NCBI GenBank assembly: GCA_000004985.1
Contig: GG738866.1
Length of the DNA: 64,000 nt
Origin: Naegleria gruberi
Lineage: Eukaryota
Reading direction: 5' to 3' (one strand)
Shown here: one piece after another, positions 1 to 64,000 of the stretch
Layout of the letters: each line of letters begins with the position of its first letter
Numbering within the stretch: the stretch's first letter is position 1
Notes under the pieces: model-generated
Seen by the model: the letters and a program-made list of their open reading frames with translations, nothing else
What the model was told of the DNA's origin: nothing
Database searches by the model: none
Translations under genes and position numbers: made by a program

Positions 1-2285
1 TTACCACAAGAACATCCAATACCATCACCATAACTGATCGTTCTGGCAATGGTCTAACCGCAATACCTCTCCAAATCGGTCGCCCATTCATTCAAGGTGA
101 AATTCCATCAGTGCCAGGTGTCAAATTTAATGGAACAATTATTACCTCACAAACTGAAGTAACCAACAGATATCCTGATGGTTCTGTCAAGTTTGCCATA
201 ATCTCTACCATTCTACCAAATATCCCTGCAAATTCCTTTGGCTATTTAACATTTTTCTCCACAACTCCACATGTTGGTTCTTCATGTTCAATAAGTGGCA
301 TGTTAAATGATCAACCAGAGTTGGAAGTAAAGATTAAACTGGAAGGAAATTCAACTGAGAGTAACATTAGTCTCAGAGATATGATTTCAAAAGGTTTATA
401 CAAGTGGACAACTAATGGACCTGTAAGATGTGAATTAATTGTTGCAGATCATTCTATTGAGAGAAAGGCAGATGTTGGATTGGGAGGCCCAAAATCATTT
501 AGACCAATCTTTCATCTTTCACATTGGAGTAATGGAAAGGTTCGTGTGAGGAGTATCTTGGAAAATTCAGTCATGGATACATTGCAAGATGTACAATATC
601 ATGTCTCAATTTATACAGGTGTCAGCAATCCTCAATTATCACACAATCAAGCAAATGTCACTCATTGGTTTGGTGCTCGTTGGACACGTATTAATTGGTT
701 TGGAGCTGAGCCAGAAATCAAATATGATCTCAATTACAATGTTGAATATTTGGCCTTGACAAACTATGTTCCAAATTATTCACTCAATGACACTTACACG
801 CCATCTCAAATCTCTTCATATTATAATACATTTTTAACAAGACCAAGAGGTATCTTTGAACAAGGTTTTTGGACAAAAGGAATGCCAACAACAGGAATGA
901 GAGATGACATTGGTGTCATGCCAGAATGGACTGCATACTGGTTGTGTAATGGAGATTGGAGAATGAGACATATAAATTTGATTCAATCTGATTTGGCAGG
1001 TGCTTGGAGAGCTCAATTCAGAGAATGGGATACCTCACTCTATTGGGATAGAAACAAGACAGTTTCTGCTATTGGAAAACCAATTTCAATCTATGCTCAT
1101 CCAACTTGGTGGTTCCCTAATAATGCCGATGTTTATGCTGGAGCATTGAATGTTCCAAAGATTACCAATCCATGGATTTTTGATGCCTCTCATCAAGTAA
1201 GTTTTATTTTCAAAAGTATTCTAATAATTGTTTCTAATAGCCTGATCCATTTTCAGTTCCTTACATGTTGAGTGGAGACTACTACTATTTGGAAAGTTTA
1301 CAATTTTGGGCAGCCATTGGTTGTACTAGAATGAATGGTAAGTTATTTTGGATCAGTTTCTAATAATTGAATACTTTCAGATGGTATCTATGGACGTGGC
1401 ATGAGTGGATATGCTGGAATTAATGATCAATTGAGAGGAATTGCATGGACTGCAAGAACTAGAATGTACGCTGCCATTCTCTCACCAGATGAATCCATTG
1501 AAAGATCTTTCTTCTATGAAACAATTTATGATGCCATTGCATATTGGGAAGGAGTGAGAGGAATTGATGATCCTCGTTTCAATACTCGTCCAAATTATCA
1601 ATGGGCAAGAAAAAACAATGCCTGGACATGGTCTCCATTAAGATTCTTTTTAAGAGATACAAATGGTAGAATTGCTGCTTTCTGGCAAGAGAGTATGATG
1701 TTAATTGTTTTGGGAATGATGAGAGATTTGGATTTCCCAGTTGAGCCACTATTGAGCGAATATCACAAGGTGTTAACAACTCAATTATATGCTACTGGAC
1801 ATGATTATCGTTATATGGCTTATTATTGGGCTTTTGTAATGCAAAATTCCACATACAGTTATAAATGGTACGAAACATGGAAAGAATTCAAAGAGCAAAA
1901 TGATGCACAACAAATTCAAAGAAGTCAAGATGCTGTAAATGGATGGTTGACTGGAAATTTCTATGCCAAAATTGCCTCATGTGCAAGTTCATTCCTTGTC
2001 AAGTACACTGGTGGTCCTGAATTATATGCTACTGCCAAGAAGGAAATTTATGACAAGTTCCCCATGTCTTTTGAATATAGATCTTTCAAAATTTATCCAA
2101 GACAAGATATTACACCAATATTTAGAGATGTTAGTACTATACCAAGACCAGATTCTTCATTGAATGTACCAGGAGGAGGTGGCCAAACCTCCAATCCAAA
2201 GAAGGCCATCTCTAGAGCTTCCAATGTTGTAATGAGTGCAGTTACAATGCTCATTCTTGTTATCTTTTCTGTTTTATTAAACTGA
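1..2285 (+). CDS. 5'-truncated gene for a putative secreted or GPI-anchored protein of unknown function. Exons: 1..1196, 1241..1337, 1381..2285.
   Basis: The frame is open from the window edge (codons begin at position 3) to a GTAAGT donor at 1197. A 44-nt intron (1197..1240) and a 43-nt intron (1338..1380) restore one continuous frame through to the stop at 2283-2285. The alternative readings hit stops. The C-terminus is hydrophobic (SAVTMLILVIFSVLLN) after a Gly/Ser-rich stretch, which suggests a GPI signal. No confident family assignment. Confidence 0.5.
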
Positions 2286-2435
2286 GAATAAAGTCAAGAA
2301 AATAAATATATAACTGTGTCAACTGCACTGACAGATTCAGATTCATTACACTGATTATCAAATAATTATTAGAAGAGTTTTGAAAGAATTTAATATTTAC
2401 AATTTGATAAAATGTCTTTCTTAGATTATAATAAA

Positions 2436-3200
2436 TTAAATGAGAACCATGGAGGAGTGAGGATGATCGTCATCATCCAAATGTGCCAAATTGAAGTAAC
2501 CTTTGAACTTGGGTGCTTCCTTGTTGAGTAGAATCTTTGATCTTGGTCCTCTGAATGAACCTATCAAAGACGTCGTTGGATTTGAATCCACATGACTTTC
2601 CATCAGGTCTCCAGTGTAATTTTGCTTGAAAACAACCTTTTGTTTCTTCTCTTCATCCTTGTAGAATGAGGCATCCGTATCATTGGACGATGATCCACTT
2701 CCACTGTCACCTTCCGAGTAAATTCCTAGATCGACATTTTCTCCCTTTTCTATTCTTCGTGTTTCCTCACTCATCTTTCTGTCCTTTCTTCTCTTCCTTT
2801 GTTTTTCCTTAGCTTCCTTTAATCTTTCCTCAAGTGCAGCCACTGCATTAAATTCCTTATTAATTCTCTTTCCAGCCTTGATGGTTCTATCAAGCTTTCC
2901 CATCTGACCCTTAACTCTATTAAGGGCCTCCTTCTTCATTTGTTTTAATTGGAGTAATCGTTGTTCACCTTCACCAAAACCTTCCTCTCCATACTTTTTA
3001 GCCATCATTCGATGCAATCGTAAATCATCTCTTATTTGCATAATTTCAGCATGGAGGAGTGCAATGTGATCTTCCATATTGACCATCACATCATCAACTC
3101 GTTTCGTTCTTCCATCCATAGCATTGGTCTTCTTCATGAACGAAGAGGATGGTGAGAAGGGAGGAACATACCCCGATGAAGTTGAACTGGCTGAGCTCAT
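2436..3200 (-). CDS. Basic/acidic coiled-coil protein of unknown function.
   Basis: The ORF runs 2436..3203 on the minus strand. Position 3203 is a GTG alt-start artefact; the first ATG is at 3200-3198 (MSSASSTSS...). It is K/E/R-rich with heptad character (LLQLKQMKKEALNRVKGQ..., EERLKEAKEKQRKRRK). Confidence 0.5.
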   Translation of the reverse strand: MSSASSTSSGYVPPFSPSSSFMKKTNAMDGRTKRVDDVMVNMEDHIALLHAEIMQIRDDLRLHRMMAKKYGEEGFGEGEQRLLQLKQMKKEALNRVKGQMGKLDRTIKAGKRINKEFNAVAALEERLKEAKEKQRKRRKDRKMSEETRRIEKGENVDLGIYSEGDSGSGSSSNDTDASFYKDEEKKQKVVFKQNYTGDLMESHVDSNPTTSLIGSFRGPRSKILLNKEAPKFKGYFNLAHLDDDDHPHSSMVLI

Positions 3201-3292
3201 CACAATAAATTAATTTTTTTTAAAATTCTGTACTTTGAACGATAAAAGTTGGCGGGTTTTTAACTATTGTTTCAAGAACAAAAGGTAAAGAT

Positions 3293-3535
3293 GTGCGAAT
3301 CAGTTATTATAAGACGCCCGTGGATGTTCGTCTCACTGCCATTTTGTGCTCAGCTACTGACCACATAGAGCCATATGGTATCCGAAGAGAAAGCAAGACT
3401 ACGAAGTGGATGAGCCTCACCCAATTTAGATACAGAGTTAACGGTGAGATCGATGGTATTGATAGACTCTCTTCTTATGTGAGTGGTGCATTTTTTGAGA
3501 GGATTGTGGTTCTTTGGTATTTTAATTTTATTTAA
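3293..3535 (+). CDS. Hypothetical small ORF (80 aa) in a GC-richer intergenic island. It could instead be an ncRNA locus.
   Basis: It has a real ATG. Local GC is clearly higher than the flanking intergenic DNA. Codon third positions are C/G-rich, like the neighbouring genes. See the findings list. Confidence 0.15.
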   Translation: MRISYYKTPVDVRLTAILCSATDHIEPYGIRRESKTTKWMSLTQFRYRVNGEIDGIDRLSSYVSGAFFERIVVLWYFNFI

Positions 3536-3595
3536 AATACATTTAATATTTGAATTGAAAAAGTTTGAATTGTGAAAATGAACTAATTCATCACT

Positions 3596-4957
3596 TTAAA
3601 AGAAGGAAATGGATGGGATATCATAGCAAACTCTAGAGGCAATTGAGCATTGGGAAGAAACAGTAGCAGAACCTGTTATAGCCAACAGTGAATCTACAAA
3701 GAATTGTTTGGCATGAGCAATATTATCAAATAATCTCGAATAGGTCTGTCCAGTATTACCCACTTGTCCAAATCTTGCATAGACTGTGAAAATGTTATCA
3801 TTTAGAGCATTGTTTTGAAGTTGAAGCATGAGGAATTTGTTATCATTTCCACAATTAATAAGAGCATTGAATGTACAAGATGAACGATCTTCATAGGTTT
3901 CTCTATAAATTCTTCCACCAATCCTCATAATAGTACAATATGGATCAGTCACTAGACTATATCGTGAATTATTAGTAACAATTAATGATGATGAAGAGGA
4001 AGTATTTTGAAGAAGGGAGAGTTTTTGCAATTTGCCCAAAAGAACACTACTTTCATCTAATACCAACTCTTCCCTATTGCCTGTGGACAATAAATCAAGC
4101 CAAGGACATTGATGAGTAGAGTGGTCATCATAGCAAACTGTTGTATTGTTATATGGAACGGAAGATTCTATAACATTACTCAAAAGGAAGGCAGAATTGC
4201 TGACAAAATTGATGGGAATGTTTTGATAGATTGGATTGGTCTTAGTTCTCTTAGTGTGTTGTTTGATTTGTTGTTCGTACAGTGTTGGTGAAGGATGATC
4301 CTTACGCTTTCTTCTCTGAAAATTGTTGACTTTGGAGCAATAATTGAGAGAAAAGTCTTTGAGTGGAATGGTCAAAGATGAAGATGAACAACTCTGAGTA
4401 AAGATTGGTTGATGGATAAGTGGTTGTTGTTGATGTTGAGGAAGTGTTAGGAGAGGTGTATCAAAGATGTGGTCTAATTCTTCGAGGAGAGCATTTGGTG
4501 ATGAAGGATCCATAACATGTTGATTTTCTGCACTTGTTGTTGCAACAGAATTACTAATGGTACTGGTTGTTGTTGTTGATGGTGTTGTATCAATTTGCTC
4601 TATCAACTTGCTATCTTCACTTTCAGTGGTACTTGTTGTTGGATGTACTTGCTCTAATTCTCGTACCAATTCTTCAACTTTATCCGCATCATCAGTTGTA
4701 TCAACTTCTTTTGTTTGGTTATTCTTACTCACTGCACCATCAACATCTTCAGTATTGTTGCCATTTGTTGTTGTCGTTGAAGTAGTAGGTTCATCAATTA
4801 CTGTTGTTGTTATTGGTGGTGGAGCAATACTATCTTGTTGAATCAAGTCCAAACCCTCAACCTCCAGAAATTCCTCTTCTTCTTCTTCCTCTACAGGAGA
4901 TGAGGGTATGATCAGAGAGGACTCATCGGCAATCTTAGTGTCGACGTGTTCTGGCAT
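3596..4957 (-). CDS. Acidic Ser/Thr-rich protein with a WGR-like C-terminal domain.
   Basis: ATG at 4957-4955. The N-terminus has Glu- and Thr-runs. The C-terminal segment NKFLMLQLQNNALNDNIFTVYARFGQVGNTGQTYSRLFDNIAHAKQFF resembles the WGR-domain pattern KFY.iQl....y.v..rWGRiGt.Gq....f...eeA...F..., with ARFGQVG in place of WGRIG. Confidence 0.5.
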   Translation of the reverse strand: MPEHVDTKIADESSLIIPSSPVEEEEEEEFLEVEGLDLIQQDSIAPPPITTTVIDEPTTSTTTTNGNNTEDVDGAVSKNNQTKEVDTTDDADKVEELVRELEQVHPTTSTTESEDSKLIEQIDTTPSTTTTSTISNSVATTSAENQHVMDPSSPNALLEELDHIFDTPLLTLPQHQQQPLIHQPIFTQSCSSSSLTIPLKDFSLNYCSKVNNFQRRKRKDHPSPTLYEQQIKQHTKRTKTNPIYQNIPINFVSNSAFLLSNVIESSVPYNNTTVCYDDHSTHQCPWLDLLSTGNREELVLDESSVLLGKLQKLSLLQNTSSSSSLIVTNNSRYSLVTDPYCTIMRIGGRIYRETYEDRSSCTFNALINCGNDNKFLMLQLQNNALNDNIFTVYARFGQVGNTGQTYSRLFDNIAHAKQFFVDSLLAITGSATVSSQCSIASRVCYDIPSISFF

Positions 4958-5321
4958 TTATTTATGATAAAAAGATTTGGAATACGTTGAACCTCTCTTA
5001 TAAAACTACTAGTATGGCTTTTTTAAAATTATTAAATATAATTATTAATAATCAATCTCGAGAAACGTGTCTGATACGACGTCGTTTTGATCGAATAGAA
5101 ACTGATATTGTTCTATTTCACCATGTTCAGAGTAGCAATATGATAACGGTAATTTGTTTCTCGAGGCAAGTTTATGAATGACAAATAATCATATTACCTG
5201 ATTCACTAATTTTCCTTGTACATTGGATGATTAAAATCAAGATTCCATCCATTATAATCACTCATTAATTGCAATAACAACATTACGTGGTGTGTTTGTA
5301 GACAATAGACAACTCAAAAAA

Positions 5322-7949
5322 ATGTTTCGTCTACCTCTACAGGAAACATTTAAAACATCATCACTAACACATCAGAGATCATCTTTAGCACTGTTCCGGT
5401 GTTCATCTCTTTCTCAACATTATCAATACTCTAGAATTTTCATTTTCATATCACTTTTATTATTGTCATGTTTGTTATCTTCCATAAATTCTCAAGAGTT
5501 TACATTGAATCCTCTCGAGGGAAGAATATCTACCATGCAGTTCATAAACAGACGTACAGTTTATGTTCATACAGATAAATATGTTTATTTGAGTGCTGAC
5601 AAGGGTGTTCACTTTCAAAATTTTAATCAAAAGGCTAGAAATTGTCAAGAAGCAAAATGTATTCAAACCATTGCTAGACATCCTTTTGATGATAACGTAT
5701 TTATTTTAATTTCTAATTTGAAAAAGTTGTTTTACATTTGCACAGATCTCAATTCTGCCAATGAATTTGACATTGATAGAATTAATTGTGTAGAAAGACC
5801 ATTTCCAAATGATAATTCTGATGCTAAACAAGCTCCGATTGTGACCAAAGTAGTTTTCCATCCAAAAATTCATAACACTTTACTAGTTTTAATGAGTAAC
5901 AATAGATTGTATCTCAGTGAAACTTTGGCTAGTAATTTCTACTTTTTAAAGTCAGGTGTTAAACAAATTTCATTTGCAAATTCTGAATCAAAACTCTATT
6001 CCGATACTCTCTTGTTAGGTATCAAGGAAAGTGATGGAATTAGCTATTTTTTCAATATGGACAGTCGTTCTAGAAATGATGAGGATGATAATGAGATTAT
6101 TCGCCATGCTAGAGAATTCATGATGTATGGACCATTCCTTTTCGTTGCGACCATTGAGGAAGCAACAGAAAAATACCAAAAAGAAAAATACATGGCCAAA
6201 CTCTTTGTTGGTACTGATAATGGACGTTCTTTCAATAGAGTTTCAATCTCTCAATCCACTCAAAACCATATCATTGAAAAATCATTCATTATTTTGGATG
6301 GAAGCGAAGGTGCTGTATTGATTAATGTTCAACAAGAACAATCATCAGCTACTTCCTCATCTTCAACTTCTTCCAAGTATGGTAAAGTTTTCATTTCAGG
6401 TAAGTTGATAATTTGAATATATAATACTTATATTCTTTTAGATGCTCGTGGTGTCAGATATAAACAAACATTATGGGATAACAGAAGAGATGGCAATCAT
6501 GCTGATTTTACCAAAGTCAAATCATTGGAAGGTGTTTATCTTGCCAATCAAGTTCAAACCTATGATATGAATACTATGGAGTTGTACGAATGTAACAATT
6601 GTAATGGCTATGAAGATTGTACAAGGAAATGTAAAACTAAAACTCTCATTACCTTCGACAAGTCGGTTTGGAGATACATTACACCACCAAAGTATGGAGC
6701 CAATAAGGAGTTAATCAATTGTCCAAGTGGTAATTGCAAGTTGCACCTTCATGGATTTTCTGCTGGTACTAATCCAAACTATCCAAGACTTCATTCACAC
6801 AAGGATGCAGTTGGTATCATTTTCGCAAATGGTAATGTTGGAGAATATTTATGGGAAGGAGGAACTATCAATACTTACATGAGTAGAGACGGAGGATTGA
6901 GTTGGACTGAAGTGGCTAAAGGTTCTCATGTCTATGAAATTCTTGATCATGGTGGAATTATGATGATTGCTGAGAATAATAGACCAACTGATACACTCAG
7001 GTACAGTTTGGATGAGGCCAATACTTGGGTAACAACCAATTTCACAGAACATCTCAGAACCTATAGAATTAATAAGATGTATGCCAATGAAAAGTTTGAT
7101 CAATTGGCCAGATATGCTCTAATTCATGGTTCTGCTGATACATCAGGAGATATTGTCATTCGTGTTGATTTTTCCAAGGTTCACCAAAGGGAATGCACTG
7201 GTATCAACAATCCATACGACCAAAACAGTGACTATGAATATTTCAAACCACACAACTATAACTCCAAGTGCTTACTGGGTAGAGTTGTTGAGTATACCAG
7301 GAGAAAGAGAACTTCCATGTGTTTCAATCCAAGTCTCACTGAAGGAAAACCTGTCAAGATCACAAATTGTGAGTGTACATATGCTGACTATGAATGTGAC
7401 TATGGATATGAGAAGAAGAGAATTGATGATGTCAAATTTAGTTGTGTAGCAATCAATGCCAAATTGGAAGAGGAATCAAAGGCTCCATCTCTTTCCTCAT
7501 GCCAAACAGAAAATTACTATAATGAATCTAGAGGATATGCCAGAATTCCTGGAAATACTTGTAATGGAGGTTTGAGCAGTCAATTAGATCCTATTAAGAG
7601 AGATTGTCCAAAATCAATGAGTAATTGGGCTGTATTCATTATTGTTCTCTTCTTTGTTATGGTATTGACTTTTGGTGCATTGCTTTTCTACAAACAAAGT
7701 GGATTTTTACAACAATTATTCAATCCTAACAAGATGAGATATAGATACAATCAGCTCATCAATGATATGAATACCCCTGATACTGCATTCGGTCGAGACA
7801 TTGAGAGAAATCAACCATCATCCTTCCAAGACAACAGAATTCAATCCGATGACGAAGATGATGAAGATTTTGGCCTTGATGTTATTGAGGAAGAGGAAGA
7901 AGCACCAGAAGAAATGCATCCAGGTTCTTTTGGATCATCTAAACATTAA
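5322..7949 (+). CDS. Vps10-domain (sortilin-like) sorting receptor. Exons: 5322..6399, 6442..7949.
   Basis: The GGTAAGT donor at 6400 and the TTTTAG acceptor at 6441 give a 42-nt intron in phase 1 and join ORFs 5292..6416 and 6525..7949 with no stop. There are BNR/Asp-box-like propeller blades (YMSRDGGLSWTEV, FVGTDNGRSFNRVS) and a 10CC module (CECTYADYECDYGYEK). It ends with a single TM (WAVFIIVLFFVMVLTFGALLFY) and an acidic tail. Position 5292 is GTG, so the first in-frame ATG at 5322 is used. The hydrophobic signal-like stretch starts about 38 aa downstream, so the true 5' end or an upstream exon is unresolved. Confidence 0.7.
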
Positions 7950-8145
7950 GCAGATCTGATAATAATAGATAGAAAAGTTCCGACATCCAATTCTTTATGT
8001 TCTACATGAGTGAACAAATTATTATTGAGCATGTTCGTTCAAGGAGAAAATGCACTGAACGAACATTACACACAATTAAATTCTCTATTTTTGTTACTCA
8101 GGGTTGGCGCCAATTTTACACACAAACACGCAAAAAAATAAGAAA

Positions 8146-11100
8146 ATGTCTTCCATATTTCACGTTCCAATCCTTATCCTTATTGTGCTTATTGCTTCAC
8201 AGTGGTGGTATTTAAATCAAGAAAGAACATTGAATCAATCATCATCACCAAATATCGATCTCGGCTTACTCTCAAAGGATTGTTCCTCTCAACTTGTTAA
8301 GAATTTCTACTTTGAGAAGGCTTTGAGCCAATATAAGGAAAAATGTCTTGTTGAAAAGAAGTGTGGTTCAGAATCATTAGAAGGTAGTGCTGAGAATGTA
8401 ATTAAGCAGATAGACGAATTAGTTTCCAATCAAAAAAAGCAAGCCTTGGAAAGAAGATGCAACAACCTTATTATTCATTCCGAAAATGTTCAAATTCTTC
8501 CAAAGCAAACAATTGTTGATCCAAAACTTGATGCAATTTGTGGTAATTCAACAGAATGCATTCAAACTGTTCATGAAATGATCATTTATCATCAGGCCTT
8601 TGCTTTTGCAGTTCAAAAGCTAAAGTTGGATCAAGAAAGTGTTAAGAGATTTTTACAATTACAAATCACCAATCTTGGAGAGAAGGCAAATTCAATTTTG
8701 GAATTTATCAGAAATCCTCAAGGTATTGAGGGTCCATCTGGTTTTTCCATTTCCTTGAAGCCAACACATTCCAGCCATCACTCATTCATCCAATCAGTTT
8801 TTTATGGTTTGATGGCATTGGCTTTGGGATGGTTGTATTTAATGTTCTGTACATTTGTTCAAGTAGAAGATGATTACTCGAAGAAAATGGCAGAGGCAAC
8901 TAGAGAGACAGATGAATTGAAAAAGAAATTGAAAGAGGCAACAGTAAAGGTTCTCGAAAAAGTTAAAGAACTCAATACTGAAAAGGAAAAATTAGAGCAA
9001 GATCTTTCAGATGAAAAGCAAACTTCAACAACATTGACAAGCGAGAAAAATCTACTAGAAAATGACCTTTCAACAATGACGACCAAGAAGAATCAATTAG
9101 AAAACGATTTAGCAAACGAAAAAAAATCTACAACATCATTGAGAACTCAAAAGAAAGAAATCGAGGACAAGCTTGAAAAATCCAAGAAGGAATACCAAGA
9201 CACTCTCAATAAGAAAGACAATGAACTAAAGAATACCAATGAAAAATTGAAAGTTGTGGAGAATGAGAATAAGCAATTCAAGAAGGATTTGGATACTAAG
9301 AGCAAGGATATTACCAACTTGGACAATTCGCTGAAGAAATCTAAGGAGCAAATTGCAGAACTTGAAAAATTGCATGCCCAACTAAAAAATGAAAAAGAAC
9401 AAACATTAAGAGATCTTTCGAATTGTAAACTCAGACTTGAAAAGGAGAATGAATTATGTTCTGCTCAACTCAAAAAGCTTGAACAAGAAATCAATAACCA
9501 AATCAATGATATGAAGCAAGTCGTCCAATCAAAGGTAGTATTAGAAAAACAACTCAAGAAAGTTGAGGAAATGCACAGTGAATTGAAGAGTGAGAAGGAC
9601 TTGCAGACCGAAGAATTTTCAAAAGAAAAGGAAAGATTGCTGGGAGAAATGAAGAATTTAGAAAATGAAGTAAAGAAACAAGCAAAGATTTGTGAAATAG
9701 AAAAGATCAACACTGAACTCTCTGAACAAATTCAACAATTATCATCTGAAAGAGATGCTATTCAAAACGCACTTAATGATGAAACTCAAAGATTAAACGG
9801 CCAAACAGAAAAGATCAGAAATGTATTGGTAGAGATCTCAACATTGAAGAATACAAATGAAGAACTTGAAGAAAAAATCAAATCTTTGGAGGAGGAAAGA
9901 TCAAACAAGGACCAAAGTATTGAATTTTTGCAAGAAGAAAGCAAGGTTCTATCTGAAACTGTTACAACACTTGAAACCAAATTGCAAGATATACATACAG
10001 AAGTTGAAGATATAAAGAAGCAATTGGAAGAAGTTGCATCTCTAAAGAAGCAATTGGGAGACAAGAAAATTGAATTGCAACAAATTAATGATGGCTTGAA
10101 TAATTTAGCTGTCCAACACCAAAAGGAATTGGAAAAAGAAAAACAAAAGATTGAAGAGTACGAAAGAACTATTACTGAACTCAAAAATTTACTTTCCGAA
10201 ATGAATAATGAGTTGATGGAAGACAAGTCAATAGAATTAGAGGCAGAACTGAAAGTTGTAAAGGAGTCTAACAGCAAGCTTTTGAAATGCATGGAAGAAA
10301 GAGATGAACAGATAACTAGCCTAGAGGAAGAAATTAAGGGTTTGAAGTCTCAAACCGAAACTCTTTCTGAAGAGGCAAAGAACTTGAAAGAATCATTGAA
10401 AGAAAAGGATAATGAAGTTGTGATATTGACAGAATTAGTGAAATCTGAAGATCAACTTTTGCAAGTTGACCAGGCTGAAATTAACAATTTGAGTAGTATT
10501 GTTAATCAAGCAGATGAAGGAATTACTTATCTTAAAAACGATTTGAATACTATTAGAACTGTTCTTGCTAGCACTGAAGAAAAGCTTAATAAGTCTGTAA
10601 AGGAGAAGGAAAGAATCTATGATGAATATGAAACTGTTCAAAGGGATGTAAAGAGATTAACAGAAGAAAAGCTTGAAATGGAGAAGGAAATCCAAATGTT
10701 AAAGCAAAGAAGCCCTCGTACATTCAAATCTTCACCATCAAGGGAGAAGGAAGAAAATAGGCGATTGAAGGAGAAGATTGAATTATTGGAAAAGAAACTC
10801 AAGTTATCTTTGAAAAAGATTCCATCTGATCAAAATCTCATCAACAACCTACCAATCATCAATACAACAGCTACCACGCCTTCCAGTTCTTCAACAAGTA
10901 CTTCACCAAGCACTGAACAGGATAAGGATGAATTAATCAAACGATTGAAGGAAAAGCTTGAAATTAAGGAAAACAAATTGAAGGCTGCCATTGTGAGTAA
11001 GCTTGAAGTTGTTGAAAGACTCAAAAACTATGAAGCAGATGCTCACTTCAGCACAGCTTCTGTTGGACCTGGAGCTAATCAACCACATCAGCAACCACAA

Positions 11101-11154
11101 CAACCAGTACAACAGAAAGTGGCAACTCCAAGAAATAACAAGAAGAATTTGTAA
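8146..11154 (+). CDS. Hairpin-anchored giant coiled-coil protein. Plus-strand paralog of the 22190..31034 gene.
   Basis: Position 8104 is a TTG alt start; the real ATG at 8146 gives MSSIFHVPILILIVLIASQWWYL, an N-terminal signal anchor. A Cys-containing approximately 200-aa loop follows (DCSSQLVKNFYFEKALSQYKEKC...). Then a second TM (FIQSVFYGLMALALGWLYLMFCTFV). Then about 750 aa of heptad coiled coil containing the KQAKICEIEKINTELSEQIQQLSSERDAIQ unit. A Q/P-rich tail follows. Confidence 0.7.
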   Translation: MSSIFHVPILILIVLIASQWWYLNQERTLNQSSSPNIDLGLLSKDCSSQLVKNFYFEKALSQYKEKCLVEKKCGSESLEGSAENVIKQIDELVSNQKKQALERRCNNLIIHSENVQILPKQTIVDPKLDAICGNSTECIQTVHEMIIYHQAFAFAVQKLKLDQESVKRFLQLQITNLGEKANSILEFIRNPQGIEGPSGFSISLKPTHSSHHSFIQSVFYGLMALALGWLYLMFCTFVQVEDDYSKKMAEATRETDELKKKLKEATVKVLEKVKELNTEKEKLEQDLSDEKQTSTTLTSEKNLLENDLSTMTTKKNQLENDLANEKKSTTSLRTQKKEIEDKLEKSKKEYQDTLNKKDNELKNTNEKLKVVENENKQFKKDLDTKSKDITNLDNSLKKSKEQIAELEKLHAQLKNEKEQTLRDLSNCKLRLEKENELCSAQLKKLEQEINNQINDMKQVVQSKVVLEKQLKKVEEMHSELKSEKDLQTEEFSKEKERLLGEMKNLENEVKKQAKICEIEKINTELSEQIQQLSSERDAIQNALNDETQRLNGQTEKIRNVLVEISTLKNTNEELEEKIKSLEEERSNKDQSIEFLQEESKVLSETVTTLETKLQDIHTEVEDIKKQLEEVASLKKQLGDKKIELQQINDGLNNLAVQHQKELEKEKQKIEEYERTITELKNLLSEMNNELMEDKSIELEAELKVVKESNSKLLKCMEERDEQITSLEEEIKGLKSQTETLSEEAKNLKESLKEKDNEVVILTELVKSEDQLLQVDQAEINNLSSIVNQADEGITYLKNDLNTIRTVLASTEEKLNKSVKEKERIYDEYETVQRDVKRLTEEKLEMEKEIQMLKQRSPRTFKSSPSREKEENRRLKEKIELLEKKLKLSLKKIPSDQNLINNLPIINTTATTPSSSSTSTSPSTEQDKDELIKRLKEKLEIKENKLKAAIVSKLEVVERLKNYEADAHFSTASVGPGANQPHQQPQQPVQQKVATPRNNKKNL

Positions 11155-11327
11155 ATAATGTACCAATAAAAGAAATTGTTTAATATACTGTAAATCGTAT
11201 TGTTAATATAATAATAACTAAATTTTATTTTTTTGTAAATACACAAAAATATTATGGCGCCATTTTTTAGACTTCCAGCAAAAATTGGATTGTCAAAAGT
11301 GAAGCCTAAAAATCAAACAAAAAAAAA

Positions 11328-11936
11328 ATGGCACTCTCCTATCAAACTGCAACAGAATACATAGCCTCACCAATGTATAGGAAGGCTTCATCAATGCCTG
11401 AATACTTTGATACAGACAGTGAAAATAAGGAGGAAATTACACAAGACCCATTCGAAAACATTATCAATAATACCATTGATGAGGAAGAAGATGATTGCTC
11501 CGATCCATTCTCGGAAGTAGACGAATTTCTTGATAACGAATCTGATCCATTCACAATATCTGATATTGATCCCTTCTTGTTGAAAGATGTTGATCCATTC
11601 CTTGTAGATGACAGAGATCCATTTTATGAAGTTGATGAATTTGATGAGGATGAGGTGGATCCATTTCTTGTGGAAGATACTGACGTTTTTAAGGCTAACT
11701 CATTATTGGATGCTGGAGTAGTGACAGATCCTTTCTTGGCAGAGCATGGAGTTAAATGTTTTGAGGAATATGATGGAGATGATCCATTCTTAATAGAAGA
11801 TGAAGAATATGATGAGAAGGAAATGCATTCTAAAGAAGAGAGCAGAAGTATCTTTGAGTTGGTTTTTACCCTTCACAATTTAGGCTTACTTTGTTTGATG
11901 GTTGCTTTATTAATTCTTTTGGTCAACCACAAATAG
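11328..11936 (+). CDS. Tail-anchored acidic protein with nine DPF motifs.
   Basis: ATG at 11328. Nine DPF tripeptides are embedded in D/E-rich sequence (QDPFENI, SDPFSEV, SDPFTIS, IDPFLLK, VDPFLVD, RDPFYEV, VDPFLVE, TDPFLAE, DDPFLIE). There is a single C-terminal TM (LGLLCLMVALLILLV) followed by NHK. Confidence 0.6.
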   Translation: MALSYQTATEYIASPMYRKASSMPEYFDTDSENKEEITQDPFENIINNTIDEEEDDCSDPFSEVDEFLDNESDPFTISDIDPFLLKDVDPFLVDDRDPFYEVDEFDEDEVDPFLVEDTDVFKANSLLDAGVVTDPFLAEHGVKCFEEYDGDDPFLIEDEEYDEKEMHSKEESRSIFELVFTLHNLGLLCLMVALLILLVNHK

Positions 11937-12080
11937 AGATTAAAAAAACTAGGATGTAGTAATAAATGTAAATAAAATTAATATCTAACGGAAGAGAAAT
12001 TGTACAATTCTCCTAATAATATAATTTGTTTTTGATTATTTGTTTGAGTTTGGTGTAACTTGATGATTTGTCACATTTCT

Positions 12081-13070
12081 TCAATCTTTCCAATTTGAAA
12101 ATTGTCTTCTGACTTTAAAATCTAAAGGCGTTGAAAATTTTCTCTGTGCAATAGCAAAGCATTCTTCTTTCAAATGTTTGTCTTCCACTGCTGAATAAAG
12201 AAAGGAAAAGGTATTCCATTGAAACTCATTTAAAAAGGATTTTTTAGAGTATCTGACCAGTAGGTCAGGGGCAAGATCACGGTAGCTTGCCAATACATTT
12301 GGATTCCTATTGATTGCTTGAATCAGTTCGTTAGAATGGCCATCAACTACAATTTCATAAACAAACAAGTTATTGAACATGTATTGGAAAAATGAAATAT
12401 TATCGCGAGTGGCCAACACATTTCTAATTAAGGTTCTCTTATGAGTATCAAATCCATACTTATCAAATAATAGTATCAATTCATAATTTAAAAACATGTC
12501 TCTGAATAATATCGTGGGATCATAGATTGATTGTATCATTCTAACGAATGCATACTCTTTCTCTTCCTCCAAGTCGACAATCAGCTCATTACTATTCGAT
12601 TCTATCATACCCAATGAAAACATATTCTTGAAAAAGTCACTATTCTCTGCAAGCACCATTTTGTGTACTTTCAAGCTGTTAATCTCTTTCCCTTGTTTCA
12701 TAAACTTAATAGTAAAATCAGAGTACAGATCATTATTAAAAAATGATCTATAACCGTCTGTTATAATTAATTCTTTGACTCGTGGTGTTTCATTCTCTTC
12801 TTCAGAAGTGGGGAGTGTGAAATATTCAGTAGAAAACGATGAATCAAACAGTAGTGGTAAATTATTGTTAGATTCCAGTGTTAGAGGAACCTTTCTAAAT
12901 TTCCTTGTTTGCAAATATTCAGCAACAAGTAGTCCATCTCTTTCTTCCTTCCTATCCTTCTCAAAGACTGAGTAAAATTCCCACCTCCACTCCTCAAAGC
13001 TCTTCCCTTTACATTCTTCAGCAAAGGTTAGGCTCATATATTGATCATTATTGGCCACAAATCCAAACAT
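12081..13070 (-). CDS. BTB/POZ domain protein.
   Basis: ATG at 13070-13068. The segment DFTIKFMKQGKEINSLKVHKMVLAENSDFFKNMFSLGMIESNSNELIVDLEEEKEYAFVRMIQSIY fits the BTB-fold consensus (D..i.v.g..f.aHr.vLaa.S.yF..mf.....e....i.l..v....f..ll.fiY). Confidence 0.6.
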   Translation of the reverse strand: MFGFVANNDQYMSLTFAEECKGKSFEEWRWEFYSVFEKDRKEERDGLLVAEYLQTRKFRKVPLTLESNNNLPLLFDSSFSTEYFTLPTSEEENETPRVKELIITDGYRSFFNNDLYSDFTIKFMKQGKEINSLKVHKMVLAENSDFFKNMFSLGMIESNSNELIVDLEEEKEYAFVRMIQSIYDPTILFRDMFLNYELILLFDKYGFDTHKRTLIRNVLATRDNISFFQYMFNNLFVYEIVVDGHSNELIQAINRNPNVLASYRDLAPDLLVRYSKKSFLNEFQWNTFSFLYSAVEDKHLKEECFAIAQRKFSTPLDFKVRRQFSNWKD

Positions 13071-13426
13071 TGATAATTATGGCTGCAAAGTCTTATTGTC
13101 CTTTTTTTAAGATTTGATCAGCAAACTTAACAAGATCTTTTGAAAGTTATTTAACGAAGGAATTCTGTTGGGAGGAAATTCCAGCGAAGGGAATTTTCCA
13201 TCAAAACGTTTTTGAAAAATCCCTTCAGCAATAACAGATTATTAACAACAATCATATCAGCTGGTATGATTACAGGAAGGCTTTTGGTAGAGTTGAAAGA
13301 AAATTCAGAATAAATTCGGGTGTTGATCATTTCCCAATATTTTTTACCGTTAATTTATTTCTAAATATTAATATTTAAAAAGAAGAAGAAAATATCATCC
13401 CACACCATCACATTTTAGCTAAAATA

Positions 13427-13834
13427 ATGTATAATCTAGAACAATTAGAACAACTTTCACTCTACGTGATGAGAAGGTTTGGAGAGTATTTCCAAGTCGT
13501 CTCAGCCTTTTCCAAAATTAATAACAACAACTCGGATAAGATTGAACAAATCAGAGGAAGAATTAACGAACAACGTGAATTGTTGGATACATTAAAGAAG
13601 GACGTTGAAATCAATAGGAACAAGTACTCGGAATCAGAAATCAAAGCCTTTGAAATTGAAATTGAGAAGAGTGAGAAGAGGCTAGCCAAGCAAGTTGAAA
13701 TTCTTCATCAATACGAAAATCAAGTTGATACAATGCATCATACGACATTTAATTTGAGTTTTAAATTAATTGTACAGGTGATCATTGCTCTAACTGTTTT
13801 GGCGTTAATGTTTTATATGGTGTTTTTTTGGTAG
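13427..13834 (+). CDS. Small tail-anchored coiled-coil protein (SNARE-like or Sec20/Use1-like?).
   Basis: ATG at 13427. It is 135 aa: a central heptad region (EIKAFEIEIEKSEKRLAKQVEILHQYENQ), then a single C-terminal TM (LIVQVIIALTVLALMFYMVFFW) with almost no lumenal tail. Confidence 0.45.
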   Translation: MYNLEQLEQLSLYVMRRFGEYFQVVSAFSKINNNNSDKIEQIRGRINEQRELLDTLKKDVEINRNKYSESEIKAFEIEIEKSEKRLAKQVEILHQYENQVDTMHHTTFNLSFKLIVQVIIALTVLALMFYMVFFW

Positions 13835-14190
13835 ATTGGTTGATAATAGTGTTCATGAAATTGGATATGATATCAATTGAATGGACAATTCTGGTTTGAA
13901 GGATCTTTGAGTTCTTTTGAACTTTATGTCACTGTAGTTAAATTGTTAAACACGAAGTTTACAAACCAGGACAAATGTATCGTACTTCAGCAAGTCGCAA
14001 GAGCTTCAAAAGTTATTTGATAATTATGAACTGATTACTCATCAACAAACATACTAAATATGGTAATTTTATATGGAAAGTTGTTGTCGATTTTTTGGGA
14101 ATGCTCAATTATTGGACTATATCTTATGATTTATGAAACAAAAAAAGATTTTATTCTAATTGATTCAGAATCTTTAAGTTACAAAAAAAG

Positions 14191-17100
14191 ATGAAACAGT
14201 TACTCTCACCGAAATCTATATTACTTTTTATAATACTATCTATAGCTTCTATTGGATGGATGGTTATTGGCCAAGAGTTGCCCTACTCTTCATCATGGTC
14301 AATTACCAACTCGAATATTCAAACATGTAATACTATACGTGGTCAACAGGATGATTACTTTTATATGGGAGGTAAATTCAGTGGCAGTATTGATACAAGT
14401 GCTATAGGAGTCATATCTCCCGATAGATTTAATAACTCTGTAGTTTTGGCAACATCATTAACGAGTGAGGCGTATGCACTTAAGGTTCAAAAGTCAACTG
14501 GTAAGGTTGACTCATCTATTCAATTTGCACCAAGTGGCAATACAGAAACGATTCAAAGTTCAGAAATTATTTCAATAGGAACGAGTACTCAATTTCAAAT
14601 ATTTGCAGGAATTATCAATACAAATCAAGGAATTTTCATTTCAAAGTTTAACACCAATGGAATGGAATGGACACAAACCTATTTATTTTCGAGTGGAAAT
14701 TACATTACAGTGAGAGATTCAAAAGTGGTTGATACGAGTATTGTCATTGTAGGAACATACAGAGGAGACATTTCCATTAGTAATGGTTCAATTGCTCTCA
14801 CTTCATCCTCGAGTCAAGATTACGAAAACATGTTCATTGCTATTTTGGATATGACTGGATCTATTCAATATATCTATACTAATAATGGTAATAATGCTAA
14901 AGTCATACCACAGAATTTGCACTTGTCTTCAAATGGTGAATTTTGCTATGTTATGGGAGTTTTCAGCGGATCAACTTTGTCATTCACCAAATCCACTAGC
15001 TCATCAGAACAGCTAACTCTCACTTCAACAACTTCTACAGATCAGTACGATTTATTCCATCTCAAATATTCCATCACTAGTAAGGAGTTGGTTTGGCTCA
15101 TGGGCACTACAGGACCTCATCAGATGGACTATTCATACAAGATTGTTGGCAGCTCACCTTCGACCATTTATGCCTTCAGGGATATTATCATTGATCAGGG
15201 ATATAGTGAAAGCAGTGATTGTGGCAGCCAAACAGATGTTCCTATTGCAACTCTGACAAGGAATTTATTCACACTTCTCTCATCGAATGTTCTCTTTGGT
15301 GGAGCATCAGCCACAGGTTCTCAGAGTTTGAGCTTTTTCAAAGCTTTGGATTTTGCAGGATTTTCCAATTCAATTCTCTTCGATAATGGAACTACTTCAT
15401 CTGTTATGAACATTTCCAGATCGACACCACTAACTCTCTCTTCGACAGGATTTACTACCTGTCCTAACAAACAAGCTCTGATGAACTATTCCACAGAGTA
15501 TACATTGAATTATGCCAGTGGTTCCGAGACTATCCTTCTCAAATCCTATGTGAGCATACCAAAGTTATTGTTCACTTCCAATTACAATGTTGGTGTAATT
15601 AATTATGCTGGTATTACATCCACTTTGACATTTAACATGCCAAGTACACTGCTGAGTGTTATCGATAAGAATCTGGTTGTTGATGTTGGTGGAACGAAAA
15701 GGCCAGTGAAGAATTCCAATAATGTCTATACGGCAGACTTGTTTTCAACCACTGTAGGATGGAATAATATCACTATTTATTTCAATAATACTGCTCAGAA
15801 CAGGTATGATTTGATTTCTATGAATTCTGTCAAGACTTTCTTCTTTGATGATTCTTTGGTTATCAGTATTCAGAATAGTACAATTTTATTCAATAGCAGT
15901 ACTTTGAATAATGGTAGAGGTACACTAACATTGACAGGATTATTGAATTCCACGTATAATTTCCCACAGGAATATGTCAGCTCTATTATGTGTAGAGTGG
16001 CTCAACAAAATTTTGCTACCAATATTGATGGTAATCAGATTACATGTCAAAATGTTCCATTTTCAGAGAGGAACACGACAGTAGTACTTGTCTATAGATA
16101 CAGCAACTCTATTTTCTATAACATTTCAAGAAGTTTGGATTTGAGTTTTATTGAAACACGGACACTTACAACTTCTTCACAATACAGGGTGATTACAACA
16201 GATGAGCAAACCAAGGGATCGTTTGCTTTGTCTTTAACAATCGGTAAAACAATGGGCTCTTTGGATGTCAAATTGCAAGCAACAAATCAAAATGGAGCTG
16301 CTTCTTATTTACCATTTACAGTTTCATCAGGTACAAGTATTTCTGCAACCTTGGCAGTGGCTCAATTTGAAAAGGCAAATTTGAAATTTATGGTAAAATC
16401 TCAGAATGACTATGTGGATTTTACCAACACAATTTCTATTCAATTCTTGAAGCAAGTCAAGTTTACATCCTTGTCGAGTACCATTGATAATTCGAGACAA
16501 ATGAAGACCGCATTCAGTATTCAACCAAACCTGATAGATTCATTGAAATCTCAGCTAACTTGCCAATATAATGAGAGTCCAACATTGAGAACTGCTTTGA
16601 ATAGTACTGATAATACATGTAATATTGACAATCGATTCCTTTCCACAAACAATACTCTCCAATTATTGCTTAATATGGGAAATAATGTTTATTTACAAAT
16701 ATCAGACAGTATTTCATTGACATCTCCCTCACTACCAACAATATCCTTCCTATTTACTCCTAATTTTGGTATCAGTGGATTTACTAATATTACAACCGAA
16801 ATTACATCTCAAGATTTGATATTTGAACAATTGAAAAGAAATTTACAAATAGAAATTAATTCCATTCGTTATACACCAACTGTTGGGTCAGATGGAAAGG
16901 TTTCATTTCCACTTGTAACCTCAGTAGCCGGCTGGAATAATTTGACAGTTCTTGGAAAATATTCAACCAATGACACTTCATACTCTGTGATCAGCACTCA
17001 GAGTAAGATTTATTTCTTTAATACTCCACAAACAAATATTTTCACTTTCCCTAATGGAAATATCACACTCCTCACTCCATCCAGCAGTAGAAATTTCATG

Positions 17101-20100
17101 ATTGACTTGGTATTGAGTTCTCCCTTTGATATTCCTTATACCTTACTGAGTCCAAACAACTTTTTCTGTAACATATTTGGAGAGTCATATAGTGCCCAAT
17201 TTGTTTCCAGTACCAGAGTTCAATGTCAAAATGTAGTAAGCAGAGAAGGTGAAACTGATTCTTTTATCACAACTTCTATTCGAAATACCACATTTGAAAT
17301 ATCTTCGAGAAGTCTGTTCACCTTTGTTAAAACAAGAGAAATCAAACCTGTTGGAGTGTCTCTCATTCAATCTACTGATTTTTATATTGGAACATTGCCT
17401 CAAACACAAGCAACCTATTCGTTGCAGATTAATATTGAAGATAGCTTGTTCACTGCTCTACAAATTGAAAATACTCAAAAACTTGCTATTCAACTTACTG
17501 ATCTGCTAACCAATCAGAAACAAGTCAGATTCCCACAAATTACCAGAGGATTAAACATGTCTACTCTTTCACTCAACTTGGACGTTGCCACTTCCCAGTC
17601 CATTTTCAAATATGAAATTAGAGTATTGTTTAAAGGACTGGAGATTTCTCAAGTTGCATTAAAGTATCTTCTTGTGAGAGAATCACCAATTGGAAAGGTA
17701 ATTTCCTCCAGAGATTCCACTGATAATTTACTCATCAACATGCCAAGAATTTTATCAACAGCAACTTCAATTAGTGACGATGAAAAGTTAATTATGGACA
17801 GAGTGTACTGCTCTCTTGGAGATTCAACTCTTTCCAAGGTTACCTATTCTGTGAGTGGTGGTATTCAATGTAAATTTGCAACTGATTTCACATCAACACA
17901 AACCAAATCAGTTCAACTCTTCATGTCCATCAATACTGTGGCCACAAATAGTTCAGTTATCAAAATATCCTCCAACTCACAACAAGCATATCCAATCTAT
18001 TGTTATTCAATTCCTCACTATTTACCAACTGTTTGTTCTTCAAAGGGAACTTGTAAGCAAACTGATAACTGTACATGTACCAACAATTTCCAAGGAAATG
18101 ATTGCAGTTTCACCCAATGTTTTGGAATTGCATCCACTGATAAGACTGTCTGCAGTGGATACGGTCAGTGTCCAACCTCAAATAATTGTGTTTGTAATGC
18201 AGGATTTAGTGGCACAAGATGTGAAAATAAGGTCATGTATGTTTCTGAGGACAAATCATGGCTATCCACCAGTGAATCTATGAGCAGTTTACCAAGATCG
18301 CAACTCTCTGCTCTAATAGAAACAGAGAGTTTGTCCAAAGTTGAATGTGCATCTTTATTAGCAACTGCATCTATTGATACCATTGGAGTTGATGCATTTT
18401 GTTTTGTGAACTCTGTTGATATTGTAATCATGTTGAACAGGAACGTTATGAACAATACTGTATTACTATCTTCCTCGACTATTGGTAGCATCCTTTCGAA
18501 ATCATTTTCACAATATCAAGTGCTTGACACTAAAGGAAAGTCAACCAGTCCAGAAATTCTATTAAGAACTAGTTTCTCAAGTGTGAATTTCCCTGCTGTG
18601 GTTGAACCGCTCATTGTCACTGCATCACCTCTCTCAAATTTAGGTCTATCATGGCAAAGTGATGATCCAACTATTAACAGTCAACTTTCTTCATTTGCCA
18701 ATCAGTCAATTATCAAACTGAATTTAGGAGCAAAAACAAGACAAAATGTAATTTCTAATGGAGCTGTTAATTTGGTTTTGCAAGTTGCCGATTCAACATT
18801 CAATACTTTGACCAAATATTCCACTAAATTGCTTTTGAATCAATCTTCCAACTCTGGAGAAGCAATATTCAATTATGGAGGATCTCAAATTGAATGCCAA
18901 TCCTTTGCCTCATGTGATATTGCCTTTAGTGTTGCTCCTATTAAGGGGTCTTCTATTAGGTCATCTTTCAATCCTGACATTGGAAATATAACTACAAACT
19001 ACATTCATAATTTGAAAAGTTTTGCAGAGGGTTGTTCTACTGTATATTCCCTGCGTAGCAGTGAGAGCAAACAACTGTGTATTAAGATTAGAGATAAGGG
19101 TGTTATTCAATACTATTTGGATGTCAATACTCAACAAGATAATTCCATTGTAGTCACTTTGAGTCAATTCAACACTTCCTCTAAAGTATATTCAATTATT
19201 ACCAGTTCTAACTCTGATATTATACAATTGATTAATTTGAATACTAACACTTCTGTGCAAGGCGCGAAGGATGGAAGTAGTTCAGCAGTATATTTCAAGG
19301 GAATCAAAGAGCAAGAACCATACGAGATTAGATTTACTAGTTCATTAGGAAAGGCCTCCCTCAAGATTCAATATTCCACAAGTATGCAACTCAAGCTCTT
19401 AACATTCATTCCTAAAGTAATGGGAAGAAAATCTTCATTGATATTGTCTTCTCTGGTTGACTCTGATAGCAGCACAGTTCAACAAGTTGATTTCCTGTTA
19501 ACAAAGAAAGGCCAATCACAATCCACGTCTCTTCCAATAGTTCAACAATATAATGATCTGACCTTTTCACAAGCCCTGTTGAATGCTTCACTTTTAGATA
19601 GTGGATCTTTCTACATTCTGAGAGTTCAATCAAGGAATGCTAAAGGACATGTAACCTATATTGAACAATCTTTCTATGTACAATTAGAACCAAACTATAA
19701 TATCAATTGTGCTATTACTCCAAAAGAAGGAATTGCTTATGAAACAGAATTTACAATTTCATGTTTATCCAATAATTTAGATTTAGATACTTATCAATTC
19801 CTCATAACGAATGGTACTCATCAATTAGAGCTTTCCAAAGGAAGAAAGAGAGCATTCTTTACTAGAATTGGATTTTTACAAAATGCCAAACTTCAAGTCA
19901 AAACTAATGATGTTTGGAATAGTGAAAAGACAACAGAGTTCCCAATCCAACTCAAACATCCAAAACAAGTTTATCAAACATCTTTAGAATTTTATCAATA
20001 TTTAACAAGAAAAGTTCAGGATCTTCTCAATGAAGAAGTTTCTCCAAACAGTTTAGGATTTGATTATGTCAACAGTGTCATCACCTTCATGTCAATTCTT

Positions 20101-22182
20101 GGTGCTGACTCGAGTATTGTACCAAATTATGAATATAGAACAGAGTTGGGTTTGAGCTTGCTGGATATATTCGAAAAAGTCGTTGGCTATGCTAAACAGA
20201 ATAAGGATTCTACGTATATTGGAAGAAGTTTACCGATAATGAATCAATTCTTGCAACAATTTTCAAATACCACACAAACAAATAGAGATAGAGTCTATGG
20301 ACTGATCAACTCTACGTTGGATATATTACAAGACTTTTCATCAACTAATCCAAGTAGTAGTATTAATGATATATTTACTATTGTTGACAGAATTATTCCA
20401 CTAGTAGCAACTGATTTACAAACTCAATTATTCAACAAATTGAGAATAGTTAATCAACAGAATTTGTTTGGAAAGATGAAGAATGGTTATTTGGTTTCAA
20501 ACTTCTCCAAACTTTCCAATACTACTCTTGAAAATTATCAAATCATTAACTTGAATGTGTTGGGAAGAAAAATTTCAGAGCCAATCAATCTCGGTACACT
20601 TTCACTCAATCTTCCTTCACAAATTAGTTCAGATTCTTTGAATTCTCTATTTGAAGTGAGTGCTCTAATTTATCAAACCAAATCCAAAACAAGTAGAACA
20701 TTACAACAAGCTACCTCTATTCCTAATGTACAAGTTGCACTAACGAAGAATTCCATTCCACTTACCGATTCTTCACTAAATGTCAACATTACCTTCCCAA
20801 TCCAATTGAATAGTAAGACAAGAGCCCAATGTAGATCATTTTCCTTCCAGGAAGAACCAAAGAATCACACAACATTCCAATCCGAATCAGCAGTGGTATG
20901 CTTAGTGGCACTCTCAGATTTGAATAGAAACTTGTATATTTATACCTATGAAGGTATTTTTATAGGACCACTGCCACAAAATAGTGATAATGTGAAAGGT
21001 CCACTTCTTCAGGATAACACCTTGACCATAGCTTTGGCCACCATTTTGTCAACTGTTGGTTTGATATTTATATGCTGTTCACTCCTGGTATTGTTGTTCA
21101 TTATTGGAAAATGTAGAGGAAGAGGAAAGAAGGAAAATACACCAAATATGACAGAGTTTACCTATAAGGCATCTGGATCTCATTCTCCAATTGGAATTTC
21201 AGATCATTCTTCATCTGATAAGAATTCTGATACTTCATCAGAAAAACAACAAACTGAAAAGAATATCAATCAACGAGTGACTGAGAATGTTGAGCTATTG
21301 AATGGACAATATCAATTATTAGAAACCATTTCCATTCACTCCAACTATACTCTCTATAGAGCTAATAATATTAGTACAGGTCAGGTTGTGTGTATTAAGA
21401 AGATTGGATTTTCTTCTTTTGAGGAAATTAATTCATCATCCTCTGTTATTGTGAAAGAGTATACGAACATGTCTCGTACTCAACATGCTAATATTGTCAA
21501 GTTACACGAGGTGTTTGTTGATACAAGTCTTAAGGCAGTTTGTTTAGCTCTTGAATATTTCGAGCTTGGAAATTTGAATGAATTACTACTCAAGCGAATT
21601 CAACAAAACCAAATATTTGATGAGATTCATATTGGTCAGATATTGTATCAACTTTCCCAAGCTCTTTCGTATCTTCATGATGAATGTGGATTGTGTCACA
21701 GGAATATCAGGTTGGAAAACATATTTGTAAGACAATTTACACCACAAAAAATTGATATTTGTTTGGGTGAATTTACAGATTCGAGATCCAGAAACTCACT
21801 CAAAATAGAACATGATGTGCAAGACCAATCGTTTGGATCTGCTATAAGTTCTTATAAGTTTGGTAATTTTACCAAAGCTGTGAAGGAAAATGCAATCAAA
21901 TCTACCAGTGACCAGTTTACGTCTGAAGATACATTCCAGGTTGCGTGTGTAATGTACAAACTAATGTCGTTTGATATGGAGAGTAAGGTCAATTCATTAT
22001 TTGAGGAGTATGAGTTTGAAAAAGACGTATTCACATTGCTAGAATCAAGGATACACTCATCATATTCTAGTGAAATAGTTTCCATCATCTTGTCAATGTT
22101 TGCTCGAGAAGAAAAAAATCGTCCAACAATGAACCAAGTCACCAATTTATTGGGCAATGTATTCAAGTTTGAAACACAATAA
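14191..22182 (+). CDS. Giant (2663 aa) type-I membrane receptor with a cytoplasmic pseudokinase domain.
   Basis: It is a single 7992-nt ORF with an ATG at 14191. It starts with a signal peptide (MKQLLSPKSILLFIILSIASIGWMVIG). The ectodomain is about 2250 aa, S/T/N-rich, with many N-x-S/T sites and two tenascin-type EGF modules around nt 18030-18230 (CSSKGTCKQTDNCTCTNNFQGNDC...CSGYGQCPTSNNCVCNAGFSGTRCE). One TM lies at about 21025-21110 (TIALATILSTVGLIFICCSLLVLLFIIGKCRGRGKK). A kinase-like domain of about 270 aa follows. It has VCIKK (a VAIK-like Lys), HRNIRLEN instead of HRDLKPEN, LGEF instead of DFG, and no GxGxxG loop. Confidence 0.8.
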   Translation: MKQLLSPKSILLFIILSIASIGWMVIGQELPYSSSWSITNSNIQTCNTIRGQQDDYFYMGGKFSGSIDTSAIGVISPDRFNNSVVLATSLTSEAYALKVQKSTGKVDSSIQFAPSGNTETIQSSEIISIGTSTQFQIFAGIINTNQGIFISKFNTNGMEWTQTYLFSSGNYITVRDSKVVDTSIVIVGTYRGDISISNGSIALTSSSSQDYENMFIAILDMTGSIQYIYTNNGNNAKVIPQNLHLSSNGEFCYVMGVFSGSTLSFTKSTSSSEQLTLTSTTSTDQYDLFHLKYSITSKELVWLMGTTGPHQMDYSYKIVGSSPSTIYAFRDIIIDQGYSESSDCGSQTDVPIATLTRNLFTLLSSNVLFGGASATGSQSLSFFKALDFAGFSNSILFDNGTTSSVMNISRSTPLTLSSTGFTTCPNKQALMNYSTEYTLNYASGSETILLKSYVSIPKLLFTSNYNVGVINYAGITSTLTFNMPSTLLSVIDKNLVVDVGGTKRPVKNSNNVYTADLFSTTVGWNNITIYFNNTAQNRYDLISMNSVKTFFFDDSLVISIQNSTILFNSSTLNNGRGTLTLTGLLNSTYNFPQEYVSSIMCRVAQQNFATNIDGNQITCQNVPFSERNTTVVLVYRYSNSIFYNISRSLDLSFIETRTLTTSSQYRVITTDEQTKGSFALSLTIGKTMGSLDVKLQATNQNGAASYLPFTVSSGTSISATLAVAQFEKANLKFMVKSQNDYVDFTNTISIQFLKQVKFTSLSSTIDNSRQMKTAFSIQPNLIDSLKSQLTCQYNESPTLRTALNSTDNTCNIDNRFLSTNNTLQLLLNMGNNVYLQISDSISLTSPSLPTISFLFTPNFGISGFTNITTEITSQDLIFEQLKRNLQIEINSIRYTPTVGSDGKVSFPLVTSVAGWNNLTVLGKYSTNDTSYSVISTQSKIYFFNTPQTNIFTFPNGNITLLTPSSSRNFMIDLVLSSPFDIPYTLLSPNNFFCNIFGESYSAQFVSSTRVQCQNVVSREGETDSFITTSIRNTTFEISSRSLFTFVKTREIKPVGVSLIQSTDFYIGTLPQTQATYSLQINIEDSLFTALQIENTQKLAIQLTDLLTNQKQVRFPQITRGLNMSTLSLNLDVATSQSIFKYEIRVLFKGLEISQVALKYLLVRESPIGKVISSRDSTDNLLINMPRILSTATSISDDEKLIMDRVYCSLGDSTLSKVTYSVSGGIQCKFATDFTSTQTKSVQLFMSINTVATNSSVIKISSNSQQAYPIYCYSIPHYLPTVCSSKGTCKQTDNCTCTNNFQGNDCSFTQCFGIASTDKTVCSGYGQCPTSNNCVCNAGFSGTRCENKVMYVSEDKSWLSTSESMSSLPRSQLSALIETESLSKVECASLLATASIDTIGVDAFCFVNSVDIVIMLNRNVMNNTVLLSSSTIGSILSKSFSQYQVLDTKGKSTSPEILLRTSFSSVNFPAVVEPLIVTASPLSNLGLSWQSDDPTINSQLSSFANQSIIKLNLGAKTRQNVISNGAVNLVLQVADSTFNTLTKYSTKLLLNQSSNSGEAIFNYGGSQIECQSFASCDIAFSVAPIKGSSIRSSFNPDIGNITTNYIHNLKSFAEGCSTVYSLRSSESKQLCIKIRDKGVIQYYLDVNTQQDNSIVVTLSQFNTSSKVYSIITSSNSDIIQLINLNTNTSVQGAKDGSSSAVYFKGIKEQEPYEIRFTSSLGKASLKIQYSTSMQLKLLTFIPKVMGRKSSLILSSLVDSDSSTVQQVDFLLTKKGQSQSTSLPIVQQYNDLTFSQALLNASLLDSGSFYILRVQSRNAKGHVTYIEQSFYVQLEPNYNINCAITPKEGIAYETEFTISCLSNNLDLDTYQFLITNGTHQLELSKGRKRAFFTRIGFLQNAKLQVKTNDVWNSEKTTEFPIQLKHPKQVYQTSLEFYQYLTRKVQDLLNEEVSPNSLGFDYVNSVITFMSILGADSSIVPNYEYRTELGLSLLDIFEKVVGYAKQNKDSTYIGRSLPIMNQFLQQFSNTTQTNRDRVYGLINSTLDILQDFSSTNPSSSINDIFTIVDRIIPLVATDLQTQLFNKLRIVNQQNLFGKMKNGYLVSNFSKLSNTTLENYQIINLNVLGRKISEPINLGTLSLNLPSQISSDSLNSLFEVSALIYQTKSKTSRTLQQATSIPNVQVALTKNSIPLTDSSLNVNITFPIQLNSKTRAQCRSFSFQEEPKNHTTFQSESAVVCLVALSDLNRNLYIYTYEGIFIGPLPQNSDNVKGPLLQDNTLTIALATILSTVGLIFICCSLLVLLFIIGKCRGRGKKENTPNMTEFTYKASGSHSPIGISDHSSSDKNSDTSSEKQQTEKNINQRVTENVELLNGQYQLLETISIHSNYTLYRANNISTGQVVCIKKIGFSSFEEINSSSSVIVKEYTNMSRTQHANIVKLHEVFVDTSLKAVCLALEYFELGNLNELLLKRIQQNQIFDEIHIGQILYQLSQALSYLHDECGLCHRNIRLENIFVRQFTPQKIDICLGEFTDSRSRNSLKIEHDVQDQSFGSAISSYKFGNFTKAVKENAIKSTSDQFTSEDTFQVACVMYKLMSFDMESKVNSLFEEYEFEKDVFTLLESRIHSSYSSEIVSIILSMFAREEKNRPTMNQVTNLLGNVFKFETQ

Positions 22183-22189
22183 AAGTTTA

Positions 22190-25100
22190 TTATTTCCTTG
22201 GTGATCTTGGTGAAATTTGATCGTAGGAAACAGCAGCAAAAGCTTTTTGCAAGCTAGCTAACTTGATCTCAATTTCATCTAATAATTGAGGAGGTGAAGA
22301 AGGAATTGGGTAAAAATAATCTTCTCTCAAAGGTGATTGTGGAATATCCATATGCCCTTGGGAGATTGATAAACCTTCTTTAGTTGTTTCTGCCATGATA
22401 GTAGCTAATTGCTCAAGTTGGCCAATAGCAAATTTCAAATCATTCTCGAGTTTCTTTGTGTAAGCTTCCAAACCTTGTATACCGTCCGTAAGAGTCTTGA
22501 CGGTTTCTTGTTGGCGTAATATTTCCCCATTCAGATTTTCAATTGTTCCTCTTAGTTCTGAACTTTCCTTTGCGTTTTGGTTTTTTAACTTTTCCAACGC
22601 TTCTTGCTTGTCAACAAGTAGCTCCTTTTGAGATTGAGATAATTTTTCATTCTCTTGGAGAATACCATGTAAATCTTTCATAGACTCCTGCAAGAGTTGA
22701 ATCTCCTTCTTTGCCTGACTCTTTTCCTTCTCTAAAATTGATCGTAGCTCGTCTTCTCTTATTTTCATTTCAGCATCTGCTTTTTTCTTCTCATTAAATA
22801 CCTTTTGCATTTCATCTTTTAGCAACTTTAAAGTTTCTGTCTGCAAGAAAATACCTTCTTCTAGCTGTTTTGTTTTTTTCCTTTCCTTTTCTAAATAATC
22901 TTTAAATGTTTCCAAATCATTCTTAAGGCGCCCAATATCTTCAACCGATTTTTCTTGATATTCTTTAAACTCCTCTCCCTTGGTTCTCACTTTTGATTTT
23001 TCCTTTTCCAGCAATTCTGCTTTTGAATTAACCAACTCTTTAAGCTTGTTTGTTTCTTCTTTTTCAACCAAAAGGTCCATCTCAATCTTGCTCAAGTCAA
23101 TTTCCATATTCTGTTTATACAGGTTCATTTCCTTTTCAAATTCTTTCTTTTCATTCATAATTTTTTCTATCTCTTTGTTTTTTTGTGTAAGCTCTTCTTC
23201 AAATTTCTTAAGGAAGTTGTTTAAATCTCCAATTTCTTTCTGATTTTGATTTTTCAAGTCTGTCAAGCTTCTATTTTCCTCTGAAAGTTCGTTTTCTATA
23301 TGCTTCAAACTCTCTACCACCTTCTCAAGTTCTTGTTTAACTGCTGATTCTCTTTGTAACTTGGATTCACCTTCTAAGTTTGCACGTTCAATGCCTTCAA
23401 GAGATTTTTCTAATTCCTGCTTGACATTTGCGAGCTCATTGGATAAATCTTCTTCTTTTTGATTCTTTTCAATCATCAACTGTTTGATATCAACAAGATC
23501 TTTGTGTAATTCTCTTACAGAGTTACTTTCTCTAGTGATTTGTTCTTCCCTTTCGCTTAACTTTTCTTTAAGGGAGCATATCAAGTTCTCCTTTTCAGAT
23601 AATTGAGTGGATAGATTGGCCTTCTCAGATATTATAACGGCCAATTGTTCTGTTGCATTCTTGGCCTCCTCTTCAAGAATTTTAAGCTTGATTTCTCTTG
23701 AAGATTTATCTTCCAAAAGAGAATTGAGTTCCTCTTGAAGATTTAATATATCTTTTTTCAGATTTGTCAAGTCTTGTTGCAACTCACTGTTTTCGTGCAT
23801 TAAATCTCTCACCCTATGCTGTTGTGCCTCTATGAAACTCTCAGTTTTGACTCTTGATACAGTATTCTCAGATACGATTTCTTTTAGTCTCGAGTTGTCT
23901 TTTTCGAGATCATTAACACGGTTTTTGAGCTTTTCAGTTTCATCCAAGATTGCTTGCTTTTCATCTTTTTCAGATTGGATATTTTCTGTTAGTGAGATTA
24001 CCAAGTTAGATTTTTCTTCGTGCAATTTATCAATAGTAGTTCTCAAGTTTTCAACTTCACTCTCGCTTGAATGAAGAATACCTTGTATTTTAGCTTTAAT
24101 GTCTTCTTTTTCTTTCTTGAGGTCATCCCTTTCCTTTTCGATAGCAGACGATTTGTTTTCCAATTGTTTCAACTTTCCATCTGTATCTGAAATAACTTTT
24201 TGTAGATTTTCAATGTTCAAATCAGAAACTTCCAATTTAGAACATAAATCCTTATTAATATCTTTGAGAGCTACAATCTCATTATTAAGAACAGAACATT
24301 CTTGTTGTAATTGGTCATTCTTCGATTTCAATTCTTCTAGAGAGGATGTAATATCTTGAATCCTTGCTTCCGTATCCAATAACTTTTCAGTAAGGGTGGT
24401 ATTTTGGGAAATAAAATTAATTTTCTCATTTTCTGCAATAGTAGTCATTTCTATTAGCTGTTGTTCGAGCTCTTTGTACTTCTGCATTTGATGTGACAAA
24501 TCAGACTTTGAATTTGAAAGCTCGTTATCGAGAGCTTCCTTTTGTGAAAGTAGTTGTAGATTTTCATCCTTGGTGGATTCAATTGTGTTTTGCTGATCTT
24601 GGACTTGTGAGGTGCAGTCATCAAGTGACTCCTTTAATTTTAGAATTTCTGATTGTGATTGAGAGTACTTTTCAGTTAACTCTTGATTTTTCTCCTCTTG
24701 GACTTTTCTAAATAGATCAAACTCCTTGCATTTAGAATTGATCGATTCATTCATAGAAAATAATTTCGATTCCTTTTCCTGTAAGAGTTCTTCTTTTTCT
24801 GCAATATTATTTCCCAAGGTTAATATTTTATCTTTCAACATATCCATTGTGGAATTCTTGCCGTAAAGCTCATTTTTCATTCGATTAAGTTGATCTTCCA
24901 AATTGCTTAGTGAGTTTGTAAGCTCGTTGTTGGTAGTTTCTAATGTTTGCTTTTTCTCAAAAAGGCCAGTGTTAATATTTTCCATTTCACAAATCTTTGC
25001 TTGTTTCTCTTCGACAATTTTCTTTTCCTTCATCCTCCAACTTCCTCATTTCTTCCAACAGTCTTTCCTTTTCTTTAGAAAATTCTTCACTCTTCTTTTC

Positions 25101-28100
25101 ATTTTCCTTCTCCAATACATTGATGGTCTCTTCAAGTTTCAATACGCAATTATCATACTTATTCTTATTCTGTTCCATTTCTTGTCTTGCCTTTTCCAAT
25201 TCATTCTTTGTATCTTCAAGCTGTCTAATTATTTCTTCTTGCTTTTCACTTAGTGCCAATTTCTTTGCCTCAAGATCTAAATTATGTTGTTCAAGTACTT
25301 GAACCTGTTTTTTCAAATCTTCAATACAGAGAGTATCTTGTTGTGCTCTCTGTTTCAACTCTACGCTAGTATTTTCTGCTTCATTAAAGCGTTCTTCAGC
25401 ATTTGCACGAAGGGTTTCTTCTTTCAACAAACCAATTTTCAAAATATCTAGCTTCTCTTGAAGAACTACTCGATCACTTTCAAGCTTCTTCTTGTCATTA
25501 TTTAAATTCTTTTCTGACTCTTTCAGAATTGAAATTGACTTTTCTAGTTCTTTCACTTTATCTGTTTGCTTCTTAGCATTCATGGTAGCATCCTTGAGTT
25601 CATATTTCAATGTATCAATAGTTTTACCAAGATATTTCACTTCTTCTAGGAGTTTTGATTTCTCTGATTCTAATTGCTTAATTTTTGAATTGTGTGAATT
25701 AACTTCTTTTGCATTTTCTTTGAGTTGCTCTTTTTGGGTGTTCATAACATCTTGAAGAACTTTGATTTTCTTTTCTTGAGTATTACACATTATCTGTGTT
25801 TCTTCTTTGTCTTTAGTCAATAAGTCAGCCTCCTTAGATTTATCAAGAATCTCTTTAGACAATCTTGTTATTGCTTCAGAAGTAGTTCGTTCAAGATTAT
25901 ACTTTTCTGTATTTAATTGAGATATATATTGATCCAACATAGTCTTCTGTTGCTCAACATTGTTAATGCTCTCTTTCAGCTCTTGGTTGGAGGATTCAAG
26001 ATTCTCTATAAATGATTGTTTTTCTTTTGATGTTTGAATTTCCTTGGTAAGAGTTTCTTGAATAACATTTCTTTCAGATGATAATTGTTGAATTTGTTCA
26101 GAGAGTTCACAAATCTTTGCTTGTTTCTCCTCGACTATTGCCTTTTCCTTCTTTACTTCATCCTCCAACTTCCTCATTTCTTCCAACAGTCTTTCCTTTT
26201 CTTTAGAAAATTCTTCACTCTTCTTTTCATTTTCATTTTCCAATACATTGATGGACTCTTCAAGTTTCAATACACAATCACCATACTTATTCTTATTCTG
26301 TTCCAATTCATTCTTTGCATCTTCAAGCTGTCTTATTATTTCTTCTATATCTTTCTTTAAATTCTGTTCTGACTCTTGCAGTGTTTCAAGGGCCCTCTCC
26401 AGCTCTTTCACTTTATCTTTGTACATTTCTAAATTGTTGGTAGCGTCTTTGAATTGAGATTCTAAATTATTAATAGTTTGACCAAGATCCTCCAATGTTC
26501 GTTGGCGATTATCATCTTCCTGCTGTTTGTCATTAATAACCGAAGCAAGTTTAATCTCGCCTTGTCGAACATTTTCACGTAAATTGTTTACAACTGTTTC
26601 CAATTCTTGATTACATTTGGTGAGGTTTTGCACTGTGTCTTCAAGATGTTTCAATTTATCAAGAAGGGTAATATTTGAGGATGCCAGTTGATTTGAAAGT
26701 TCCTTTTCTTTTCTGAAACCATATTGTATATTTTGTAGCTCCTGTGAAATACGAGTGTTTTCTTTTTCTAATTGATTGTTTGCTGTTGATAAAGCCTGGT
26801 TATCGTCCGATAACTTGAGCAGCAAATCTTCATTTTGTCTAATATTGTCTGTCAGGTTTGATTTCTCTGATTCCAACTGTTTGATTAGTGAAATTTGTGA
26901 AATGGTTTCTTTAGCACTTTCTTTGAGTTGCTCTTTTTGAGTGTTCAAAAGGTCTTGAAGAACTTTGATACTCTTGTCTTTAGCATTACATGCTGTTTCA
27001 GTGTTGCTTATCCTTTCTTTAAGCTCTTTAGTAGAAGTCTCAAGAAGGTTCTCCATTATTGATTGTTGCTCTTTTGATAATTGAATTTCATTATTGAGAG
27101 ACTTTTGAATGGCATCTCTTTCAGATGATAATTGTTGAATTTGTTCAGAGAGTTCAGTGTTGATCTTTTCTATTTCACAAATCTTTGCTTGTTTCTCCTC
27201 AGCTATTTCCTTTTCCTTCTTTACTTCATTTTCTAAATTCTTCATTTCTTCCAACAGTCTGTCCTTTTCTTTAGAAAATTCTTCACTCTTCTTTTCATTT
27301 TCCTTCTCCAATACAGTAATAGATTCCTTTAGTTTCAATACACAATCATCATACCTATTCTTATTCTGTTCCAGTTCATTCCTTGCATCTTCAAGCTGTC
27401 TTATTATTTGTTCTCTATCACTCTCAAGGCTCTTCTTGTCATTATTTAAATTCTTTTCTGACTCTTTCAGAATTGAAATTGACTTTTCTAGTTCTTTCAC
27501 TTTATCTGTTTGCTTCTTAACATTCATGGTAGCATCCTTGAGTTCATATTTCAATGTGTTAATGGTTTTACCAAGATATTTCACTTCTTCTAGGAGTTTT
27601 GATTTCTCTGATTCTAATTGCTTAATTTTTGAAGCATTTTCTTTGAGTTGCTCTTTTTGAGTGTTCATAACATCTTGAAGAACTTTGATTTTCTTTTCTT
27701 GAGTATTACACGTTGTCTGTATTTCTGCTTTGTCTTTAGTCAATAAGTCAGCCTCCTTAGATTTATCAAGAATCTCTTTAGACAATCTTGTTTTTTCGTT
27801 TTCCATGACTTCCTTTTGGGTTTTCTTTTCTCCAGAAAGATCTATTATTTTGTTTTCTAACTGTTTAATACGTGACTGCTGTTCAAGTAAATCAAGTTGT
27901 TTAGACTCTAAATTATTAGCCAACTCTATGTTCTGAGTTTTGATTTGGGTCAAGTCTTTCTCTAATCCTGTTATTGTTTCATAATTTGCTTGTTGAAGAT
28001 TGTCCTTTTCTGTATTTAATTGAGATATATATTGATCCAACATAGTCTTCTGTTGTTCAACATTGTTAATGCTTTCCTTCAACTCTTGGTTGGAGGATTC

Positions 28101-31034
28101 AAGGTTGGCTATCATTAATTGTTTGTTTTTTGATACTTGAATTTCGTCGTTGAGCGTGAATTGAATGGCATCTCTTTCAGATGATAATTGTTGAATTTGT
28201 TTTGATAGCTCAGTGTTGATCTTTTCTATTTCACAAATCTTTGCTTGTTTCTCTTGAGTCATCTATTTCCTTCTTCACTTCATTCTCCAACTTCTTCATT
28301 TCTTCCAACAATCTGCCGTTTTCTTTTGAAAATTCTTCTAATTGTTTCATTCTTGAATTAGCTTCATTAGCATTTTCTTTGAGTTGCTCTTTTTGAGTGC
28401 TCATGAGGTCCTTGAGAATATTGATTTGTTTCTCTTTAGCGTTACATGTTGTTTCAGCATTGCTAATCTTTTCTTTCAACTCTTGATTAGTGTGCTCGAG
28501 ATTATCGATAACCGATTGTTTGTCTTTTGATACTTGAAATTCCTTCTTAAGAGTTTCTTGAATAGAATCTCTTTCAGATGATAATTGTTGAATTTGTTTT
28601 GATAGCTCAGTGTTGATCTTTTCCATTCCACAAATATTTGCTTGTTTCTCTTGAACCATTTCTTTTCCCTTCTTCACTTCATTCTTCATTTCTTCCAACA
28701 GTCTTTCTCTTTCCTTTGCTAAACGGCAATCTTCCAACCGCATATCTTCAATCCTTTTTTCATGTTCATCCTTCAAGTTATCATACATTTTCTCAACTTC
28801 TAAAATTTGTACATGTAGACCTCTCAATTCATCATTTCTGTGTGCTAAATCTTCACTAAGATTTTCTATTGTTTTCATAGCCTCGGCAACTTGCTGCTCG
28901 GTTTTGAAGAGTGCTTCACCTTTACCAAGGTTTTCTCCAGTTAAATTTTCAACCTCACCCAGCAATTCTTCAATTTTCTTTTCATTCTCACAAATGGTGT
29001 GACAAAGATCCTGTTTGTTTTGTTCGAGAGACTTGGATAACTGCACTAGATCTTCTAAATATTGGTGCATTTTCTCCTTCTCTTGTAAAAGTTGCTGCCT
29101 CTCAGAAGCAATCTCATTGTTAGCTTGATCGAGTTGGTCAATTTTCTTCTTTTGTTCCATTGTTTGTTCTTTCTCTACATTGAGTTCGTTTAATCTTTCC
29201 GAAATTGAGTGTTGTAAAACGCTAATTTTCTCATCCTTTCTTTCGATATCACTCTTAAGTTGTTCGGTTTCATTCTCCATCACTTTCAACTTCTCAACAA
29301 TAATATTTGCCTCTTCTCTTCTCTTGTTGCAACAGTCCTCAAGATCTTTTTCTCTAGCATTTAGTCTTTCTGTCAATCGCTTTATATCCTCCTCGAGTTG
29401 TGTTGTTCTTTGAGATTTAGTATCCTGTTCATAGGTTAAATCCTTAATTTTTTCTCGGAGACTTTGGGATTCTACTTGTTTTTTCTCCCACATATTAGTA
29501 ATTTTTGCTAGCTTTTCATCTTTCTCATTTAATTGGAGAGAAAGGCTATCATTTCTTGTTTGTAAAGCATTCAACTCTTCTTCCTTCTGTTGGTTAAGTT
29601 GGTCTAGAGCAGAAATATTGGACAGAGAGTCTTTCACTTATCTTTCAGCTCCGATATCTTTGTGTTTTTGGTATCTATAATTTTTGCAGAGTTTTCATTT
29701 TCCTCACGTAAAGAAGAAACTTCTCCTTTAAGTTTGGTAACTATTTCAGAAATATTGATTGTTTCTCTTTCTAATTCTGCAGATCTTTCCGTAGATCTTT
29801 CCTTTTCTTTGGTTACCTTTTTTAACTCTTGGAAAATATTATTATGTCTTATTTGTACCTCATTTTCTTTTTTCTGAGATTCTGTCTTTAATTGTTGGAT
29901 TTCGTTTTCCAACTTTTCTTTAAGAGATGTGGCTTCTTTCTTTTGCAAGGATAAGTCTTTATCAAGACCCCTATTCTTTTCTGTTAGAGAAGAAACTTTC
30001 TTCGATAATTCTTCTTCTTTCTTCTTTGCTGCCTCCTTTTCTTTTGCACTTTCTGCATGAAGTTTGGTAGTTGAGGTCTTGTATTGCTCATCTAATCTCT
30101 CAAGGTTTGAGTTTTGAGTTCTTGCTTCGGTTTTTGCTTCCTCGAACTTTTGTTCAAGATTAGCTATTGTGTCTTTGAGCGATGCAACTAAATCTCTGCT
30201 TTCTTTTAATTCATTCTGTTTGATTTTGCTTCTTTGATTAGCAGACTCTAGATCTTTGTTCAGCCTATCTATTCTATTCTCCAATGAGGTTTGCTCCAAT
30301 GTGAGAGACTTGTATTGCATGACCATCAATACCACCATAATACCAAAAATGATAGATGTTACAACCTTATCTTCCCTCTCATCATCAGTGTTATCCATTG
30401 TGGTCTTGACAGAAATATCAAATCCTGAATATCCCTCCAACCCTGGTACAGTTCTAATGAATTGTGAAACCTTATCGGGCTCATCAAATAATTTGGAAGC
30501 CTTTGTTTCCATGAACTTTCTGATGTGTTGAGTGTTGAGGTTTGTCTTTTCATTTGCATATTCAAAGACTTGCATATAAATAATTACTTCAAAGACTGCA
30601 CTCATACACTTTGTGGAGCCTCTACAAATCGAATAGACACGATGATCAACCTCCTTCTTTAAAATTGGAACAACCTGCTCATGATGAATAACAAGATTAC
30701 CACACTCACTATTCAAAGACTTTTCTAATTGCCTGGAAATCATTGCATCAATTTTTCTATCTAAATTGGCCACACCACAGTATTTGTTATCGGAAGCGCA
30801 ACCATTCTTGTATTCTGTTAAGGCTTGAACAAAATAAAAATTCTTGATGAGTTGTGAATGGCAATCTTGCTCTAGCAGAGACAAATCGATGAGTGAAGTC
30901 TCGTTAATTATTATGGTCTTTGATGAGGGTATTGTTGTAAAATCGCTCGACTTGAATGGTGTATAAAATTGGCTAATTATCAATACCACCAAGGCTAAAG
31001 CACTAAGGAACAAATTTATCCTTGTAGCTTGCAT
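22190..31034 (-). CDS. Giant hairpin-anchored coiled-coil protein gene. It is read as four consecutive minus-strand ORFs (29634..31034, 28231..29637, 24987..28262, 22190..25033) separated by frameshifts. It is either a pseudogene or carries assembly errors.
   Basis: ATG at 31034 (MQATRINLFLSALALVVLIISQFY). The N-terminal TM, Cys loop, TM module is paralogous to the 8146 gene (DCHSQLIKNFYFVQALTEYKNGC vs DCSSQLVKNFYFEKALSQYKEKC). About 2700 aa of K/E/Q/L heptad coiled coil follow, with repeated EEKQAKICEIEKINTELSEQIQQLSSERDAIQ units. The non-repetitive C-terminus ends ...SPRSPRK at 22190. At each ORF junction the upstream ORF stops 10-12 codons after the downstream ORF opens in another frame. 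Compared with in-frame sister repeats, there is an 8-nt deletion near 25020 and a net -2 change near 28250. Confidence 0.55.
24986..28700. repeat. Tandem near-identical coding repeats, unit about 1.06-1.12 kb, at least 3.4 copies.
   Basis: The motif ttcacaaatctttgcttgtttctc recurs at 24986, 26106, 27174 and 28230, with a variant at 28627. Each copy is followed by more than 200 nt that are near identical. Nested sub-blocks are also shared: 25668-25990 matches 27608-27800 and 28010-28110. A reverse-complement copy of the same about 80-nt core lies in the plus-strand paralog near 9690-9770. Confidence 0.8.
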
Positions 31035-31401
31035 TGTTTTTTTTCTGGTTTTGAATTGTTCTTATTTGCGAGAGAGTTGGAACGCGTTGAATTTTTCTGT
31101 TGTTCACAAATGTCTGAAACTGACTCCTTGATGGACAAGAATATGTGATTCCACAAAATATTCGGAAGGATATCAAACCTTCATCATGAATTTTTCATAC
31201 TATTATTCAGTTATCAAAAAGCATTGTCTTCCTACATTGAATTAAATTGCCACATAGAAATCATTTAATAGCTTCTTTGGTTTTTCTTCAAAGGAACTAC
31301 AGGTTATTTAGATATTTATAATTAAATTGTTGATTTTCAGAAGAAACCAGCCTAATATTTGTCATTGCATTTTTAATAATTTGTTTTAAAATTAATATTT
31401 A

Positions 31402-34221
31402 TTAAACTAGGGTGTCGAAACAAGAAGTAAATGCCTTATTCCACGATTTAACATCCTCATAATCCTCAAATTGGTAACACATATGGAATTCAATATCATG
31501 TTCATCAATTTCAAGACTCTTTTCTTCCTTGTACTTCGTAATTACAACATTTACATCTCCAACAATTTCATCGGTGACTTTAAATGGAATAAGCCAGTTC
31601 TTTGTTGGAGCTTTAACTACTAAACAATCTCCGAACAAGTAAATTTCGTGCAATTCGTTTTCATGTTTGAAAACTCCCTCCTTGACCAAAAATCGTTTCT
31701 TATTCATCAACTCAGTCATGCCCAAATCCTTATACAACTCAATAACCTTAAATAATGTGTGGTTTTCCAAATATACATCACCTCTGTAATCATCAACTTC
31801 TGAAATTGTGGATAGGAACATATTTACAGAGTCAGTAGCCAAAATATCAGCCAATTCAGTAAGCTTTCCCTTTTGTTGTTGCAAACAAGTAACTGGATCA
31901 AGCAAATAGTAGATTAAATCTCTTGGTTGTGATTGAGTATTCATGTAATTAAAAACATCATTTGTTTGCATATTTTGACAAATAACTTGTAAAGCAGAAG
32001 GAAGTGTGGCTAAATAATCAAGCATTGCTGATTTAAACATGATGATATTTGAGGATTCAAAAACTTCGTCAAAGTTTTTACACTCAAGTGATGCCTTCAA
32101 GTCGCTTACAATACTTGCCTTGACACTCTTTATGGATTGCAATCCAGAAAAAACAGTTTGGTAGTCTTCAGAGGAGAGTAATCCCTTATCAAATATTTGA
32201 TTTCCAAACGATGAAATACATTCTTGGATAGCTGTTAGTGACTCTTCTTCATCACTTTGAATCTCAGAGAGAAGTTTTCTTATAAACAAAGTATCGGCAT
32301 CTTCAGAAATATCTGACTTTGAGGAAGGAGAAAGGGTGACTGACAGAGGAGATTTAATATTTGGAGAGAGGGAGAAATATTCTGGGCTTGATATTGTTTT
32401 TTCTTCTTGTTCTTTGAGAGGAGTTTTTGCAAGAGGTAAGTCAAAGTCAACATCGTCTTCTGTCAAAAGTGGAGAAGTTTCATCACCACAATCCTCAGTT
32501 GGGTAGTCAATAAGGTACGACTCCTCATCGTCATCTCTCTTGACTTGAAGTGTATTAAGGGAGGGAGATGGCTGTTCGACTTTTTTAGAAGGACTTGGTG
32601 AGGTTTCTGATGCATCCAATGATATTTCTGGTACAAATAGAATTGGTTGAGATGCATTAATTGCTTCAATTCTTTCACTTTCCACTTGCTCTTCTATTTC
32701 TTCTGATTCTGATTGGATTTTAAAATTATCCTTTGTAGCTACCTCGATATCTTTTGTAGGTGATGGCGTTTTTCTCTTTGAAACAATAGCTGAAGATGTT
32801 TTTTTAACCAAGGTTGGCTTTTCTTTGACTGTGTTTGTAGTGCTTGAAGGTTTGTGAACTTTCTTTTCCTCAATTGGTTTGGTAACAGGTTTTGGCCTGT
32901 CTTGAGTCCTTGAAATATGGTTTCTTGCTTGGGAAGTTTGTGGCCGGACAGCAGTGACTGGTTTCTTTTCCTTCGTCTGCTCGACAACTTGGGCAGATTG
33001 TGGTCTATCCCTTGGAGTGGAGACTTTAGGATTGTAAACAGGATAAAGAATGTCAACCTTCTTTTTAAGCTTTAACTTTTCTTCCCTAGCCTTTTCAACC
33101 CTTTGCTTATGCAAATCTTCGCCACTAATTTGAGGCCTCTTCTCACTTAGCTTTTTGAAGAGCTTTCTTTTTTCTTCGACTTCCTTTCTACGCTTCTCCT
33201 CTTCCACAGAAGCTTTCTTTTTTTCTTCTTCTAACTTTCGTTGCTTTTCCAATTCTCTTTCTTTCTGCACTTTTTGGGAAGTCTTAGAGACTTCACTAAG
33301 GATTGGCTTTACCACAGTTGAGTTATATTCAAATCTCTTTTTAAAAACTAATTTATCCTCTTCAATTTTCTTTTGAAATTTTGGGGGTGGCACATACTTT
33401 CCTTCTGGCTCATAGGCTGGTTTCTTTAATGCAGTATAAGTTTTTGAGAGAGAATCTTTCATGCTTTTAATTTCATCCACTTTCTTCAGCCTTCCATCAA
33501 CAGAACCATGAACGTCAGTTTTGTACTTGTTCTTTAAACTATTTCTGAATTCAATCTCATCCTTATTTTTCTGTAAGAGATCCTGTCTCCATTTGGGAAG
33601 AGTTAGGAGTGATTGGCTAGTTGTTTTTAAAGCTGTCTTTTTTTTGAATGATGATGGAGATGTAAGGGTTGGTGCTTCAGATTGGATTGGTCTCAGTTCT
33701 TTCCTTGTAAATAAATTTCGTTCTAGAGTATACATACCTTGTTGTGTTTCTTCTGGTTCTGATTTTGGGGATGGACTTTCTTCTTCTCCATTTGATTGTT
33801 GACCATTTGGTGATGAGGTTTCAAATGCGTTTGCTTTCTCTTCGTCAGCAGGTTCTTCCTCTATCATTTGTTCTTCGGAATTTTCTTCATCTTTGGCAAC
33901 TTGAATTTCCTCTTGTTGCTCCACATCTTCTTGAGGTTGTTCATCTTTCGTGAGTAATTCTTCTTGAGTAACTTCCTCCTCTTCAGGTATTCTATCCTCA
34001 CCGGTTACCTCCTCGTTTGTATTCTCATTTGTAGATTCGTTAGATTGTTGATCGTCGTTGTATTCCTTATCCTCTGATTCGTTGAGGGTTTCAGAGACCT
34101 CAATAAATTCTTCCTCTTGTTGTTCATCAGTTTGGGCACTTTCAATGAGTGATTCATTAGGCACTGTACTTTCATCTTCACCACCTGATGGGGCACTTTC
34201 AATTAGTGATTCATATTCCAT
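31402..34221 (-). CDS. Large acidic/basic protein with a C-terminal DH-PH-like (RhoGEF-like) region.
   Basis: ATG at 34221. The N-terminal approximately 600 aa is E/Q/K/S-rich and low complexity. The C-terminal approximately 300 aa carries DH-like helices (FIRKLLSEIQSDEEESLTAIQECISSFGNQIF..., RDLIYYLLDPVTCLQQQKGKLTELADIL). A PH-like beta-sandwich follows (KKRFLVKEGVFKHENELHEIYLFGDCLVVKAP...WNKAFTS). The assignment rests on weak motif resemblance only. Confidence 0.5.
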   Translation of the reverse strand: MEYESLIESAPSGGEDESTVPNESLIESAQTDEQQEEEFIEVSETLNESEDKEYNDDQQSNESTNENTNEEVTGEDRIPEEEEVTQEELLTKDEQPQEDVEQQEEIQVAKDEENSEEQMIEEEPADEEKANAFETSSPNGQQSNGEEESPSPKSEPEETQQGMYTLERNLFTRKELRPIQSEAPTLTSPSSFKKKTALKTTSQSLLTLPKWRQDLLQKNKDEIEFRNSLKNKYKTDVHGSVDGRLKKVDEIKSMKDSLSKTYTALKKPAYEPEGKYVPPPKFQKKIEEDKLVFKKRFEYNSTVVKPILSEVSKTSQKVQKERELEKQRKLEEEKKKASVEEEKRRKEVEEKRKLFKKLSEKRPQISGEDLHKQRVEKAREEKLKLKKKVDILYPVYNPKVSTPRDRPQSAQVVEQTKEKKPVTAVRPQTSQARNHISRTQDRPKPVTKPIEEKKVHKPSSTTNTVKEKPTLVKKTSSAIVSKRKTPSPTKDIEVATKDNFKIQSESEEIEEQVESERIEAINASQPILFVPEISLDASETSPSPSKKVEQPSPSLNTLQVKRDDDEESYLIDYPTEDCGDETSPLLTEDDVDFDLPLAKTPLKEQEEKTISSPEYFSLSPNIKSPLSVTLSPSSKSDISEDADTLFIRKLLSEIQSDEEESLTAIQECISSFGNQIFDKGLLSSEDYQTVFSGLQSIKSVKASIVSDLKASLECKNFDEVFESSNIIMFKSAMLDYLATLPSALQVICQNMQTNDVFNYMNTQSQPRDLIYYLLDPVTCLQQQKGKLTELADILATDSVNMFLSTISEVDDYRGDVYLENHTLFKVIELYKDLGMTELMNKKRFLVKEGVFKHENELHEIYLFGDCLVVKAPTKNWLIPFKVTDEIVGDVNVVITKYKEEKSLEIDEHDIEFHMCYQFEDYEDVKSWNKAFTSCFDTLV

Positions 34222-34248
34222 TTTTTTAATTTTTTAAAGTTTGTAATT

Positions 34249-34560
34249 ATGAAGGCGGGAACAATCAATGATCTTAATAAAACTCAGCACTTCACTGCCC
34301 ACCATTTTAATGTTGCATCTGAACCACTTCGAATCGATTCAATCATACATGCACAAGATTTTTTCAAATCAATAAGCATAACAGAGATTGAGTCAAATTA
34401 TGGTCATATCATCAGTTTGCTTCTGTTTGACCAATATAAACCAACAATTAGAAAAATTAAAACAAATCTTTATTTTCAAATCGACCGGAAGGCATACCAA
34501 TATAAACCGGAGTTGGCCAATACCGATTTGCAAGCTTTTCCAAATATCAAACTCCAATAA
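34249..34560 (+). CDS. Hypothetical 103-aa ORF between divergent genes.
   Basis: It has a real ATG (34249) and non-repetitive composition. Part of it is locally GC-richer (tcgaccggaaggcataccaatataaaccggagttggcc). No recognisable family. It may be spurious. Confidence 0.15.
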   Translation: MKAGTINDLNKTQHFTAHHFNVASEPLRIDSIIHAQDFFKSISITEIESNYGHIISLLLFDQYKPTIRKIKTNLYFQIDRKAYQYKPELANTDLQAFPNIKLQ

Positions 34561-34605
34561 TTTTTAAAAATAAAATAATATTTTTTTAAAATAAAGAATA
34601 AAAAA

Positions 34606-35103
34606 ATGTCATCCAAGAAATCCGCCAGTATCCAACAATTGCTCGCCGCTGAACAAGAAGCCACAGAAATTGTGAAGGAAGCCAAGAAACGTAAGTAGTA
34701 AATTAAAGATTGTCAATCATCAAGAATGTTCATCGGCGATGTGTCATTATATTTGATGCAAATATTTACTTTGCAATGGAATCGTGATTATCATCAACAA
34801 ACAACAGAAAGATTAATCAAGTTGAGAGAAGCTAAGGAAGAAGCTGAAAAGGAAATTGCCAAGTTCAAAGCTAGCAAGGAACAATACTTCCAAAAATTCA
34901 CAAAGGAACAATTGGAAGTCGGTGGTACTAACAATGAATTACAACAAAAGAAGGTCCAAATCATCTATAACATCAAACAAAAGACTCAACAAAAGAGACC
35001 TGATATTGTTAAATTCGTTGTCGACAACGTTATTAATGTTAACACTGACTTGGAACAAGAACAAGAAGCCTTCATCGAAAAGAAGAAGAAAGGAATTTTC
35101 TAA
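34606..35103 (+). CDS. vatG: V-type H+-ATPase subunit G. Exons: 34606..34690, 34808..35103.
   Basis: Exon 1 reads MSSKKSASIQQLLAAEQEATEIVKEAKK then C|GTAAGT. Exon 2, after the ACAG acceptor at 34807, reads QRLIKLREAKEEAEKEIAKFKASKEQYFQK..., matching subunit-G consensus (IQQLLQAE...A.KRKA.RLKQAKEEA..E). This is the only acceptor in the right phase, giving a 117-nt intron. Total 127 codons. Confidence 0.8.
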
Positions 35104-35373
35104 ATTTTGTTATTAATTTTAAACATGTAAACTTCACTCCTCCCTCCACAGCTAGTATTTCCTTGGAAACAACAAGTGGATACTGGTCGTTTTCTTCCAA
35201 ACAACCCACATAAAAATATTATTTTAAAATCAAAACCAGGGAACATTTTGTAAAATGGCAGATGTGCTATTCAAGATATTGAATTCAACTGTTCATGTTT
35301 CAGTAGACAACTGTGGAAAAGATAAGAAAGTTTCAGCTTCTTAAAATCTGGTTAGAAAATAAAAAGTATTGAG

Positions 35374-35446
35374 TGGAGATGCGGGGTATCGATCCCCGTA
35401 CCTCTTCCATGCTAAAGAAGCGCTCTACCATGTGAGCTACATCCCC
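35374..35446 (-). tRNA. tRNA-Ala (anticodon AGC).
   Basis: The reverse complement is GGGGATGTAGCTCACATGGTAGAGCGCTTCTTTAGCATGGAAGAGGTACGGGGATCGATACCCCGCATCTCCA. It has a 7-bp acceptor stem with the G3:U70 Ala identity pair. The D-arm is GCTC/GAGC. The anticodon stem is CTTCT/GGAAG, with loop TTAGCAT. The T-arm is CGGGG/CCCCG. A T-run follows in the 3' trailer. Confidence 0.85.
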
Positions 35447-35602
35447 TTACATTCACGTTGAAAATTTTCTTATCAAGAATAACAACAATTGTTCATCTGA
35501 TTATTTAATACTCTTCTTAACAAACTATTGTTGTTAACAATTTCTGTGATTGGTGCTGATTTACTTGATAATAGTTTTTACAACTTGTTCTATTATTAAA
35601 AA

Positions 35603-36883
35603 ATGAAAAGATTTGTTCCTCTTGCAAAACAACACAAAGGTCTTCCAATTCTTCTCAGAAATTCTACCTTCGCATCACCAACATTATTTTCCGAAGGTGG
35701 TAAAAAGAAGTTTTGTTGCAATCTTTATCAACGAGAAGGAAAATTCGATGATGAGAAATATAATGATAAAAAGCTCAAGTATGAACAACAACTTTCTCCT
35801 CTTCAAGTCTTTTTTGATTATAAACAATTCTTGATTGGAGGTACATTTGGTATATTTGGGGATTTATTAAAATATAGAGAAATGAGAAAGGAAATTTCCT
35901 ATAGACCATTTAGAGTTGCTAGTAGAAAGGAAATGTTATTTATGAATGGATTTAGATTTGATTTTGTTAAATTGTTAATACCAGCTTCAGGCATTTTCAT
36001 GTATCCAAAATTATTACTTGTTTATTTGCCTTTATGTTATTATTATCCTAGCATTAGACCTTCCTATTATCAATCTGATTCACTTAAAAAGGCTATCAGA
36101 GAAAATTCTCATCAAATGAGAAAAGAACAAAGAGATCTTATCATTCAAGAAGTTTTGAGATTAACATCAAATATACATACTATGAATTATGGACAACAAG
36201 ATACAAGAGTGAGTGAAGATATTGCATTGCTATTGTCTGTCATTCAAAAAATTAATGCACTTAAAACTCATAATCTCCCTATTCATTTACTACCAAACTT
36301 GGATTCTTTGCTAAAAGATTTGAAACAATTGGATCAATCAGAATTATTTAATAATCACTTGACAATTGAAAAGTTTTCAGACTCTGTTATTGATAGCTTG
36401 TGTAGATTCAGTTTTGTTGCAAGACTTATTTTCAATGGTATCAGTGGTGTCTTTAAATTGACAAGTAGTGGATCTATCGTAGGAAGTAGATCAGGTGGAT
36501 TGGAATCAAACATTCACTCTATCAAGTATATGATCAAGCATTTATTTATGGGTGCCTCTGCCAGCAATACTTCATCTATCAGATCGATGGTTCCTATTAG
36601 TTATAAGAGAAAGATGTTGAAATACTATTTGAATTTAATTAGACAAGATGATCACTTCATACAGCAAGTTATTGATACAATGAGCTTGAAGGAAATGATT
36701 GAAGCAAGTTATGTTCGTGGATTTGTGCACGATTGGAAATTTAAAGAAATTAAGGAGGAAGATATGAAGGTTAACCATAGAGAAATTATTGAAAGATACT
36801 TCAAATTGTGGTGTGAATTTAGCTCTTCAGTCCAAAATGACAATTTATTCTTATTGACAACTGTTTTGTTATTTATTCATTGA
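35603..36883 (+). CDS. LETM1-like domain protein, probably mitochondrial.
   Basis: ATG at 35603. The N-terminus is basic and presequence-like (MKRFVPLAKQHKGLPILLRNSTFASP). There is a hydrophobic hairpin (LLIPASGIFMYPKLLLVYLPLCYYYP). The C-terminal SLKEMIEASYVRGF...HREIIERYFKLWCEFSSSVQNDNLFLLTTVLLF matches the LETM1 pattern (LS..EL..AC..RG...L...L..WL.LS...P.SLLLLS). Confidence 0.5.
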   Translation: MKRFVPLAKQHKGLPILLRNSTFASPTLFSEGGKKKFCCNLYQREGKFDDEKYNDKKLKYEQQLSPLQVFFDYKQFLIGGTFGIFGDLLKYREMRKEISYRPFRVASRKEMLFMNGFRFDFVKLLIPASGIFMYPKLLLVYLPLCYYYPSIRPSYYQSDSLKKAIRENSHQMRKEQRDLIIQEVLRLTSNIHTMNYGQQDTRVSEDIALLLSVIQKINALKTHNLPIHLLPNLDSLLKDLKQLDQSELFNNHLTIEKFSDSVIDSLCRFSFVARLIFNGISGVFKLTSSGSIVGSRSGGLESNIHSIKYMIKHLFMGASASNTSSIRSMVPISYKRKMLKYYLNLIRQDDHFIQQVIDTMSLKEMIEASYVRGFVHDWKFKEIKEEDMKVNHREIIERYFKLWCEFSSSVQNDNLFLLTTVLLFIH

Positions 36884-36927
36884 GGAATTTAAAATAAATT
36901 AATTTGGTTTTTACAATATATGTACAT

Positions 36928-37758
36928 TTAGTTTGTAATTCTATTAACCCATCCATAAGTAATCAAGGCAAATAAAACAATAATAATTATAATCATTAGA
37001 GCAATACCTCCAACCATGTAATATTTTCTTCTTGTCATGTTATTTAAAAGTCTGTCATTAATTACTAAATCACCTTGCACTCCTCTAAGTTTGTGTTTTG
37101 TGTTTTCCATTTGTTCTCTTTGTGATTTCAACATACCCAAAGATTCAGTTCCCGATGATTCAATTTCATGCATTAATTGCATAGATCGATTGAGACTTTG
37201 ATCACTCGATCTCAACAATCTCTCAGTTTCAAAGAGTGCATTATTATTGGAACTTCTTCCATATTCCAAATCCTCATCCTCATCATCACTCAACGACTGA
37301 TTACTGATAGGCTCATTATTTGATGAAATTACATGTTGATTCAATAAAAATTGTCTCTCCATTACATTATATCTATTTTGATAATATTTCAACTGTTGCT
37401 TGTATTGTTGTGTCTGACTAGTTGATGATGATGACAATTCATAGAGTTGAATATTTTGTCGCAATTTTTGCAACAATTTTTGATATCCATCCAACGATGT
37501 TCTATCATTATTGACTTGATAATTTTGTAGTGAATTAAATTGTTCTTGAATTTCCGTTTCATATTGTGCTCCTTGTTTTTGCAAGGGATCATCGTGATTG
37601 TTGTTGGTTATTATATTTGATGATGCTAAATTATTAGAATGACCAACGAGAAGGGATGGTGACCGAGTATCGGAAATTTCAATATCCTGATCCTCCGGTC
37701 CAAGAGCACTCATAAACAATGAGGAAGCTTGTGAGAGAACACTCTGAGATAAATCCAT
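36928..37758 (-). CDS. Golgi Qb-SNARE (GOS28/membrin/Bos1-like).
   Basis: ATG at 37758. It is tail-anchored (YYMVGGIALMIIIIIVLFALITYGW). A membrane-proximal SNARE heptad motif is present (LLRSSDQSLNRSMQLMHEIESSGTESLGMLKSQREQMENTKHKLRGVQGDLVINDRLLNNMTRRK), with the central-layer Gln in LKSQREQ. Confidence 0.55.
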   Translation of the reverse strand: MDLSQSVLSQASSLFMSALGPEDQDIEISDTRSPSLLVGHSNNLASSNIITNNNHDDPLQKQGAQYETEIQEQFNSLQNYQVNNDRTSLDGYQKLLQKLRQNIQLYELSSSSTSQTQQYKQQLKYYQNRYNVMERQFLLNQHVISSNNEPISNQSLSDDEDEDLEYGRSSNNNALFETERLLRSSDQSLNRSMQLMHEIESSGTESLGMLKSQREQMENTKHKLRGVQGDLVINDRLLNNMTRRKYYMVGGIALMIIIIIVLFALITYGWVNRITN

Positions 37759-37949
37759 TGCTTATTAAAGTGTGATGATGAATTTTTTTTTGATTTTGAA
37801 AATTTAATTTTGCAGTTTTTTTTAATGATCAAAACTTTCTAATAAGTTTCAAATTTGGAAATTGACATGATAATCATTGAGAATGATATTCAAAAAGTTG
37901 TGTTTTTCAATGAAATACTCATATTGCTTGCAAATGGTTCATTCAAAAT

Positions 37950-39282
37950 TTATTGATTCTTTTGAGATTCGGCTGTTTCATTCGAAGAAGTAGTAGAAAC
38001 ATTTTCCAACTTGTTCTTTTCTTCCAATTTGCTTCTCAAATTCTTCACTTCATTCACCAATAATTTCTTATGTTTCGTATATTCCTTAGTTTTTTCCTCC
38101 AATTGCAAATTTTCACTCTTTAAGGCAAGCACCTGTTTCTTCAACTGTTCCACCTCCACATTATTCTCCAATTGTTCCTGCAATTTTCTGTACAATTGTC
38201 TCAGTGTACTACACGATTCCTGTAAGACAAATTCATTCACTGCATTCAATCTCTCAGTAGGATGACTCGAAATGGTAATATTATTCTTTGGAGTGATTGG
38301 TTCGTAGGGAGAATGAGTCTTCTCCTCCTCTGAGTCCTTATTCACAAATTGATTATAGTACAAATAGAGATCGTCAATTGAGGAAATTTCCAATTGATCA
38401 TTTTCAGGTAGGACTAGTTTTTCCAATCGTTTAATTCCTTGAACTAGTTTAATGAGACCTTGCTTTTCGAATTGATCCAAACTTTCATTCCATTTCTCTG
38501 CATCACCAACGATTCGTCTTCGTGATTGGACGATTTTTGAATTATTGCCAGTTGAATTGTTTCGTGGAGATTCCAATGTATTATTATTATTCGAATTAGT
38601 TGTGGATGATGAATTATCGGAACCATCTTGAGATTCTTGTTGTTGATTCGAATAGGCAACTTTAGTTATTTTATCAATCCAATCATTTCTATCATCTTCA
38701 TATTCAGTTGCTAATACGAAACGTCTACTCTGCACAGATAATACAAATCCAAACATATTATCACGTGGCAGATCATTTTCATGACTATTTCCATTGTTAT
38801 TCGAAACATTTTCTGTATTCGAATTACGAGCAGAAACAAATACTTCCCTGCTCGGACGTAAATAAACAGCACCCAGAGGATGATGTGGATCACTCATAAC
38901 CTCAGCTTGTGATTTAAAATACAATAAGAAACCTTCTGAAAGTAGAATAAAGAACCTTCTCTTCCATCCCTTGTTGATTTTAGAGCCTTTCTTTTGGAGC
39001 CATCCACTATAGACACAAGTTGGTGATTCTATCAAGTAACAATAGGAGCTACCACTCACTTCCAACACTTGAATTTGTAGACGAATTATTATTCGAAACA
39101 TTTTCTGTATTCGAATTAGAGGGTGGACTGTTTGAATTCTTATAAGAATTGGATGATGAATTTGTTTGTTGTTGAGTTGTTCGTTTATGATTAGACGAAA
39201 CTTGTTCTAAATCTCCATCATCTTCAAGATTTAAACTCTTTCGACTATTAAATCGGAGAAGAATCGTCTGAGGAAGATGCAT
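37950..39282 (-). CDS. PH-domain protein with a C-terminal coiled coil. Probably two exons, 39282..39060/39069 and 37950..39028.
   Basis: ATG at 39282 (MHLPQTILLRF...). The N-rich ORF 39049..39282 and the PH-domain ORF 37950..39101 are in different frames. A GTGAGT...GATAG intron of 31 nt (39029..39059) joins them in frame, as does a 40-nt intron using the GTGTTG donor at 39068. The PH fold is GWLQKKGSKINKGWKRRFFILLSEGFLLYFK...FGFVLSVQSRRFVLATEYEDDRNDWIDKI. The coiled coil is EQLKKQVLALKSENLQLEEKTKE. Confidence 0.5.
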
Positions 39283-39789
39283 TTCGAATAATAATTAACT
39301 GATGTTGTTGATTAGTTTTTTAAAGTGGTGTTTCTGTTTTAATGTCCATCCAGAGAAGTTGATGGGAACAATTTTTGCATGTCACACTCACAAATATCTT
39401 GTCTATTGATTGTTCTGAATTGTTGACATTGTTATTATTCGAAAGTGATGATAATTAATGATAATATTGTTCAAACTTTGAATTTGATTGTTTGCTAAAC
39501 TATGTTACAGCTCTCTATCAGCTGCTAACCAATTACGATTGTCAATTTACAAGCTGTTGTAAATATTCATTCGAAATAGGATAGCTCTGTATGGAGAAAC
39601 AATGAAAAATTAAAAGAAGAATGTGTGTAGTGAAAAAACAAAATGAAAATACCAATGAAGAAGAGAAATACAGGAGTTTCAGTTTTGTAATGTTGTAATT
39701 TTTCAGTTTCAACAATATTTTCACTGATAAGGTTTCGGTAAGATTCGAATGCATTAGTTTTTGCGCCAAGTCAATTCACCAATTAAAAA

Positions 39790-41919
39790 ATGTCAATACA
39801 AAAAGCAACAAGCCTGCTATTCATTTCATCTTGTTTCTTGTTTATTTTCCTACTTTCTAACTGCCATCAATTTGTTGTTGAAGGAAAGTTATTTGGGCGG
39901 GAAGAAAAAGTGGCACACAGTTGGCTATCAATGGATCGATATGTGGAAATTTATTCGAATGGAAAGGAATGGGTCATGAATATGATTAGTTTGATAAAAG
40001 TTTCGTCTATGAATTGTTATCATCAAATAGGAAATTTTATTAGAAATATTTCGTTCCGAGTGTTGATGGACAAGATGACGAATGTAACGGTGCATATTTA
40101 TCATTCAATAGTTTGGTATATTGTATCATTGTTTGATTATATTTATTCGAATTATATTCGAAAGTATCATCAAGTTACTGATAGAAAGAATGAGAAAAAT
40201 TTGGAATATTATTATTGGATTGCCTATTGTGTAATTGTTATTAGCGTGTTATCATCCATTCTTTTTTTCATTCTTTACAAAATCTTTAAAATTCTCAAGA
40301 TGAAATATGATAAGAGAAGAGAAGAAAAAACAAAGGAAGAAAAATTGAGACAACAACGAATTACAACTCTATACGAAATATTGGTGAGCGAGAGACAATA
40401 TTGTGAATATTTAAAGTTTTTGCATGATCAATACTATTTACCTCTGGAAAAGGGAGAAATTTCAAAGCAAATTGAATTGAATAGTACAATAGAACAAGAC
40501 AAGACAAAGAGAAATATTGTAGACTTTGAACCAGTTCACTATTATAAGAGATCTGAATGTTTGCTCATTCCTACAGAATTGGAAAATATTATCATGCTCA
40601 ATAATCGATTTTTGAGAAGTTTGGAATGTGAAATTCTTGGATGGCACACAAAAGACAGACTCATGTACAATATCTACCGATACAGTGTCAAGGTAATTGG
40701 AAATATCTTTAGAAAATCAGAGGTGGAGGGAGTTCAGGATTTATCAGACTCAATTGACCAAGCTCCTCAAACACCAACAATTCTCACTAAAAAACCACTT
40801 CCTACCATACCAGGAGTCTCTGAAAAGATTGATAATTTTGGTTATAATATCAAATCAGTGAGGGAGAAGTGTAATATTTTGGAGAATTGCTTCAAAGAGT
40901 ATACGCAAGCCTTTGTTATTTATGCCATGTTTATTTGTAAATATAATGAATGTAGAACGAATATTAATGAGCTGAGTAAGCAATTTCCATATTTTGCAGA
41001 GCAATTGAAAAAGGCAAGAAGCTTGAAGGGATCAAATTCACTTGATTTAATGTCATTCATTGTCATGGTACCTCAAAGATTACCAAGATATGCCCTATTT
41101 TTGAAACAACTTGGAAAGTTTACAAATTTACAAGATCCACAATTTAAAGAAATTGAAGCAGCAATCAAAGAAATTGAAAGGATTACCTACAAGGTCAATT
41201 CATTTGTTAAGGATTATCAAAATCAAACATTGGTCATTACTGTTAAGGATAGCATCATTAATAAGGTTCCATCATTCAAGAGTATTGAAGATGATTTTGT
41301 TCAACCTCACAGAAGATCTGTTGGATCATTCAAAGTCACTCCAATCAGATCAAAGGAAGAATTGCAAGGTGATGATCAGACACCACGTACTCAACTCCAA
41401 ACTGTTGAGATACATGTCTTTGTTGATTTAACTATAGTGATAACTTCAAAGCCAAGAATTCTTCCAATCAAAACTAAAGAAGAAAAGGGATTCTTTGGAT
41501 TTTTCACTCCAAGAAATAAGGAGAAACGCAATTCTCTTCAAGCAGACCCTACTGTGGAGGAGATGATTTATGAGGTTTATTATTGTGAAAATTCACAAAT
41601 TTCCATGTTTTCTCAATCTTCTGATTGCCTCATTCTGGAATTGAATAAGAGCAAGTACTTTACCAACAACATAACAGAAGAAAAATCCCCACAAAAGGAA
41701 AAAGAAAAGAAGGAGAAAAAGAATTTGCCACTTCCAAACAAGTCAATCTCTAAACTTGTTCATTTAGATAAGAAGGATGAGCACACAGTGAATTTCATTC
41801 AAATATTTGAGAAATTATCTGGACAAAAACATACCGAGTTCTCTGTTGTAGAAGAAGGATTAATGTCCAATTCAAAATTACTTACCTTAATGGCAAGTTA
41901 CATCAATGAGAATAATTAG
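39790..41919 (+). CDS. Membrane-anchored RhoGEF (DH domain).
   Basis: ATG at 39790. It has an N-terminal signal/TM (LLFISSCFLFIFLLSNC) and another TM (IAYCVIVISVLSSILFFILYKIF). Then a clear DH domain: TLYEILVSERQYCEYLKFL...NECRTNINELSKQFPYFAEQLKKARS...LDLMSFIVMVPQRLPRYALFLKQLGKFT, where the last stretch is the classic L.SFLIKPVQRIPRY.LLLKEL block. A K/E-rich tail follows. Confidence 0.65.
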   Translation: MSIQKATSLLFISSCFLFIFLLSNCHQFVVEGKLFGREEKVAHSWLSMDRYVEIYSNGKEWVMNMISLIKVSSMNCYHQIGNFIRNISFRVLMDKMTNVTVHIYHSIVWYIVSLFDYIYSNYIRKYHQVTDRKNEKNLEYYYWIAYCVIVISVLSSILFFILYKIFKILKMKYDKRREEKTKEEKLRQQRITTLYEILVSERQYCEYLKFLHDQYYLPLEKGEISKQIELNSTIEQDKTKRNIVDFEPVHYYKRSECLLIPTELENIIMLNNRFLRSLECEILGWHTKDRLMYNIYRYSVKVIGNIFRKSEVEGVQDLSDSIDQAPQTPTILTKKPLPTIPGVSEKIDNFGYNIKSVREKCNILENCFKEYTQAFVIYAMFICKYNECRTNINELSKQFPYFAEQLKKARSLKGSNSLDLMSFIVMVPQRLPRYALFLKQLGKFTNLQDPQFKEIEAAIKEIERITYKVNSFVKDYQNQTLVITVKDSIINKVPSFKSIEDDFVQPHRRSVGSFKVTPIRSKEELQGDDQTPRTQLQTVEIHVFVDLTIVITSKPRILPIKTKEEKGFFGFFTPRNKEKRNSLQADPTVEEMIYEVYYCENSQISMFSQSSDCLILELNKSKYFTNNITEEKSPQKEKEKKEKKNLPLPNKSISKLVHLDKKDEHTVNFIQIFEKLSGQKHTEFSVVEEGLMSNSKLLTLMASYINENN

Positions 41920-41939
41920 AAATTAAAAAGGAAAATAAA

Positions 41940-44324
41940 TTATTTCTTCAGTTTATTTCTGAGAATCTTTGGAACATAGACATTTTCGGAAGCCTTTTGG
42001 GTTTCAATCTTTGTTTCTGGTTTAGATGACTTTTTCAGACGAGACATAAGGTCAGCCTTTGTGAGTGATTTAACTTTAACTGGTTTAGCATCAACTACTG
42101 GCTTGACAATGACTGGTTCTTCAACCATTTCTTCACCATCTTCTTCGGCTTCTTCATCATCTTCATCTTCGTCACCAATGATAATATCTTCACCATCAAT
42201 TTCTTCGTCATCATCTTCACCTTCTTCGGCTTCTTCGTCATCATCCATGATTTCATCATCGTTGAATTGAGCATAGACTTCATCCCAATCGACTGGTTCG
42301 TCGTCATCATCTTCATCTGCAACGACAACATCCTTCTTTGCGTCCTTCAAAAGCTTCTTCTTTTTAGCATTTTGAGATTCAATCTTTTTCATTTGTTCCT
42401 TGGTTGGCTTGGCGAGTTCCTTACTAAGTTCGTCAACCTTGCCATCTGGAATAATACCAACACCCTTCATGTCGTGTTTTGAGTAAACAACAGCCAATTG
42501 ATCATCAGTCTTTAACTTGTAGAACAATTGCTTAATATTGTGATTCAAAAGTGGATTTCTCTTCTTTTGCTCGAATTCACCCTTCAAACTTCTCATTTCA
42601 GTCTTTTCAATATCATCTTCGAAAGGTGGAATGATAAACCATGGAAGTCTACCACGTTGCCAATCGTGAACAATCTTTTTAGCAACAGATTGAACATCTG
42701 GAATACCTCCCTTACCCAATCTACCACTTCTATAAGCAAGTTGAGTGAGGAAATCATGGTGATCCTTCCATGTCAAAATTTGATATGTACGTTGAATATA
42801 TTCTGGTTTCATACGATGGAGAATGACACGAATAACATCTACCAATTCATCAGGAGTAACAGTTTCAACACGAACAACTCCCTTCAATACGTTATCAGCA
42901 ACTCTATTCATATATTGATATTCCTCATCAGCAACAGATGTAGTATATGTATTCTTCAATTTATATTGTTCACCACCATCAGTAGTGTGAACAACACCAG
43001 GACAATCGATCAAGAAAATACGTCTCATCAAAGCAACATATTGCCAAACCTTAGTTTCACCAGGAATTGGAGCAGCTTTACAGACCTTCTTCTTTCTCAA
43101 AGTATTAATAACACTTGATTTACCAACGTTTGGATAACCCAAAAGACCAACACTGATACTTGGCTTATCACGATGGACTTGAGCATATTGTCTAAGTAAT
43201 TGAATCAATGCACCCTTACCGAATGGATTTTCAACACTGGCGTGGAATGCAAGACATGGATATTCTTGTGAGAGAATTTTAACCCATCTGACTGTCACCC
43301 AAGTTGGAACCAAGTCACACTTATTCAAAATGAAAACAACATGTTTGTGTGGCTTTTCCTTCTTAAGATATTGTTCAATATGATAACAACGAGTACCAAT
43401 TGGATCTCTGGCATCAAGAACAATAAGTAAAACGTCACTAGAGTCAACAACCTTGTACAATTCACCCCAAATACGTTTAGAAGTACCACGTTGAGTACAT
43501 GGATCATATAAATGGGATCTAACAAATCCACTTGAAGCCATAACTGAAGAAACATCTTGAGCATTAGTACCTTCCTTATGGAGATAATAATATTCATTAG
43601 GAACGTATAATTGTTTCTTATCCTTAACTGGTTCATAATCTTGTTGTTTCTTACCAGCTTGACCAAGTAATTCCAACAAATCGTTAGATAATAAATTTGG
43701 CCTCTTACGTTGAGCCTTGTTTCCGAAAGTTTCTTGGAAGTTAATTTGTCTCTTAATTTGGAAAGTACTAGATTGATGCAAAGCATGAATATTATCACTT
43801 GTTGGTACTAAAGTTTCACCTCCCACAGAAGGAATTGTTGGTTTTGTTGGTGCTAATATCGAAGAAGAAGTAGCAGTTGGTGTAGTGTTAGCTTGAAGGA
43901 GAGAAACTGGGACTTTTGATCTTTTTAAGAGAATTGTATATGGATCGTGAATTTTCTTTTCCAATGCAGTTCTGAACTTGGACATTTCTTGTTGACCAAT
44001 CACACGAGTATTGTTAAACCATTTACGATCTGGAGCAATTCTAGCCATTTCACCCTTGGCAATTTGTTGTGATTTTGGAGTAACATAACCTTTGATAATT
44101 TCACCATCTTCATTTCTCTTAACTTTAGATGTATACATCAACAAACGTTTAATGGTACCACGAGAACGCAATTGTGTTGGACCTTTACCAATCTTGGTCT
44201 TATCAACTTTACGATTTTGATTTAAAGAGTGACTCTTTTCTTTACGTTTCTGTTTAGTAGTGTTCTTAGAGAGAACATTTGGGACTTTAACTCTCTTGCC
44301 CGATGATGATGATGCTGGAGGCAT
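41940..44324 (-). CDS. NOG2: Nucleolar GTP-binding protein 2 (NOG2/GNL2), a circularly permuted GTPase.
   Basis: ATG at 44324. G4 (ILNKCDL) and G5 precede G1 ([14 protein letters not shown]), which precedes G3 (FLIDCPGVV). The N-terminal NGP1NT-like basic region and the long acidic D/E tail are typical of Nog2/Nug2. Confidence 0.85.
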
Positions 44325-44533
44325 GTTTTAAAAATCGGATTAAAATTTTGAAAAAAGGAAAAAATTTGGGAAGTTAATAAGTGGTGGTTTTTTTTTCAAA
44401 GACAATTTATTTTATTTTTAAAAATGCAACCACCTCAAATATTTACTTGAAAGCAGAATATTCAACAACAGGTAAATTGACAAGGTTGTTGTGAATGTTT
44501 GATCTTGATCATGTTTTTTGAAGTTTGGATTAT

Positions 44534-46272
44534 TTAGTGAGTCAATTGGATACAGGTGGTGTCTGGATTGGAGACGAGGGATGGTATGATGAGTTGATGA
44601 ATCATTTTTAGTGTGGTCTTGTCTGTTTCGATGGTGTGAGAGGATTCCTTGACCATTTCAAAGATTTCCTCTGGATTGAGATGGGAAAAGTAATTGGGAA
44701 TGGAGAGGGATTTGATAGATGTGTTTGGGTTTCCCTTCTCATAGACTTGGACTTGTAGTGTGTAGGTTAAATCAATTTCAAATTCAACTTCAAAGGATGA
44801 TTCGTTATGAATAGGAATTTCAATTGAACCAACTGATTTGTCATGTTTGGAAATGAGTCGTTCTCCTTCCAGAATATTGATAAGTATTTTCTTTTGTTTT
44901 TCAGCACATACTGCAATGGAAACTCTCTTCTTACATGGAATGAATGCATTTCTCTCGATAATTGACTTCATCACACAACCAAATATTTCAATTCCAACAG
45001 AGACTGGATTGATATCTACTGAGGCTTCTTTTTTGGAGAGTGTGGAAAGGTCTCTCTCTGATCCACTCAGAGCAGAACCATATGCAATAACGTGTTCTGG
45101 AGGGATTGAGTTTAGAATAAAATGTGAATTCAATTCACAATTTTCTGCAAAGTAATTTCTCAATAATTCTTGCAACTTGGGTATTGAGAATGATCCTCCC
45201 AACAGCACAATATTTCTAATATCTGATTTGGTAATTTTTGCCTGTTCCATTAATCCTTCCATTGATTTAATACAAGATTCAAAGAGATCCATACTGAGCT
45301 CTTCAAATTTTGATCTATTCAATTTCAATTCGTAAATTTGTTGATCATTTCCTTTCACTGTTATGATTGCCTCATTTTCTGTAGATAATTTAATCTTGGC
45401 TTTTTCACATTCACTTTTCAAAAATCTCAGTCTCATTGGGTTTTCTCTAATGTCTAAATTATACTTTTCCATAAATTCGTTACAACAGTACTTTACAATT
45501 CTATTATCAAAATCATCACCTCCCTAAATTGAAGTTAAAGAGATTATTCAAAGCTCTAAAAACATACCAAATAGACATCTCCATCATGTTCCTTCAATGT
45601 CACATTTCCATCCTTATCAATAAATTCAATACTCAACAAAAATGATGTTCCACCCATACTGAGTGTCATTACATATTCATTTCTCAAACTCTTCTCCAAT
45701 CCATAGGCATAGCAAGCACATTGAGATTCTCTACAAATATCCAATACTGTTAAATTATTAAATTCACATGATTCCTTCAGTGCTTCCTTCTGCTCATCAT
45801 TGAAATAATTTGGAACACTAAGCATTATTATAATATCGAGAGGAGTTTCACATTCTTCCATTCCATAAAACATGTAAACCAACTGTTTCACATATCCAAA
45901 TACAAATGAAGCAACCAACTCTGGTGCAAACATGTCCATTCTACTTTCCACCTTCAAATATGTATCATTATTGGGACCCTCCACAACTCGGAATGGATAA
46001 AAATTGATGTTATTTTGCAAGAGTTCATCATTAAACTTTCTTCCGATAATCTTTTTCACATCAAATACTGTGCACTGTGGAAATGTTATTAATTTTGATG
46101 AATTTCCAATCAGAGGAGCTTCAGCATCCTCTCCAAGGAATGAAACTCTGTTCGGGCTCGTTAAAAATCCATACTCATTCGGAATTATTTTGATTTGATT
46201 TTCTTGATGAGTGGCAATGCAAATATTCGTCGTTCCAAAGTGCAAGCCGATCACTATTGGTTGTTGTGCCAT
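44534..46272 (-). CDS. Divergent Hsp70-family protein lacking the C-terminal lid. Exons: 46272..45568 and 45523..44534.
   Basis: ATG at 46272. It has the NBD motifs IGLHFGTTNICIA (like IGIDLGTTNS), VFDVKKIIGRKF (like VFDAKRLIGRKF) and SVPNYFNDEQKEALKES (like VPAYFNDSQRQATKDA). A 44-nt GTATGT...TTTAG intron (45524..45567) restores ...DGDVYL|GGDDFDNRIV, matching GGEDFDNR. The SBD-beta region is DINPVSVGIEIFGCVMKSIIERNAFIP (like DVTPLSLGIETAGGVMT..I.RNTTIP). The protein ends after the beta-sandwich. Confidence 0.75.
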
Positions 46273-46397
46273 TTTTTTCTTTTCTATTGTAAAGATTCAA
46301 TTCAGATTGTTAAGTTTTTACAAGTTTATTTTGTGAGTTCTATTTACAAATTTTCAAAAAGTTATTGATAAGGAATGGTTTCAAAATTGTTTTAAGG

Positions 46398-48489
46398 TTA
46401 TTGTTGGTTTTGATCTTCGTGAGCAGAGTCGTGATGATCATCATCAACCAAGACGTCCATGACTTCTTCAACGTCATTGACTTGTTCTTCAGTGATAACC
46501 ATCTGCCTTTCAGCCAAGTTTCTATAGATACCGTTTGGAATCTTGATGAGTTCACTATGTTTGCCCTTTTCTTTCATGACACCCTTGACCAAGACACAAA
46601 TAACATCTGAATTAATAACAGTTGTCAATCTGTGAGCAATACAAATAGTAGTTCTACCCTTCATCAATTGATCCAAAGCAGCTTGAACCAAACTTTCAGA
46701 TTCAGTATCGAGAGCAGAAGTAGCTTCATCCAAAAGTAAAATCTTTGGATTTTGCAATAAAGCTCTAGCAATAGCAATTCTTTGCTTTTGACCACCAGAT
46801 AAAGAAACACCCTTTTCACCAAGTTGAGTTTCATACTTTTCAGGTAAATCCATAATAAAGTTGTGGGCATTGGCTTGTTTAGCACAATTTTCAATTTGTT
46901 CTTGTGTACAATTTTCTAAACCAAGTGAGTAGGCAATATTATACCTAATAGATCCAGCAAAGAGAACAGGTTCTTGTCCTACAATACCAATAACTTTGTG
47001 CAAATACATTGGATCAATAGTTTCCAAATCAACTCCATCCAAATAAATCTTTCCCTTAACTGGCCTGTAGAATCTTTCCAACAAACCAACAATTGTTGAT
47101 TTACCAGAACCAGATGGACCAACCAAAGCAATTGTTTGACCCTTTTTGATATCCAAACTAAAGTCCTTCATAACAAGAGTGTTTGGTCTGGAAGGATAAG
47201 CAAAATCAACATTGTCAATTACAATGTTACCTTCAATATTTTCTGGTTGAACACCTCCCATGAATGGAATATCTGGCTTTCTCAAAACAACCTTCAAAAA
47301 GGTAGTTTCAGAAACGAAAGCTTTACCATAATGAGGATAGAAAGTTGCTGATCTAGTCAAACTGATAACACCCAAATAGAGCATACCGAAAACTTTGAAA
47401 ATTTGTCCAAGAGTCGACTTTCCTTCAGCCACCTCATCACCACCATACCAAAAGGCCAAAGCAATAGTTCCATAAGTAACCATAGCAGCCCAACCATAAG
47501 CGAAAGAGTGAGCCATTCCCTTGTAAATACCATTTTTGTTAATCTTGAATAAATCCAATTTAAATCTCTCAACTTCCTTTAATTCTCCAGCCATTGAACG
47601 AATTGTCTTGATACAACCTTGTTTTGGTAATTTAATGTTACTAAATATTGAATTTTAAGAAAATACTTACCTGTAATTTCATTGGAAACAGCAGCAGAGT
47701 TTTCAGTTAATCTGTTAATTCTTCTTGTAATGATTGTAGAGATGGTGGACATGAGCATATAGTTGATAAAAGTTAATGGAGATGTACTAACTAGAATCAA
47801 TGCCATTCTCCAATTGACACACATTGCCAAAATGAAACCAACAATAAATTGAATAATTTCTTGTAGGTAGAGAAACAATTCGTTGGTGTAAACATCTTGA
47901 ATTTTTGGAATATCTTCAGACAAGACAACAGTCAAAGCACCCAATTTCTTAATATCAAAGAAACTCATTTCTTGTTTGGCAAGGGATTTCATATAGGCTT
48001 CTCTGAGAGCTGTACCTAAACGAGCATTACTCAATTGCAAGAAGAAATGTTGCATAGCAAAGGCAACCATACCACAAAATGTAATAATTGTCAACTTGAT
48101 AGCTGTTTGAGCAACAGCATCTTTCAATTGATCAACAGTTGCAGTTGCAGCGTTAAGGAAAAAGGCATCGATCAAATCACCCAAAATCCATTGACAACTG
48201 AAAATGTTATTCAGATTATTTACATTCATAAGAAAACTTACATGACAGGAATTAAACCATAAGCCATACATCCAATAGCTCCAATTGCCACTAGAATCAG
48301 ATTCCACCCAAAGATTTGAATAATCTTGAAATGGTGATAAAACTTAATGTCGGGTTCTCTATCATCTTTGATTGCAACTTCATTCTCTTTCTTTGCTTTC
48401 TTATTCTTTCTTCTAAAGACGTGTCTTTCCTCAATTGATTGTTTGGTGTCAACACCAGTTTCTTGTTGTAATTGTACTTCAGTAGGCAT
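46398..48489 (-). CDS. ABCB-type half transporter (TMD-NBD). Exons: 48489..48242, 48197..47671, 47617..46398.
   Basis: ATG at 48489. A 44-nt intron (48198..48241) has its GTAAGT overlapping the apparent stop. A 53-nt intron (47618..47670) follows. Together they join three ORFs into 664 codons. Motifs: Walker A GPSGSGKST, Q-loop VGQEP, signature LSGGQKQRIAIARAL, Walker B ILLLDEATSALD, H-loop AHRL. Six predicted TM helices lie upstream. Confidence 0.85.
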
Positions 48490-49500
48490 ATTGATGTAAT
48501 GTTAATTTTTTTGAATTGTTTTCTCTAATTCATTCAAACATTAGCTATTTATATGATTAGTCTGTGATGATCTCATATTTCGTTGCTGATTTCTCTAACT
48601 TGTAGCCACAGTGGTGGATTCTTTCGTTATTCATAATTTTGGAACAGATTACAAATTGAATAATACTCCTCAATCGGATTCCATCCTTGTTGTTCCCTCA
48701 AATATTTTCAACTTAGTCCTGCTGTTAATCAGTACATTTATCACTCGGGGAATTGTCATCATATTGACATCCGAATTCGGAACAATGATAAAAAGAATAT
48801 TCGAAACATATGATGGACTTTTTCAATTGCCACGACGTTGAAATAATCTCCATCCTTAATGTCATTGTGTCATTTAGTATGGATTATTTGGAGAAATGAT
48901 GATTCTTATTGTCTCAATTTAACATTTCTTCAAAATACTCAAATATTATAAAAATAGATGATATGCTGTATGCTTCTAGAAGATTATCAATTCCGAACAC
49001 TTGGTGATGGTAATTTCCTCTAAATTGTTATATTCCGGTAAATTATCATCACATCTAAATATTGTTTTGTTCCTCCATCATGGAACGTTATTTAAATAGC
49101 AGAGAATAATTAAAAAGAAATTATGCTTGCTTTATCCACCAATAATAACATAACTCTCAGTTAATATTATTTTAAATCCTATATGATTGGTAGTATACTG
49201 TAATTGAGTAATGTTACCTTTGAACATCAGTTCTATTTTATTTAAGAGGTTTTCTCAGCTAGCCGAGTGCATCTACTTTTAAGGACCCAAAATATTCATC
49301 TCCGGTTCCGATTTTATTTAATTAAAAAGATTATTAATCATATTCTCATATTATAAAAAATAAGCCTACACCTACTCTTCCGCTTTGTTGTGCGATATAA
49401 AGATTTTTCATCATCAACACACCACCATTTGGAGAGTTAATAATAACAAAACACAATATAACAACATTATTTATTTTAAGCTTTAAATTCCTTTACGAAA

Positions 49501-50505
49501 ATGTCTTCAATTCGTCCACTTGATAATCTTACTCTTTCCCAAATTGTTGCCTCCCTTTCTTCCCGTCAAATTATTTCATTGAACAAGACTCTTTCTTTGA
49601 AGGAAGCATTGTTAGTCCTTGCCAGTAATCATATTCTTAGTGCTCCTGTTTATGATGAACAAACAAATTCATGTATTGGACTTATTGATGTTTTGGATTG
49701 TGCAACATTTACAAGTCAAACATATTTCAACAATACTGACCAGTCACAATTCAAGAATTATTTATTACAATTTTCTTTCGATGTTGAAGAAGTTGGATCA
49801 GTTATGAGTAAGTGTGTTGATAATGTTTATATGGAAAATTAACATTTTAAAGACATGTCTGGTAAAAATCCATACATTCCAATGAACAGCTCCGATTCCT
49901 TCATGAAATTGTTGGCTGAATTTGCTAATGGAATTCACCGTATTCCAATCTTGGAAAATAACAAGGTTGTTGCTGTCTGTTCACAAATGACTCTCTTCCA
50001 ATATTTATTCAAGCTCGATTTGGGTGATAATTCTGCATTGTTTGATGAATTCAAGTCAATGTCTTTGAAAACTGTTCTCTCCTCAAAGCCATTCTCTCAA
50101 GTTATTAATGTTAAAGAATCACAATTGGCCATTGATGCTATCAAGGTTATTAGTGATAAGGGATTGAGTGCTGTTGGTGTTTTGAGTGATAAGGATGATA
50201 AATTAATTGGATGTCTCAGTGCCAGTGATTTGCAAGGTTTCATTGATGAAGATTATCACCATTTGGCTTCTCCTGTTCTTGAATTCCAAAGAATGTCAAG
50301 AGAAAAGAATGGTTCAACATCAGCTCCTTCACTTGTATTTTGTAAAATTGAAAATCACACAATTGGTGACATGATTCAACGTTTATTGCAAGATAGAGTT
50401 CACCGTATTTTCATTATGAATGACGATATGGAAGTTATGGGACTCTTATCTTTAACAGATATTTTCCGTCTTGTTTATGACTATTTGCAACAAAAATTAC
50501 AATAA
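49501..50505 (+). CDS. CBS-pair (4 x CBS) protein, AMPK-gamma/SDS23-like. Exons: 49501..49807, 49853..50505.
   Basis: ATG at 49501. A 45-nt GTAAGT...TAAAG intron (49808..49852) in phase 1 joins the two ORFs, giving 319 aa. CBS-like hydrophobic/Gly patterns include ILSAPVYDEQTNSCIGLIDVLD, HRIPILENNKVVAVCSQMTLFQYL, LSAVGVLSDKDDKLIGCLSASDL and HRIFIMNDDMEVMGLLSLTDIF. The specific subfamily is uncertain. Confidence 0.65.
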
Positions 50506-50567
50506 ATTTATTGAAAAAGAGTCAAAATTGTTATTTCTTGTTTTTCTTATTTTACATTTTCAGGTGT

Positions 50568-51188
50568 TTACATTAATAAACAACAACCATTTTCAGATGA
50601 AGCAGCTGAATAGAAAGCTCTACTACTCATTGATAAGTCGTCACTCATATTTACAAGGTCATTTAATTCTCCTTCTCTTTCTACCATCTTTTCCAATACT
50701 TGATTCATGATAGTTTTTGTATCATCCAAATCAGTTATTACTTTTAATAGTTCATCAGCAGATTTAGGATCTTGATATTTTTGTAAGTAATCATTAATTG
50801 ATTCTAATTGCAATCCATAGTCTTCGATTTGATTTGTATTTAATGTATATGTTGACTTTGGATATTTCTTTTCATACTCAACAAGTACTTTATAGAGTAA
50901 TGAAAAAGCAACTCTAGCTGGATAATCACTATCCGTAACAATAACAGCACTTAATTGACTATCCACTCTTGTTTGTACATAACAAGTGTATTCATCCTTG
51001 ACAATTTGTTGTCTTGTTCCTGGAGGATTTTTATCCGATAATAATCTAGTAATAAATACAACATATTCACGAACAGTACCACGTTGAAAGAATCCGAATG
51101 AAGATAATTCATCATAGCCGGCCAAAATAACTGATTTGCTATTTGCTGTTGTTGGCTTGTAGAGAACGTGAATGGCCAATAATTTCAT
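50568..51188 (-). CDS. ykt6: R-SNARE Ykt6: longin domain, SNARE motif and C-terminal CCLLM lipidation box.
   Basis: ATG at 51188. MKLLAIHVLYK...FFQRGTVREYVVF...DSDYPARVAFSLLYKVL aligns along the whole length with Ykt6 (MKLYSLSVLYK...FFQRSSVQEFMTF...DNEYPSRVAFTLLEKVL). The arginine of the SNARE motif is in the RAF context, and the CCLLM terminus corresponds to the palmitoyl/farnesyl CCAIM box. Confidence 0.85.
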   Translation of the reverse strand: MKLLAIHVLYKPTTANSKSVILAGYDELSSFGFFQRGTVREYVVFITRLLSDKNPPGTRQQIVKDEYTCYVQTRVDSQLSAVIVTDSDYPARVAFSLLYKVLVEYEKKYPKSTYTLNTNQIEDYGLQLESINDYLQKYQDPKSADELLKVITDLDDTKTIMNQVLEKMVEREGELNDLVNMSDDLSMSSRAFYSAASSENGCCLLM

Positions 51189-51771
51189 TTTTTATTATTA
51201 GAGTTTTAAATTAATTGAATACCGACAGCATCATCATGCTACAACAATACATATTCTAAGTTTATGTTTGCCTCAAATGGAAAGGACTTGTCTTTCCAAT
51301 AATTAATATCTTTCTTCATCATCATCATGATTATCAATATGAATTAATCTCAAATAATATTTCAATTTCACCCTTAACAAAGAATTCTTACTCAAAGCTA
51401 ACAAGCATTAGAGTTTGAATATCCACATAATAATAATAATTCTCAATACCTCACATTAATCTCTAATGTGAATGCAACTTTCATGTTTGCATCTCATCTC
51501 AATCCAAAAAAATCACTGACGATAAACTATTCAGGAATTTCTAAATCAAAAAAAAAGGCCTCACTTCCTTCACCATCAAACCACATACAGAGAAAATTTA
51601 CAGTAATTTTTAAGGATATTAGGTTGAACCATTCTTGATCGGGCACTTCTTAAGGAAACTCTGAGAGTATATCATTGTGAATTATTGAAGATTGTTTAAA
51701 TTATTAACTACATCCCGAAGAAGGAGTGCAGAAATTGTATCATATTGTATAGATAGCTAAATATAAGAAGG

Positions 51772-53970
51772 ATGAGGAATTTTCGACAATACAAATCATC
51801 GACTGTACAGGTATCTCCACGAAATGGTGGGTACGTTCATCATCCTCATCCTCCATCAACAGTGAAACATTCAGCTGCTGATGGAATGAATGCATCTCCC
51901 AACAAGGGAGAGAAAAAGACATTTTCTGAAACAATGAGTGACAACTCTTCACAGCCCAACACTAGTGCTGTTGAACCATTGTGGCTGTATGGATATGCAT
52001 ACTTTTCATTGGATAAAACTATATGGGGATTGTTATTGGATTTGGAGAAAAAGTTTGATGCTGGTCAAATTGACAAGATTCAATCACTTCCTTCACCTTC
52101 ATCCTCTCTTAATAGTGGTACTTTCACTTTTCAACCTCCAAAACCAAGTGTGAGGATAAAACAATTGAAACCAACAAATATTGAGCTTCTGAATCAATCA
52201 TTTATGGATTATTCTAATGCCAACTTTAAAGAGTGTTTGAAGAGTATTCAAATTTTGATAGAACGAAAGATTTCCATGTTTACCGACACAACAGAGGACA
52301 GATATGAACTGAATTTATCTTTATCTCTATTTTCAATTATCATTCTGAATTATTCAACTGTTTTGTCAACTCAATACCAGAGCTTTCACAACAGCATGGA
52401 ACTATTGAAAGTAGGAGAAATGATGCTGAAACACTTCAAGAGCGACCAATTGAAAGATTATTTCACATCTCTATTCAGCAGTGCCATGTGTAATTATTAC
52501 AAAAAAAGAAAAAAATATAACATGATGTACAAATATTCCAAACAAGCCTATGAAATGTACAGTCAAACAGGAACAAGCATTTATGCTCAATATATTTTGC
52601 AAACGTATGCCACTAGTTGTCTCTTTCGCAAGAAGTATGAGGAAGCAATTGAGTGCTTTGAAAATAACATTTTTTTGTACAAAAACCAAATTCCAAGCAC
52701 TTCTGTACAAACAAGCTTGCTAGATTATTTCAATAGAATTTTGACATTCATTTGTGACAATGAGTATTTCATAATTATTAATAAGTGCTTTAATACCTTC
52801 AATTATGGTGTGGCACTATTTGAGACGAAACAGATGGTTCCTAGTCGATACTACCTCTTTCAAGCTATTGATATAATGAATCACCACCTCAGTTCCCACC
52901 ACGATATAATTATAGAGAAACGATGGCTCAAGTCCATGATTAAGGTGTATAGAATTGTGACCTCTATTTGTGAAAACCAACCATACAATGATTGCAACAT
53001 TTCCATGCATGCAATTTTTAATAAGGGAAAACCAATGGTGGATCCACTCGAGCCAGCATTTAAAAACGAAAGGTACTATATTACCACACTGAACAAGGCA
53101 ATACACTATGTCATTCTAGAAAATGAAAGACAAGAAGTTATGGCAAGAGCAGAGATTGACGCCGAGGAATATAGGAGAGTGAAGAAACTGGTTAGCATAC
53201 TCCCCCTTTTGAAAGTGGATCCATATTTTGGTAAAATTATGAGCATTGAAAAATCAGTTAAGGAGAAGAAGCAAAACATTCCACAGGCCATGTCCTTTGC
53301 TAAGAAAGCACTCAAATCTTCGAAAATATTTCTCACTCCTCTAAAAAGACCTGAAGAAACAACATTGGATGAAAGTAATAATATCCTCAATAATTCATTT
53401 CTACTCGATGATTATGGAGATATTTCAAAGACACCTTCAGAATCACCAAGATCTGCTATCATTAAGCTTTCCCCACTCAATTTCTCGAGACAAGGATCGA
53501 TTGCTAATAGCGAAAGATATAATGTTACACTTTCTAGCAGTGCACTGAGTGATTTTGAAAGTGAACCAACAGAATTGGAACCAAATAGTGAACTATTGAG
53601 AGAAGAGTGTATTTCTCCATCCTCAAAAAAGAACCCAGGTTCTCTCCAAAATGCAAGAAAGGTTGCGGCTGCCATTACTATTCAATTGATGGTAAGAAAG
53701 TTCCTTGCTAGACAAAGATACAAGAGAAAGATGATGGAATGTCATAACAGGTTAATTGAAGAACTCAATAAGGAAAGAGAAGAGTACGCCTCAATGCTTG
53801 AAGATATGAAGATTGAAGTTCAGAATCAAGCAGCAACAAAGATTCAATCAATGATAAGGAGTTTTCTAGCTCTCAAACAAGTTGAAAAAAAGAAGACTCA
53901 GTTCAAGGAGCAATTACTGATGGAGATTGAAGAGGAAAAGCAACAATACTCGAGTATGATCTGCTGTTAA
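51772..53970 (+). CDS. Protein with a helical repeat middle region and two C-terminal IQ motifs.
   Basis: ATG at 51772. The IQ motifs are AAAITIQLMVRKFLARQRYKRK and ATKIQSMIRSFLALKQVEKKK, separated by coiled coil. The central approximately 350 aa is helical and TPR-like (weak). No confident family assignment. Confidence 0.5.
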   Translation: MRNFRQYKSSTVQVSPRNGGYVHHPHPPSTVKHSAADGMNASPNKGEKKTFSETMSDNSSQPNTSAVEPLWLYGYAYFSLDKTIWGLLLDLEKKFDAGQIDKIQSLPSPSSSLNSGTFTFQPPKPSVRIKQLKPTNIELLNQSFMDYSNANFKECLKSIQILIERKISMFTDTTEDRYELNLSLSLFSIIILNYSTVLSTQYQSFHNSMELLKVGEMMLKHFKSDQLKDYFTSLFSSAMCNYYKKRKKYNMMYKYSKQAYEMYSQTGTSIYAQYILQTYATSCLFRKKYEEAIECFENNIFLYKNQIPSTSVQTSLLDYFNRILTFICDNEYFIIINKCFNTFNYGVALFETKQMVPSRYYLFQAIDIMNHHLSSHHDIIIEKRWLKSMIKVYRIVTSICENQPYNDCNISMHAIFNKGKPMVDPLEPAFKNERYYITTLNKAIHYVILENERQEVMARAEIDAEEYRRVKKLVSILPLLKVDPYFGKIMSIEKSVKEKKQNIPQAMSFAKKALKSSKIFLTPLKRPEETTLDESNNILNNSFLLDDYGDISKTPSESPRSAIIKLSPLNFSRQGSIANSERYNVTLSSSALSDFESEPTELEPNSELLREECISPSSKKNPGSLQNARKVAAAITIQLMVRKFLARQRYKRKMMECHNRLIEELNKEREEYASMLEDMKIEVQNQAATKIQSMIRSFLALKQVEKKKTQFKEQLLMEIEEEKQQYSSMICC

Positions 53971-54015
53971 TTGTATTAATTGAAGATATAGCTGTAATAT
54001 AATGGCGTTGATTGG

Positions 54016-55546
54016 TTAACACTTGGTATTTATTTGAATATCTGAAAAGTTGTTATTGCCAAGCTTTTGATAAATGGTATGACAAAACTTTTCTAAAATA
54101 ATGTACATAAACTGATGACCGCTAAATAAACGTAGTTTTGAAGTGAAACAACCACATTCACATGAGTGATCATGTTTTGGTTTTCTTACCTCATTGAAAT
54201 CATATCCTTGCTTGGGAATGACTCTGTTTTGATTATATTCCCATGCTGACTCAATTATTCCCTCTGGATTGAGAATATTCACAAATACAGAGGTTTCATT
54301 TTGGGTGAGTAGAACAGTTCTTGAATTGGAGAGTGTGGAAACTGATGCTATTTTGACATTTGGTGAAATTCTACGTACGATTGGTTCTTTACACTTTGCA
54401 CTGGTTATGAGAATCTCAAGTTTGTCCATTGATACCATTACAGTATGATCCTTACCACACTGCACATCAGAAAATGTTCCATTAATCAAGAATGGTTCAG
54501 AAATTTTGTTAATGTTGAAAGAGGCACAACATTGATTCTTCTGGTTCGATCCAAATATGAAGAGCTTTCCATTTTCTAATAAAACAGCACTATGATTACT
54601 TCCACAATCAATCTTCTTGATTGGCTCTTCAAATTTCTTAATTTCCTGAGGTGAGTTCACACAACCTTGCAGCTTACTCAATTGACCCATTGAACTATCT
54701 CCACACCCAAAAAGATAAAACTCCTTTCTACCTTCATTATTATACTTTTCAACAATGAACAGTGAATGATTCATTCCAGTTGCAATATCCACCACTCTAA
54801 ATGTCTTGTTTGGAACATGATAAAGTATTGAATTTCTATTTCCACCAAAGAAACAACTAATTGGATAGCAAACATTAGTCGACATGAAAGATCCAATACC
54901 CAGTTGACCACAGTGATTAACATTTGAACAGGAATACAATCTTCCTTCCCTTGTTAAAAAGATGGAATGATTAAACTTTGAAGAAACCTTCACAATCTCA
55001 TCTCTCAAAGATGATTTTGTAAACTTGTTAACTTCTGACAAGTAAAATTGATCCAGAGCTAACTGACAATAACTATTATCCCCAATTGACAAAACCCTTC
55101 CATTTTCCAATAGCATGATTGCATGTCTCTCCCCACAAGCCATCTCACTCACTCTCGACTCATTTCTACTCAATAATTCTTCAACACTACACAATGGAAA
55201 TAACTCTTCATAATTTCCCCTATTCTTTACTGCCAATTGATCTGTGATTAAATTTCACATCCACACCCACACACACGAACCAAAATTCAATATAATTCAA
55301 TATTATTAAGATAAGACGATGATTATGATTGTAAAAAAACTCACACTTGGAATTATCACCACATCCCAACACAATTGTTGAATAACTCTCAAAGTGATTT
55401 CGTGCTGCCCTTCTTCCTCTCCTCTCATCCAAAGTAAGCAAACAACTCTGTTGATTCATCCATGGTGATAATGATGATGATGATGATGATGAAGGAACAT
55501 TACAATGACTCTCATGTGCAATTCTTCCATCATCTCTCTCCAGCAT
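54016..55546 (-). CDS. RCC1-repeat protein. Exons: 55546..55345 and 55241..54016.
   Basis: Position 55552 is GTG; the first ATG is at 55546-55544 (MLERDDG...poly-Ser...). A GTGAGT donor at 55344 and a CACAG acceptor at 55242 give a 103-nt intron in phase 1. This joins ...IVLGCGDNSK|YQLAVKNRG... The sequence carries RCC1 blade signatures (GCGDNSKYQLA, SIGDNSYCQLAL, HCGQLGIG, GCGDSSMGQLS, FGSNQKNQC). Confidence 0.65.
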
Positions 55547-56134
55547 ACTCACAAAAATTCGTGTCGTTATGTTTTTTTAAACTTTTCCGTAATAATCCCA
55601 ACTCTCTTACTGCAATTGTACTGTTGAGTTGTTTGAGATGCTGATTTGAAAAACTACTATGGCTGATAGAGTTCGCAACCAGAGGAAGATTGGGTAAATG
55701 GTAGAGTGAGCGACAAGTTGTGAATTTTCAAAATTGTTGGAATTTTTAACTGTGAAATTTGGCGAATTTGCTGAAAATGGAGCGATTTGGGATAATTGAA
55801 AGAACAATTTTCAGAAAAATTTACTAATTGAATGGTTGTATTGTAATAAGGTGAGTGGTGAACCTTTGGTTTGGTATTTGAATTCAAAAGGTCAACAATG
55901 GAAAATGAGATTATTTTAGATCTTGGTTGTATATTGAAATTTATTGTAAAGTGAGCACACACCAATCAACCTTTCTGACCTGCCATTACAAAATCAATTC
56001 ACTGTCCATATGAACTCTTTCCTTATCAAAAGTTCAAGTTTTCTAAGAAAACAACAACAATAAGAATTTCAAAGTTCATTCCTCAATCTTTGAAAAAATC
56101 ATCATCAATAATAACAACAATTGCCCATCAAGAC

Positions 56135-56404
56135 ATGACAATAGAACAAAAGAAGATACTTTTATTTGCCAACTCATCAAAGAGACAAAAGTATTTGAAC
56201 AAGTTTTATACGGAGAGGAATATTGCCATTCCAACATGTCCCAAATGTTCATCGAAAGAATTTATCATTCCGTGCTTGAGAGGAGAACCAAATGATGAAA
56301 TGTTTAAAGCTGCCAGTGAAGGATATGTATATTTGAGTGGTTGTTGTCGATCGGCTCGAGGATATTGTGTTGCATGTAAGGAATTAATTGACGTTACAGA
56401 ATAA
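56135..56404 (+). CDS. Small Cys-rich zinc-ribbon-like protein (CPKC...CVAC).
   Basis: The ORF call starts at a TTG at 56090; the first ATG is 56135 (MTIEQKK...). Two CxxC pairs lie about 43 aa apart, with extra Cys (CPKCSSKEFIIPC ... GCCRSARGYCVAC). This is compatible with a Yippee/Mss4-like or other zinc-ribbon fold. Function unknown. Confidence 0.4.
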   Translation: MTIEQKKILLFANSSKRQKYLNKFYTERNIAIPTCPKCSSKEFIIPCLRGEPNDEMFKAASEGYVYLSGCCRSARGYCVACKELIDVTE

Positions 56405-56453
56405 AAAGAAGCAAGAAAATAATAATTGATGAAGAAAATAAAAAAGTATTGAG

Positions 56454-56526
56454 TGGAGATGCGGGGTATCGATCCCCGTACCTCTTCCATGCTAAAGAAG
56501 CGCTCTACCATGTGAGCTACATCCCC
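56454..56526 (-). tRNA. tRNA-Ala (AGC), second identical copy.
   Basis: The 73 nt are identical to 35374..35446. About 20 nt of 3' trailer (ctcaatactttttatt) and about 45 nt of 5' leader are also conserved. Confidence 0.85.
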
Positions 56527-56853
56527 TTCACATTCACTTTGAAAATTTTCCTATCAAGAATAACTATCAATCTCCTATCATACTTACACTTGTTATTAAT
56601 TGTTAATAACAATATTAAAAACGAAAGAGAATGGATATCGTTGTGAAATAGAATCCTCTGCTGCTATGAACATATCGCAGTTCTATTACCCAAAAAAATT
56701 CATCACACTGTTGCGTGGTTTTCATCATCTCCTAAAAACCACACACAAACAACATCATCTTTTTCGACCGAATATTAGAGATTTCTATATTGAAGGTGGA
56801 GGATATATTTAAACTATTAAATAGTAGTAGTAAATTTCGAACGATAAGAAGAA

Positions 56854-59808
56854 ATGGGTATTTGCGGAAGTAAAGAGCCTCATCACAAGAAGAGTATCAA
56901 CGATATCTATGCTGATGCTAATGAGCGCCATGAAACCTCTAAGAATTTAATTTCGAGCTTGACTCTTCGTGCTGTTACCTATCCTGATCAATTGCCAAGT
57001 ATTGGAGCAACTCTTGAAGCTAGGATTAAACAAGATTATCAAAAGGGAAATGAATTGTAAGTTGTTTTAATAATAACAACAACAATAACCTGGCATCAAT
57101 ATTGTTATTATATAATAATATATTTATTTACTTTATTAATAATATTGACTGTCATCAATTGATAATATTATAAATTTATAATAATAACAATAATACGATA
57201 TCAACAAATTGGATTACTTTAGTAACGTTGCCGTTGGATGTGATATATTTTACGAATTGATTAACACCCGATCAGATCTGAGTTATTTCGTAGTGAATGT
57301 TGATAATATTATTACCTTGTTAATTGATGGGAAAAACGCAAAATTAAAGAAGAGAGCTGTCAATTTGCTCACAAGTGCTGTAGATAATGCTTCGGGAGCT
57401 TCTATTAGAACATTTAACAAGTACGAATTGAAACTTATTGACTTGGTAAAGTGTGAGGATTTAGAGTAAGTGTCATATCATCAACTGATTGAAAATTTAA
57501 CAATTATCATAGTCTTAAAGTAATTAGTATTAATGCAATCACTAAAATGATTCCTAAACTTGAATCTCTGGGAGTTGCACCAGTTATACCTGTATTATTA
57601 TTAACAATTAATGGTTATTTGGAAAAATCTACACAAGTATATGATGACACTATGATATTTAGAATTCCTAATGTTGATTTTTCTAAACTCACTGCTGAAA
57701 GTGCTACAAAAGTTTCTATTGAATGTTTGGGTGCTATTGCTAGACAAGCCAACGACAGCACCATTCGTCACGTATTGAAACCTATTTGGGATTTCCTTGA
57801 TGATCAAAATAGATGGGTCTCTAAACCAGAATTAGTGAGATCTATTATGAGAATTATTGTTCAATCATCAAATGAATGGTCCAGTAAGGGATATGTCATT
57901 GTTTCTGCAAATATGCAACATTTTGAAGAAATTCTTGATAGAGCTCAAAAGGCAGGAATGATTCGTGCCAATATTTTCATCATCTCTATACAATCAAAGA
58001 AGGGTGCAACAAGTGGTGCTCGTGCTTTTGAAGCAGTTGCCCAATTGATTAACACTCTCAAGAGCAACTTTGTATCTAGTACTCCAAAAATTTCACCAAC
58101 TCAATATGAAGAAATTCTCAAAACTGACGCCTTGACTTCTTCTGTTTTGGAATGTCTCAACATTATTGCTCAACGTGGTAAATTTACTCAACAAAACGTT
58201 TCATTAATGGATTCTATTCAACAATTAATTCGTCAGCAAGAGGGTAAAATTACAGTATCTGACTTTACTCGTAACGTTCAAGGATTGATTGAATCGGAAC
58301 AATTGTCACCAAATATTATTCAACATTTATTACTTGTTGATTGCTTGTTAAATGTTGCCAAGATTGGTGCTTACATTTTGAGTCAAAATACCAGTAACTC
58401 TTCCAACACTAATCAATCCAACACTGGAAATGTTCCAGCTGGATCCTCAGGTAACAATAATGCTCAATCAAACAATAACGAATTTTTCTTCCCATCCCAT
58501 TTAGTGAATGCTCTTTTGGAATCGAGTGTCAAACCAAATTCCTCTGTCTATGTTAGAGTCAAGTATTTGAATGTATTCCTTGCCATGCTTTCAACCAAAG
58601 AACCTTACCTCCCAGAACAATCTCCAAATATTGGTACATCAGATAAAAAACCAGCCATGTCTCCAGCAATCATTGAAGATATTGATGCCAGCAATAGTGC
58701 TGCAATCAAAACTCGTATTACCATTTCCAAAAGTCAAAGAGCCAAGATATATGTCTACATTTACAAGGGATTGTTTTTAAATGATAATCTTCCAGAAAAT
58801 TTTGCAGCCATCGCCAGAATTTTGAGAAATATGTTAAAGCACTATAGAAATAAGGAAATTGAAAATGCCTTGCCAATGCTCTTCAAACTTCAAGAAGCTG
58901 CTGTACAAACAGCCTCCTCTACCACATCAACTGGTTCATCCAACACTGCTTCAGCTGCCAATGATGAGGAACCAACACCATTAGAAACTGTTGAAAAGCA
59001 ACAAACTATGCACGTCAGACACAAGCTCATGATCCATACTCTCATTGTTACATATTTACTCTGCTTGGCTGAATTGTATAATTCTAAGGAATTGGAACAA
59101 TATATCAAATCTATTATGGATACTAGAATTCAACAAGGATTACTCACCAAGACAGTTCTTAGCACTTTTGAAAAGAGACACAATAGTGGAAATTCTATCG
59201 AAGCAATGAAGGCACAAGCTTCAGAGGAAGAAAAATTGAAGGAATATACTCAATCATTTGCTTCACTGATAGCTATCAGTGATAAGGCAGCTGCTTCTAT
59301 TGACAAGATTGAACTCGTTTCACAAGACAAGGTTTGTGAATTGTTGTGCAAGATTGAAACTTTGAAGGAAACCTATGGTGATGTTGCAGGTGTCACTAAG
59401 GTTGTAAAGAAGGCATTTACTGGAGATTCTATTACCAAGACAACCACTGTAGTAGTAACTGATGAAGAAAATACCAAACCAATTGATGATCCATGGTATG
59501 GACATGCTACTGATGAAAAGTCAGCTCAAGTTGTTCAAGTAATTGAAGGTTTGGATATTGACCAATTGGCAAACAAAACAAAGAATGTTTCAAGAGATTC
59601 TTTACAAATTAATCAAGTGCAACTTGATCTTTCAACCTCTCTTGCTGGAAGTCTTTCTAAGAGAAGAGAAGAAAAGAGCAAGATTTTAGATTCGATATTG
59701 GATGCTGTTCCTTCCGATTTATACGATAGTGACGATGAGGAATTGGAAGAAATTGAACAACAACCAAGGCTCTTCCTTTTCGATTCGGCACAATTTATCA
59801 ATGTTTAA
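56854..59808 (+). CDS. EFR3: EFR3 homolog (a PI4KIIIalpha plasma-membrane scaffold). Exons: 56854..57056, 57223..57465, 57513..59808.
   Basis: ATG at 56854 gives MGICGSK. Exon 1's LTLRAVTYPDQLPSIGATLEARIKQD aligns with human EFR3 LTFYAVSAPEKLDRIGSYLAERLSRD. GTAAGT donors lie at 57057 and 57466. Acceptors at 57222 (166-nt intron) and 57512 (47-nt intron; 57527 is an alternative) keep the frame, giving 913 codons. The body is long, helical and armadillo-like, with a poly-N/S insert. Confidence 0.6.
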
Positions 59809-59829
59809 ATTAAAGGTTTATTTACATTT

Positions 59830-62244
59830 TTATTTCTTATATTGAGTTGTTCTCTTCTTGTAAGGTACAGTAGATGTCTTTTTCTTCTTTTCTAATAAGA
59901 CATCATTTGGTGTTGTTACAATAATTGGAGCATGTCTGCCTTCTTCATTAATCCTGACACTCTTGAATTCACTCATCACAACATTTTCATTGTTGTTGAC
60001 CTTCTTCATTGTGTAATCGAATAAACTATTTTGAGTAATTCTCTTAAAATTCCATGTAATTAAATAAGGACCAGTTGATGTAACAATCCACAATTCACCA
60101 TCAATACCACTATTGAATTTAGCAGGCTTGAAAGATACTGAACCACCAACTTGTTTGATATCTTCTGGTAAAAGTTGAATCTTTCTTGGAATTGGTTTGT
60201 TCTTACCCATTCTTTCAGTGAATCCAGTAGTATCACTATTAGGCATTGAAGTGTTGATAACCATCAAATAAGTCTTGCATGTAGCAACAACCCATTCACC
60301 ATTATAAGTCACATCAATACCAATGATTTCATCACCCAAACCTGGAAGCAAGGTCTTGGCTGATTTTGGATGGGTTCCCTTCTTTCCAGTCTTGTCAAGG
60401 TTTGGAATACCACTGAACATTCTAATTTCACCCTTTTCACTACCGACAACAAGTCTTCCATCAGAAGTAGTTGCAAAGCAAGAGAATTGTGGTTTAGAAT
60501 TTGAGGTGATGGCAGAAATATTACCAACAACCTTATCAGAACCGTGAATACGAGGATCAAGTGCAAAAACAGCATTATCATTGAGTGCACCAAACACCTG
60601 AGTTGGTAATTGGTCGCCAAACTTTTCGGTTGGCTTAATTTCAGTAATTGGAACATAATCTTGGAAGGTATTCCATGTTTCAACAACTTCACCTCTTGTA
60701 ATATCCATTCTATATACCTTACCACAATGATCTTCATTATCTTGATCCTTGTGAAGGAACAACAAGTCACGATCTTGATTATGAAGCATGGCCTTGTATG
60801 GAACAAAGAGTTCACCTTTTGTGGTGCTAACATTCTTGATTTGAGTATCGAAAACTGGGTGATCAGTATCATCATCTCTCTTGAATACGCCAATATCACT
60901 GCCTCTAATGACAAATGTTCTTTCTCTTTGAGAACTGTCCAACATGAATGAGTTGGTATATTTTGGTAAACCAGGTTGTTTTCCACCAGATGGAACAACC
61001 TCCTCTTCGTCTTCACTTTCTTCTTCTTCTTCAGAATCAGAAATAAAATCTACATAATCTTCATCTTCATAATCCAAATCTTGCAAATATTTTGAGCTGT
61101 TTCCAATAGATTGATCAATTGCAGATGTTTTAACAAGCATTTCTTGATCTTCAATGGCAAGTTTGAAGAAATCATTACAAGTGTTAAATTCATAAATCGA
61201 TCTACTCAAATTAGTCTTGAATTCTGACTCTTCATCCAAATTTTTGAAAATCAAACTCCATGAAGAGAATGGATTTGTAAAGTTCCAAGTAATTGAGTGG
61301 AATTGATTGTAGAATTGAGCATTCATTTCACTGTTAATATCTTGAATGATCAGTCTTTCGTCTCCAATACTAATATCCATAACATAGTCAAAGTTTGAAT
61401 CACCTTCTTCATCTAACACTTCATAAATTGTAGCAGTAACATTTTCTCTCTTCAATTCATAAATGTGAGTCTTTTCATCTAACAAGTATAAATCACATTT
61501 GGCAGAACAAATTTCTTCCAATTTACCACCAATAGATTTTTCATATGATTTCTTTCTTGTTTGCTCATCACCAATTTGCAAAGATGGATACAATGATTGT
61601 GAAGGTTGAGTTGTTGGTTGTGTTGCAACAGGTGGTTTGACAGATGATGTTTCTTTAACAGGGAGTGTAGCAACAGTTTTTGGACTTGGTTTAGATTCAA
61701 CAACTGTTGGCTTATTGACAACAGGACTCGATGCAGTTTTAAACATCACAAGAGTATCCACATCAAATGGCAATTCTGTATCCATCAACAAATCGTCATA
61801 GCTATCCTTTTCCTCATCAAAATCTCTATCTTCTCTATTTTCAAAGATGCATTCATAAGCCAATCTAGAAAGACATTTTGACAATTCGTAATTCTTCTCA
61901 GAGAATTTGAAAACCCAAATAGTATTACCATTCACCCAACAATAGGCAATCACAACAGGTTGATCAACAACTTGACCAAATTCCATTGCTTCCTCCAACA
62001 AGAAACTAATCTTTTCCTTATCAAATTCCTTGTTTTTAATCACCAATTCAATGTCTCTTCCCTTGCTTTCTGATTTATCAATAATTAATTGTGCCTTCAT
62101 AATGGCAGTCTTCGGATTTTTAGATTTGGTTACATATTCGATCAAGGTTCCATCCACAGCAATCTTTTCGTTATAAGAAGATGATGATGATGATTTACCA
62201 CCAGCACTTCCTCCACCTATTAAATTGCTGATGTAGGAAAACAT
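59830..62244 (-). CDS. VID27-family protein (N-terminal PH-like, acidic linker, C-terminal beta-propeller-like).
   Basis: ATG at 62244. There is an acidic EEEEESEDEEE linker. The C-terminal half has the Vid27-type pattern RTFVIRGSDIGVFKRDDD ... DRDLLFLHKDQDNEDHCGKVYRMDITRGEVVETW ... FATTSDGRLVVGSEKGEIRMFSGI ... GEWVVATCKTYLMVINT. This is recalled from the family profile, not computed. Confidence 0.5.
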   Translation of the reverse strand: MFSYISNLIGGGSAGGKSSSSSSYNEKIAVDGTLIEYVTKSKNPKTAIMKAQLIIDKSESKGRDIELVIKNKEFDKEKISFLLEEAMEFGQVVDQPVVIAYCWVNGNTIWVFKFSEKNYELSKCLSRLAYECIFENREDRDFDEEKDSYDDLLMDTELPFDVDTLVMFKTASSPVVNKPTVVESKPSPKTVATLPVKETSSVKPPVATQPTTQPSQSLYPSLQIGDEQTRKKSYEKSIGGKLEEICSAKCDLYLLDEKTHIYELKRENVTATIYEVLDEEGDSNFDYVMDISIGDERLIIQDINSEMNAQFYNQFHSITWNFTNPFSSWSLIFKNLDEESEFKTNLSRSIYEFNTCNDFFKLAIEDQEMLVKTSAIDQSIGNSSKYLQDLDYEDEDYVDFISDSEEEEESEDEEEVVPSGGKQPGLPKYTNSFMLDSSQRERTFVIRGSDIGVFKRDDDTDHPVFDTQIKNVSTTKGELFVPYKAMLHNQDRDLLFLHKDQDNEDHCGKVYRMDITRGEVVETWNTFQDYVPITEIKPTEKFGDQLPTQVFGALNDNAVFALDPRIHGSDKVVGNISAITSNSKPQFSCFATTSDGRLVVGSEKGEIRMFSGIPNLDKTGKKGTHPKSAKTLLPGLGDEIIGIDVTYNGEWVVATCKTYLMVINTSMPNSDTTGFTERMGKNKPIPRKIQLLPEDIKQVGGSVSFKPAKFNSGIDGELWIVTSTGPYLITWNFKRITQNSLFDYTMKKVNNNENVVMSEFKSVRINEEGRHAPIIVTTPNDVLLEKKKKTSTVPYKKRTTQYKK

Positions 62245-63397
62245 TTTTTTCTTGTTGGAAATTCTAAAAATATTCAGAAATTGATCTATAAAAGCAAAAA
62301 TGAAAAATTCTTGAGGGCGGAATTCTTAGATGCTATTGAATATTGTTTGAACGCAAATAAATTTGTGGATAGAGTATTGAGATGATATTAATATTTCAAC
62401 ATCAAGGTTGTTCAATCTTCTCAATGAATTGTTTGATGGATAGGAAAGTTGTATGGAAAGATTGGAGTTTGGAATGTTAATATCATTGCTGCAATGAATT
62501 GTTTTTTCAATTACAACTTAAAGAACTCATTTTCTTACTCAATAGTTAAAAATCTTGGCTTTGTATATCCAAACAATCCAAAGAGTTGAAGAAATTAACA
62601 TTTGTTCAAACTTCACAATCAATTGTAACTATAATGATTTCATTCCTCAACAGAGAACAATCTAAAAAGGTCTTCTAAGGTTGATTCATTGAACGATTGA
62701 GAGTTTTGAAAAATTGTGGAAGGAGCTCCAATTATTCAAAGACCATTCTTCAATTACTTGGTAATCCTATTTTCGATCAATAAAATACTCACAACAAATT
62801 AAACGCAGATGGTTTTGTATGAAATATTTTTCTCATTTAATACTTTGAATTGGCAGTATTCGGCCTTCATTACTGCACATTTTCTTAATAGAGTTGTGAA
62901 CAAGTAAAAACGCAAACACGAAGTTGTAGTTGGAGGCGGGAAAAAAATTACCAACGGTAAGTGACGAGAAAAAGAAATTCAACCGTTGGTTACAAACAAG
63001 GTTAACTTTTTTAGAAGTGGCGAGCAGTGTTTGGATAGATTGCTTCGTCTACGAGAACGTAATTTTGATGAGCACTCATCTCGTCAAGGTCTCATCACAA
63101 CAATACGTTTCACTTTCTGTTGCCACAAGACAATATTCATTGAAAACAAGAAGAGCTAAATCTACTGGCTTTTTCAACGTTATCTTTCATGATTTATATT
63201 TAGTTTATTTACTTTTGATTCTTGTTCCTTTCTATTGGAGTTTTGAGTAGTGATAGATAACTTGCCCTCTCAAATCAAGGTCGAAAATCAAAAAGTTGAG
63301 CACTCGAGAGGAAATATCACTCACTATTTTCCCTCCTAAAAAACAATTGGCCTCTTGTCATCACAAAGTTACTAAGCAAGTTTTCAAAAAAAAACGC

Positions 63398-64000
63398 ATG
63401 CCTTCGCCCCACAATAACGGTGAGGCTGTTATTGGAGCCAACAATACATCAGCAACATCGGCAACTTCATCTGCTCCAAATGACCAATATCATAATTCAT
63501 CATCCAATAATCAACAAACCAATACAATTTTACCACAACAAGAAGTAACCACAACGACCACCACCTCACTCACCACAAAACAAGCTTTAAAATCAAGCGT
63601 GTTAATGACTACTACCACTGCTGTTGTGTTAAACGGAACAAATAATGTTACTCCAACAATTAACACCCACACTTCTGTCTCCTCTACTTCATCCACAAGT
63701 ATTAATCCTGCTTCCGCTTCCTCTGCCATGAAACATCATCAACAACAACAACTTAGTAATTCATCAAATAATGCTCGACCACGTACACATAGTAATCCCC
63801 ATGCTTTTAGCTATAGGACCTCCCATCACCAACAACACTATGGTACAAATTCCCGTGATAACTTTTTCTCAAACCTTTTATCTTCTATATCGACAGACTC
63901 AAATGGTTCTAGTCGAAAGAAGGAATTTAAACAATCTATAACATTACTTCGTAATTTTATTGTTAGAAGTAGAAATGCCATTTTCCTGGTTCTACTTTTA
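63398..64000 (+). CDS. 3'-truncated Ser/Thr/Asn/Gln-rich protein, function unknown.
   Basis: ATG at 63398 (MPSPHNNGEAVIGANNTSATS...). The frame is open to the end of the window. It is not in the ORF track because no stop is reached. Low-complexity composition. Confidence 0.35.
   Translation, partial: MPSPHNNGEAVIGANNTSATSATSSAPNDQYHNSSSNNQQTNTILPQQEVTTTTTTSLTTKQALKSSVLMTTTTAVVLNGTNNVTPTINTHTSVSSTSSTSINPASASSAMKHHQQQQLSNSSNNARPRTHSNPHAFSYRTSHHQQHYGTNSRDNFFSNLLSSISTDSNGSSRKKEFKQSITLLRNFIVRSRNAIFLVLLL

Follow-up and report, generated by a model that had tools for sequence, protein, structure and literature searches.

Inverted paralogs in Naegleria gruberi encoding long coiled-coil proteins with a predicted N-terminal membrane anchor

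INTRODUCTION

Kinectin (KTN1) and p180 (RRBP1) carry a membrane anchor at the N terminus and, in the cytoplasm, a coiled-coil rod of great length. TANGO1 (MIA3) and cTAGE5 are composed of a lumenal N-terminal domain, one or more membrane segments, cytoplasmic coiled coils, and a proline-containing C-terminal tail, and the type I ER proteins STIM1 and CCDC47 feature a signal peptide, a lumenal domain of approximately 100 to 200 residues, one transmembrane helix, and a cytosolic coiled coil. Brr6 and Brl1 of the nuclear envelope possess two transmembrane helices around a disulfide-bonded lumenal domain. The golgins giantin, golgin-84, and CASP are anchored by a C-terminal transmembrane domain of conserved sequence, and Naegleria gruberi possesses CASP and golgin-84 (PMC5840792).

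Here, we describe two genes, A and B, in a stretch of 64,000 nucleotides of N. gruberi contig GG738866.1 (assembly GCA_000004985.1), referred to below as the window. The closest functional analogy to their products is provided by kinectin and p180, in which the rod is likewise held at its N-terminal end; however, these have a single N-terminal transmembrane helix and essentially no lumenal domain, whereas in A and B a Cys-containing domain of approximately 190 residues and a second hydrophobic segment intervene, and there is neither sequence similarity nor a Pfam match between the two groups. TANGO1 belongs to a metazoan family; its lumenal domain is SH3-like, its lumenal region is long, and it binds Sec23/24 through a true proline-rich domain, whereas the N-terminal domains of A and B are predicted to be all-helical and have no Pfam match, and their tails are only mildly proline-rich. 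STIM1 and CCDC47 differ in their short coiled coils (approximately 100 to 250 residues) and in their lumenal EF-SAM or acidic Ca-binding regions; six N-terminal domains of the A/B family gave no Pfam match at E ≤ 5, and no fold match was found. The topology of Brr6 and Brl1, which are devoid of a giant coiled coil, would be matched only if the first hydrophobic segment were retained, and Brr6_like_C4C (PF10104) was not among the matches at E ≤ 5 for the six domains. The transmembrane golgins resemble A and B in their giant rod-like coiled coils anchored to the membrane at one end, but their anchor is C-terminal, whereas that of A and B is N-terminal and preceded by the predicted lumenal domain, so that the rod would have the opposite polarity with respect to the membrane. 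KASH proteins (nesprins) similarly attach a giant cytoplasmic rod to a membrane and have a small part in the lumen, yet they do so with a C-terminal transmembrane helix and a lumenal peptide of about 30 residues, whereas the C termini of A and B are hydrophilic; a KASH_CCD trace of 17 bits against a Pfam cutoff of 43.3 reflects generic coiled-coil similarity. The distinction from tail-anchored golgins and KASH proteins drawn in an earlier note on this DNA is therefore upheld, as the C-terminal parts of A and B contain no hydrophobic segment and the anchors are N-terminal.

RESULTS

Genes A and B flank a gene for a receptor-like putative pseudokinase

Gene A (NAEGRDRAFT_67250, XP_002677530.1) is located on the plus strand as one continuous open reading frame extending from the first ATG at position 8146 to the stop codon at 11154 and encodes 1,002 residues. 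The public model comprises 614 residues, with residues 273 to 660 (388 residues) taken out as an "intron" at positions 8962 to 10125. This segment of 1,164 nt is open in frame and has the ends GTTAAA...AAAAG, whereas the true introns in the window measure approximately 40 to 50 nt and have the ends GTAAGT or GTATGT...TTTAG; it was thus rejected as an annotation artifact on account of its length, its ends, and its open frame.

The locus of gene B (positions 22190 to 31034, minus strand) comprises four consecutive open reading frames in different frames (31034 to 29634, 29637 to 28231, 28262 to 24987, and 25033 to 22190), which would encode approximately 2,947 residues if repaired. Thus, the single gene that the earlier note had placed at each locus is present in the case of A, whereas B is divided by three frame breaks. 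The first reading frame of B corresponds to NAEGRDRAFT_48880 (XP_002677609.1, 466 residues), and the public model ends at the first break. As noted before, A and B face each other across a gene for a receptor-like EGF/transmembrane/pseudokinase protein of 2,663 residues (positions 14191 to 22182, plus strand), the stop codon of which lies 7 nt from that of B. In its kinase domain, HRN replaces HRD and a DFG motif is missing, with GEF near the expected place as judged by eye; it therefore looks like a pseudokinase.

The N-terminal modules of A and B are paralogous

The N-terminal modules of A and B, each of approximately 240 residues, share 35% identity over 238 residues in a pairwise alignment (E = 2e−46), which bears out their proposed paralogy; a third copy was not found in the window. 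In both genes, two hydrophobic segments (residues 1 to 23 and 217 to 240 in A, 1 to 27 and approximately 221 to 246 in B) flank the Cys-containing region, again in line with the earlier description. The parts of A are encoded on the plus strand, with the N-terminal segment at positions 8146 to 8214 (Kyte-Doolittle maximum, 2.01), the predicted lumenal or extracellular helical domain (residues 24 to 216) at 8215 to 8793, and the predicted transmembrane helix (maximum, 1.90; helix 211 to 244 in the AF2 model) at 8794 to 8865. On the minus strand, hydropathy places the N-terminal segment of B at positions 30954 to 31034 and its transmembrane helix (residues ~224 to 241) at 30312 to 30365, with the corresponding Cys-containing helical domain (residues 28 to 223) at 30366 to 30953. 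Six cysteines are found in each domain, at residues 46, 67, 73, 105, 132, and 138 in A and at 58, 79, 86, 111, 137, and 143 in B; the region carries DCSSQLVKNFYF (A) or DCHSQLIKNFYF (B).

When 1.84 billion representative proteins were searched with a profile, only six members of the family were returned, i.e., A and B of N. gruberi, C9374_003907 of Naegleria lovaniensis, and three encoded on environmental ENA contigs; apart from A and B, the members match the profile at E values of 1e−8 to 1e−11. These four members are full length and have the same architecture as A and the first reading frame of B, with a hydrophobic segment after the Cys domain followed by at least several hundred residues of coiled coil. 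Three cysteines (C1, C5, and C6) are invariant, all six are conserved in four of the six members, and the motifs Q-L/V-x-K-N-F/Y-x-F and N-L-I/V-I are shared. The N. lovaniensis gene adjoins a Sortilin gene, as does A, and is therefore regarded as the ortholog of A. To date, all detected members come from Naegleria or from a few environmental contigs of unassigned source, an apparent restriction that depends on the sensitivity of HMMER for a fast-evolving domain. A scan of JGI metagenome contigs with the A/B alignment revealed no relative. A word-indexed protein search with the N-terminal domain of A or the six-sequence alignment gave no matches and missed even the queries' own entries, so it is uninformative. 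The six N-terminal domains matched no Pfam family at E ≤ 5, the domain matched no PDB sequence in a profile search and no known fold, and the full proteins gave only subthreshold generic coiled-coil matches in Pfam. The AF2 model of the domain, built on six sequences only, is all-helical. Literature searches by locus tag, accession, and gene number retrieved no mention of A or B. The host, taken for an amoebozoan in the earlier note, is N. gruberi, a member of the Heterolobosea.

Whereas the architecture, the paralogy, the narrow distribution, the repeat structure, the frame breaks, and the signature of conversion are observed directly, we infer the topology, the localization, and the tether function of the family. 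The conserved cysteines, an N-x-S/T sequon that five of the six members carry between C5 and C6 (NST in A), and a lysine or arginine directly after the transmembrane helix in four of five members, as read from the sequences, suggest that the Cys domain is lumenal or extracellular and the rod cytoplasmic.

The rods are predicted to be heptad coiled coils, and that of B contains long tandem repeats

The heptad coiled coil reported earlier downstream of the second hydrophobic segment was recovered in both proteins with a home-made, uncalibrated heptad statistic, the best-register excess of hydrophobic residues at positions a and d amounting to 0.50 in A and 0.47 in B, compared to 0.18 for shuffled sequence. 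Proline is nearly absent, with one residue in 616 in A and none in 2,621 in B. The predicted cytoplasmic rod of A (~616 residues; positions 8878 to 10725, plus strand) would be about 90 nm long if continuous, and that of frame-repaired B would reach up to about 390 nm.

The claim that both rods are built from a common unit did not hold. The shared unit of 32 residues occurs once in A (within positions 9558 to 9804, plus strand) and five times in B, where the copies, two of which are degenerate, are located at residues ~798, 928, 1280, 1636, and 2011 of the frame-repaired protein and sit within long tandem repeats at a spacing of 130 to 375 residues. This array extends from position 24940 to 28720 (minus strand), with a spacing of 1,047 to 1,128 nt and one short interval of approximately 0.4 kb; TRF did not report it, since the ~1.1-kb period exceeds the limit of 500 nt. 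Comparison of the repeat copies of B yielded dN/dS values of 0.30 to 0.43. P0124 carries unrelated tandem repeats of its own, of about 85 residues.

The tail of A (positions 10726 to 11154, plus strand) is mostly non-coiled and contains a single short helical segment; Ser, Thr, Pro, and Gln are abundant in it, and proline makes up 7 to 10% of the tails. Alignments of the C-terminal tails were not significant. By eye, a similar motif can be discerned in the tails of B (EDYFYPIP) and of the N. lovaniensis protein (PEYFPTPI), which was left unused for this reason.

Gene B is interrupted by three frame breaks

The first break, of 1 nt, lies at positions 29634 to 29640 (minus strand), where the sequence TAAGTGA provides a stop codon in both frames, so that the single-base indel must be at exactly this site. 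The second (28231 to 28262, minus strand), just upstream of a copy of the shared unit, is a deficit of 2 nt relative to intact repeat copies, and the third (24987 to 25033, minus strand) lacks 8 nt that are present in the copy at 26123, the deletion lying between direct repeats of GAAG. Every frame-restoring GT...AG pair was enumerated at the breaks, and introns were rejected because no pair combined the GTAAGT/GTATGT...TTTAG signals with the length of ~40 to 50 nt typical of the window; at the second and third breaks, they are also excluded by sister repeat copies in which the same sequence is read as coding. In this assembly, B is thus either freshly inactivated or mis-sequenced.

A short inverted tract is nearly identical in A and B

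DNA alignment confirmed a near-identical inverted core, with 89 of 90 nt shared between positions 9676 to 9765 of A (plus strand) and the copy at 27194 to 27105 of B (minus strand; KQAKICEIEKINTELSEQIQQLSSERDAIQ), including an exact match of 39 nt, where none is expected by chance. Beyond the core, identity is 83 to 87% over 124 to 160 nt and then drops to 50 to 65%. Of codons specifying the same amino acid, 29 of 30 are identical in the core but only 17 of 37 in the flanks (Fisher test, P = 4e−6), and synonymous sites in the N-terminal domains of A and B are saturated (pS = 0.83). As synonymous positions are nearly identical in the core and about half diverged in the flanks, a recent short gene conversion between the two old paralogs is likely; the inferred tract covers positions ~9610 to 9768 of A, i.e., ~160 nt including the 90-nt core.

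Gene order differs between Naegleria species

In N. lovaniensis, the order is Sortilin (plus), the family member (plus), and the kinase gene (minus), the latter two being arranged tail to tail at a distance of 95 nt. The Naegleria fowleri locus reads kinase (minus), HSP70 (plus), GNL2 (plus), and RhoGEF (minus), which corresponds to the right-hand part of the N. lovaniensis arrangement. In N. gruberi, A (plus) comes after Sortilin, and the kinase gene (plus) is tail to tail with B. Hence, the two ancestral flanks of the family gene are now divided between A and B. The comparison shows the putative pseudokinase gene to be flipped relative to the A ortholog with respect to N. lovaniensis and, in part, N. 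fowleri. The suggestion in the earlier note that the inverted cores could mediate conversion or inversion thus stands, given the codon identities and the flipped kinase gene.

DISCUSSION

The first hydrophobic segment admits two readings. Retention of both segments as transmembrane helices, giving a two-helix anchor around a lumenal loop as proposed in the earlier note, has in our estimation not quite an even chance. An uncharged N-terminal stretch of 17 to 25 residues is present in all members; its end is formed by a conserved cluster of aromatic residues (QWWY, QFY, QWWY, MFWF, and MFWF), which resembles an interfacial belt and is typical of a retained anchor; moreover, the segment is conserved beyond what signal peptides typically show, and the AF2 model gives a long helix from residue 6 to 30. 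However, the segment lies at the extreme N terminus, has a basic n-region with Lys or Arg in five of the six members (none in A), and is followed by small residues after the hydrophobic core (IAS, IIS, LAS, WAS, and WAN), including candidate −3/−1 positions such as A-W-A before S in P0126 and V-W-A before N in P0124. In N. lovaniensis, the start as re-read, MRLWVLSLCVGLCVMHGWC (MRLWVLSLCVGLCV...), leaves a hydrophobic core of only ~12 to 17 residues. The first segment also resembles the signal segment at the N terminus of the neighboring receptor-like gene, which is of type I and whose own N-terminal hydrophobic region is just as long, so that length does not discriminate between anchor and signal in this organism. 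Consequently, the first segment may be a cleaved signal peptide, which would make these type I proteins. The giant product of B may not exist in this strain at all, since the gene is interrupted three times. It comes close to a coin toss whether the frameshifts are real, in which case only the 466-residue product of the first reading frame (the N-terminal module plus ~220 residues of coiled coil), or none, would be made and the ~2,500 downstream codons would be decaying. Such a recent death or truncation is in line with three independent breaks that lack the intron signals of this window, with the 8-nt break being a slippage-type deletion between GAAG repeats instead of a homopolymer error, and with the public model stopping at the first break; a further point in its favor is that the reference genome is a Sanger assembly, a type with few indel errors. 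On the other hand, all four segments (466, 468, 1,091, and 947 codons) are without an in-frame stop in DNA of 66% A+T, and together with the dN/dS values of the repeat copies this implies that any inactivation would be very recent; furthermore, two of the three breaks lie within repeats, the likeliest place for assembly or consensus errors and haplotype mosaics.

The near-identical core could in principle have been kept without any conversion, through strong purifying selection on a peptide or nucleotide motif such as a partner-binding site. Although the 31-residue peptide is well kept in A and in three of the five B copies and is the best-conserved part of every repeat, selection at the protein level would not be expected to preserve the synonymous positions as well, and the motif occurs neither in the N. 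lovaniensis protein nor in the environmental members of the family; we therefore consider this explanation improbable and retain gene conversion as the likely one. An ancestral arrangement of Sortilin (plus), family gene (plus), and kinase (minus) might have gained an inverted second family gene; exchange within the coiled-coil parts would then have flipped the kinase gene and traded the 3′ halves between the copies. The different orientation of the kinase gene in N. lovaniensis and N. gruberi, the split ancestral flanks, and the inverted, recently homogenized tract common to A and B all speak for this scenario, but an inverted duplication of the block of family gene and kinase followed by loss of one kinase yields the same map. 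There has also been further rearrangement, the N. lovaniensis interval being without B, a 939-residue reading frame, LETM1, SNARE, PH, BTB, and a 202-residue reading frame. As, in addition, the tails are too diverged for the halves to be assigned to orthologs and there is no sign of an ongoing programmed switch, we rate this inversion as rather doubtful.

On balance, A and B are old paralogs from a small orphan family, the members of which are probably cytoplasmic tethers with long coiled coils, anchored to the membrane at the N terminus. In the model that we favor, an N-terminal signal or anchor segment would be followed by the all-helical lumenal or exterior domain with its conserved cysteines and sequon, one transmembrane helix, the proline-free cytoplasmic heptad rod, and a short Ser/Pro-rich tail. 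The rod would tether or space a membrane compartment relative to the cytoskeleton, vesicles, or another organelle, with the small outer domain serving dimerization or ligand contact and the tail acting as the partner-binding end. It would evolve rapidly through tandem duplication of long units, as in the expansion of B, and gene conversion would recently have carried the ~160-nt piece from one of the two genes to the other. A far-reaching version, in which the Cys module represents a new lumenal or extracellular fold defining Naegleria-specific, possibly hairpin-anchored giant tethers of reversed polarity compared to golgins and, at the same time, the inverted pair flipped the receptor-pseudokinase gene and exchanged rod segments, is very unlikely to hold in all its parts. 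In that version, the tethers could connect a membrane compartment, such as the ER, the nuclear envelope, the plasma membrane, or the contractile vacuole, to the cytoskeleton of Naegleria, an amoeboflagellate that is not known to have a stacked Golgi or, in interphase, cytoplasmic microtubules.

A and B are real and uncharacterized, but their products are proteins of a rather ordinary type; protist genomes frequently encode long coiled-coil proteins specific to a lineage, and the findings bear on no long-standing open question. Two public models are faulty, XP_002677530.1 being devoid of 388 residues and XP_002677609.1 ending at a frameshift. The locus offers a clean, small case of short-tract conversion between anciently diverged inverted paralogs beside a lineage-specific gene flip. 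If the favored model is correct, the family would represent a Naegleria-specific way to build membrane-anchored cytoplasmic rods, in which the length of the coiled coil varies approximately sixfold among members via tandem duplication, and one more example of an organelle tether outside the opisthokonts; its members would be candidates for unexplained links between membranes and the cytoskeleton in a heterolobosean genus that includes the pathogen N. fowleri.

Gene A and gene B encode paralogous proteins with a common N-terminal module

The N-terminal modules encoded by gene A (8146-11154, + strand) and gene B (31034-22190, - strand) align with 35% identity over 238 residues (E 2e-46), which confirms the common architecture and paralogy claimed for the pair in the earlier note. 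Both proteins start with a hydrophobic segment (residues 1 to 23 in A and 1 to 27 in B), followed by a region of ~190 residues carrying the earlier-quoted motifs DCSSQLVKNFYF and DCHSQLIKNFYF and by a second hydrophobic segment (residues 217 to 240 in A and ~221 to 246 in B). No third copy of the module was detected in the window by tblastn. Downstream of it, the excess of hydrophobic residues at a/d positions is 0.50 in A and 0.47 in B, compared with 0.18 ± 0.01-0.02 for shuffled sequence, and the rod contains a single Pro in 616 residues in A and none in 2621 residues in B. This strong periodicity and near-absence of Pro agree with the proposed heptad coiled coil in both proteins. The standard rise of a coiled coil is ~0.148 nm per residue, at which the rods correspond to lengths of ~90 nm (A) and up to ~390 nm (B).

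A HMMER search of 1.84 billion representative proteins with a profile built from the two N-terminal modules returned six proteins only: A, B, C9374_003907 of Naegleria lovaniensis (P0125, E 6.5e-9), and three members from ENA contigs (E 1e-8 to 1e-11), i.e., P0123 and P0124, both from assembly ERZ27315067, and the fragment P0126. The architecture is repeated in all full-length members, and total protein lengths span 689 to ~2950 residues. No first hydrophobic segment appears in the P0125 model, but the genomic frame immediately before it, which reads MRLWVLSLCVGLCVMHGWCSEHH...FERLDTECYHQL, supplies one, so the annotated start is probably wrong. Specifically, at ~10050-10130 of PYSW02000001.1 (locus L001) the annotated start MHHMDEVMGIEFM is spliced to YFERLD, whereas the unspliced frame gives MRLWVLSLCVGLCVMHGWCSEHHKENNTREKWLRNVIDFERLDTEC... 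and restores the N-terminal hydrophobic segment of all other members. Across the members, the rods show no conservation beyond generic coiled-coil similarity. The rod of P0124 (L006, 382-2952) contains its own tandem repeat, three copies of ~85 residues (EDLKKQKSQLDT.VTITEQ.CNSLKEQIRNLTDEKKALEQQLD...) with no relation to the N. gruberi unit, and P0123 (L005) is a second, diverged paralog. Together these proteins form an orphan family that is lineage-restricted and uncharacterised.

Membrane topology of the family

Cysteines C1, C5, and C6 are invariant in the family, and four of the six members have the complete set of six; five of six have an N-x-S/T sequon between C5 and C6, and in four of five the second hydrophobic segment runs directly into K or R. 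Considered alongside where the first segment sits, this pattern lends moderately good support to a predicted topology with a lumenal or extracellular Cys domain and a cytoplasmic rod.

Whether the first segment is a cleaved signal peptide or a retained transmembrane helix is about an even call. Its location at the extreme N-terminus favors cleavage, as do a basic n-region in five of six members (none in gene A), small residues at plausible -3/-1 positions (I-A-S, I-I-S, L-A-S, A-W-A, and V-W-A), the short hydrophobic core of the N. lovaniensis ortholog, and the equally long N-terminal hydrophobic region of the adjacent receptor-like gene, SILLFIILSIASIGWMVIG. Retention is favored by an uncharged stretch of 17 to 25 residues, a conserved aromatic cluster at the end of the segment, and above-average conservation of the segment. 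The choice leaves the placement of domain and rod unaltered and settles only whether the description "hairpin-anchored" is right.

Gene models and frame breaks in gene B

The first ATG of gene A, at 8146, opens a single ORF of 1002 codons. The public model XP_002677530.1 (NAEGRDRAFT_67250) corresponds to this protein without residues 273 to 660, owing to an "intron" at 8962-10125 (+) that is almost certainly, and at the least probably, an annotation artefact: its 1164 nt are open and in frame, encode coiled-coil sequence, and end GTTAAA...AAAAG, and its removal hides the unit common to A and B. It is ~25 times the length of the real introns in the window, which served as a local yardstick for the breaks in gene B; these introns (sortilin, 6416-6525; HSP70, 45472-45556; ABC transporter, ~47580-47660) are ~40-50 nt long and A+T-rich, with 5' GTAAGT or GTATGT and 3' TTTAG.

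Gene B had been described as a gene running from 31034 to 22190. It is not one reading frame: on the minus strand, the locus falls into a series of four ORFs (466, 468, 1091, and 947 codons) that differ in frame and are separated by three breaks (J1 to J3). The first ORF (31034-29634) is exactly XP_002677609.1 (NAEGRDRAFT_48880), so that the public model ends at J1; both public models sit on one 469,335-bp scaffold. J1 (29640-29634) lies within TAAGTGA, a stop in both frames, and can be joined only by a single-base indel exactly there. Compared with intact sister repeat copies, J2 is short by 2 nt, and J3 has lost 8 nt between direct repeats of GAAG. All frame-restoring GT..AG pairs were enumerated, and none resembles the real introns of the window; splicing of the candidates at J2 and J3 would moreover remove stretches whose coding nature is plain from the sister copies. 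All three breaks are thus real features of the assembly. Between B repeat copies, dN/dS is 0.30-0.43 with dS down to 0.23, and the four segments contain no in-frame stops at 66% A+T; the disrupted downstream part has evolved under purifying selection. Consequently, the inactivation of gene B is either very recent, and perhaps confined to one haplotype, or only apparent, owing to an erroneous consensus in this repeat-rich region.

The earlier note had taken the host for an amoebozoan. It is the heterolobosean Naegleria gruberi: the window encodes two public N. gruberi proteins exactly, and the GNL2/NGP1 product (41940-44324, -) is 91% identical to that of N. gruberi over the part covered by the public model, compared with 76% for N. 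fowleri and 74% for N. lovaniensis.

A probable recent conversion tract in an old gene pair

The near-identical inverted DNA cores reported for the pair are present, with 89 of 90 nt identical between A (9676-9765) and B (27194-27105). A 39-mer of the core has exact matches in A and in B and, within the window, just one further occurrence, in B, with a single mismatch; no chance matches would be expected. Identity is 83-87% over 124-160 nt around the core and 50-65% farther out. The surrounding ~32-residue unit occurs once in A and five times in B. On the repaired B protein the copies map to residues ~798, 928, 1280, 1636, and 2011, the final two being degenerate, and all B copies lie within long tandem repeats spaced 130-375 residues apart (1047-1128 nt for the long repeats). 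The rods are therefore not "built from" this unit, as had been stated; expansion of the B rod was driven by the repeats. At the protein level, the homologous rod stretch spans ~200 residues (A 452-644 versus B 870-1064, 46% identity).

Synonymous sites between the two N-terminal domains are saturated (pS 0.83, dN 0.63), so the duplication is old. A and B nevertheless match each other better (144 bits) than either matches the N. lovaniensis protein (62 and 48 bits). Codons for the same amino acid are identical at 29/30 positions in the core, at 15/18 in the 21 codons just upstream, and at 17/37 in the alignable flanks (core versus flanks, Fisher p=4e-6). Selection at the protein level would not predict identical synonymous sites, whereas such identity is what a recent, short gene conversion or transfer would leave, and this would account for the core; the tract would be ~160 nt long, with a 24-nt indel interrupting it. 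The suggested conversion is thus supported by near-zero synonymous divergence there relative to the flanks. The direction B to A is likelier, since B carries amplified copies of the unit and the family members other than A and B lack it.

Synteny and neighboring genes

In N. lovaniensis the gene order is Sortilin(+), family member(+), EGF/kinase(-), HSP70(+), GNL2(+), RhoGEF(-), and the N. fowleri locus reads the same in its right-hand part. In N. gruberi, Sortilin(+) is followed by A(+), and the orthologous kinase gene (14191-22182) is on the + strand, tail-to-tail with B, so that A and B do face each other across it. The two ancestral neighbors of the single-copy gene are thus split between A, beside Sortilin, and B, beside the kinase. 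This arrangement could have arisen by recombination between the inverted paralogs, flipping the interval, or by inverted duplication of the member-plus-kinase block and subsequent loss of one kinase; because several other genes also moved into or out of the interval, its history is not uniquely recoverable. Nothing at the locus suggests an ongoing inversion switch. The stop codons of the kinase gene and B are only 7 nt apart (22180-22192), compared with a tail-to-tail gap of 95 nt in N. lovaniensis, so their 3' UTRs must overlap.

The kinase gene encodes a receptor-like protein of 2663 residues that begins with a signal segment and continues with EGF/teneurin-like repeats, a TM at ~2276-2310, and, at the C-terminus, a kinase fold. 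In this fold HRN replaces HRD, and both the glycine loop and DFG are missing, with just GEF, by eye, near the place expected for DFG; it is likely a pseudokinase. Its N. lovaniensis ortholog (3081 residues) is only ~28% identical.

Two further ORFs lie near these genes. That at 11328-11936 (+) encodes an acidic protein of 202 residues in which the tripeptide DPF, a binding motif for the clathrin-adaptor AP-2 ear, recurs about a dozen times; its C-terminus carries a hydrophobic tail anchor (LGLLCLMVALLILLV). No Pfam family matches this protein, and it is missing from the syntenic N. lovaniensis interval. Adjoining B, a 939-residue ORF (31402-34221, -) is very acidic and of low complexity in its N-terminal two thirds and structured-looking in its C-terminal third; it has no Pfam match and is unrelated to A and B.

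Proposed role

N. gruberi has CASP and golgin-84 (PMC5840792), canonical transmembrane golgins whose membrane anchor is at the other end of the protein from that of the A/B family. The defining features of tail-anchored golgins and KASH proteins were sought in A and B and not found, in keeping with the earlier view that the topology is unlike either; nor were those of the kinectin/p180, TANGO1/cTAGE5, and STIM1/CCDC47 groups, and the family accordingly belongs to none of these. Kinectin, p180, TANGO1/cTAGE5, STIM1, and CCDC47 nevertheless provide the nearest working analogies. By such analogy, the family would comprise cytoplasmic rods of the tether or spacer type, membrane-anchored at the N-terminus and presumably oligomeric through their coiled coils. 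The small outer domain, disulfide-bonded and probably glycosylated, could contribute to dimerisation or contact a ligand, and distal binding could fall to the non-coiled tail at the C-terminus. The pair is a real finding that had been described largely accurately, and the kind of protein is a familiar one; the conversion tract and the flipped pseudokinase gene are tidy evolutionary details rather than surprises, and the larger gene, B, may be non-functional.

Follow-up and report, generated by a model that had tools for sequence, protein, structure and literature searches.

Many DPF tripeptides in an unstructured region are found in the C-terminal domain of Eps15/Eps15R, and comparable regions carry DPW in epsin and DPF in Dab2 and AP180. 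Eps15 is a soluble protein that also has EH domains, a coiled coil and UIMs; its motifs have small or polar flanks and include close DPFx2-3DPF triads for the µHD of FCHo. To our knowledge, isolated DPF in acidic disordered regions have one well-established reader, the platform site of the AP-2 alpha appendage, and classical recognition by the alpha-ear, µHD and EH domains relies on a proline-stabilised turn. A single DPF is bound weakly by the alpha appendage (Kd ~200 µM) and arrays gain avidity for it without strict spacing; the µHD of Fcho1 requires a DPFx3DPFx2DPF triad with tight 2-3-residue spacing (PMC4921775).

Repeated Phe motifs are also found in other trafficking proteins. In Arabidopsis, SCAMP5 carries x-P-F motifs, separated by acidic residues, on its cytosolic N-terminal tail, where they are read by an EH domain of the TPLATE complex (PMC8144573). 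SCAMPs have four transmembrane domains (TMDs), two or three NPF and a fold-bearing core. The tail of FAM21, a soluble subunit of the WASH complex, is long, disordered and acidic, and its about 21 'LFa' acidic Leu-Phe repeats bind retromer. Tail-anchored proteins of the ER, inserted by the GET pathway, are in turn a topological class and not a homologous family, with targeting rules from yeast and mammals: in yeast, ER tail-anchored proteins have a TMD with GRAVY >1.75, and mammalian ones are directed to the ER via GET3/TRC40 preferentially when their TMD is hydrophobic and their tail charge low (PMC5450235). No paper joining a DPF motif with a tail-anchored protein was found in the library searched.

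The window analysed here, a stretch of 64,000 nucleotides of Naegleria gruberi DNA, encodes a protein with a lineage-restricted, membrane-anchored D-x-F array, which is a variant of this known kind of interaction module. Like Eps15, it has many DPF in an unstructured region, but it has no folded domain and ends in a C-terminal membrane anchor, and its motifs, some of them D-[EVILM]-F variants, follow a regular 8-residue pitch and are flanked by strongly acidic and hydrophobic residues. With SCAMPs it shares the integral membrane position and the exposure of repeated x-P-F motifs between acidic residues, while differing in its single tail anchor and its 11-13 D-x-F. The resemblance to FAM21 is one of concept, a long disordered acidic tail with many short Phe motifs that would allow multivalent binding to a trafficking complex; in FAM21 these are L-F in acidic runs and not D-P-F. 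There is no homology to SCAMPs or FAM21, and none to Eps15-type proteins is detectable by sequence in Pfam, HMMER and PDB searches. The protein may work like the DPF/DPW regions of Eps15 and epsin in principle, but we do not count it among that group, since the companion modules and motifs, which are a defining feature, are absent.

The coding sequence (11328..11936, + strand) is intronless and complete, with an ATG at 11328, 202 codons without interruption and a stop codon that ends at 11936. The coordinates, the length of 202 aa and the nine DPF given in the first-pass annotation all agree with the sequence and the ORF translation. Upstream, an AT-rich intergenic spacer (11155..11327, + strand) runs from the stop codon of a coiled-coil ORF to the ATG and presumably contains the promoter and 5' UTR. 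Whether the ORF could be a 3' exon belonging to this coiled-coil gene was considered, and the idea was rejected, since the stop codon and the spacer intervene; it is also contradicted by the separate gene models in N. lovaniensis and by a different upstream gene in the environmental locus described below.

A word-indexed search returned two relatives, a strain copy and the N. lovaniensis protein C9374_003881. The former encodes 201 aa on a 1775-bp ENA metagenome contig with 99% DNA identity, so this copy comes from another N. gruberi strain. The latter is a hypothetical protein (P0002) of 221 aa with 31-40% identity. A profile search of the same database found nothing beyond these two, whereas exhaustive HMMER against 1.84 billion cluster representatives gave one addition, a 188-aa protein (P0009, E 8e-19) with 48% identity to the N. 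gruberi protein, encoded on a 2-kb ENA environmental Naegleria-like contig (L003). In JGI metagenomes, back-translated motif patterns matched 600 times, in no case at a relative. A Pfam scan of the protein detected no domain, and the family profile had no sequence match in the PDB at E<=10. Since the word-indexed, profile, HMMER and JGI searches gave no other relatives, the family is, on the evidence of these searches, known only from Naegleria-like organisms. No N. fowleri protein was among the matches, which is compatible with absence or with missing annotation. No N. gruberi entry for the ORF appeared in any protein search run (NCBI; word-indexed, profile, HMMER), and the gene is unannotated in the NEG-M reference proteome, while the N. 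lovaniensis annotation does call its orthologue.

Comparison between the two N. gruberi strains showed 0 substitutions and one in-frame 3-nt deletion in the 609-nt coding sequence, against 10 substitutions and out-of-frame indels in 1162 nt of flanks. The upstream spacer carries 3 substitutions and 2 indels. From the flank divergence, 5.2 substitutions would be predicted in the coding sequence, where none was observed (P~0.005). Relative to the environmental orthologue, dN/dS was about 0.24, with dS near saturation. The start position is also kept in that orthologue (MTYQTASQY in N. gruberi, MALSYQTATEY in the environmental protein). Because of the orthologues, the dN/dS value, the invariance of the coding sequence between strains and the BTB gene downstream, the ORF is, as judged by sequence comparison, a real coding gene that is under constraint and confined to Naegleria.

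The D-x-F array (11445..11789, + strand, aa 40-154) consists of nine DPF (aa 40, 59, 73, 81, 89, 97, 111, 134 and 152), one DVF (aa 119) and two DEF (aa 65 and 103), in total 12 D-x-F in a polyacidic and predicted disordered region. The first-pass annotation had counted the nine DPF correctly and overlooked the other three motifs, and its spacing of 10-20 residues was imprecise, as the DPF-to-DPF distances are 19, 14, 8, 8, 8, 14, 23 and 18. When all D-x-F are included, the spacings in order are 19, 6, 8, 8, 8, 8, 6, 8, 8, 15 and 18, and spacing list and motif counts delimit a dense core (11502..11690, + strand, aa 59-121) with a pitch of 6-8 residues. Most prolines (9/11) are located inside DPF and most phenylalanines (12/16) inside D-x-F. 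The acidic context that had been described is borne out by 58 D/E versus 11 K/R in the whole protein and a net charge of about -48 in the cytosolic part.

Chance arising from composition does not account for the array. Shuffling the cytosolic part 200,000 times with its composition kept never produced more than 4 DPF, versus the nine observed, and for each of the three orthologues 0/100,000 shuffles matched the observed DPF or D-x-F count. In addition, no DPF occurs in the ~18,700 aa that make up the window's other ORFs of at least 150 aa. Nor is the array a recent tandem repeat at the DNA level: Tandem Repeats Finder detected only a 27-nt ATTTGATGA run, and the codons of the nine DPFs vary (GAC/GAT, CCA/CCC/CCT, TTC/TTT).

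Orthologues lacking the periodicity, which by the first-pass annotation would refute its reading, were looked for, and both orthologues keep the array at the same pitch. All three proteins have 11-13 D-x-F, mainly 6-8 residues apart, and a terminal TMD, and the net charge of their cytosolic part is -41 to -48. The number of DPF falls to 7 and 6 in the two orthologues, with D-[EVILM]-F at the remaining aligned sites. Where D-x-F sites align, their D and F are identical in 22/22 cases for the environmental protein and in 22/24 for N. lovaniensis, compared with 59/132 (45%) and 40/126 (32%) of the other cytosolic positions, respectively, although the alignment is partly anchored by those same residues. 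Given the shuffle counts, the conservation of D and F, the absence of a DNA repeat and the varied codons, the motif array is under selection.

Motif anatomy was counted over the 36 D-x-F instances of the three orthologues. The middle residue is P in 22/36, E in 7/36 and V/I/L/M in 7/36, that is, not proline in 14/36. Upstream, position -2 is D/E in 25/36 and position -1 is often V/I, whereas after the F there is L at +1 in 15/36, V/I at +2 in 11/36 and D at +4 in 20/36. These biased flanks point to an octad as the repeat unit, approximately D-P-F-L-Φ-[DE]-D-x, with the consensus D-P-F-L-[VI]-[DE]-D-x in the N. gruberi core (aa 59-121), and the bias after the F suggests a longer and different recognition unit. 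The same core contains two composite DPFxE[VI]DEF units, and composite D[PVM]F-x-E-x-DEF units are common to the three lineages. The class of motif tends to persist at orthologous sites, with DEF aligned to DEF, DVF to DLF and one DPF to DMF. In N. lovaniensis, E/D is often found after the F in place of L-Φ, so D-x-F alone is truly invariant.

A hydropathy scan detected a single hydrophobic segment, at aa ~174-199, and no signal-peptide-like N-terminus. Hydropathy and AlphaFold together place the C-terminal transmembrane helix at 11859..11924 (+ strand, aa ~178-199), and it is followed only by the presumably luminal three-residue tail NHK and the stop codon (11925..11936, + strand). With the Kyte-Doolittle scale, the best 18-aa window is aa 182-199 with a mean of 2.57, and across the three proteins the best windows reach means of 2.57, 3.21 and 2.74 and are followed by no more than one basic residue. 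The TMD is followed by 0-3 residues in all three, the orthologues ending with RN or directly with the TMD (…FFRVI). AlphaFold2, run on the three-sequence alignment, gave pLDDT 46-59 without secondary structure for aa 21-170 and a helix with pLDDT >90 for aa 171-201. Both the unstructured region and the single C-terminal TM anticipated by the first-pass annotation are thus reproduced in the model. With a single TMD within ~30 residues of the C-terminus and the bulk of the protein N-terminal to it, the protein is by prediction a member of the tail-anchored topological class. Its anchor would be ER-type and not obviously plasma-membrane, since the TMD hydrophobicity of 2.6-3.2 and the tail charge of at most +1 indicate the ER by yeast and mammalian rules (PMC5450235), that is, by opisthokont rules applied to a heterolobosean.

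Ahead of the array, a conserved N-terminal segment (11337..11411, + strand, aa 4-28, YQTATEYIASPMYRKASSMPEYFD) was recognised by alignment and regex, and it is kept only in part in N. lovaniensis. It has a basophilic RKxSS site followed by a FFAT-like core, EYFDTDS (aa 25-31), within PEYFDTDSE (11397..11423, + strand, aa 24-32). Compared with the E[FY][FY]D[AC]xE-like core, the corresponding site is EYFDDNN in the environmental orthologue and is absent from N. lovaniensis; the D-x-F repeats themselves do not match FFAT. If functional, the site at aa 24-32 would suggest a membrane-contact role.

The description with the best support is that of a disordered and multivalent array of short linear motifs tethered to a membrane, which probably serves as a docking strip for trafficking machinery. 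We infer the insertion route, the organelle and the partner from these properties. The C-terminal helix with its 0-3-residue tail would be inserted post-translationally into the ER by a GET/TRC40-type route, by opisthokont rules, with onward traffic from the ER being possible. The remaining ~170-180 residues would stay cytosolic as an unfolded polyanion with a net charge of -41 to -48, presenting 11-13 D-x-F, two thirds of them DPF, at a pitch of ~8 residues. Each D-x-F would be a weak ligand of a hydrophobic, basic-rimmed pocket on a folded partner domain, and the array would provide avidity and rapid rebinding, by which either the partner is concentrated on the membrane or the DPF protein is captured as cargo. 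Among possible partners, a module of the appendage type from the clathrin/adaptor machinery is the leading candidate; the AP-2 alpha platform is the sole well-established reader of isolated DPF known to us. Docking to an adaptor appendage, with AP-2 alpha as the lead candidate, is proposed tentatively, at a little under an even chance.

The AP-2 reading, put forward in the first-pass annotation, is plausible, and it is the identity of the motif that points to it. In its strict form, it is weakened by the replacement of proline in 14/36 instances, by a conserved unit that seems to be a longer octad, by the absence of companion endocytic motifs and domains, and by the ER-type anchor, the ER not being the site of action of AP-2. 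A regex scan with patterns from ELM and the literature found no FxDxF, WxxF, NPF, clathrin box or gamma-ear motif in any orthologue, and no ENTH, ANTH, EH or UIM domain was detected by the Pfam scan. From the same regex scan, FxDxF, WxxF, NPF, clathrin box and gamma-ear/GAE were discarded as motif classes for poor or inconsistent fit across orthologues, together with DxxLL, [DE]xxxL[LI], LIR, SIM and FFAT arrays. W-based motifs of the delta-COP/Dsl1 type and kinesin W-acidic motifs were excluded, as the cytosolic domains of the N. gruberi and environmental proteins have no Trp. The more specific proposal of a first integral-membrane Eps15-like hub, in which the tail-anchored array would recruit, nucleate or sequester AP-2, another adaptin ear or the ancient TSET complex, either on one particular organelle or where ER and plasma membrane are in contact, is regarded as unlikely.

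Several other readings of the array were weighed against appendage docking. The whole octad [DE]-Φ-D-P-F-L-Φ-[DE] could be recognised by a non-appendage partner, a lineage-specific or so far unlinked domain, the match to AP-2 being coincidental. The conservation past the tripeptide, with D/E at -2 (25/36), L at +1 (15/36), V/I at +2 and D at +4 (20/36), the exchange of proline for V/I/L/M/E, the composite D[PVM]F-x-E-x-DEF units that the three lineages share, the lack of companion endocytic motifs and the confinement of the family to Naegleria all favour such a reader. However, regexes for LIR, SIM, FFAT, DxxLL, gamma-ear and clathrin box fit inconsistently across orthologues, we know of no motif class that fits the octad, and the frequent E/D after the F in N. 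lovaniensis leaves D-x-F alone truly invariant, so that this reading is possible but on balance doubtful. It is improbable that the reader is another DPF/NPF-type endocytic module, namely EH domains (Eps15/Pan1/EHD-like) or a TSET/TPLATE µHD, for which the protein would be membrane cargo or anchor, as NPF-bearing SCAMP5 is for the AtEH1/Pan1 EH domain. Zero NPF occur in all three proteins, the D-[VILME]-F variants should be poor EH ligands, and no DPFx2-3DPF is present in any orthologue, the minimum gap being 3-5 residues; the regular 8-residue pitch leaves the FCHo µHD triad unmatched. EH domains, for their part, reportedly bind DPF as well. Also in favour of such a module, the coat repertoire of N. 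gruberi is rich and includes a complete TSET with all six subunits (PMC4031984) together with a muniscin-like µHD protein (PMC4824007), muniscin µHDs read DPF arrays (PMC4921775), and a membrane protein with paired, acidic-spaced NPF binds the TPLATE-complex EH domain (PMC8144573).

Readings that need no dedicated partner fare less well. The cytosolic domain might act by its bulk properties as a membrane-tethered polyanion, be it an electrostatic brush, a sink for cations or basic proteins, or a sticker-and-spacer condensate scaffold with Phe as generic stickers. Such a role would agree with the conserved extreme net charge of -41 to -48, with the lack of a predicted fold and with the fast evolution of the linkers (32-45% identity), but it does not need the exact D-x-F register, whereas at aligned sites the D and F stay invariant amid drifting acidic neighbours, 9/11 prolines are within the motif and the pitch is kept in three lineages; we give it little credence. 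That the ORF is not expressed, with the DPF pattern as a by-product of composition or a decayed repeat, would explain its absence from the N. gruberi reference annotation. Against this, the frame is intact in three lineages at 31-48% identity with start and stop positions kept, dN/dS is 0.24, the one in-frame indel is the only coding change between strains, the gene is called in the N. lovaniensis annotation, no shuffle out of 100,000 reproduced the motif count and no DNA tandem repeat was found, which makes a non-expressed ORF extremely improbable.

If appendage binding is true, the soluble Eps15/epsin hubs would have a membrane-bound equivalent in a lineage far from animals and fungi, with a bearing on the age of the DPF-appendage code and on how coat assembly sites are specified. 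Should it in addition act as a hub, that code would be older than the split of the major eukaryotic lineages, in a membrane-anchored deployment that is not known from animals, fungi or plants. Whatever the mechanism, a conserved gene is missing from the N. gruberi reference annotation, and Naegleria has a lineage-specific tail-anchored family, which might matter for the pathogen N. fowleri should an orthologue be present there. The family also offers a clean natural case of a motif array held by selection while the linkers drift.

Regarding the genomic neighbourhood, a BTB gene lies downstream of the DPF gene in the three loci, adjacent in the window and on the environmental contig and ~9.4 kb further in N. 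lovaniensis. LETM1 is near the DPF gene in N. lovaniensis and 24 kb away in the window. Synteny of the upstream genes with N. lovaniensis was not detectable, only the downstream BTB gene and the nearby LETM1 being shared. Orthology has some support from synteny. Four neighbouring ORFs are exact N. gruberi proteins, namely EFC44788, EFC44791, EFC44793 and (clustered) EFC44794. The nearby genes are functionally unrelated and comprise a split sortilin/Vps10, a 1016-aa membrane coiled-coil, the BTB gene, EFC44788 and a 2663-aa EGF/TM/kinase. Upstream of the DPF orthologue, the environmental contig carries at 2..985 a gene with 64% aa identity to the window ORF 31402..34221 (- strand), which lies 20 kb away in N. 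gruberi; this shows a local rearrangement between the two species, with the BTB linkage retained.

Less than 2 kb from the DPF gene, the 135-aa EFC44788 (13427..13834, + strand) is a second small protein predicted to be tail-anchored, with a coiled coil, a C-terminal hydrophobic segment and no significant Pfam match. On the opposite strand, a chain of coiled-coil ORFs of 947, 1091, 468 and 466 aa (22190..31034, - strand), without Pfam match, is probably one giant gene or a few. Its internal repeats have near-identical segments (e.g. ...EEFSKEKERLL.EMKNLENEVKK...QAKICEIEKINTELSEQIQQLSSERDAIQ) in common with the 1016-aa ORF just upstream of the DPF gene (8104..11154, + strand), and this paralogy coincides with a strong AT skew of that region, from -0.27 to -0.36. 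A sortilin/Vps10-domain receptor extends across two adjacent ORFs (5292..6416 and 6525..7949, + strand), which match positions 2-252 and 275-444 of Pfam Sortilin-Vps10 as well as Sortilin_C and would fit one gene with a short intron. Similarly, an Hsp70 is split across two ORFs (44534..45472 and 45556..46272, - strand; Pfam positions 1-218 and 241-527), probably by an intron, and its C-terminal part seems short for a full Hsp70. Finally, the 2663-aa protein is encoded by a single ORF (14191..22182, + strand) and has a receptor-kinase-like architecture: its N-terminus is signal-like, EGF repeats of the teneurin type occupy ~aa 1280-1350, and besides a TMD there is a protein kinase domain at the C-terminus.

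Follow-up and report, generated by a model that had tools for sequence, protein, structure and literature searches.

Receptor-linked pseudokinases are well studied in animals and plants and have hardly been explored in free-living protists. In animals, HER3, whose catalytic loop reads HRN, serves as an allosteric activator or partner; it keeps DFG and the Gly-rich loop. In plants, BIR2 and STRUBBELIG, receptor-like proteins of the Ser/Thr type, have an inactive kinase domain and scaffold or regulate active co-receptors. NEKs, the family that will be compared most closely below, are known as soluble cytoplasmic or ciliary kinases. In Giardia, another excavate, NEK pseudokinases serve as structural or regulatory parts of the attachment disc (PMC3243723). 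PATMK of E. histolytica, a phagocytosis protein of the transmembrane (TM) kinase family, has no Gly-rich motif and no demonstrable kinase activity (PMC2211552).

In this study, the window was a stretch of 64,000 nucleotides of the Naegleria gruberi contig GG738866.1 (assembly GCA_000004985.1). One of its genes is predicted to encode a giant receptor-like protein with a degenerate kinase domain at the C-terminus. The predicted layout resembles that of HER3/ErbB3, PTK7, RYK, ROR, and EphB6, which are likewise type-I proteins that combine a large modular ectodomain and one TM helix with a kinase fold without catalytic residues. However, HER3 and its kin have domains of the tyrosine-kinase group, whereas the Naegleria domain is Ser/Thr-kinase (NEK)-like and, unlike that of HER3, keeps neither DFG nor the Gly-rich loop. 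The ectodomains of the metazoan receptor pseudokinases are unrelated to that of Naegleria, which argues for an independent origin. The plant receptor-like pseudokinases combine an IRAK/Pelle (RLK) kinase with an LRR ectodomain, and both parts are unrelated to the Naegleria domains. Compared with the NEK family, the NEK-like domain is here joined to a TM helix, with a signal peptide and an ectodomain of 2,250 aa in front of it. Such tethering to the membrane would be unusual for a kinase family normally linked to cilia and the cell cycle.

The Entamoeba TM kinases share with the Naegleria protein an amoeboid phagotroph as the host, a signal peptide, a repetitive Cys-containing ectodomain, one TM helix and a cytoplasmic kinase-like domain. 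They belong to another supergroup, their CXXC-repeat (Gal/GalNAc-lectin-like) ectodomains are far smaller, and PATMK keeps the catalytic residues. The homologue searches detected no sequence relationship between the two.

Gene identity and the N. fowleri orthologue

The ORF list and the translation contained one uninterrupted ORF of 7,992 nt, with exactly the limits given in the preliminary description of this DNA. With stop codons expected at 7.0% of codons from the base composition of the window, 2,663 codons without a stop would arise by chance with P of about 1e-84. The translation was 100% identical, at equal length, to the N. gruberi "predicted protein" XP_002677533 (D2VEE9, NAEGRDRAFT_67254). 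NAEGRDRAFT_67254 is a genuine gene, and it was already public as an unnamed predicted protein. The preliminary description had placed the protein among amoebozoa, in which receptor-type kinases were said to be rare. This framing was wrong: the source is an amoeboflagellate of the Heterolobosea (Discoba), and an amoebozoan or dictyostelid origin is ruled out by the complete identity to the N. gruberi protein. A literature search with the locus tags and accessions of both orthologues found no paper that mentions them, and this pseudokinase receptor-like protein of Naegleria has never been studied before.

The N. fowleri orthologue FDP41_011304 has 2,993 aa and is encoded by a single ORF of 8,982 nt. 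The two proteins are 31% identical and collinear over their full length. The unusual length of the gene, together with a 921-aa fragment of FDP41_011304 carried by an alternative N. fowleri annotation, would fit a gene-model artefact, in which at least two genes, or an unspliced intron, are read through as one ORF. We consider this extremely improbable. A stop-free frame of this length is not expected by chance, and at its independent locus N. fowleri likewise has one uninterrupted ORF in which the domains follow in the same order. Where N. gruberi has extra residues compared with the orthologue, the insertions do not exceed about 9 aa and are too short for retained introns. That the C-terminal part could belong to a separate gene is ruled out by the N. 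fowleri locus, which is also one uninterrupted ORF. The proposal that a single exon encodes a giant receptor-like protein of type I, whose kinase domain is degenerate, was thereby upheld, as the same predicted architecture and the same degeneracy recur in the syntenic orthologue. The features are collected in Table 1.

Table 1. Features of NAEGRDRAFT_67254; domain and motif assignments are predictions (coordinates in the window, residues in the protein)
Feature	Coordinates	Strand	Evidence or comparison
Complete single-exon CDS, 2,663 aa plus stop, NAEGRDRAFT_67254	14191..22182	+	ORF, database identity
Signal-peptide-like N-terminus, aa 1-27, MKQLLSPKSILLFIILSIASIGWMVIG	14191..14271	+	Hydropathy peak aa 3-12+
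N-terminal head, predicted beta-propeller, aa ~37-430	14299..15480	+	aa ~37-305 modelled, pLDDT 50-82
Tandem duplication of ~400-aa module, aa 431-859 and 860-1270	15481..18000	+	BLASTP, Cys positions
Two 6-Cys EGF modules, aa 1271-1344, teneurin/tenascin-like spacing	18001..18222	+	Pfam, spacing
Post-EGF region, aa 1350-1925, weak REJ-like similarity	18238..19965	+	BLASTP, hhalign vs P0005
Predicted alpha-helical stalk segment, aa 1926-2095, 7 helices	19966..20475	+	AF2, pLDDT 45-63
Membrane-proximal beta-rich segment, aa 2096-2262	20476..20976	+	Invariant columns; AF2 unreliable, pLDDT ~30
Single TM helix, aa 2276-2306	21016..21108	+	Hydropathy, Kyte-Doolittle up to 2.83
Cytoplasmic juxtamembrane linker, aa 2307-2367, Ser/Thr/acidic-rich	21109..21291	+	Sequence; 26% identity to orthologue
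Predicted NEK-like pseudokinase domain, aa 2368-2663 (Pfam Pkinase 2388-2651)	21292..22179	+	Pfam, PDB profile search
Gly-rich loop remnant ISIHSNY, aa 2380-2386, no glycine	21328..21348	+	NEK2 IGTGSYG; N. fowleri ISGDEYE
Retained beta3 lysine K2403 (VCIKK)	21397..21399	+	NEK2 K37; invariant in orthologue
Degenerate catalytic-loop triplet H2503-R-N2505	21697..21705	+	NEK2 HRDLKPAN; N. fowleri H-T-A
Degenerate DFG triplet E2527-F-T2529	21769..21777	+	LGDFG/LGEFT; N. fowleri E-F-G, CLGEF invariant

The C-terminal predicted pseudokinase domain

The Pfam Pkinase profile (PF00069) matched the C-terminal domain with an E value of 4.6e-21 and 75.8 bits (cut-off 31.7), over profile positions 15-258 of 263, and it scored higher than PK_Tyr_Ser-Thr. 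The kinase fold assigned earlier to this region was thus confirmed by the profile check. In a profile search against the PDB, NEK2 scored best (70.9 bits, E 1.2e-18), and a Wee1-like kinase (57.7 bits), NEK1 (57.3) and NEK7 (56.6) came near the top. By these profile scores, with a margin of 13 bits over the next family, the domain appears closest to NEK2 and is called NEK-like here. It is not that of a receptor tyrosine kinase, as its best matches are Ser/Thr kinases and HRNIRLEN contains neither AAR nor RAA. The number of group-A tyrosine kinases counted in Naegleria is zero (PMC4342544, Table 1).

The kinase motifs were equated by a residue-by-residue alignment to NEK2. Besides the beta3 Lys, the alphaC Glu is kept (E2423, corresponding to NEK2 E55) and is invariant in the orthologue. 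In the catalytic loop, HRDLKPAN is changed to HRNIRLEN, with Asp replaced by Asn and Lys by Arg; Asn2510 is kept, likewise in N. fowleri. The alphaF Asp and the alphaH-I Arg of the kinase fold are also present and complete, with the beta3 Lys, the alphaC Glu and Asn2510, the set of retained structural and nucleotide-pocket residues. No APE motif could be aligned in the alignments to NEK2. Of the residues needed for catalytic competence, the beta3 Lys and alphaC Glu are therefore in place, whereas the GxGxxG loop, the HRD Asp as catalytic base and the Mg-binding DFG Asp are missing. The alignment agreed with the preliminary description on the retained beta3 Lys, the Asp-to-Asn change in HRNIRLEN and the absent Gly-rich loop. 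The loss of DFG also stood, but its reading as "GEF" was one position off: the aligned residues are E2527-F-T, with Asp changed to Glu and Gly to Thr.

The N. fowleri domain (Pkinase 90.4 bits) has also lost the Gly-rich loop, reads HTA and EFG at the two triplets, and keeps the Lys, Glu and Asn. In both species, two of the three residues VAIK Lys, HRD Asp, and DFG Asp are lost by alignment, together with the Gly-rich loop, so the domain is a predicted pseudokinase. The same catalytic losses in both orthologues probably predate the split between N. gruberi and N. fowleri. We infer that the domain is catalytically dead and would phosphorylate no substrate itself. The remaining Lys, Glu and Asn and the acidic Glu at the DFG position may still permit nucleotide binding and possibly a weak or atypical catalysis.

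An active but atypical receptor kinase would build on these same residues, with Glu2527 taking the place of the DFG Asp for metal binding and catalysis proceeding without a classical base. The acidic DFG position and the kept Lys, Glu and Asn in both species are consistent with this, as is the good conservation of the whole domain, and weak activity without a classical base has been claimed for HER3, which also has HRN. However, the position of the Gly-rich loop holds no glycine at all in N. gruberi, the APE motif is not alignable, and the catalytic Asp has become Asn in N. gruberi and Ala in the HTA of N. fowleri. Asn in one species and Ala in the other show that this position is not selected for any one chemistry. 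We regard an active enzyme as quite improbable.

Between the two species, the kinase domain is 39.8% identical, compared with 26-33% for most of the ectodomain. The stretches CLGEF..SRSR.SL, FGNF, and RPT of the kinase region are invariant, and so is LLNGQYQLLE, which lies directly before the domain. Equal degeneracy in the orthologue and a kinase domain among the best-conserved parts of the protein point to an old, maintained pseudokinase. These data also bear on the idea of an essentially structural or adhesive giant surface adhesin, whose cytoplasmic pseudokinase would be an inert evolutionary remnant without any signalling. This idea would suit the very large modular ectodomain, whose predicted propeller, repeats and EGFs are parts typical of adhesins, and the loss of every phosphotransfer motif. 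Yet a decaying remnant is not expected to be better conserved than most of the ectodomain, nor to retain these four invariant stretches at such divergence. An inert remnant therefore seems improbable to us.

Membrane topology

The preliminary description had proposed a signal peptide and one TM helix, and hydropathy analysis agreed with both. Over the whole protein, peaks occurred at aa 3-12, at aa 1397-1398 (marginal) and from aa 2276 to 2293 and beyond (strong), and nowhere else, which leaves the TM helix as the only strong internal peak. The N-terminus of the N. fowleri orthologue is hydrophobic too. The TM helix is followed by the basic stretch GKCRGRGKK, of the cytoplasmic stop-transfer or positive-inside type. 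The EGF modules and the conserved Cys pairs all lie N-terminal of the helix. By this heuristic hydropathy, the protein has the predicted architecture of a type-I receptor-like kinase. Hydropathy likewise points to a probable location at the cell surface.

The ectodomain and the stalk

Ser and Thr make up 24% of the ectodomain of about 2,250 aa, in line with its earlier description as S/T-rich. That description had also called it heavily N-glycosylatable, and this part did not hold. There are 37 N-x-S/T sequons, compared with 42 ± 5.5 expected from composition, which indicates no special enrichment, and only 8 sequon columns are common to the two orthologues. With the count at the level of composition, N-glycosylation was rejected as a special trait of the ectodomain.

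The folds of the ectodomain were modelled with AF2 from two-sequence alignments, and these models are of low confidence (mean pLDDT 46-48). Behind the putative beta-propeller head, a module of about 400 aa, possibly of an Ig/IPT-like fold, is duplicated in tandem. The two repeats matched each other by BLASTP with 60 bits and an E value of 3e-14 (24% identity over 255 aa). The Cys pairs of the duplicated module (601/619, 791/810, 993/1012, and 1207/1227) are all kept in N. fowleri (8 of 8 Cys invariant).

Two EGF modules follow, with the identical spacing C-x10-C-x5-C-x5-C-x-C-x8-C. Two stretches each were matched by Pfam EGF_Teneurin (31.8 bits, cut-off 24.3) and EGF_2 (31.2 bits, cut-off 22.1). 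By these matches and their spacing, both modules are assigned as EGF-like domains of the teneurin/tenascin type. They are 50.6% identical to those of the orthologue, with 12 of 12 Cys invariant. The presence of two EGFs was therefore as had been reported; the EGF_Tenascin model itself gave an E value of only 0.82. Their position beside the TM helix had to be corrected, as they lie halfway along the ectodomain and are separated from the helix by about 930 residues.

The post-EGF region is closed by a putative beta-sandwich module, aa 1831-1925, which is 46.8% identical to the orthologue and has 8 strands in the AF2 model (pLDDT up to 79). This module contains the motif C-x-I-x-P-K-E-G-I-A-x-E-T-E-F-T-I-S-C, which has its match in the C-terminal portion of the Pfam-REJ regions in P0005 (BLASTP E 3e-4; hhalign local probability 69%). 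P0005 is an N. gruberi EGF-REJ protein of 5,238 aa (Pfam REJ E 1.8e-22). Its REJ modules precede a helical segment and then a beta segment that ends in the four cysteines C..C..CxC. A collinear hhalign alignment of the stalk to the P0005 modules covered 472 columns (probability 56%, E 1e-4); besides this, hhalign and HMMER against the REJ-helical-beta modules gave a 33-column local match at best.

Nearer the membrane, the AF2 secondary structure consists of helices and then strands (pLDDT 30-60). In the beta-rich segment, Cys2214 and Cys2237 and the motif C-x-V-x-x-S-D-L are conserved in the orthologue. In its order of parts, the Naegleria protein is similar to sea-urchin REJ, polycystin-1, and P0005: after the EGFs comes a long beta-rich region that contains the short motif C.ITP..G...ETEF..SC, and next a helical segment and a beta-rich one close to the membrane. 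The single TM helix is here followed by the predicted pseudokinase, in contrast to the 11-TM polycystin body or a short tail.

A stalk of the polycystin-1 or sea-urchin-REJ type, with REJ plus GAIN/GPS, would make the protein an autoproteolytic or mechanosensitive receptor whose tethered ectodomain controls the pseudokinase. The sequence of EGF, weak REJ-like region, beta-sandwich, about seven helices, beta-rich segment with two conserved Cys and TM helix is similar to the order of REJ plus GAIN, and both the short motif and the helical and beta segments are found with the bona fide Pfam-REJ modules of P0005. Against this, Pfam REJ (PF02010) matched neither N. gruberi aa 1350-2275 nor any part of the N. 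fowleri protein at E ≤ 10, and Pfam GPS and GAIN gave no match even at this threshold. The hhalign probabilities did not exceed 56-69%. In the orthologue alignment, the membrane-proximal segment has two of the four GPS cysteines, and the HL/T-type cleavage motif is absent. The putative GAIN-B part was modelled with a pLDDT of about 30, and the fold searches returned nothing relevant: Foldseek with the AF2 model of aa 1800-2275 (mean pLDDT 46) gave spurious helical-repeat and Ig-like matches with TM-scores of at most 0.25, and the profile of the P0005 REJ-helical-beta modules found nothing relevant in the PDB. A literature search yielded nothing on Naegleria GAIN domains. A GAIN/GPS-like nature of the membrane-proximal segment is a conjecture, and we believe that a receptor of this type is unlikely.

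Proposed function

We lean towards a type-I surface glycoprotein that would serve as a receptor for adhesion or sensing and whose cytoplasmic output module would be a catalytically dead pseudokinase derived from a NEK. The signalling scaffold or adhesion receptor suggested in the preliminary description is thus plausible and accords with the reading preferred here. The head and stalk would bind an extracellular ligand, the substratum or a prey surface, and the signal would be transmitted by conformation or clustering. The pseudokinase itself would not phosphorylate substrates; it would dock, or allosterically influence, an active kinase or a regulator of the cytoskeleton. Possible phospho-acceptor or docking sites would be the linker and SRSRxSL, a conserved motif of the activation segment.

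Both N. gruberi and N. fowleri retain the pseudokinase state, and this would represent an independent origin of receptor pseudokinases in Discoba. A bolder proposal, which we find improbable as a whole, is that Heterolobosea independently invented a receptor pseudokinase by joining a mechanosensitive or ligand-sensing ectodomain (propeller, EGF, and REJ-GAIN-like) through one TM helix to a NEK-derived pseudokinase that allosterically controls an active NEK or another kinase. Contact of the cell surface with substratum, prey or, in N. fowleri, host cells would then be tied to the NEK-governed cytoskeletal and basal-body programme, for example the amoeba-to-flagellate switch.

Distribution and gene neighbourhood

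An exhaustive HMMER search with aa 1350-2275 against 1.84 billion proteins found FDP41_011304 of N. fowleri as the only relative. The word-indexed search with the full-length query returned only the protein itself; with aa 1850-2663 it returned nothing and missed even the query protein. The word-indexed two-species profile missed the orthologue; its only additions were three marginal kinases and one N. gruberi protein rich in EGFs. Because the protein itself and its orthologue were missed, absence from the word-indexed searches is weak evidence. Metagenome scans with conserved peptides detected no relatives. The protein was found only in Naegleria, and the searches were strongest for aa 1350-2275, the part covered by the exhaustive HMMER search.

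In the lethal brain-eating amoeba, FDP41_011304 is predicted to be a surface protein of very large size, and other genera gave no match in the searches run. Expression on N. fowleri trophozoites would make it a candidate receptor for adhesion or feeding and possibly a target for diagnostics or antibodies.

The gene order around the two loci is also similar. An orthologous gene of 135/136 aa lies directly upstream in both species (44% identity, E 7e-32), and genes for a RhoGEF, an NGP1-GTPase, HSP70, and a sortilin are found near both. Among the immediate neighbour genes of NAEGRDRAFT_67254, a BTB domain was the sole Pfam match.

Pseudokinase Domain of the Giant Protein

The Pfam profile Pkinase matched aa 2388-2651 of the giant N. 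gruberi protein NAEGRDRAFT_67254 (E 4.6e-21, 75.8 bits, cut-off 31.7), which bore out the kinase fold proposed in the preliminary description. The motif states of the domain were read from a residue-level alignment to NEK2. Where NEK2 has its Gly-rich loop (IGTGSYG), the domain had ISIHSNY, which contains no glycine. The β3 Lys K2403 (VCIKK) and the αC Glu E2423 were kept. The catalytic loop HRDLKPAN of NEK2 read HRNIRLEN, with Asp changed to Asn, Lys to Arg, and Asn retained. The kept Lys, the HRNIRLEN loop and the absent Gly-rich loop had been described in these terms before. DFG had also been called altered, which was right, but the triplet given for it, GEF, was out of register by one: LGDFG of NEK2 corresponded to LGEFT, so that the aligned triplet was E-F-T. 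No APE motif of the domain could be aligned to NEK2. The αF Asp and αH-I Arg of the structural core were present and invariant in N. gruberi and N. fowleri. Under the customary motif definition, the domain is classed as a pseudokinase. A profile of both species' domains, searched against solved structures, ranked NEK2 first (70.9 bits, E 1.2e-18), followed by the next family, Wee1-like (57.7 bits), NEK1 (57.3 bits) and NEK7 (56.6 bits). These scores suggest a NEK-like domain, with NEK2 clearly the best solved relative.

Among 1.84 billion cluster representatives, the HMMER search with aa 1350-2275 recovered a single protein besides the query itself, N. fowleri FDP41_011304 (XP_044567087.1, 2,993 aa); for this exhaustively searched part of the ectodomain, no relatives were detected beyond Naegleria. 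In a word-indexed homologue search, a fragment query missed its own entry and this orthologue was never returned, so a "no homologues" result from such a search should not be trusted for long Ser/Thr-rich proteins. The two proteins were collinear from signal peptide through C-terminus, with 31% identity. In the orthologue, the G-loop read ISGDEYE, the β3 Lys, αC Glu and catalytic-loop Asn were retained, HRD was H-T-A, and DFG was E-F-G. Judged from these residues, its kinase domain is degenerate in like manner, and the catalytic residues were probably lost before the two species split. Identity was 50.6% in the EGFs, 46.8% in aa 1831-1925, 39.8% in the kinase domain, 32.9% in the predicted propeller region, 26-29% in the rest of the ectodomain and 26% in the juxtamembrane linker. 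The invariant cytoplasmic stretches were FGNF, RPT, LLNGQYQLLE just N-terminal of β1, and CLGEF..SRSR.SL, with which the activation segment opens. Loss before the split, together with better conservation than most of the protein, argues that the pseudokinase has been maintained and is no remnant in decay.

Identity and Neighbourhood of the Gene

The ORF was uninterrupted exactly as claimed. Stops make up 7.0% of random codons at the base composition of the window, which gives P ~1e-84 for 2,663 stop-free codons. The translation was 100% identical, at the same length, to the database entry "predicted protein [Naegleria gruberi]" (EFC44789.1, XP_002677533.1, UniProt D2VEE9). Therefore, the window comes from a heterolobosean amoeboflagellate, and the amoebozoan source assumed earlier was wrong. 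The protein is thus already public under no name of its own, and its locus tags and accessions appeared in no paper of the searched literature. A single exon had been proposed; the public gene model was identical, and the N. fowleri gene was likewise one uninterrupted ORF (8,982 nt). Three ORFs of 104-142 aa nested within the giant ORF, out of frame or antisense to it (17855-18283, +; 18165-18491, -; 21852-22166, -) are most likely chance ORFs.

The small upstream protein (135/136 aa in N. gruberi/N. fowleri) occupied the same position in both species (44% identity, E 7e-32). It combines a coiled-coil region with a hydrophobic C-terminus of the tail-anchored type, and the Pfam search gave no family. 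Genes for Sortilin/VPS10, RhoGEF, NGP1-type GTPase and HSP70 were near the giant gene in both species, in differing order and orientation, which indicates local inversions in a conserved neighbourhood of ~60 kb. Collinearity, the upstream orthologue and the shared neighbours make positional orthology secure, and the possibility of a second gene encoding the C-terminal part fails. Overall, the reading as one gene for a pseudokinase with TM architecture stood, and the interpretation built on it was borne out in part; organism, EGF position, DFG register and the emphasis on glycosylation sites had to be corrected. The Sortilin, HSP70 and ABC transporter genes are each split into two adjacent ORFs, probably by short introns, unlike the intron-less 8-kb giant gene.

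Features of the window and of the N. fowleri locus sequence (L001)
Feature	Position	Strand	Remark
Giant pseudokinase ORF	14191..22182	+	2,663 aa
Small protein gene	13427-13834; L001 9074-9484	+	135 aa in the window, for which the strand is given; immediately upstream of giant gene
Shared neighbour genes	5292-7949, 39790-46272; L001 1761-8911, 21767-24301
Sortilin	5292-6416 + 6525-7949		Pfam matches run on from one ORF to the other
HSP70	44534-45472 + 45556-46272		Pfam matches run on from one ORF to the other
ABC transporter	46398-47594 + 47579-48307		Pfam matches run on from one ORF to the other
Four consecutive ORFs	29634-31034, 28231-29637, 24987-28262, 22190-25033	-	Differing frames; ~3,000 aa together
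Coiled-coil-rich ORF	8104-11154	+	1,016 aa; 47% EKLQ

Topology and Ectodomain

Hydropathy showed an N-terminal leader and, further in, one strongly hydrophobic stretch (aa 2276-2306, Kyte-Doolittle up to 2.83). KCRGRGKK comes after it, as expected under the positive-inside rule for a type-I protein. The ectodomain is modular and Cys-stabilised. Its aa 860-1270 repeat aa 431-859 in tandem (60 bits, E 3e-14), and the two copies carry four conserved Cys pairs, one per ~200 aa. The two EGF modules described earlier were found at aa ~1277-1349, where EGF_Teneurin and EGF_2 exceeded the Pfam cut-offs and EGF_Tenascin reached only E 0.82; their 12 cysteines follow C-x10-C-x5-C-x5-C-x-C-x8-C twice. 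They lie mid-ectodomain, ~930 residues N-terminal of the TM helix, and not next to it as had been implied. Ser and Thr make up 24% of the ectodomain. The 37 N-x-S/T sequons compare with 42 ± 5.5 expected from composition, and 8 sequon columns are common to both orthologues; the heavy N-glycosylatability emphasised before therefore follows from composition and was not selected for.

A second giant N. gruberi protein of surface type, P0005 (5,238 aa), surfaced in an unrelated search; it has NHL-like N-terminal repeats, long EGF arrays, three tandem modules, one TM and a short tail. Every module starts with REJ (Pfam E 1.8e-22) and continues with a helical and then a beta segment, the latter closing with a GPS-reminiscent motif of four cysteines (C-x15-C-x12-CxC); neither GPS nor GAIN of Pfam matched P0005. 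Here a heterolobosean protein has an ectodomain of the polycystin-1/suREJ-like kind. The post-EGF half of the giant protein might be a REJ plus GAIN/GPS stalk, as it shares the motif C.ITP..G...ETEF..SC with the P0005 REJ modules (BLASTP E 3e-4; hhalign 69%) and aligns with them weakly but collinearly (56%, E 1e-4). The AF2 model of aa 1800-2275, predicted from two sequences, runs from a beta-sandwich through ~7 helices to strands; its pLDDT was 30-79 (mean 46), and the fold search was uninformative. Because Pfam REJ, GPS and GAIN had no match in the giant protein even at E <= 10 and the model is weak, the stalk remains a minority reading.

Possible Function

Receptor pseudokinases are already known from animals (HER3, PTK7 and RYK), plants (BIR2) and possibly Entamoeba (TMKs). 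HER3, which also bears HRN and is an allosteric activator, offers a precedent for the mechanism suggested below. The giant protein belongs to none of these families; its domain is Ser/Thr (NEK)-like, and Naegleria lacks group-A tyrosine kinases altogether (PMC4342544). We know of no earlier description of a membrane-tethered NEK-like domain. The conserved kinase fold lacks G-loop, catalytic base and DFG Asp. We believe that the ectodomain may bind an external ligand or surface, and that the pseudokinase would transmit this by docking to, or allosterically regulating, an active kinase or cytoskeletal effector. Phospho-sites or docking sites could lie in the Ser/Thr-rich linker and in the conserved SRSRxSL motif. 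Nucleotide binding or weak atypical catalysis is conceivable, because the domain still has the Lys, the Glu, the Asn and, where DFG would stand, an acidic residue; Asn in N. gruberi versus Ala in N. fowleri at the catalytic-base position argues against conserved chemistry there. As a precedent, PATMK of E. histolytica, a TM-kinase-family protein with a role in phagocytosis, lacks the Gly-rich motif and has undetectable activity (PMC2211552). As a further precedent, NEK pseudokinases of Giardia are built-in parts of the attachment disc (PMC3243723).

Coiled-Coil ORFs beside the Locus

The four minus-strand ORFs are Glu/Lys/Leu/Gln-rich coiled coil (EKLQ ~50% in three and 38% in the most upstream), without Pfam matches and in a region of strong negative AT skew. 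Taken together they resemble a single giant gene, whose product would carry a membrane anchor at its N-terminus (MQATRINLFLSALALVVLIISQ). Two of them have near-identical ends (...LLEEM.KLE.E.K....RETSKDL*), and ORFs 22190-25033 and 24987-28262 both start with ...EKQAKICE.E.INT.... This pattern suggests an internal repeat in which short introns or frameshifts fall at equivalent positions. This gene is convergent with the giant pseudokinase gene; with the stop codons 7 bp apart, overlap of the 3' UTRs is unavoidable. The 1,016-aa ORF, also without Pfam match, has an N-terminal anchor and motif (ILILIVLIASQ...LLSKDC) resembling the start of ORF 29634-31034 (...LSLLEQDC), and may be a paralogue of the giant coiled-coil gene on the other side of the locus.
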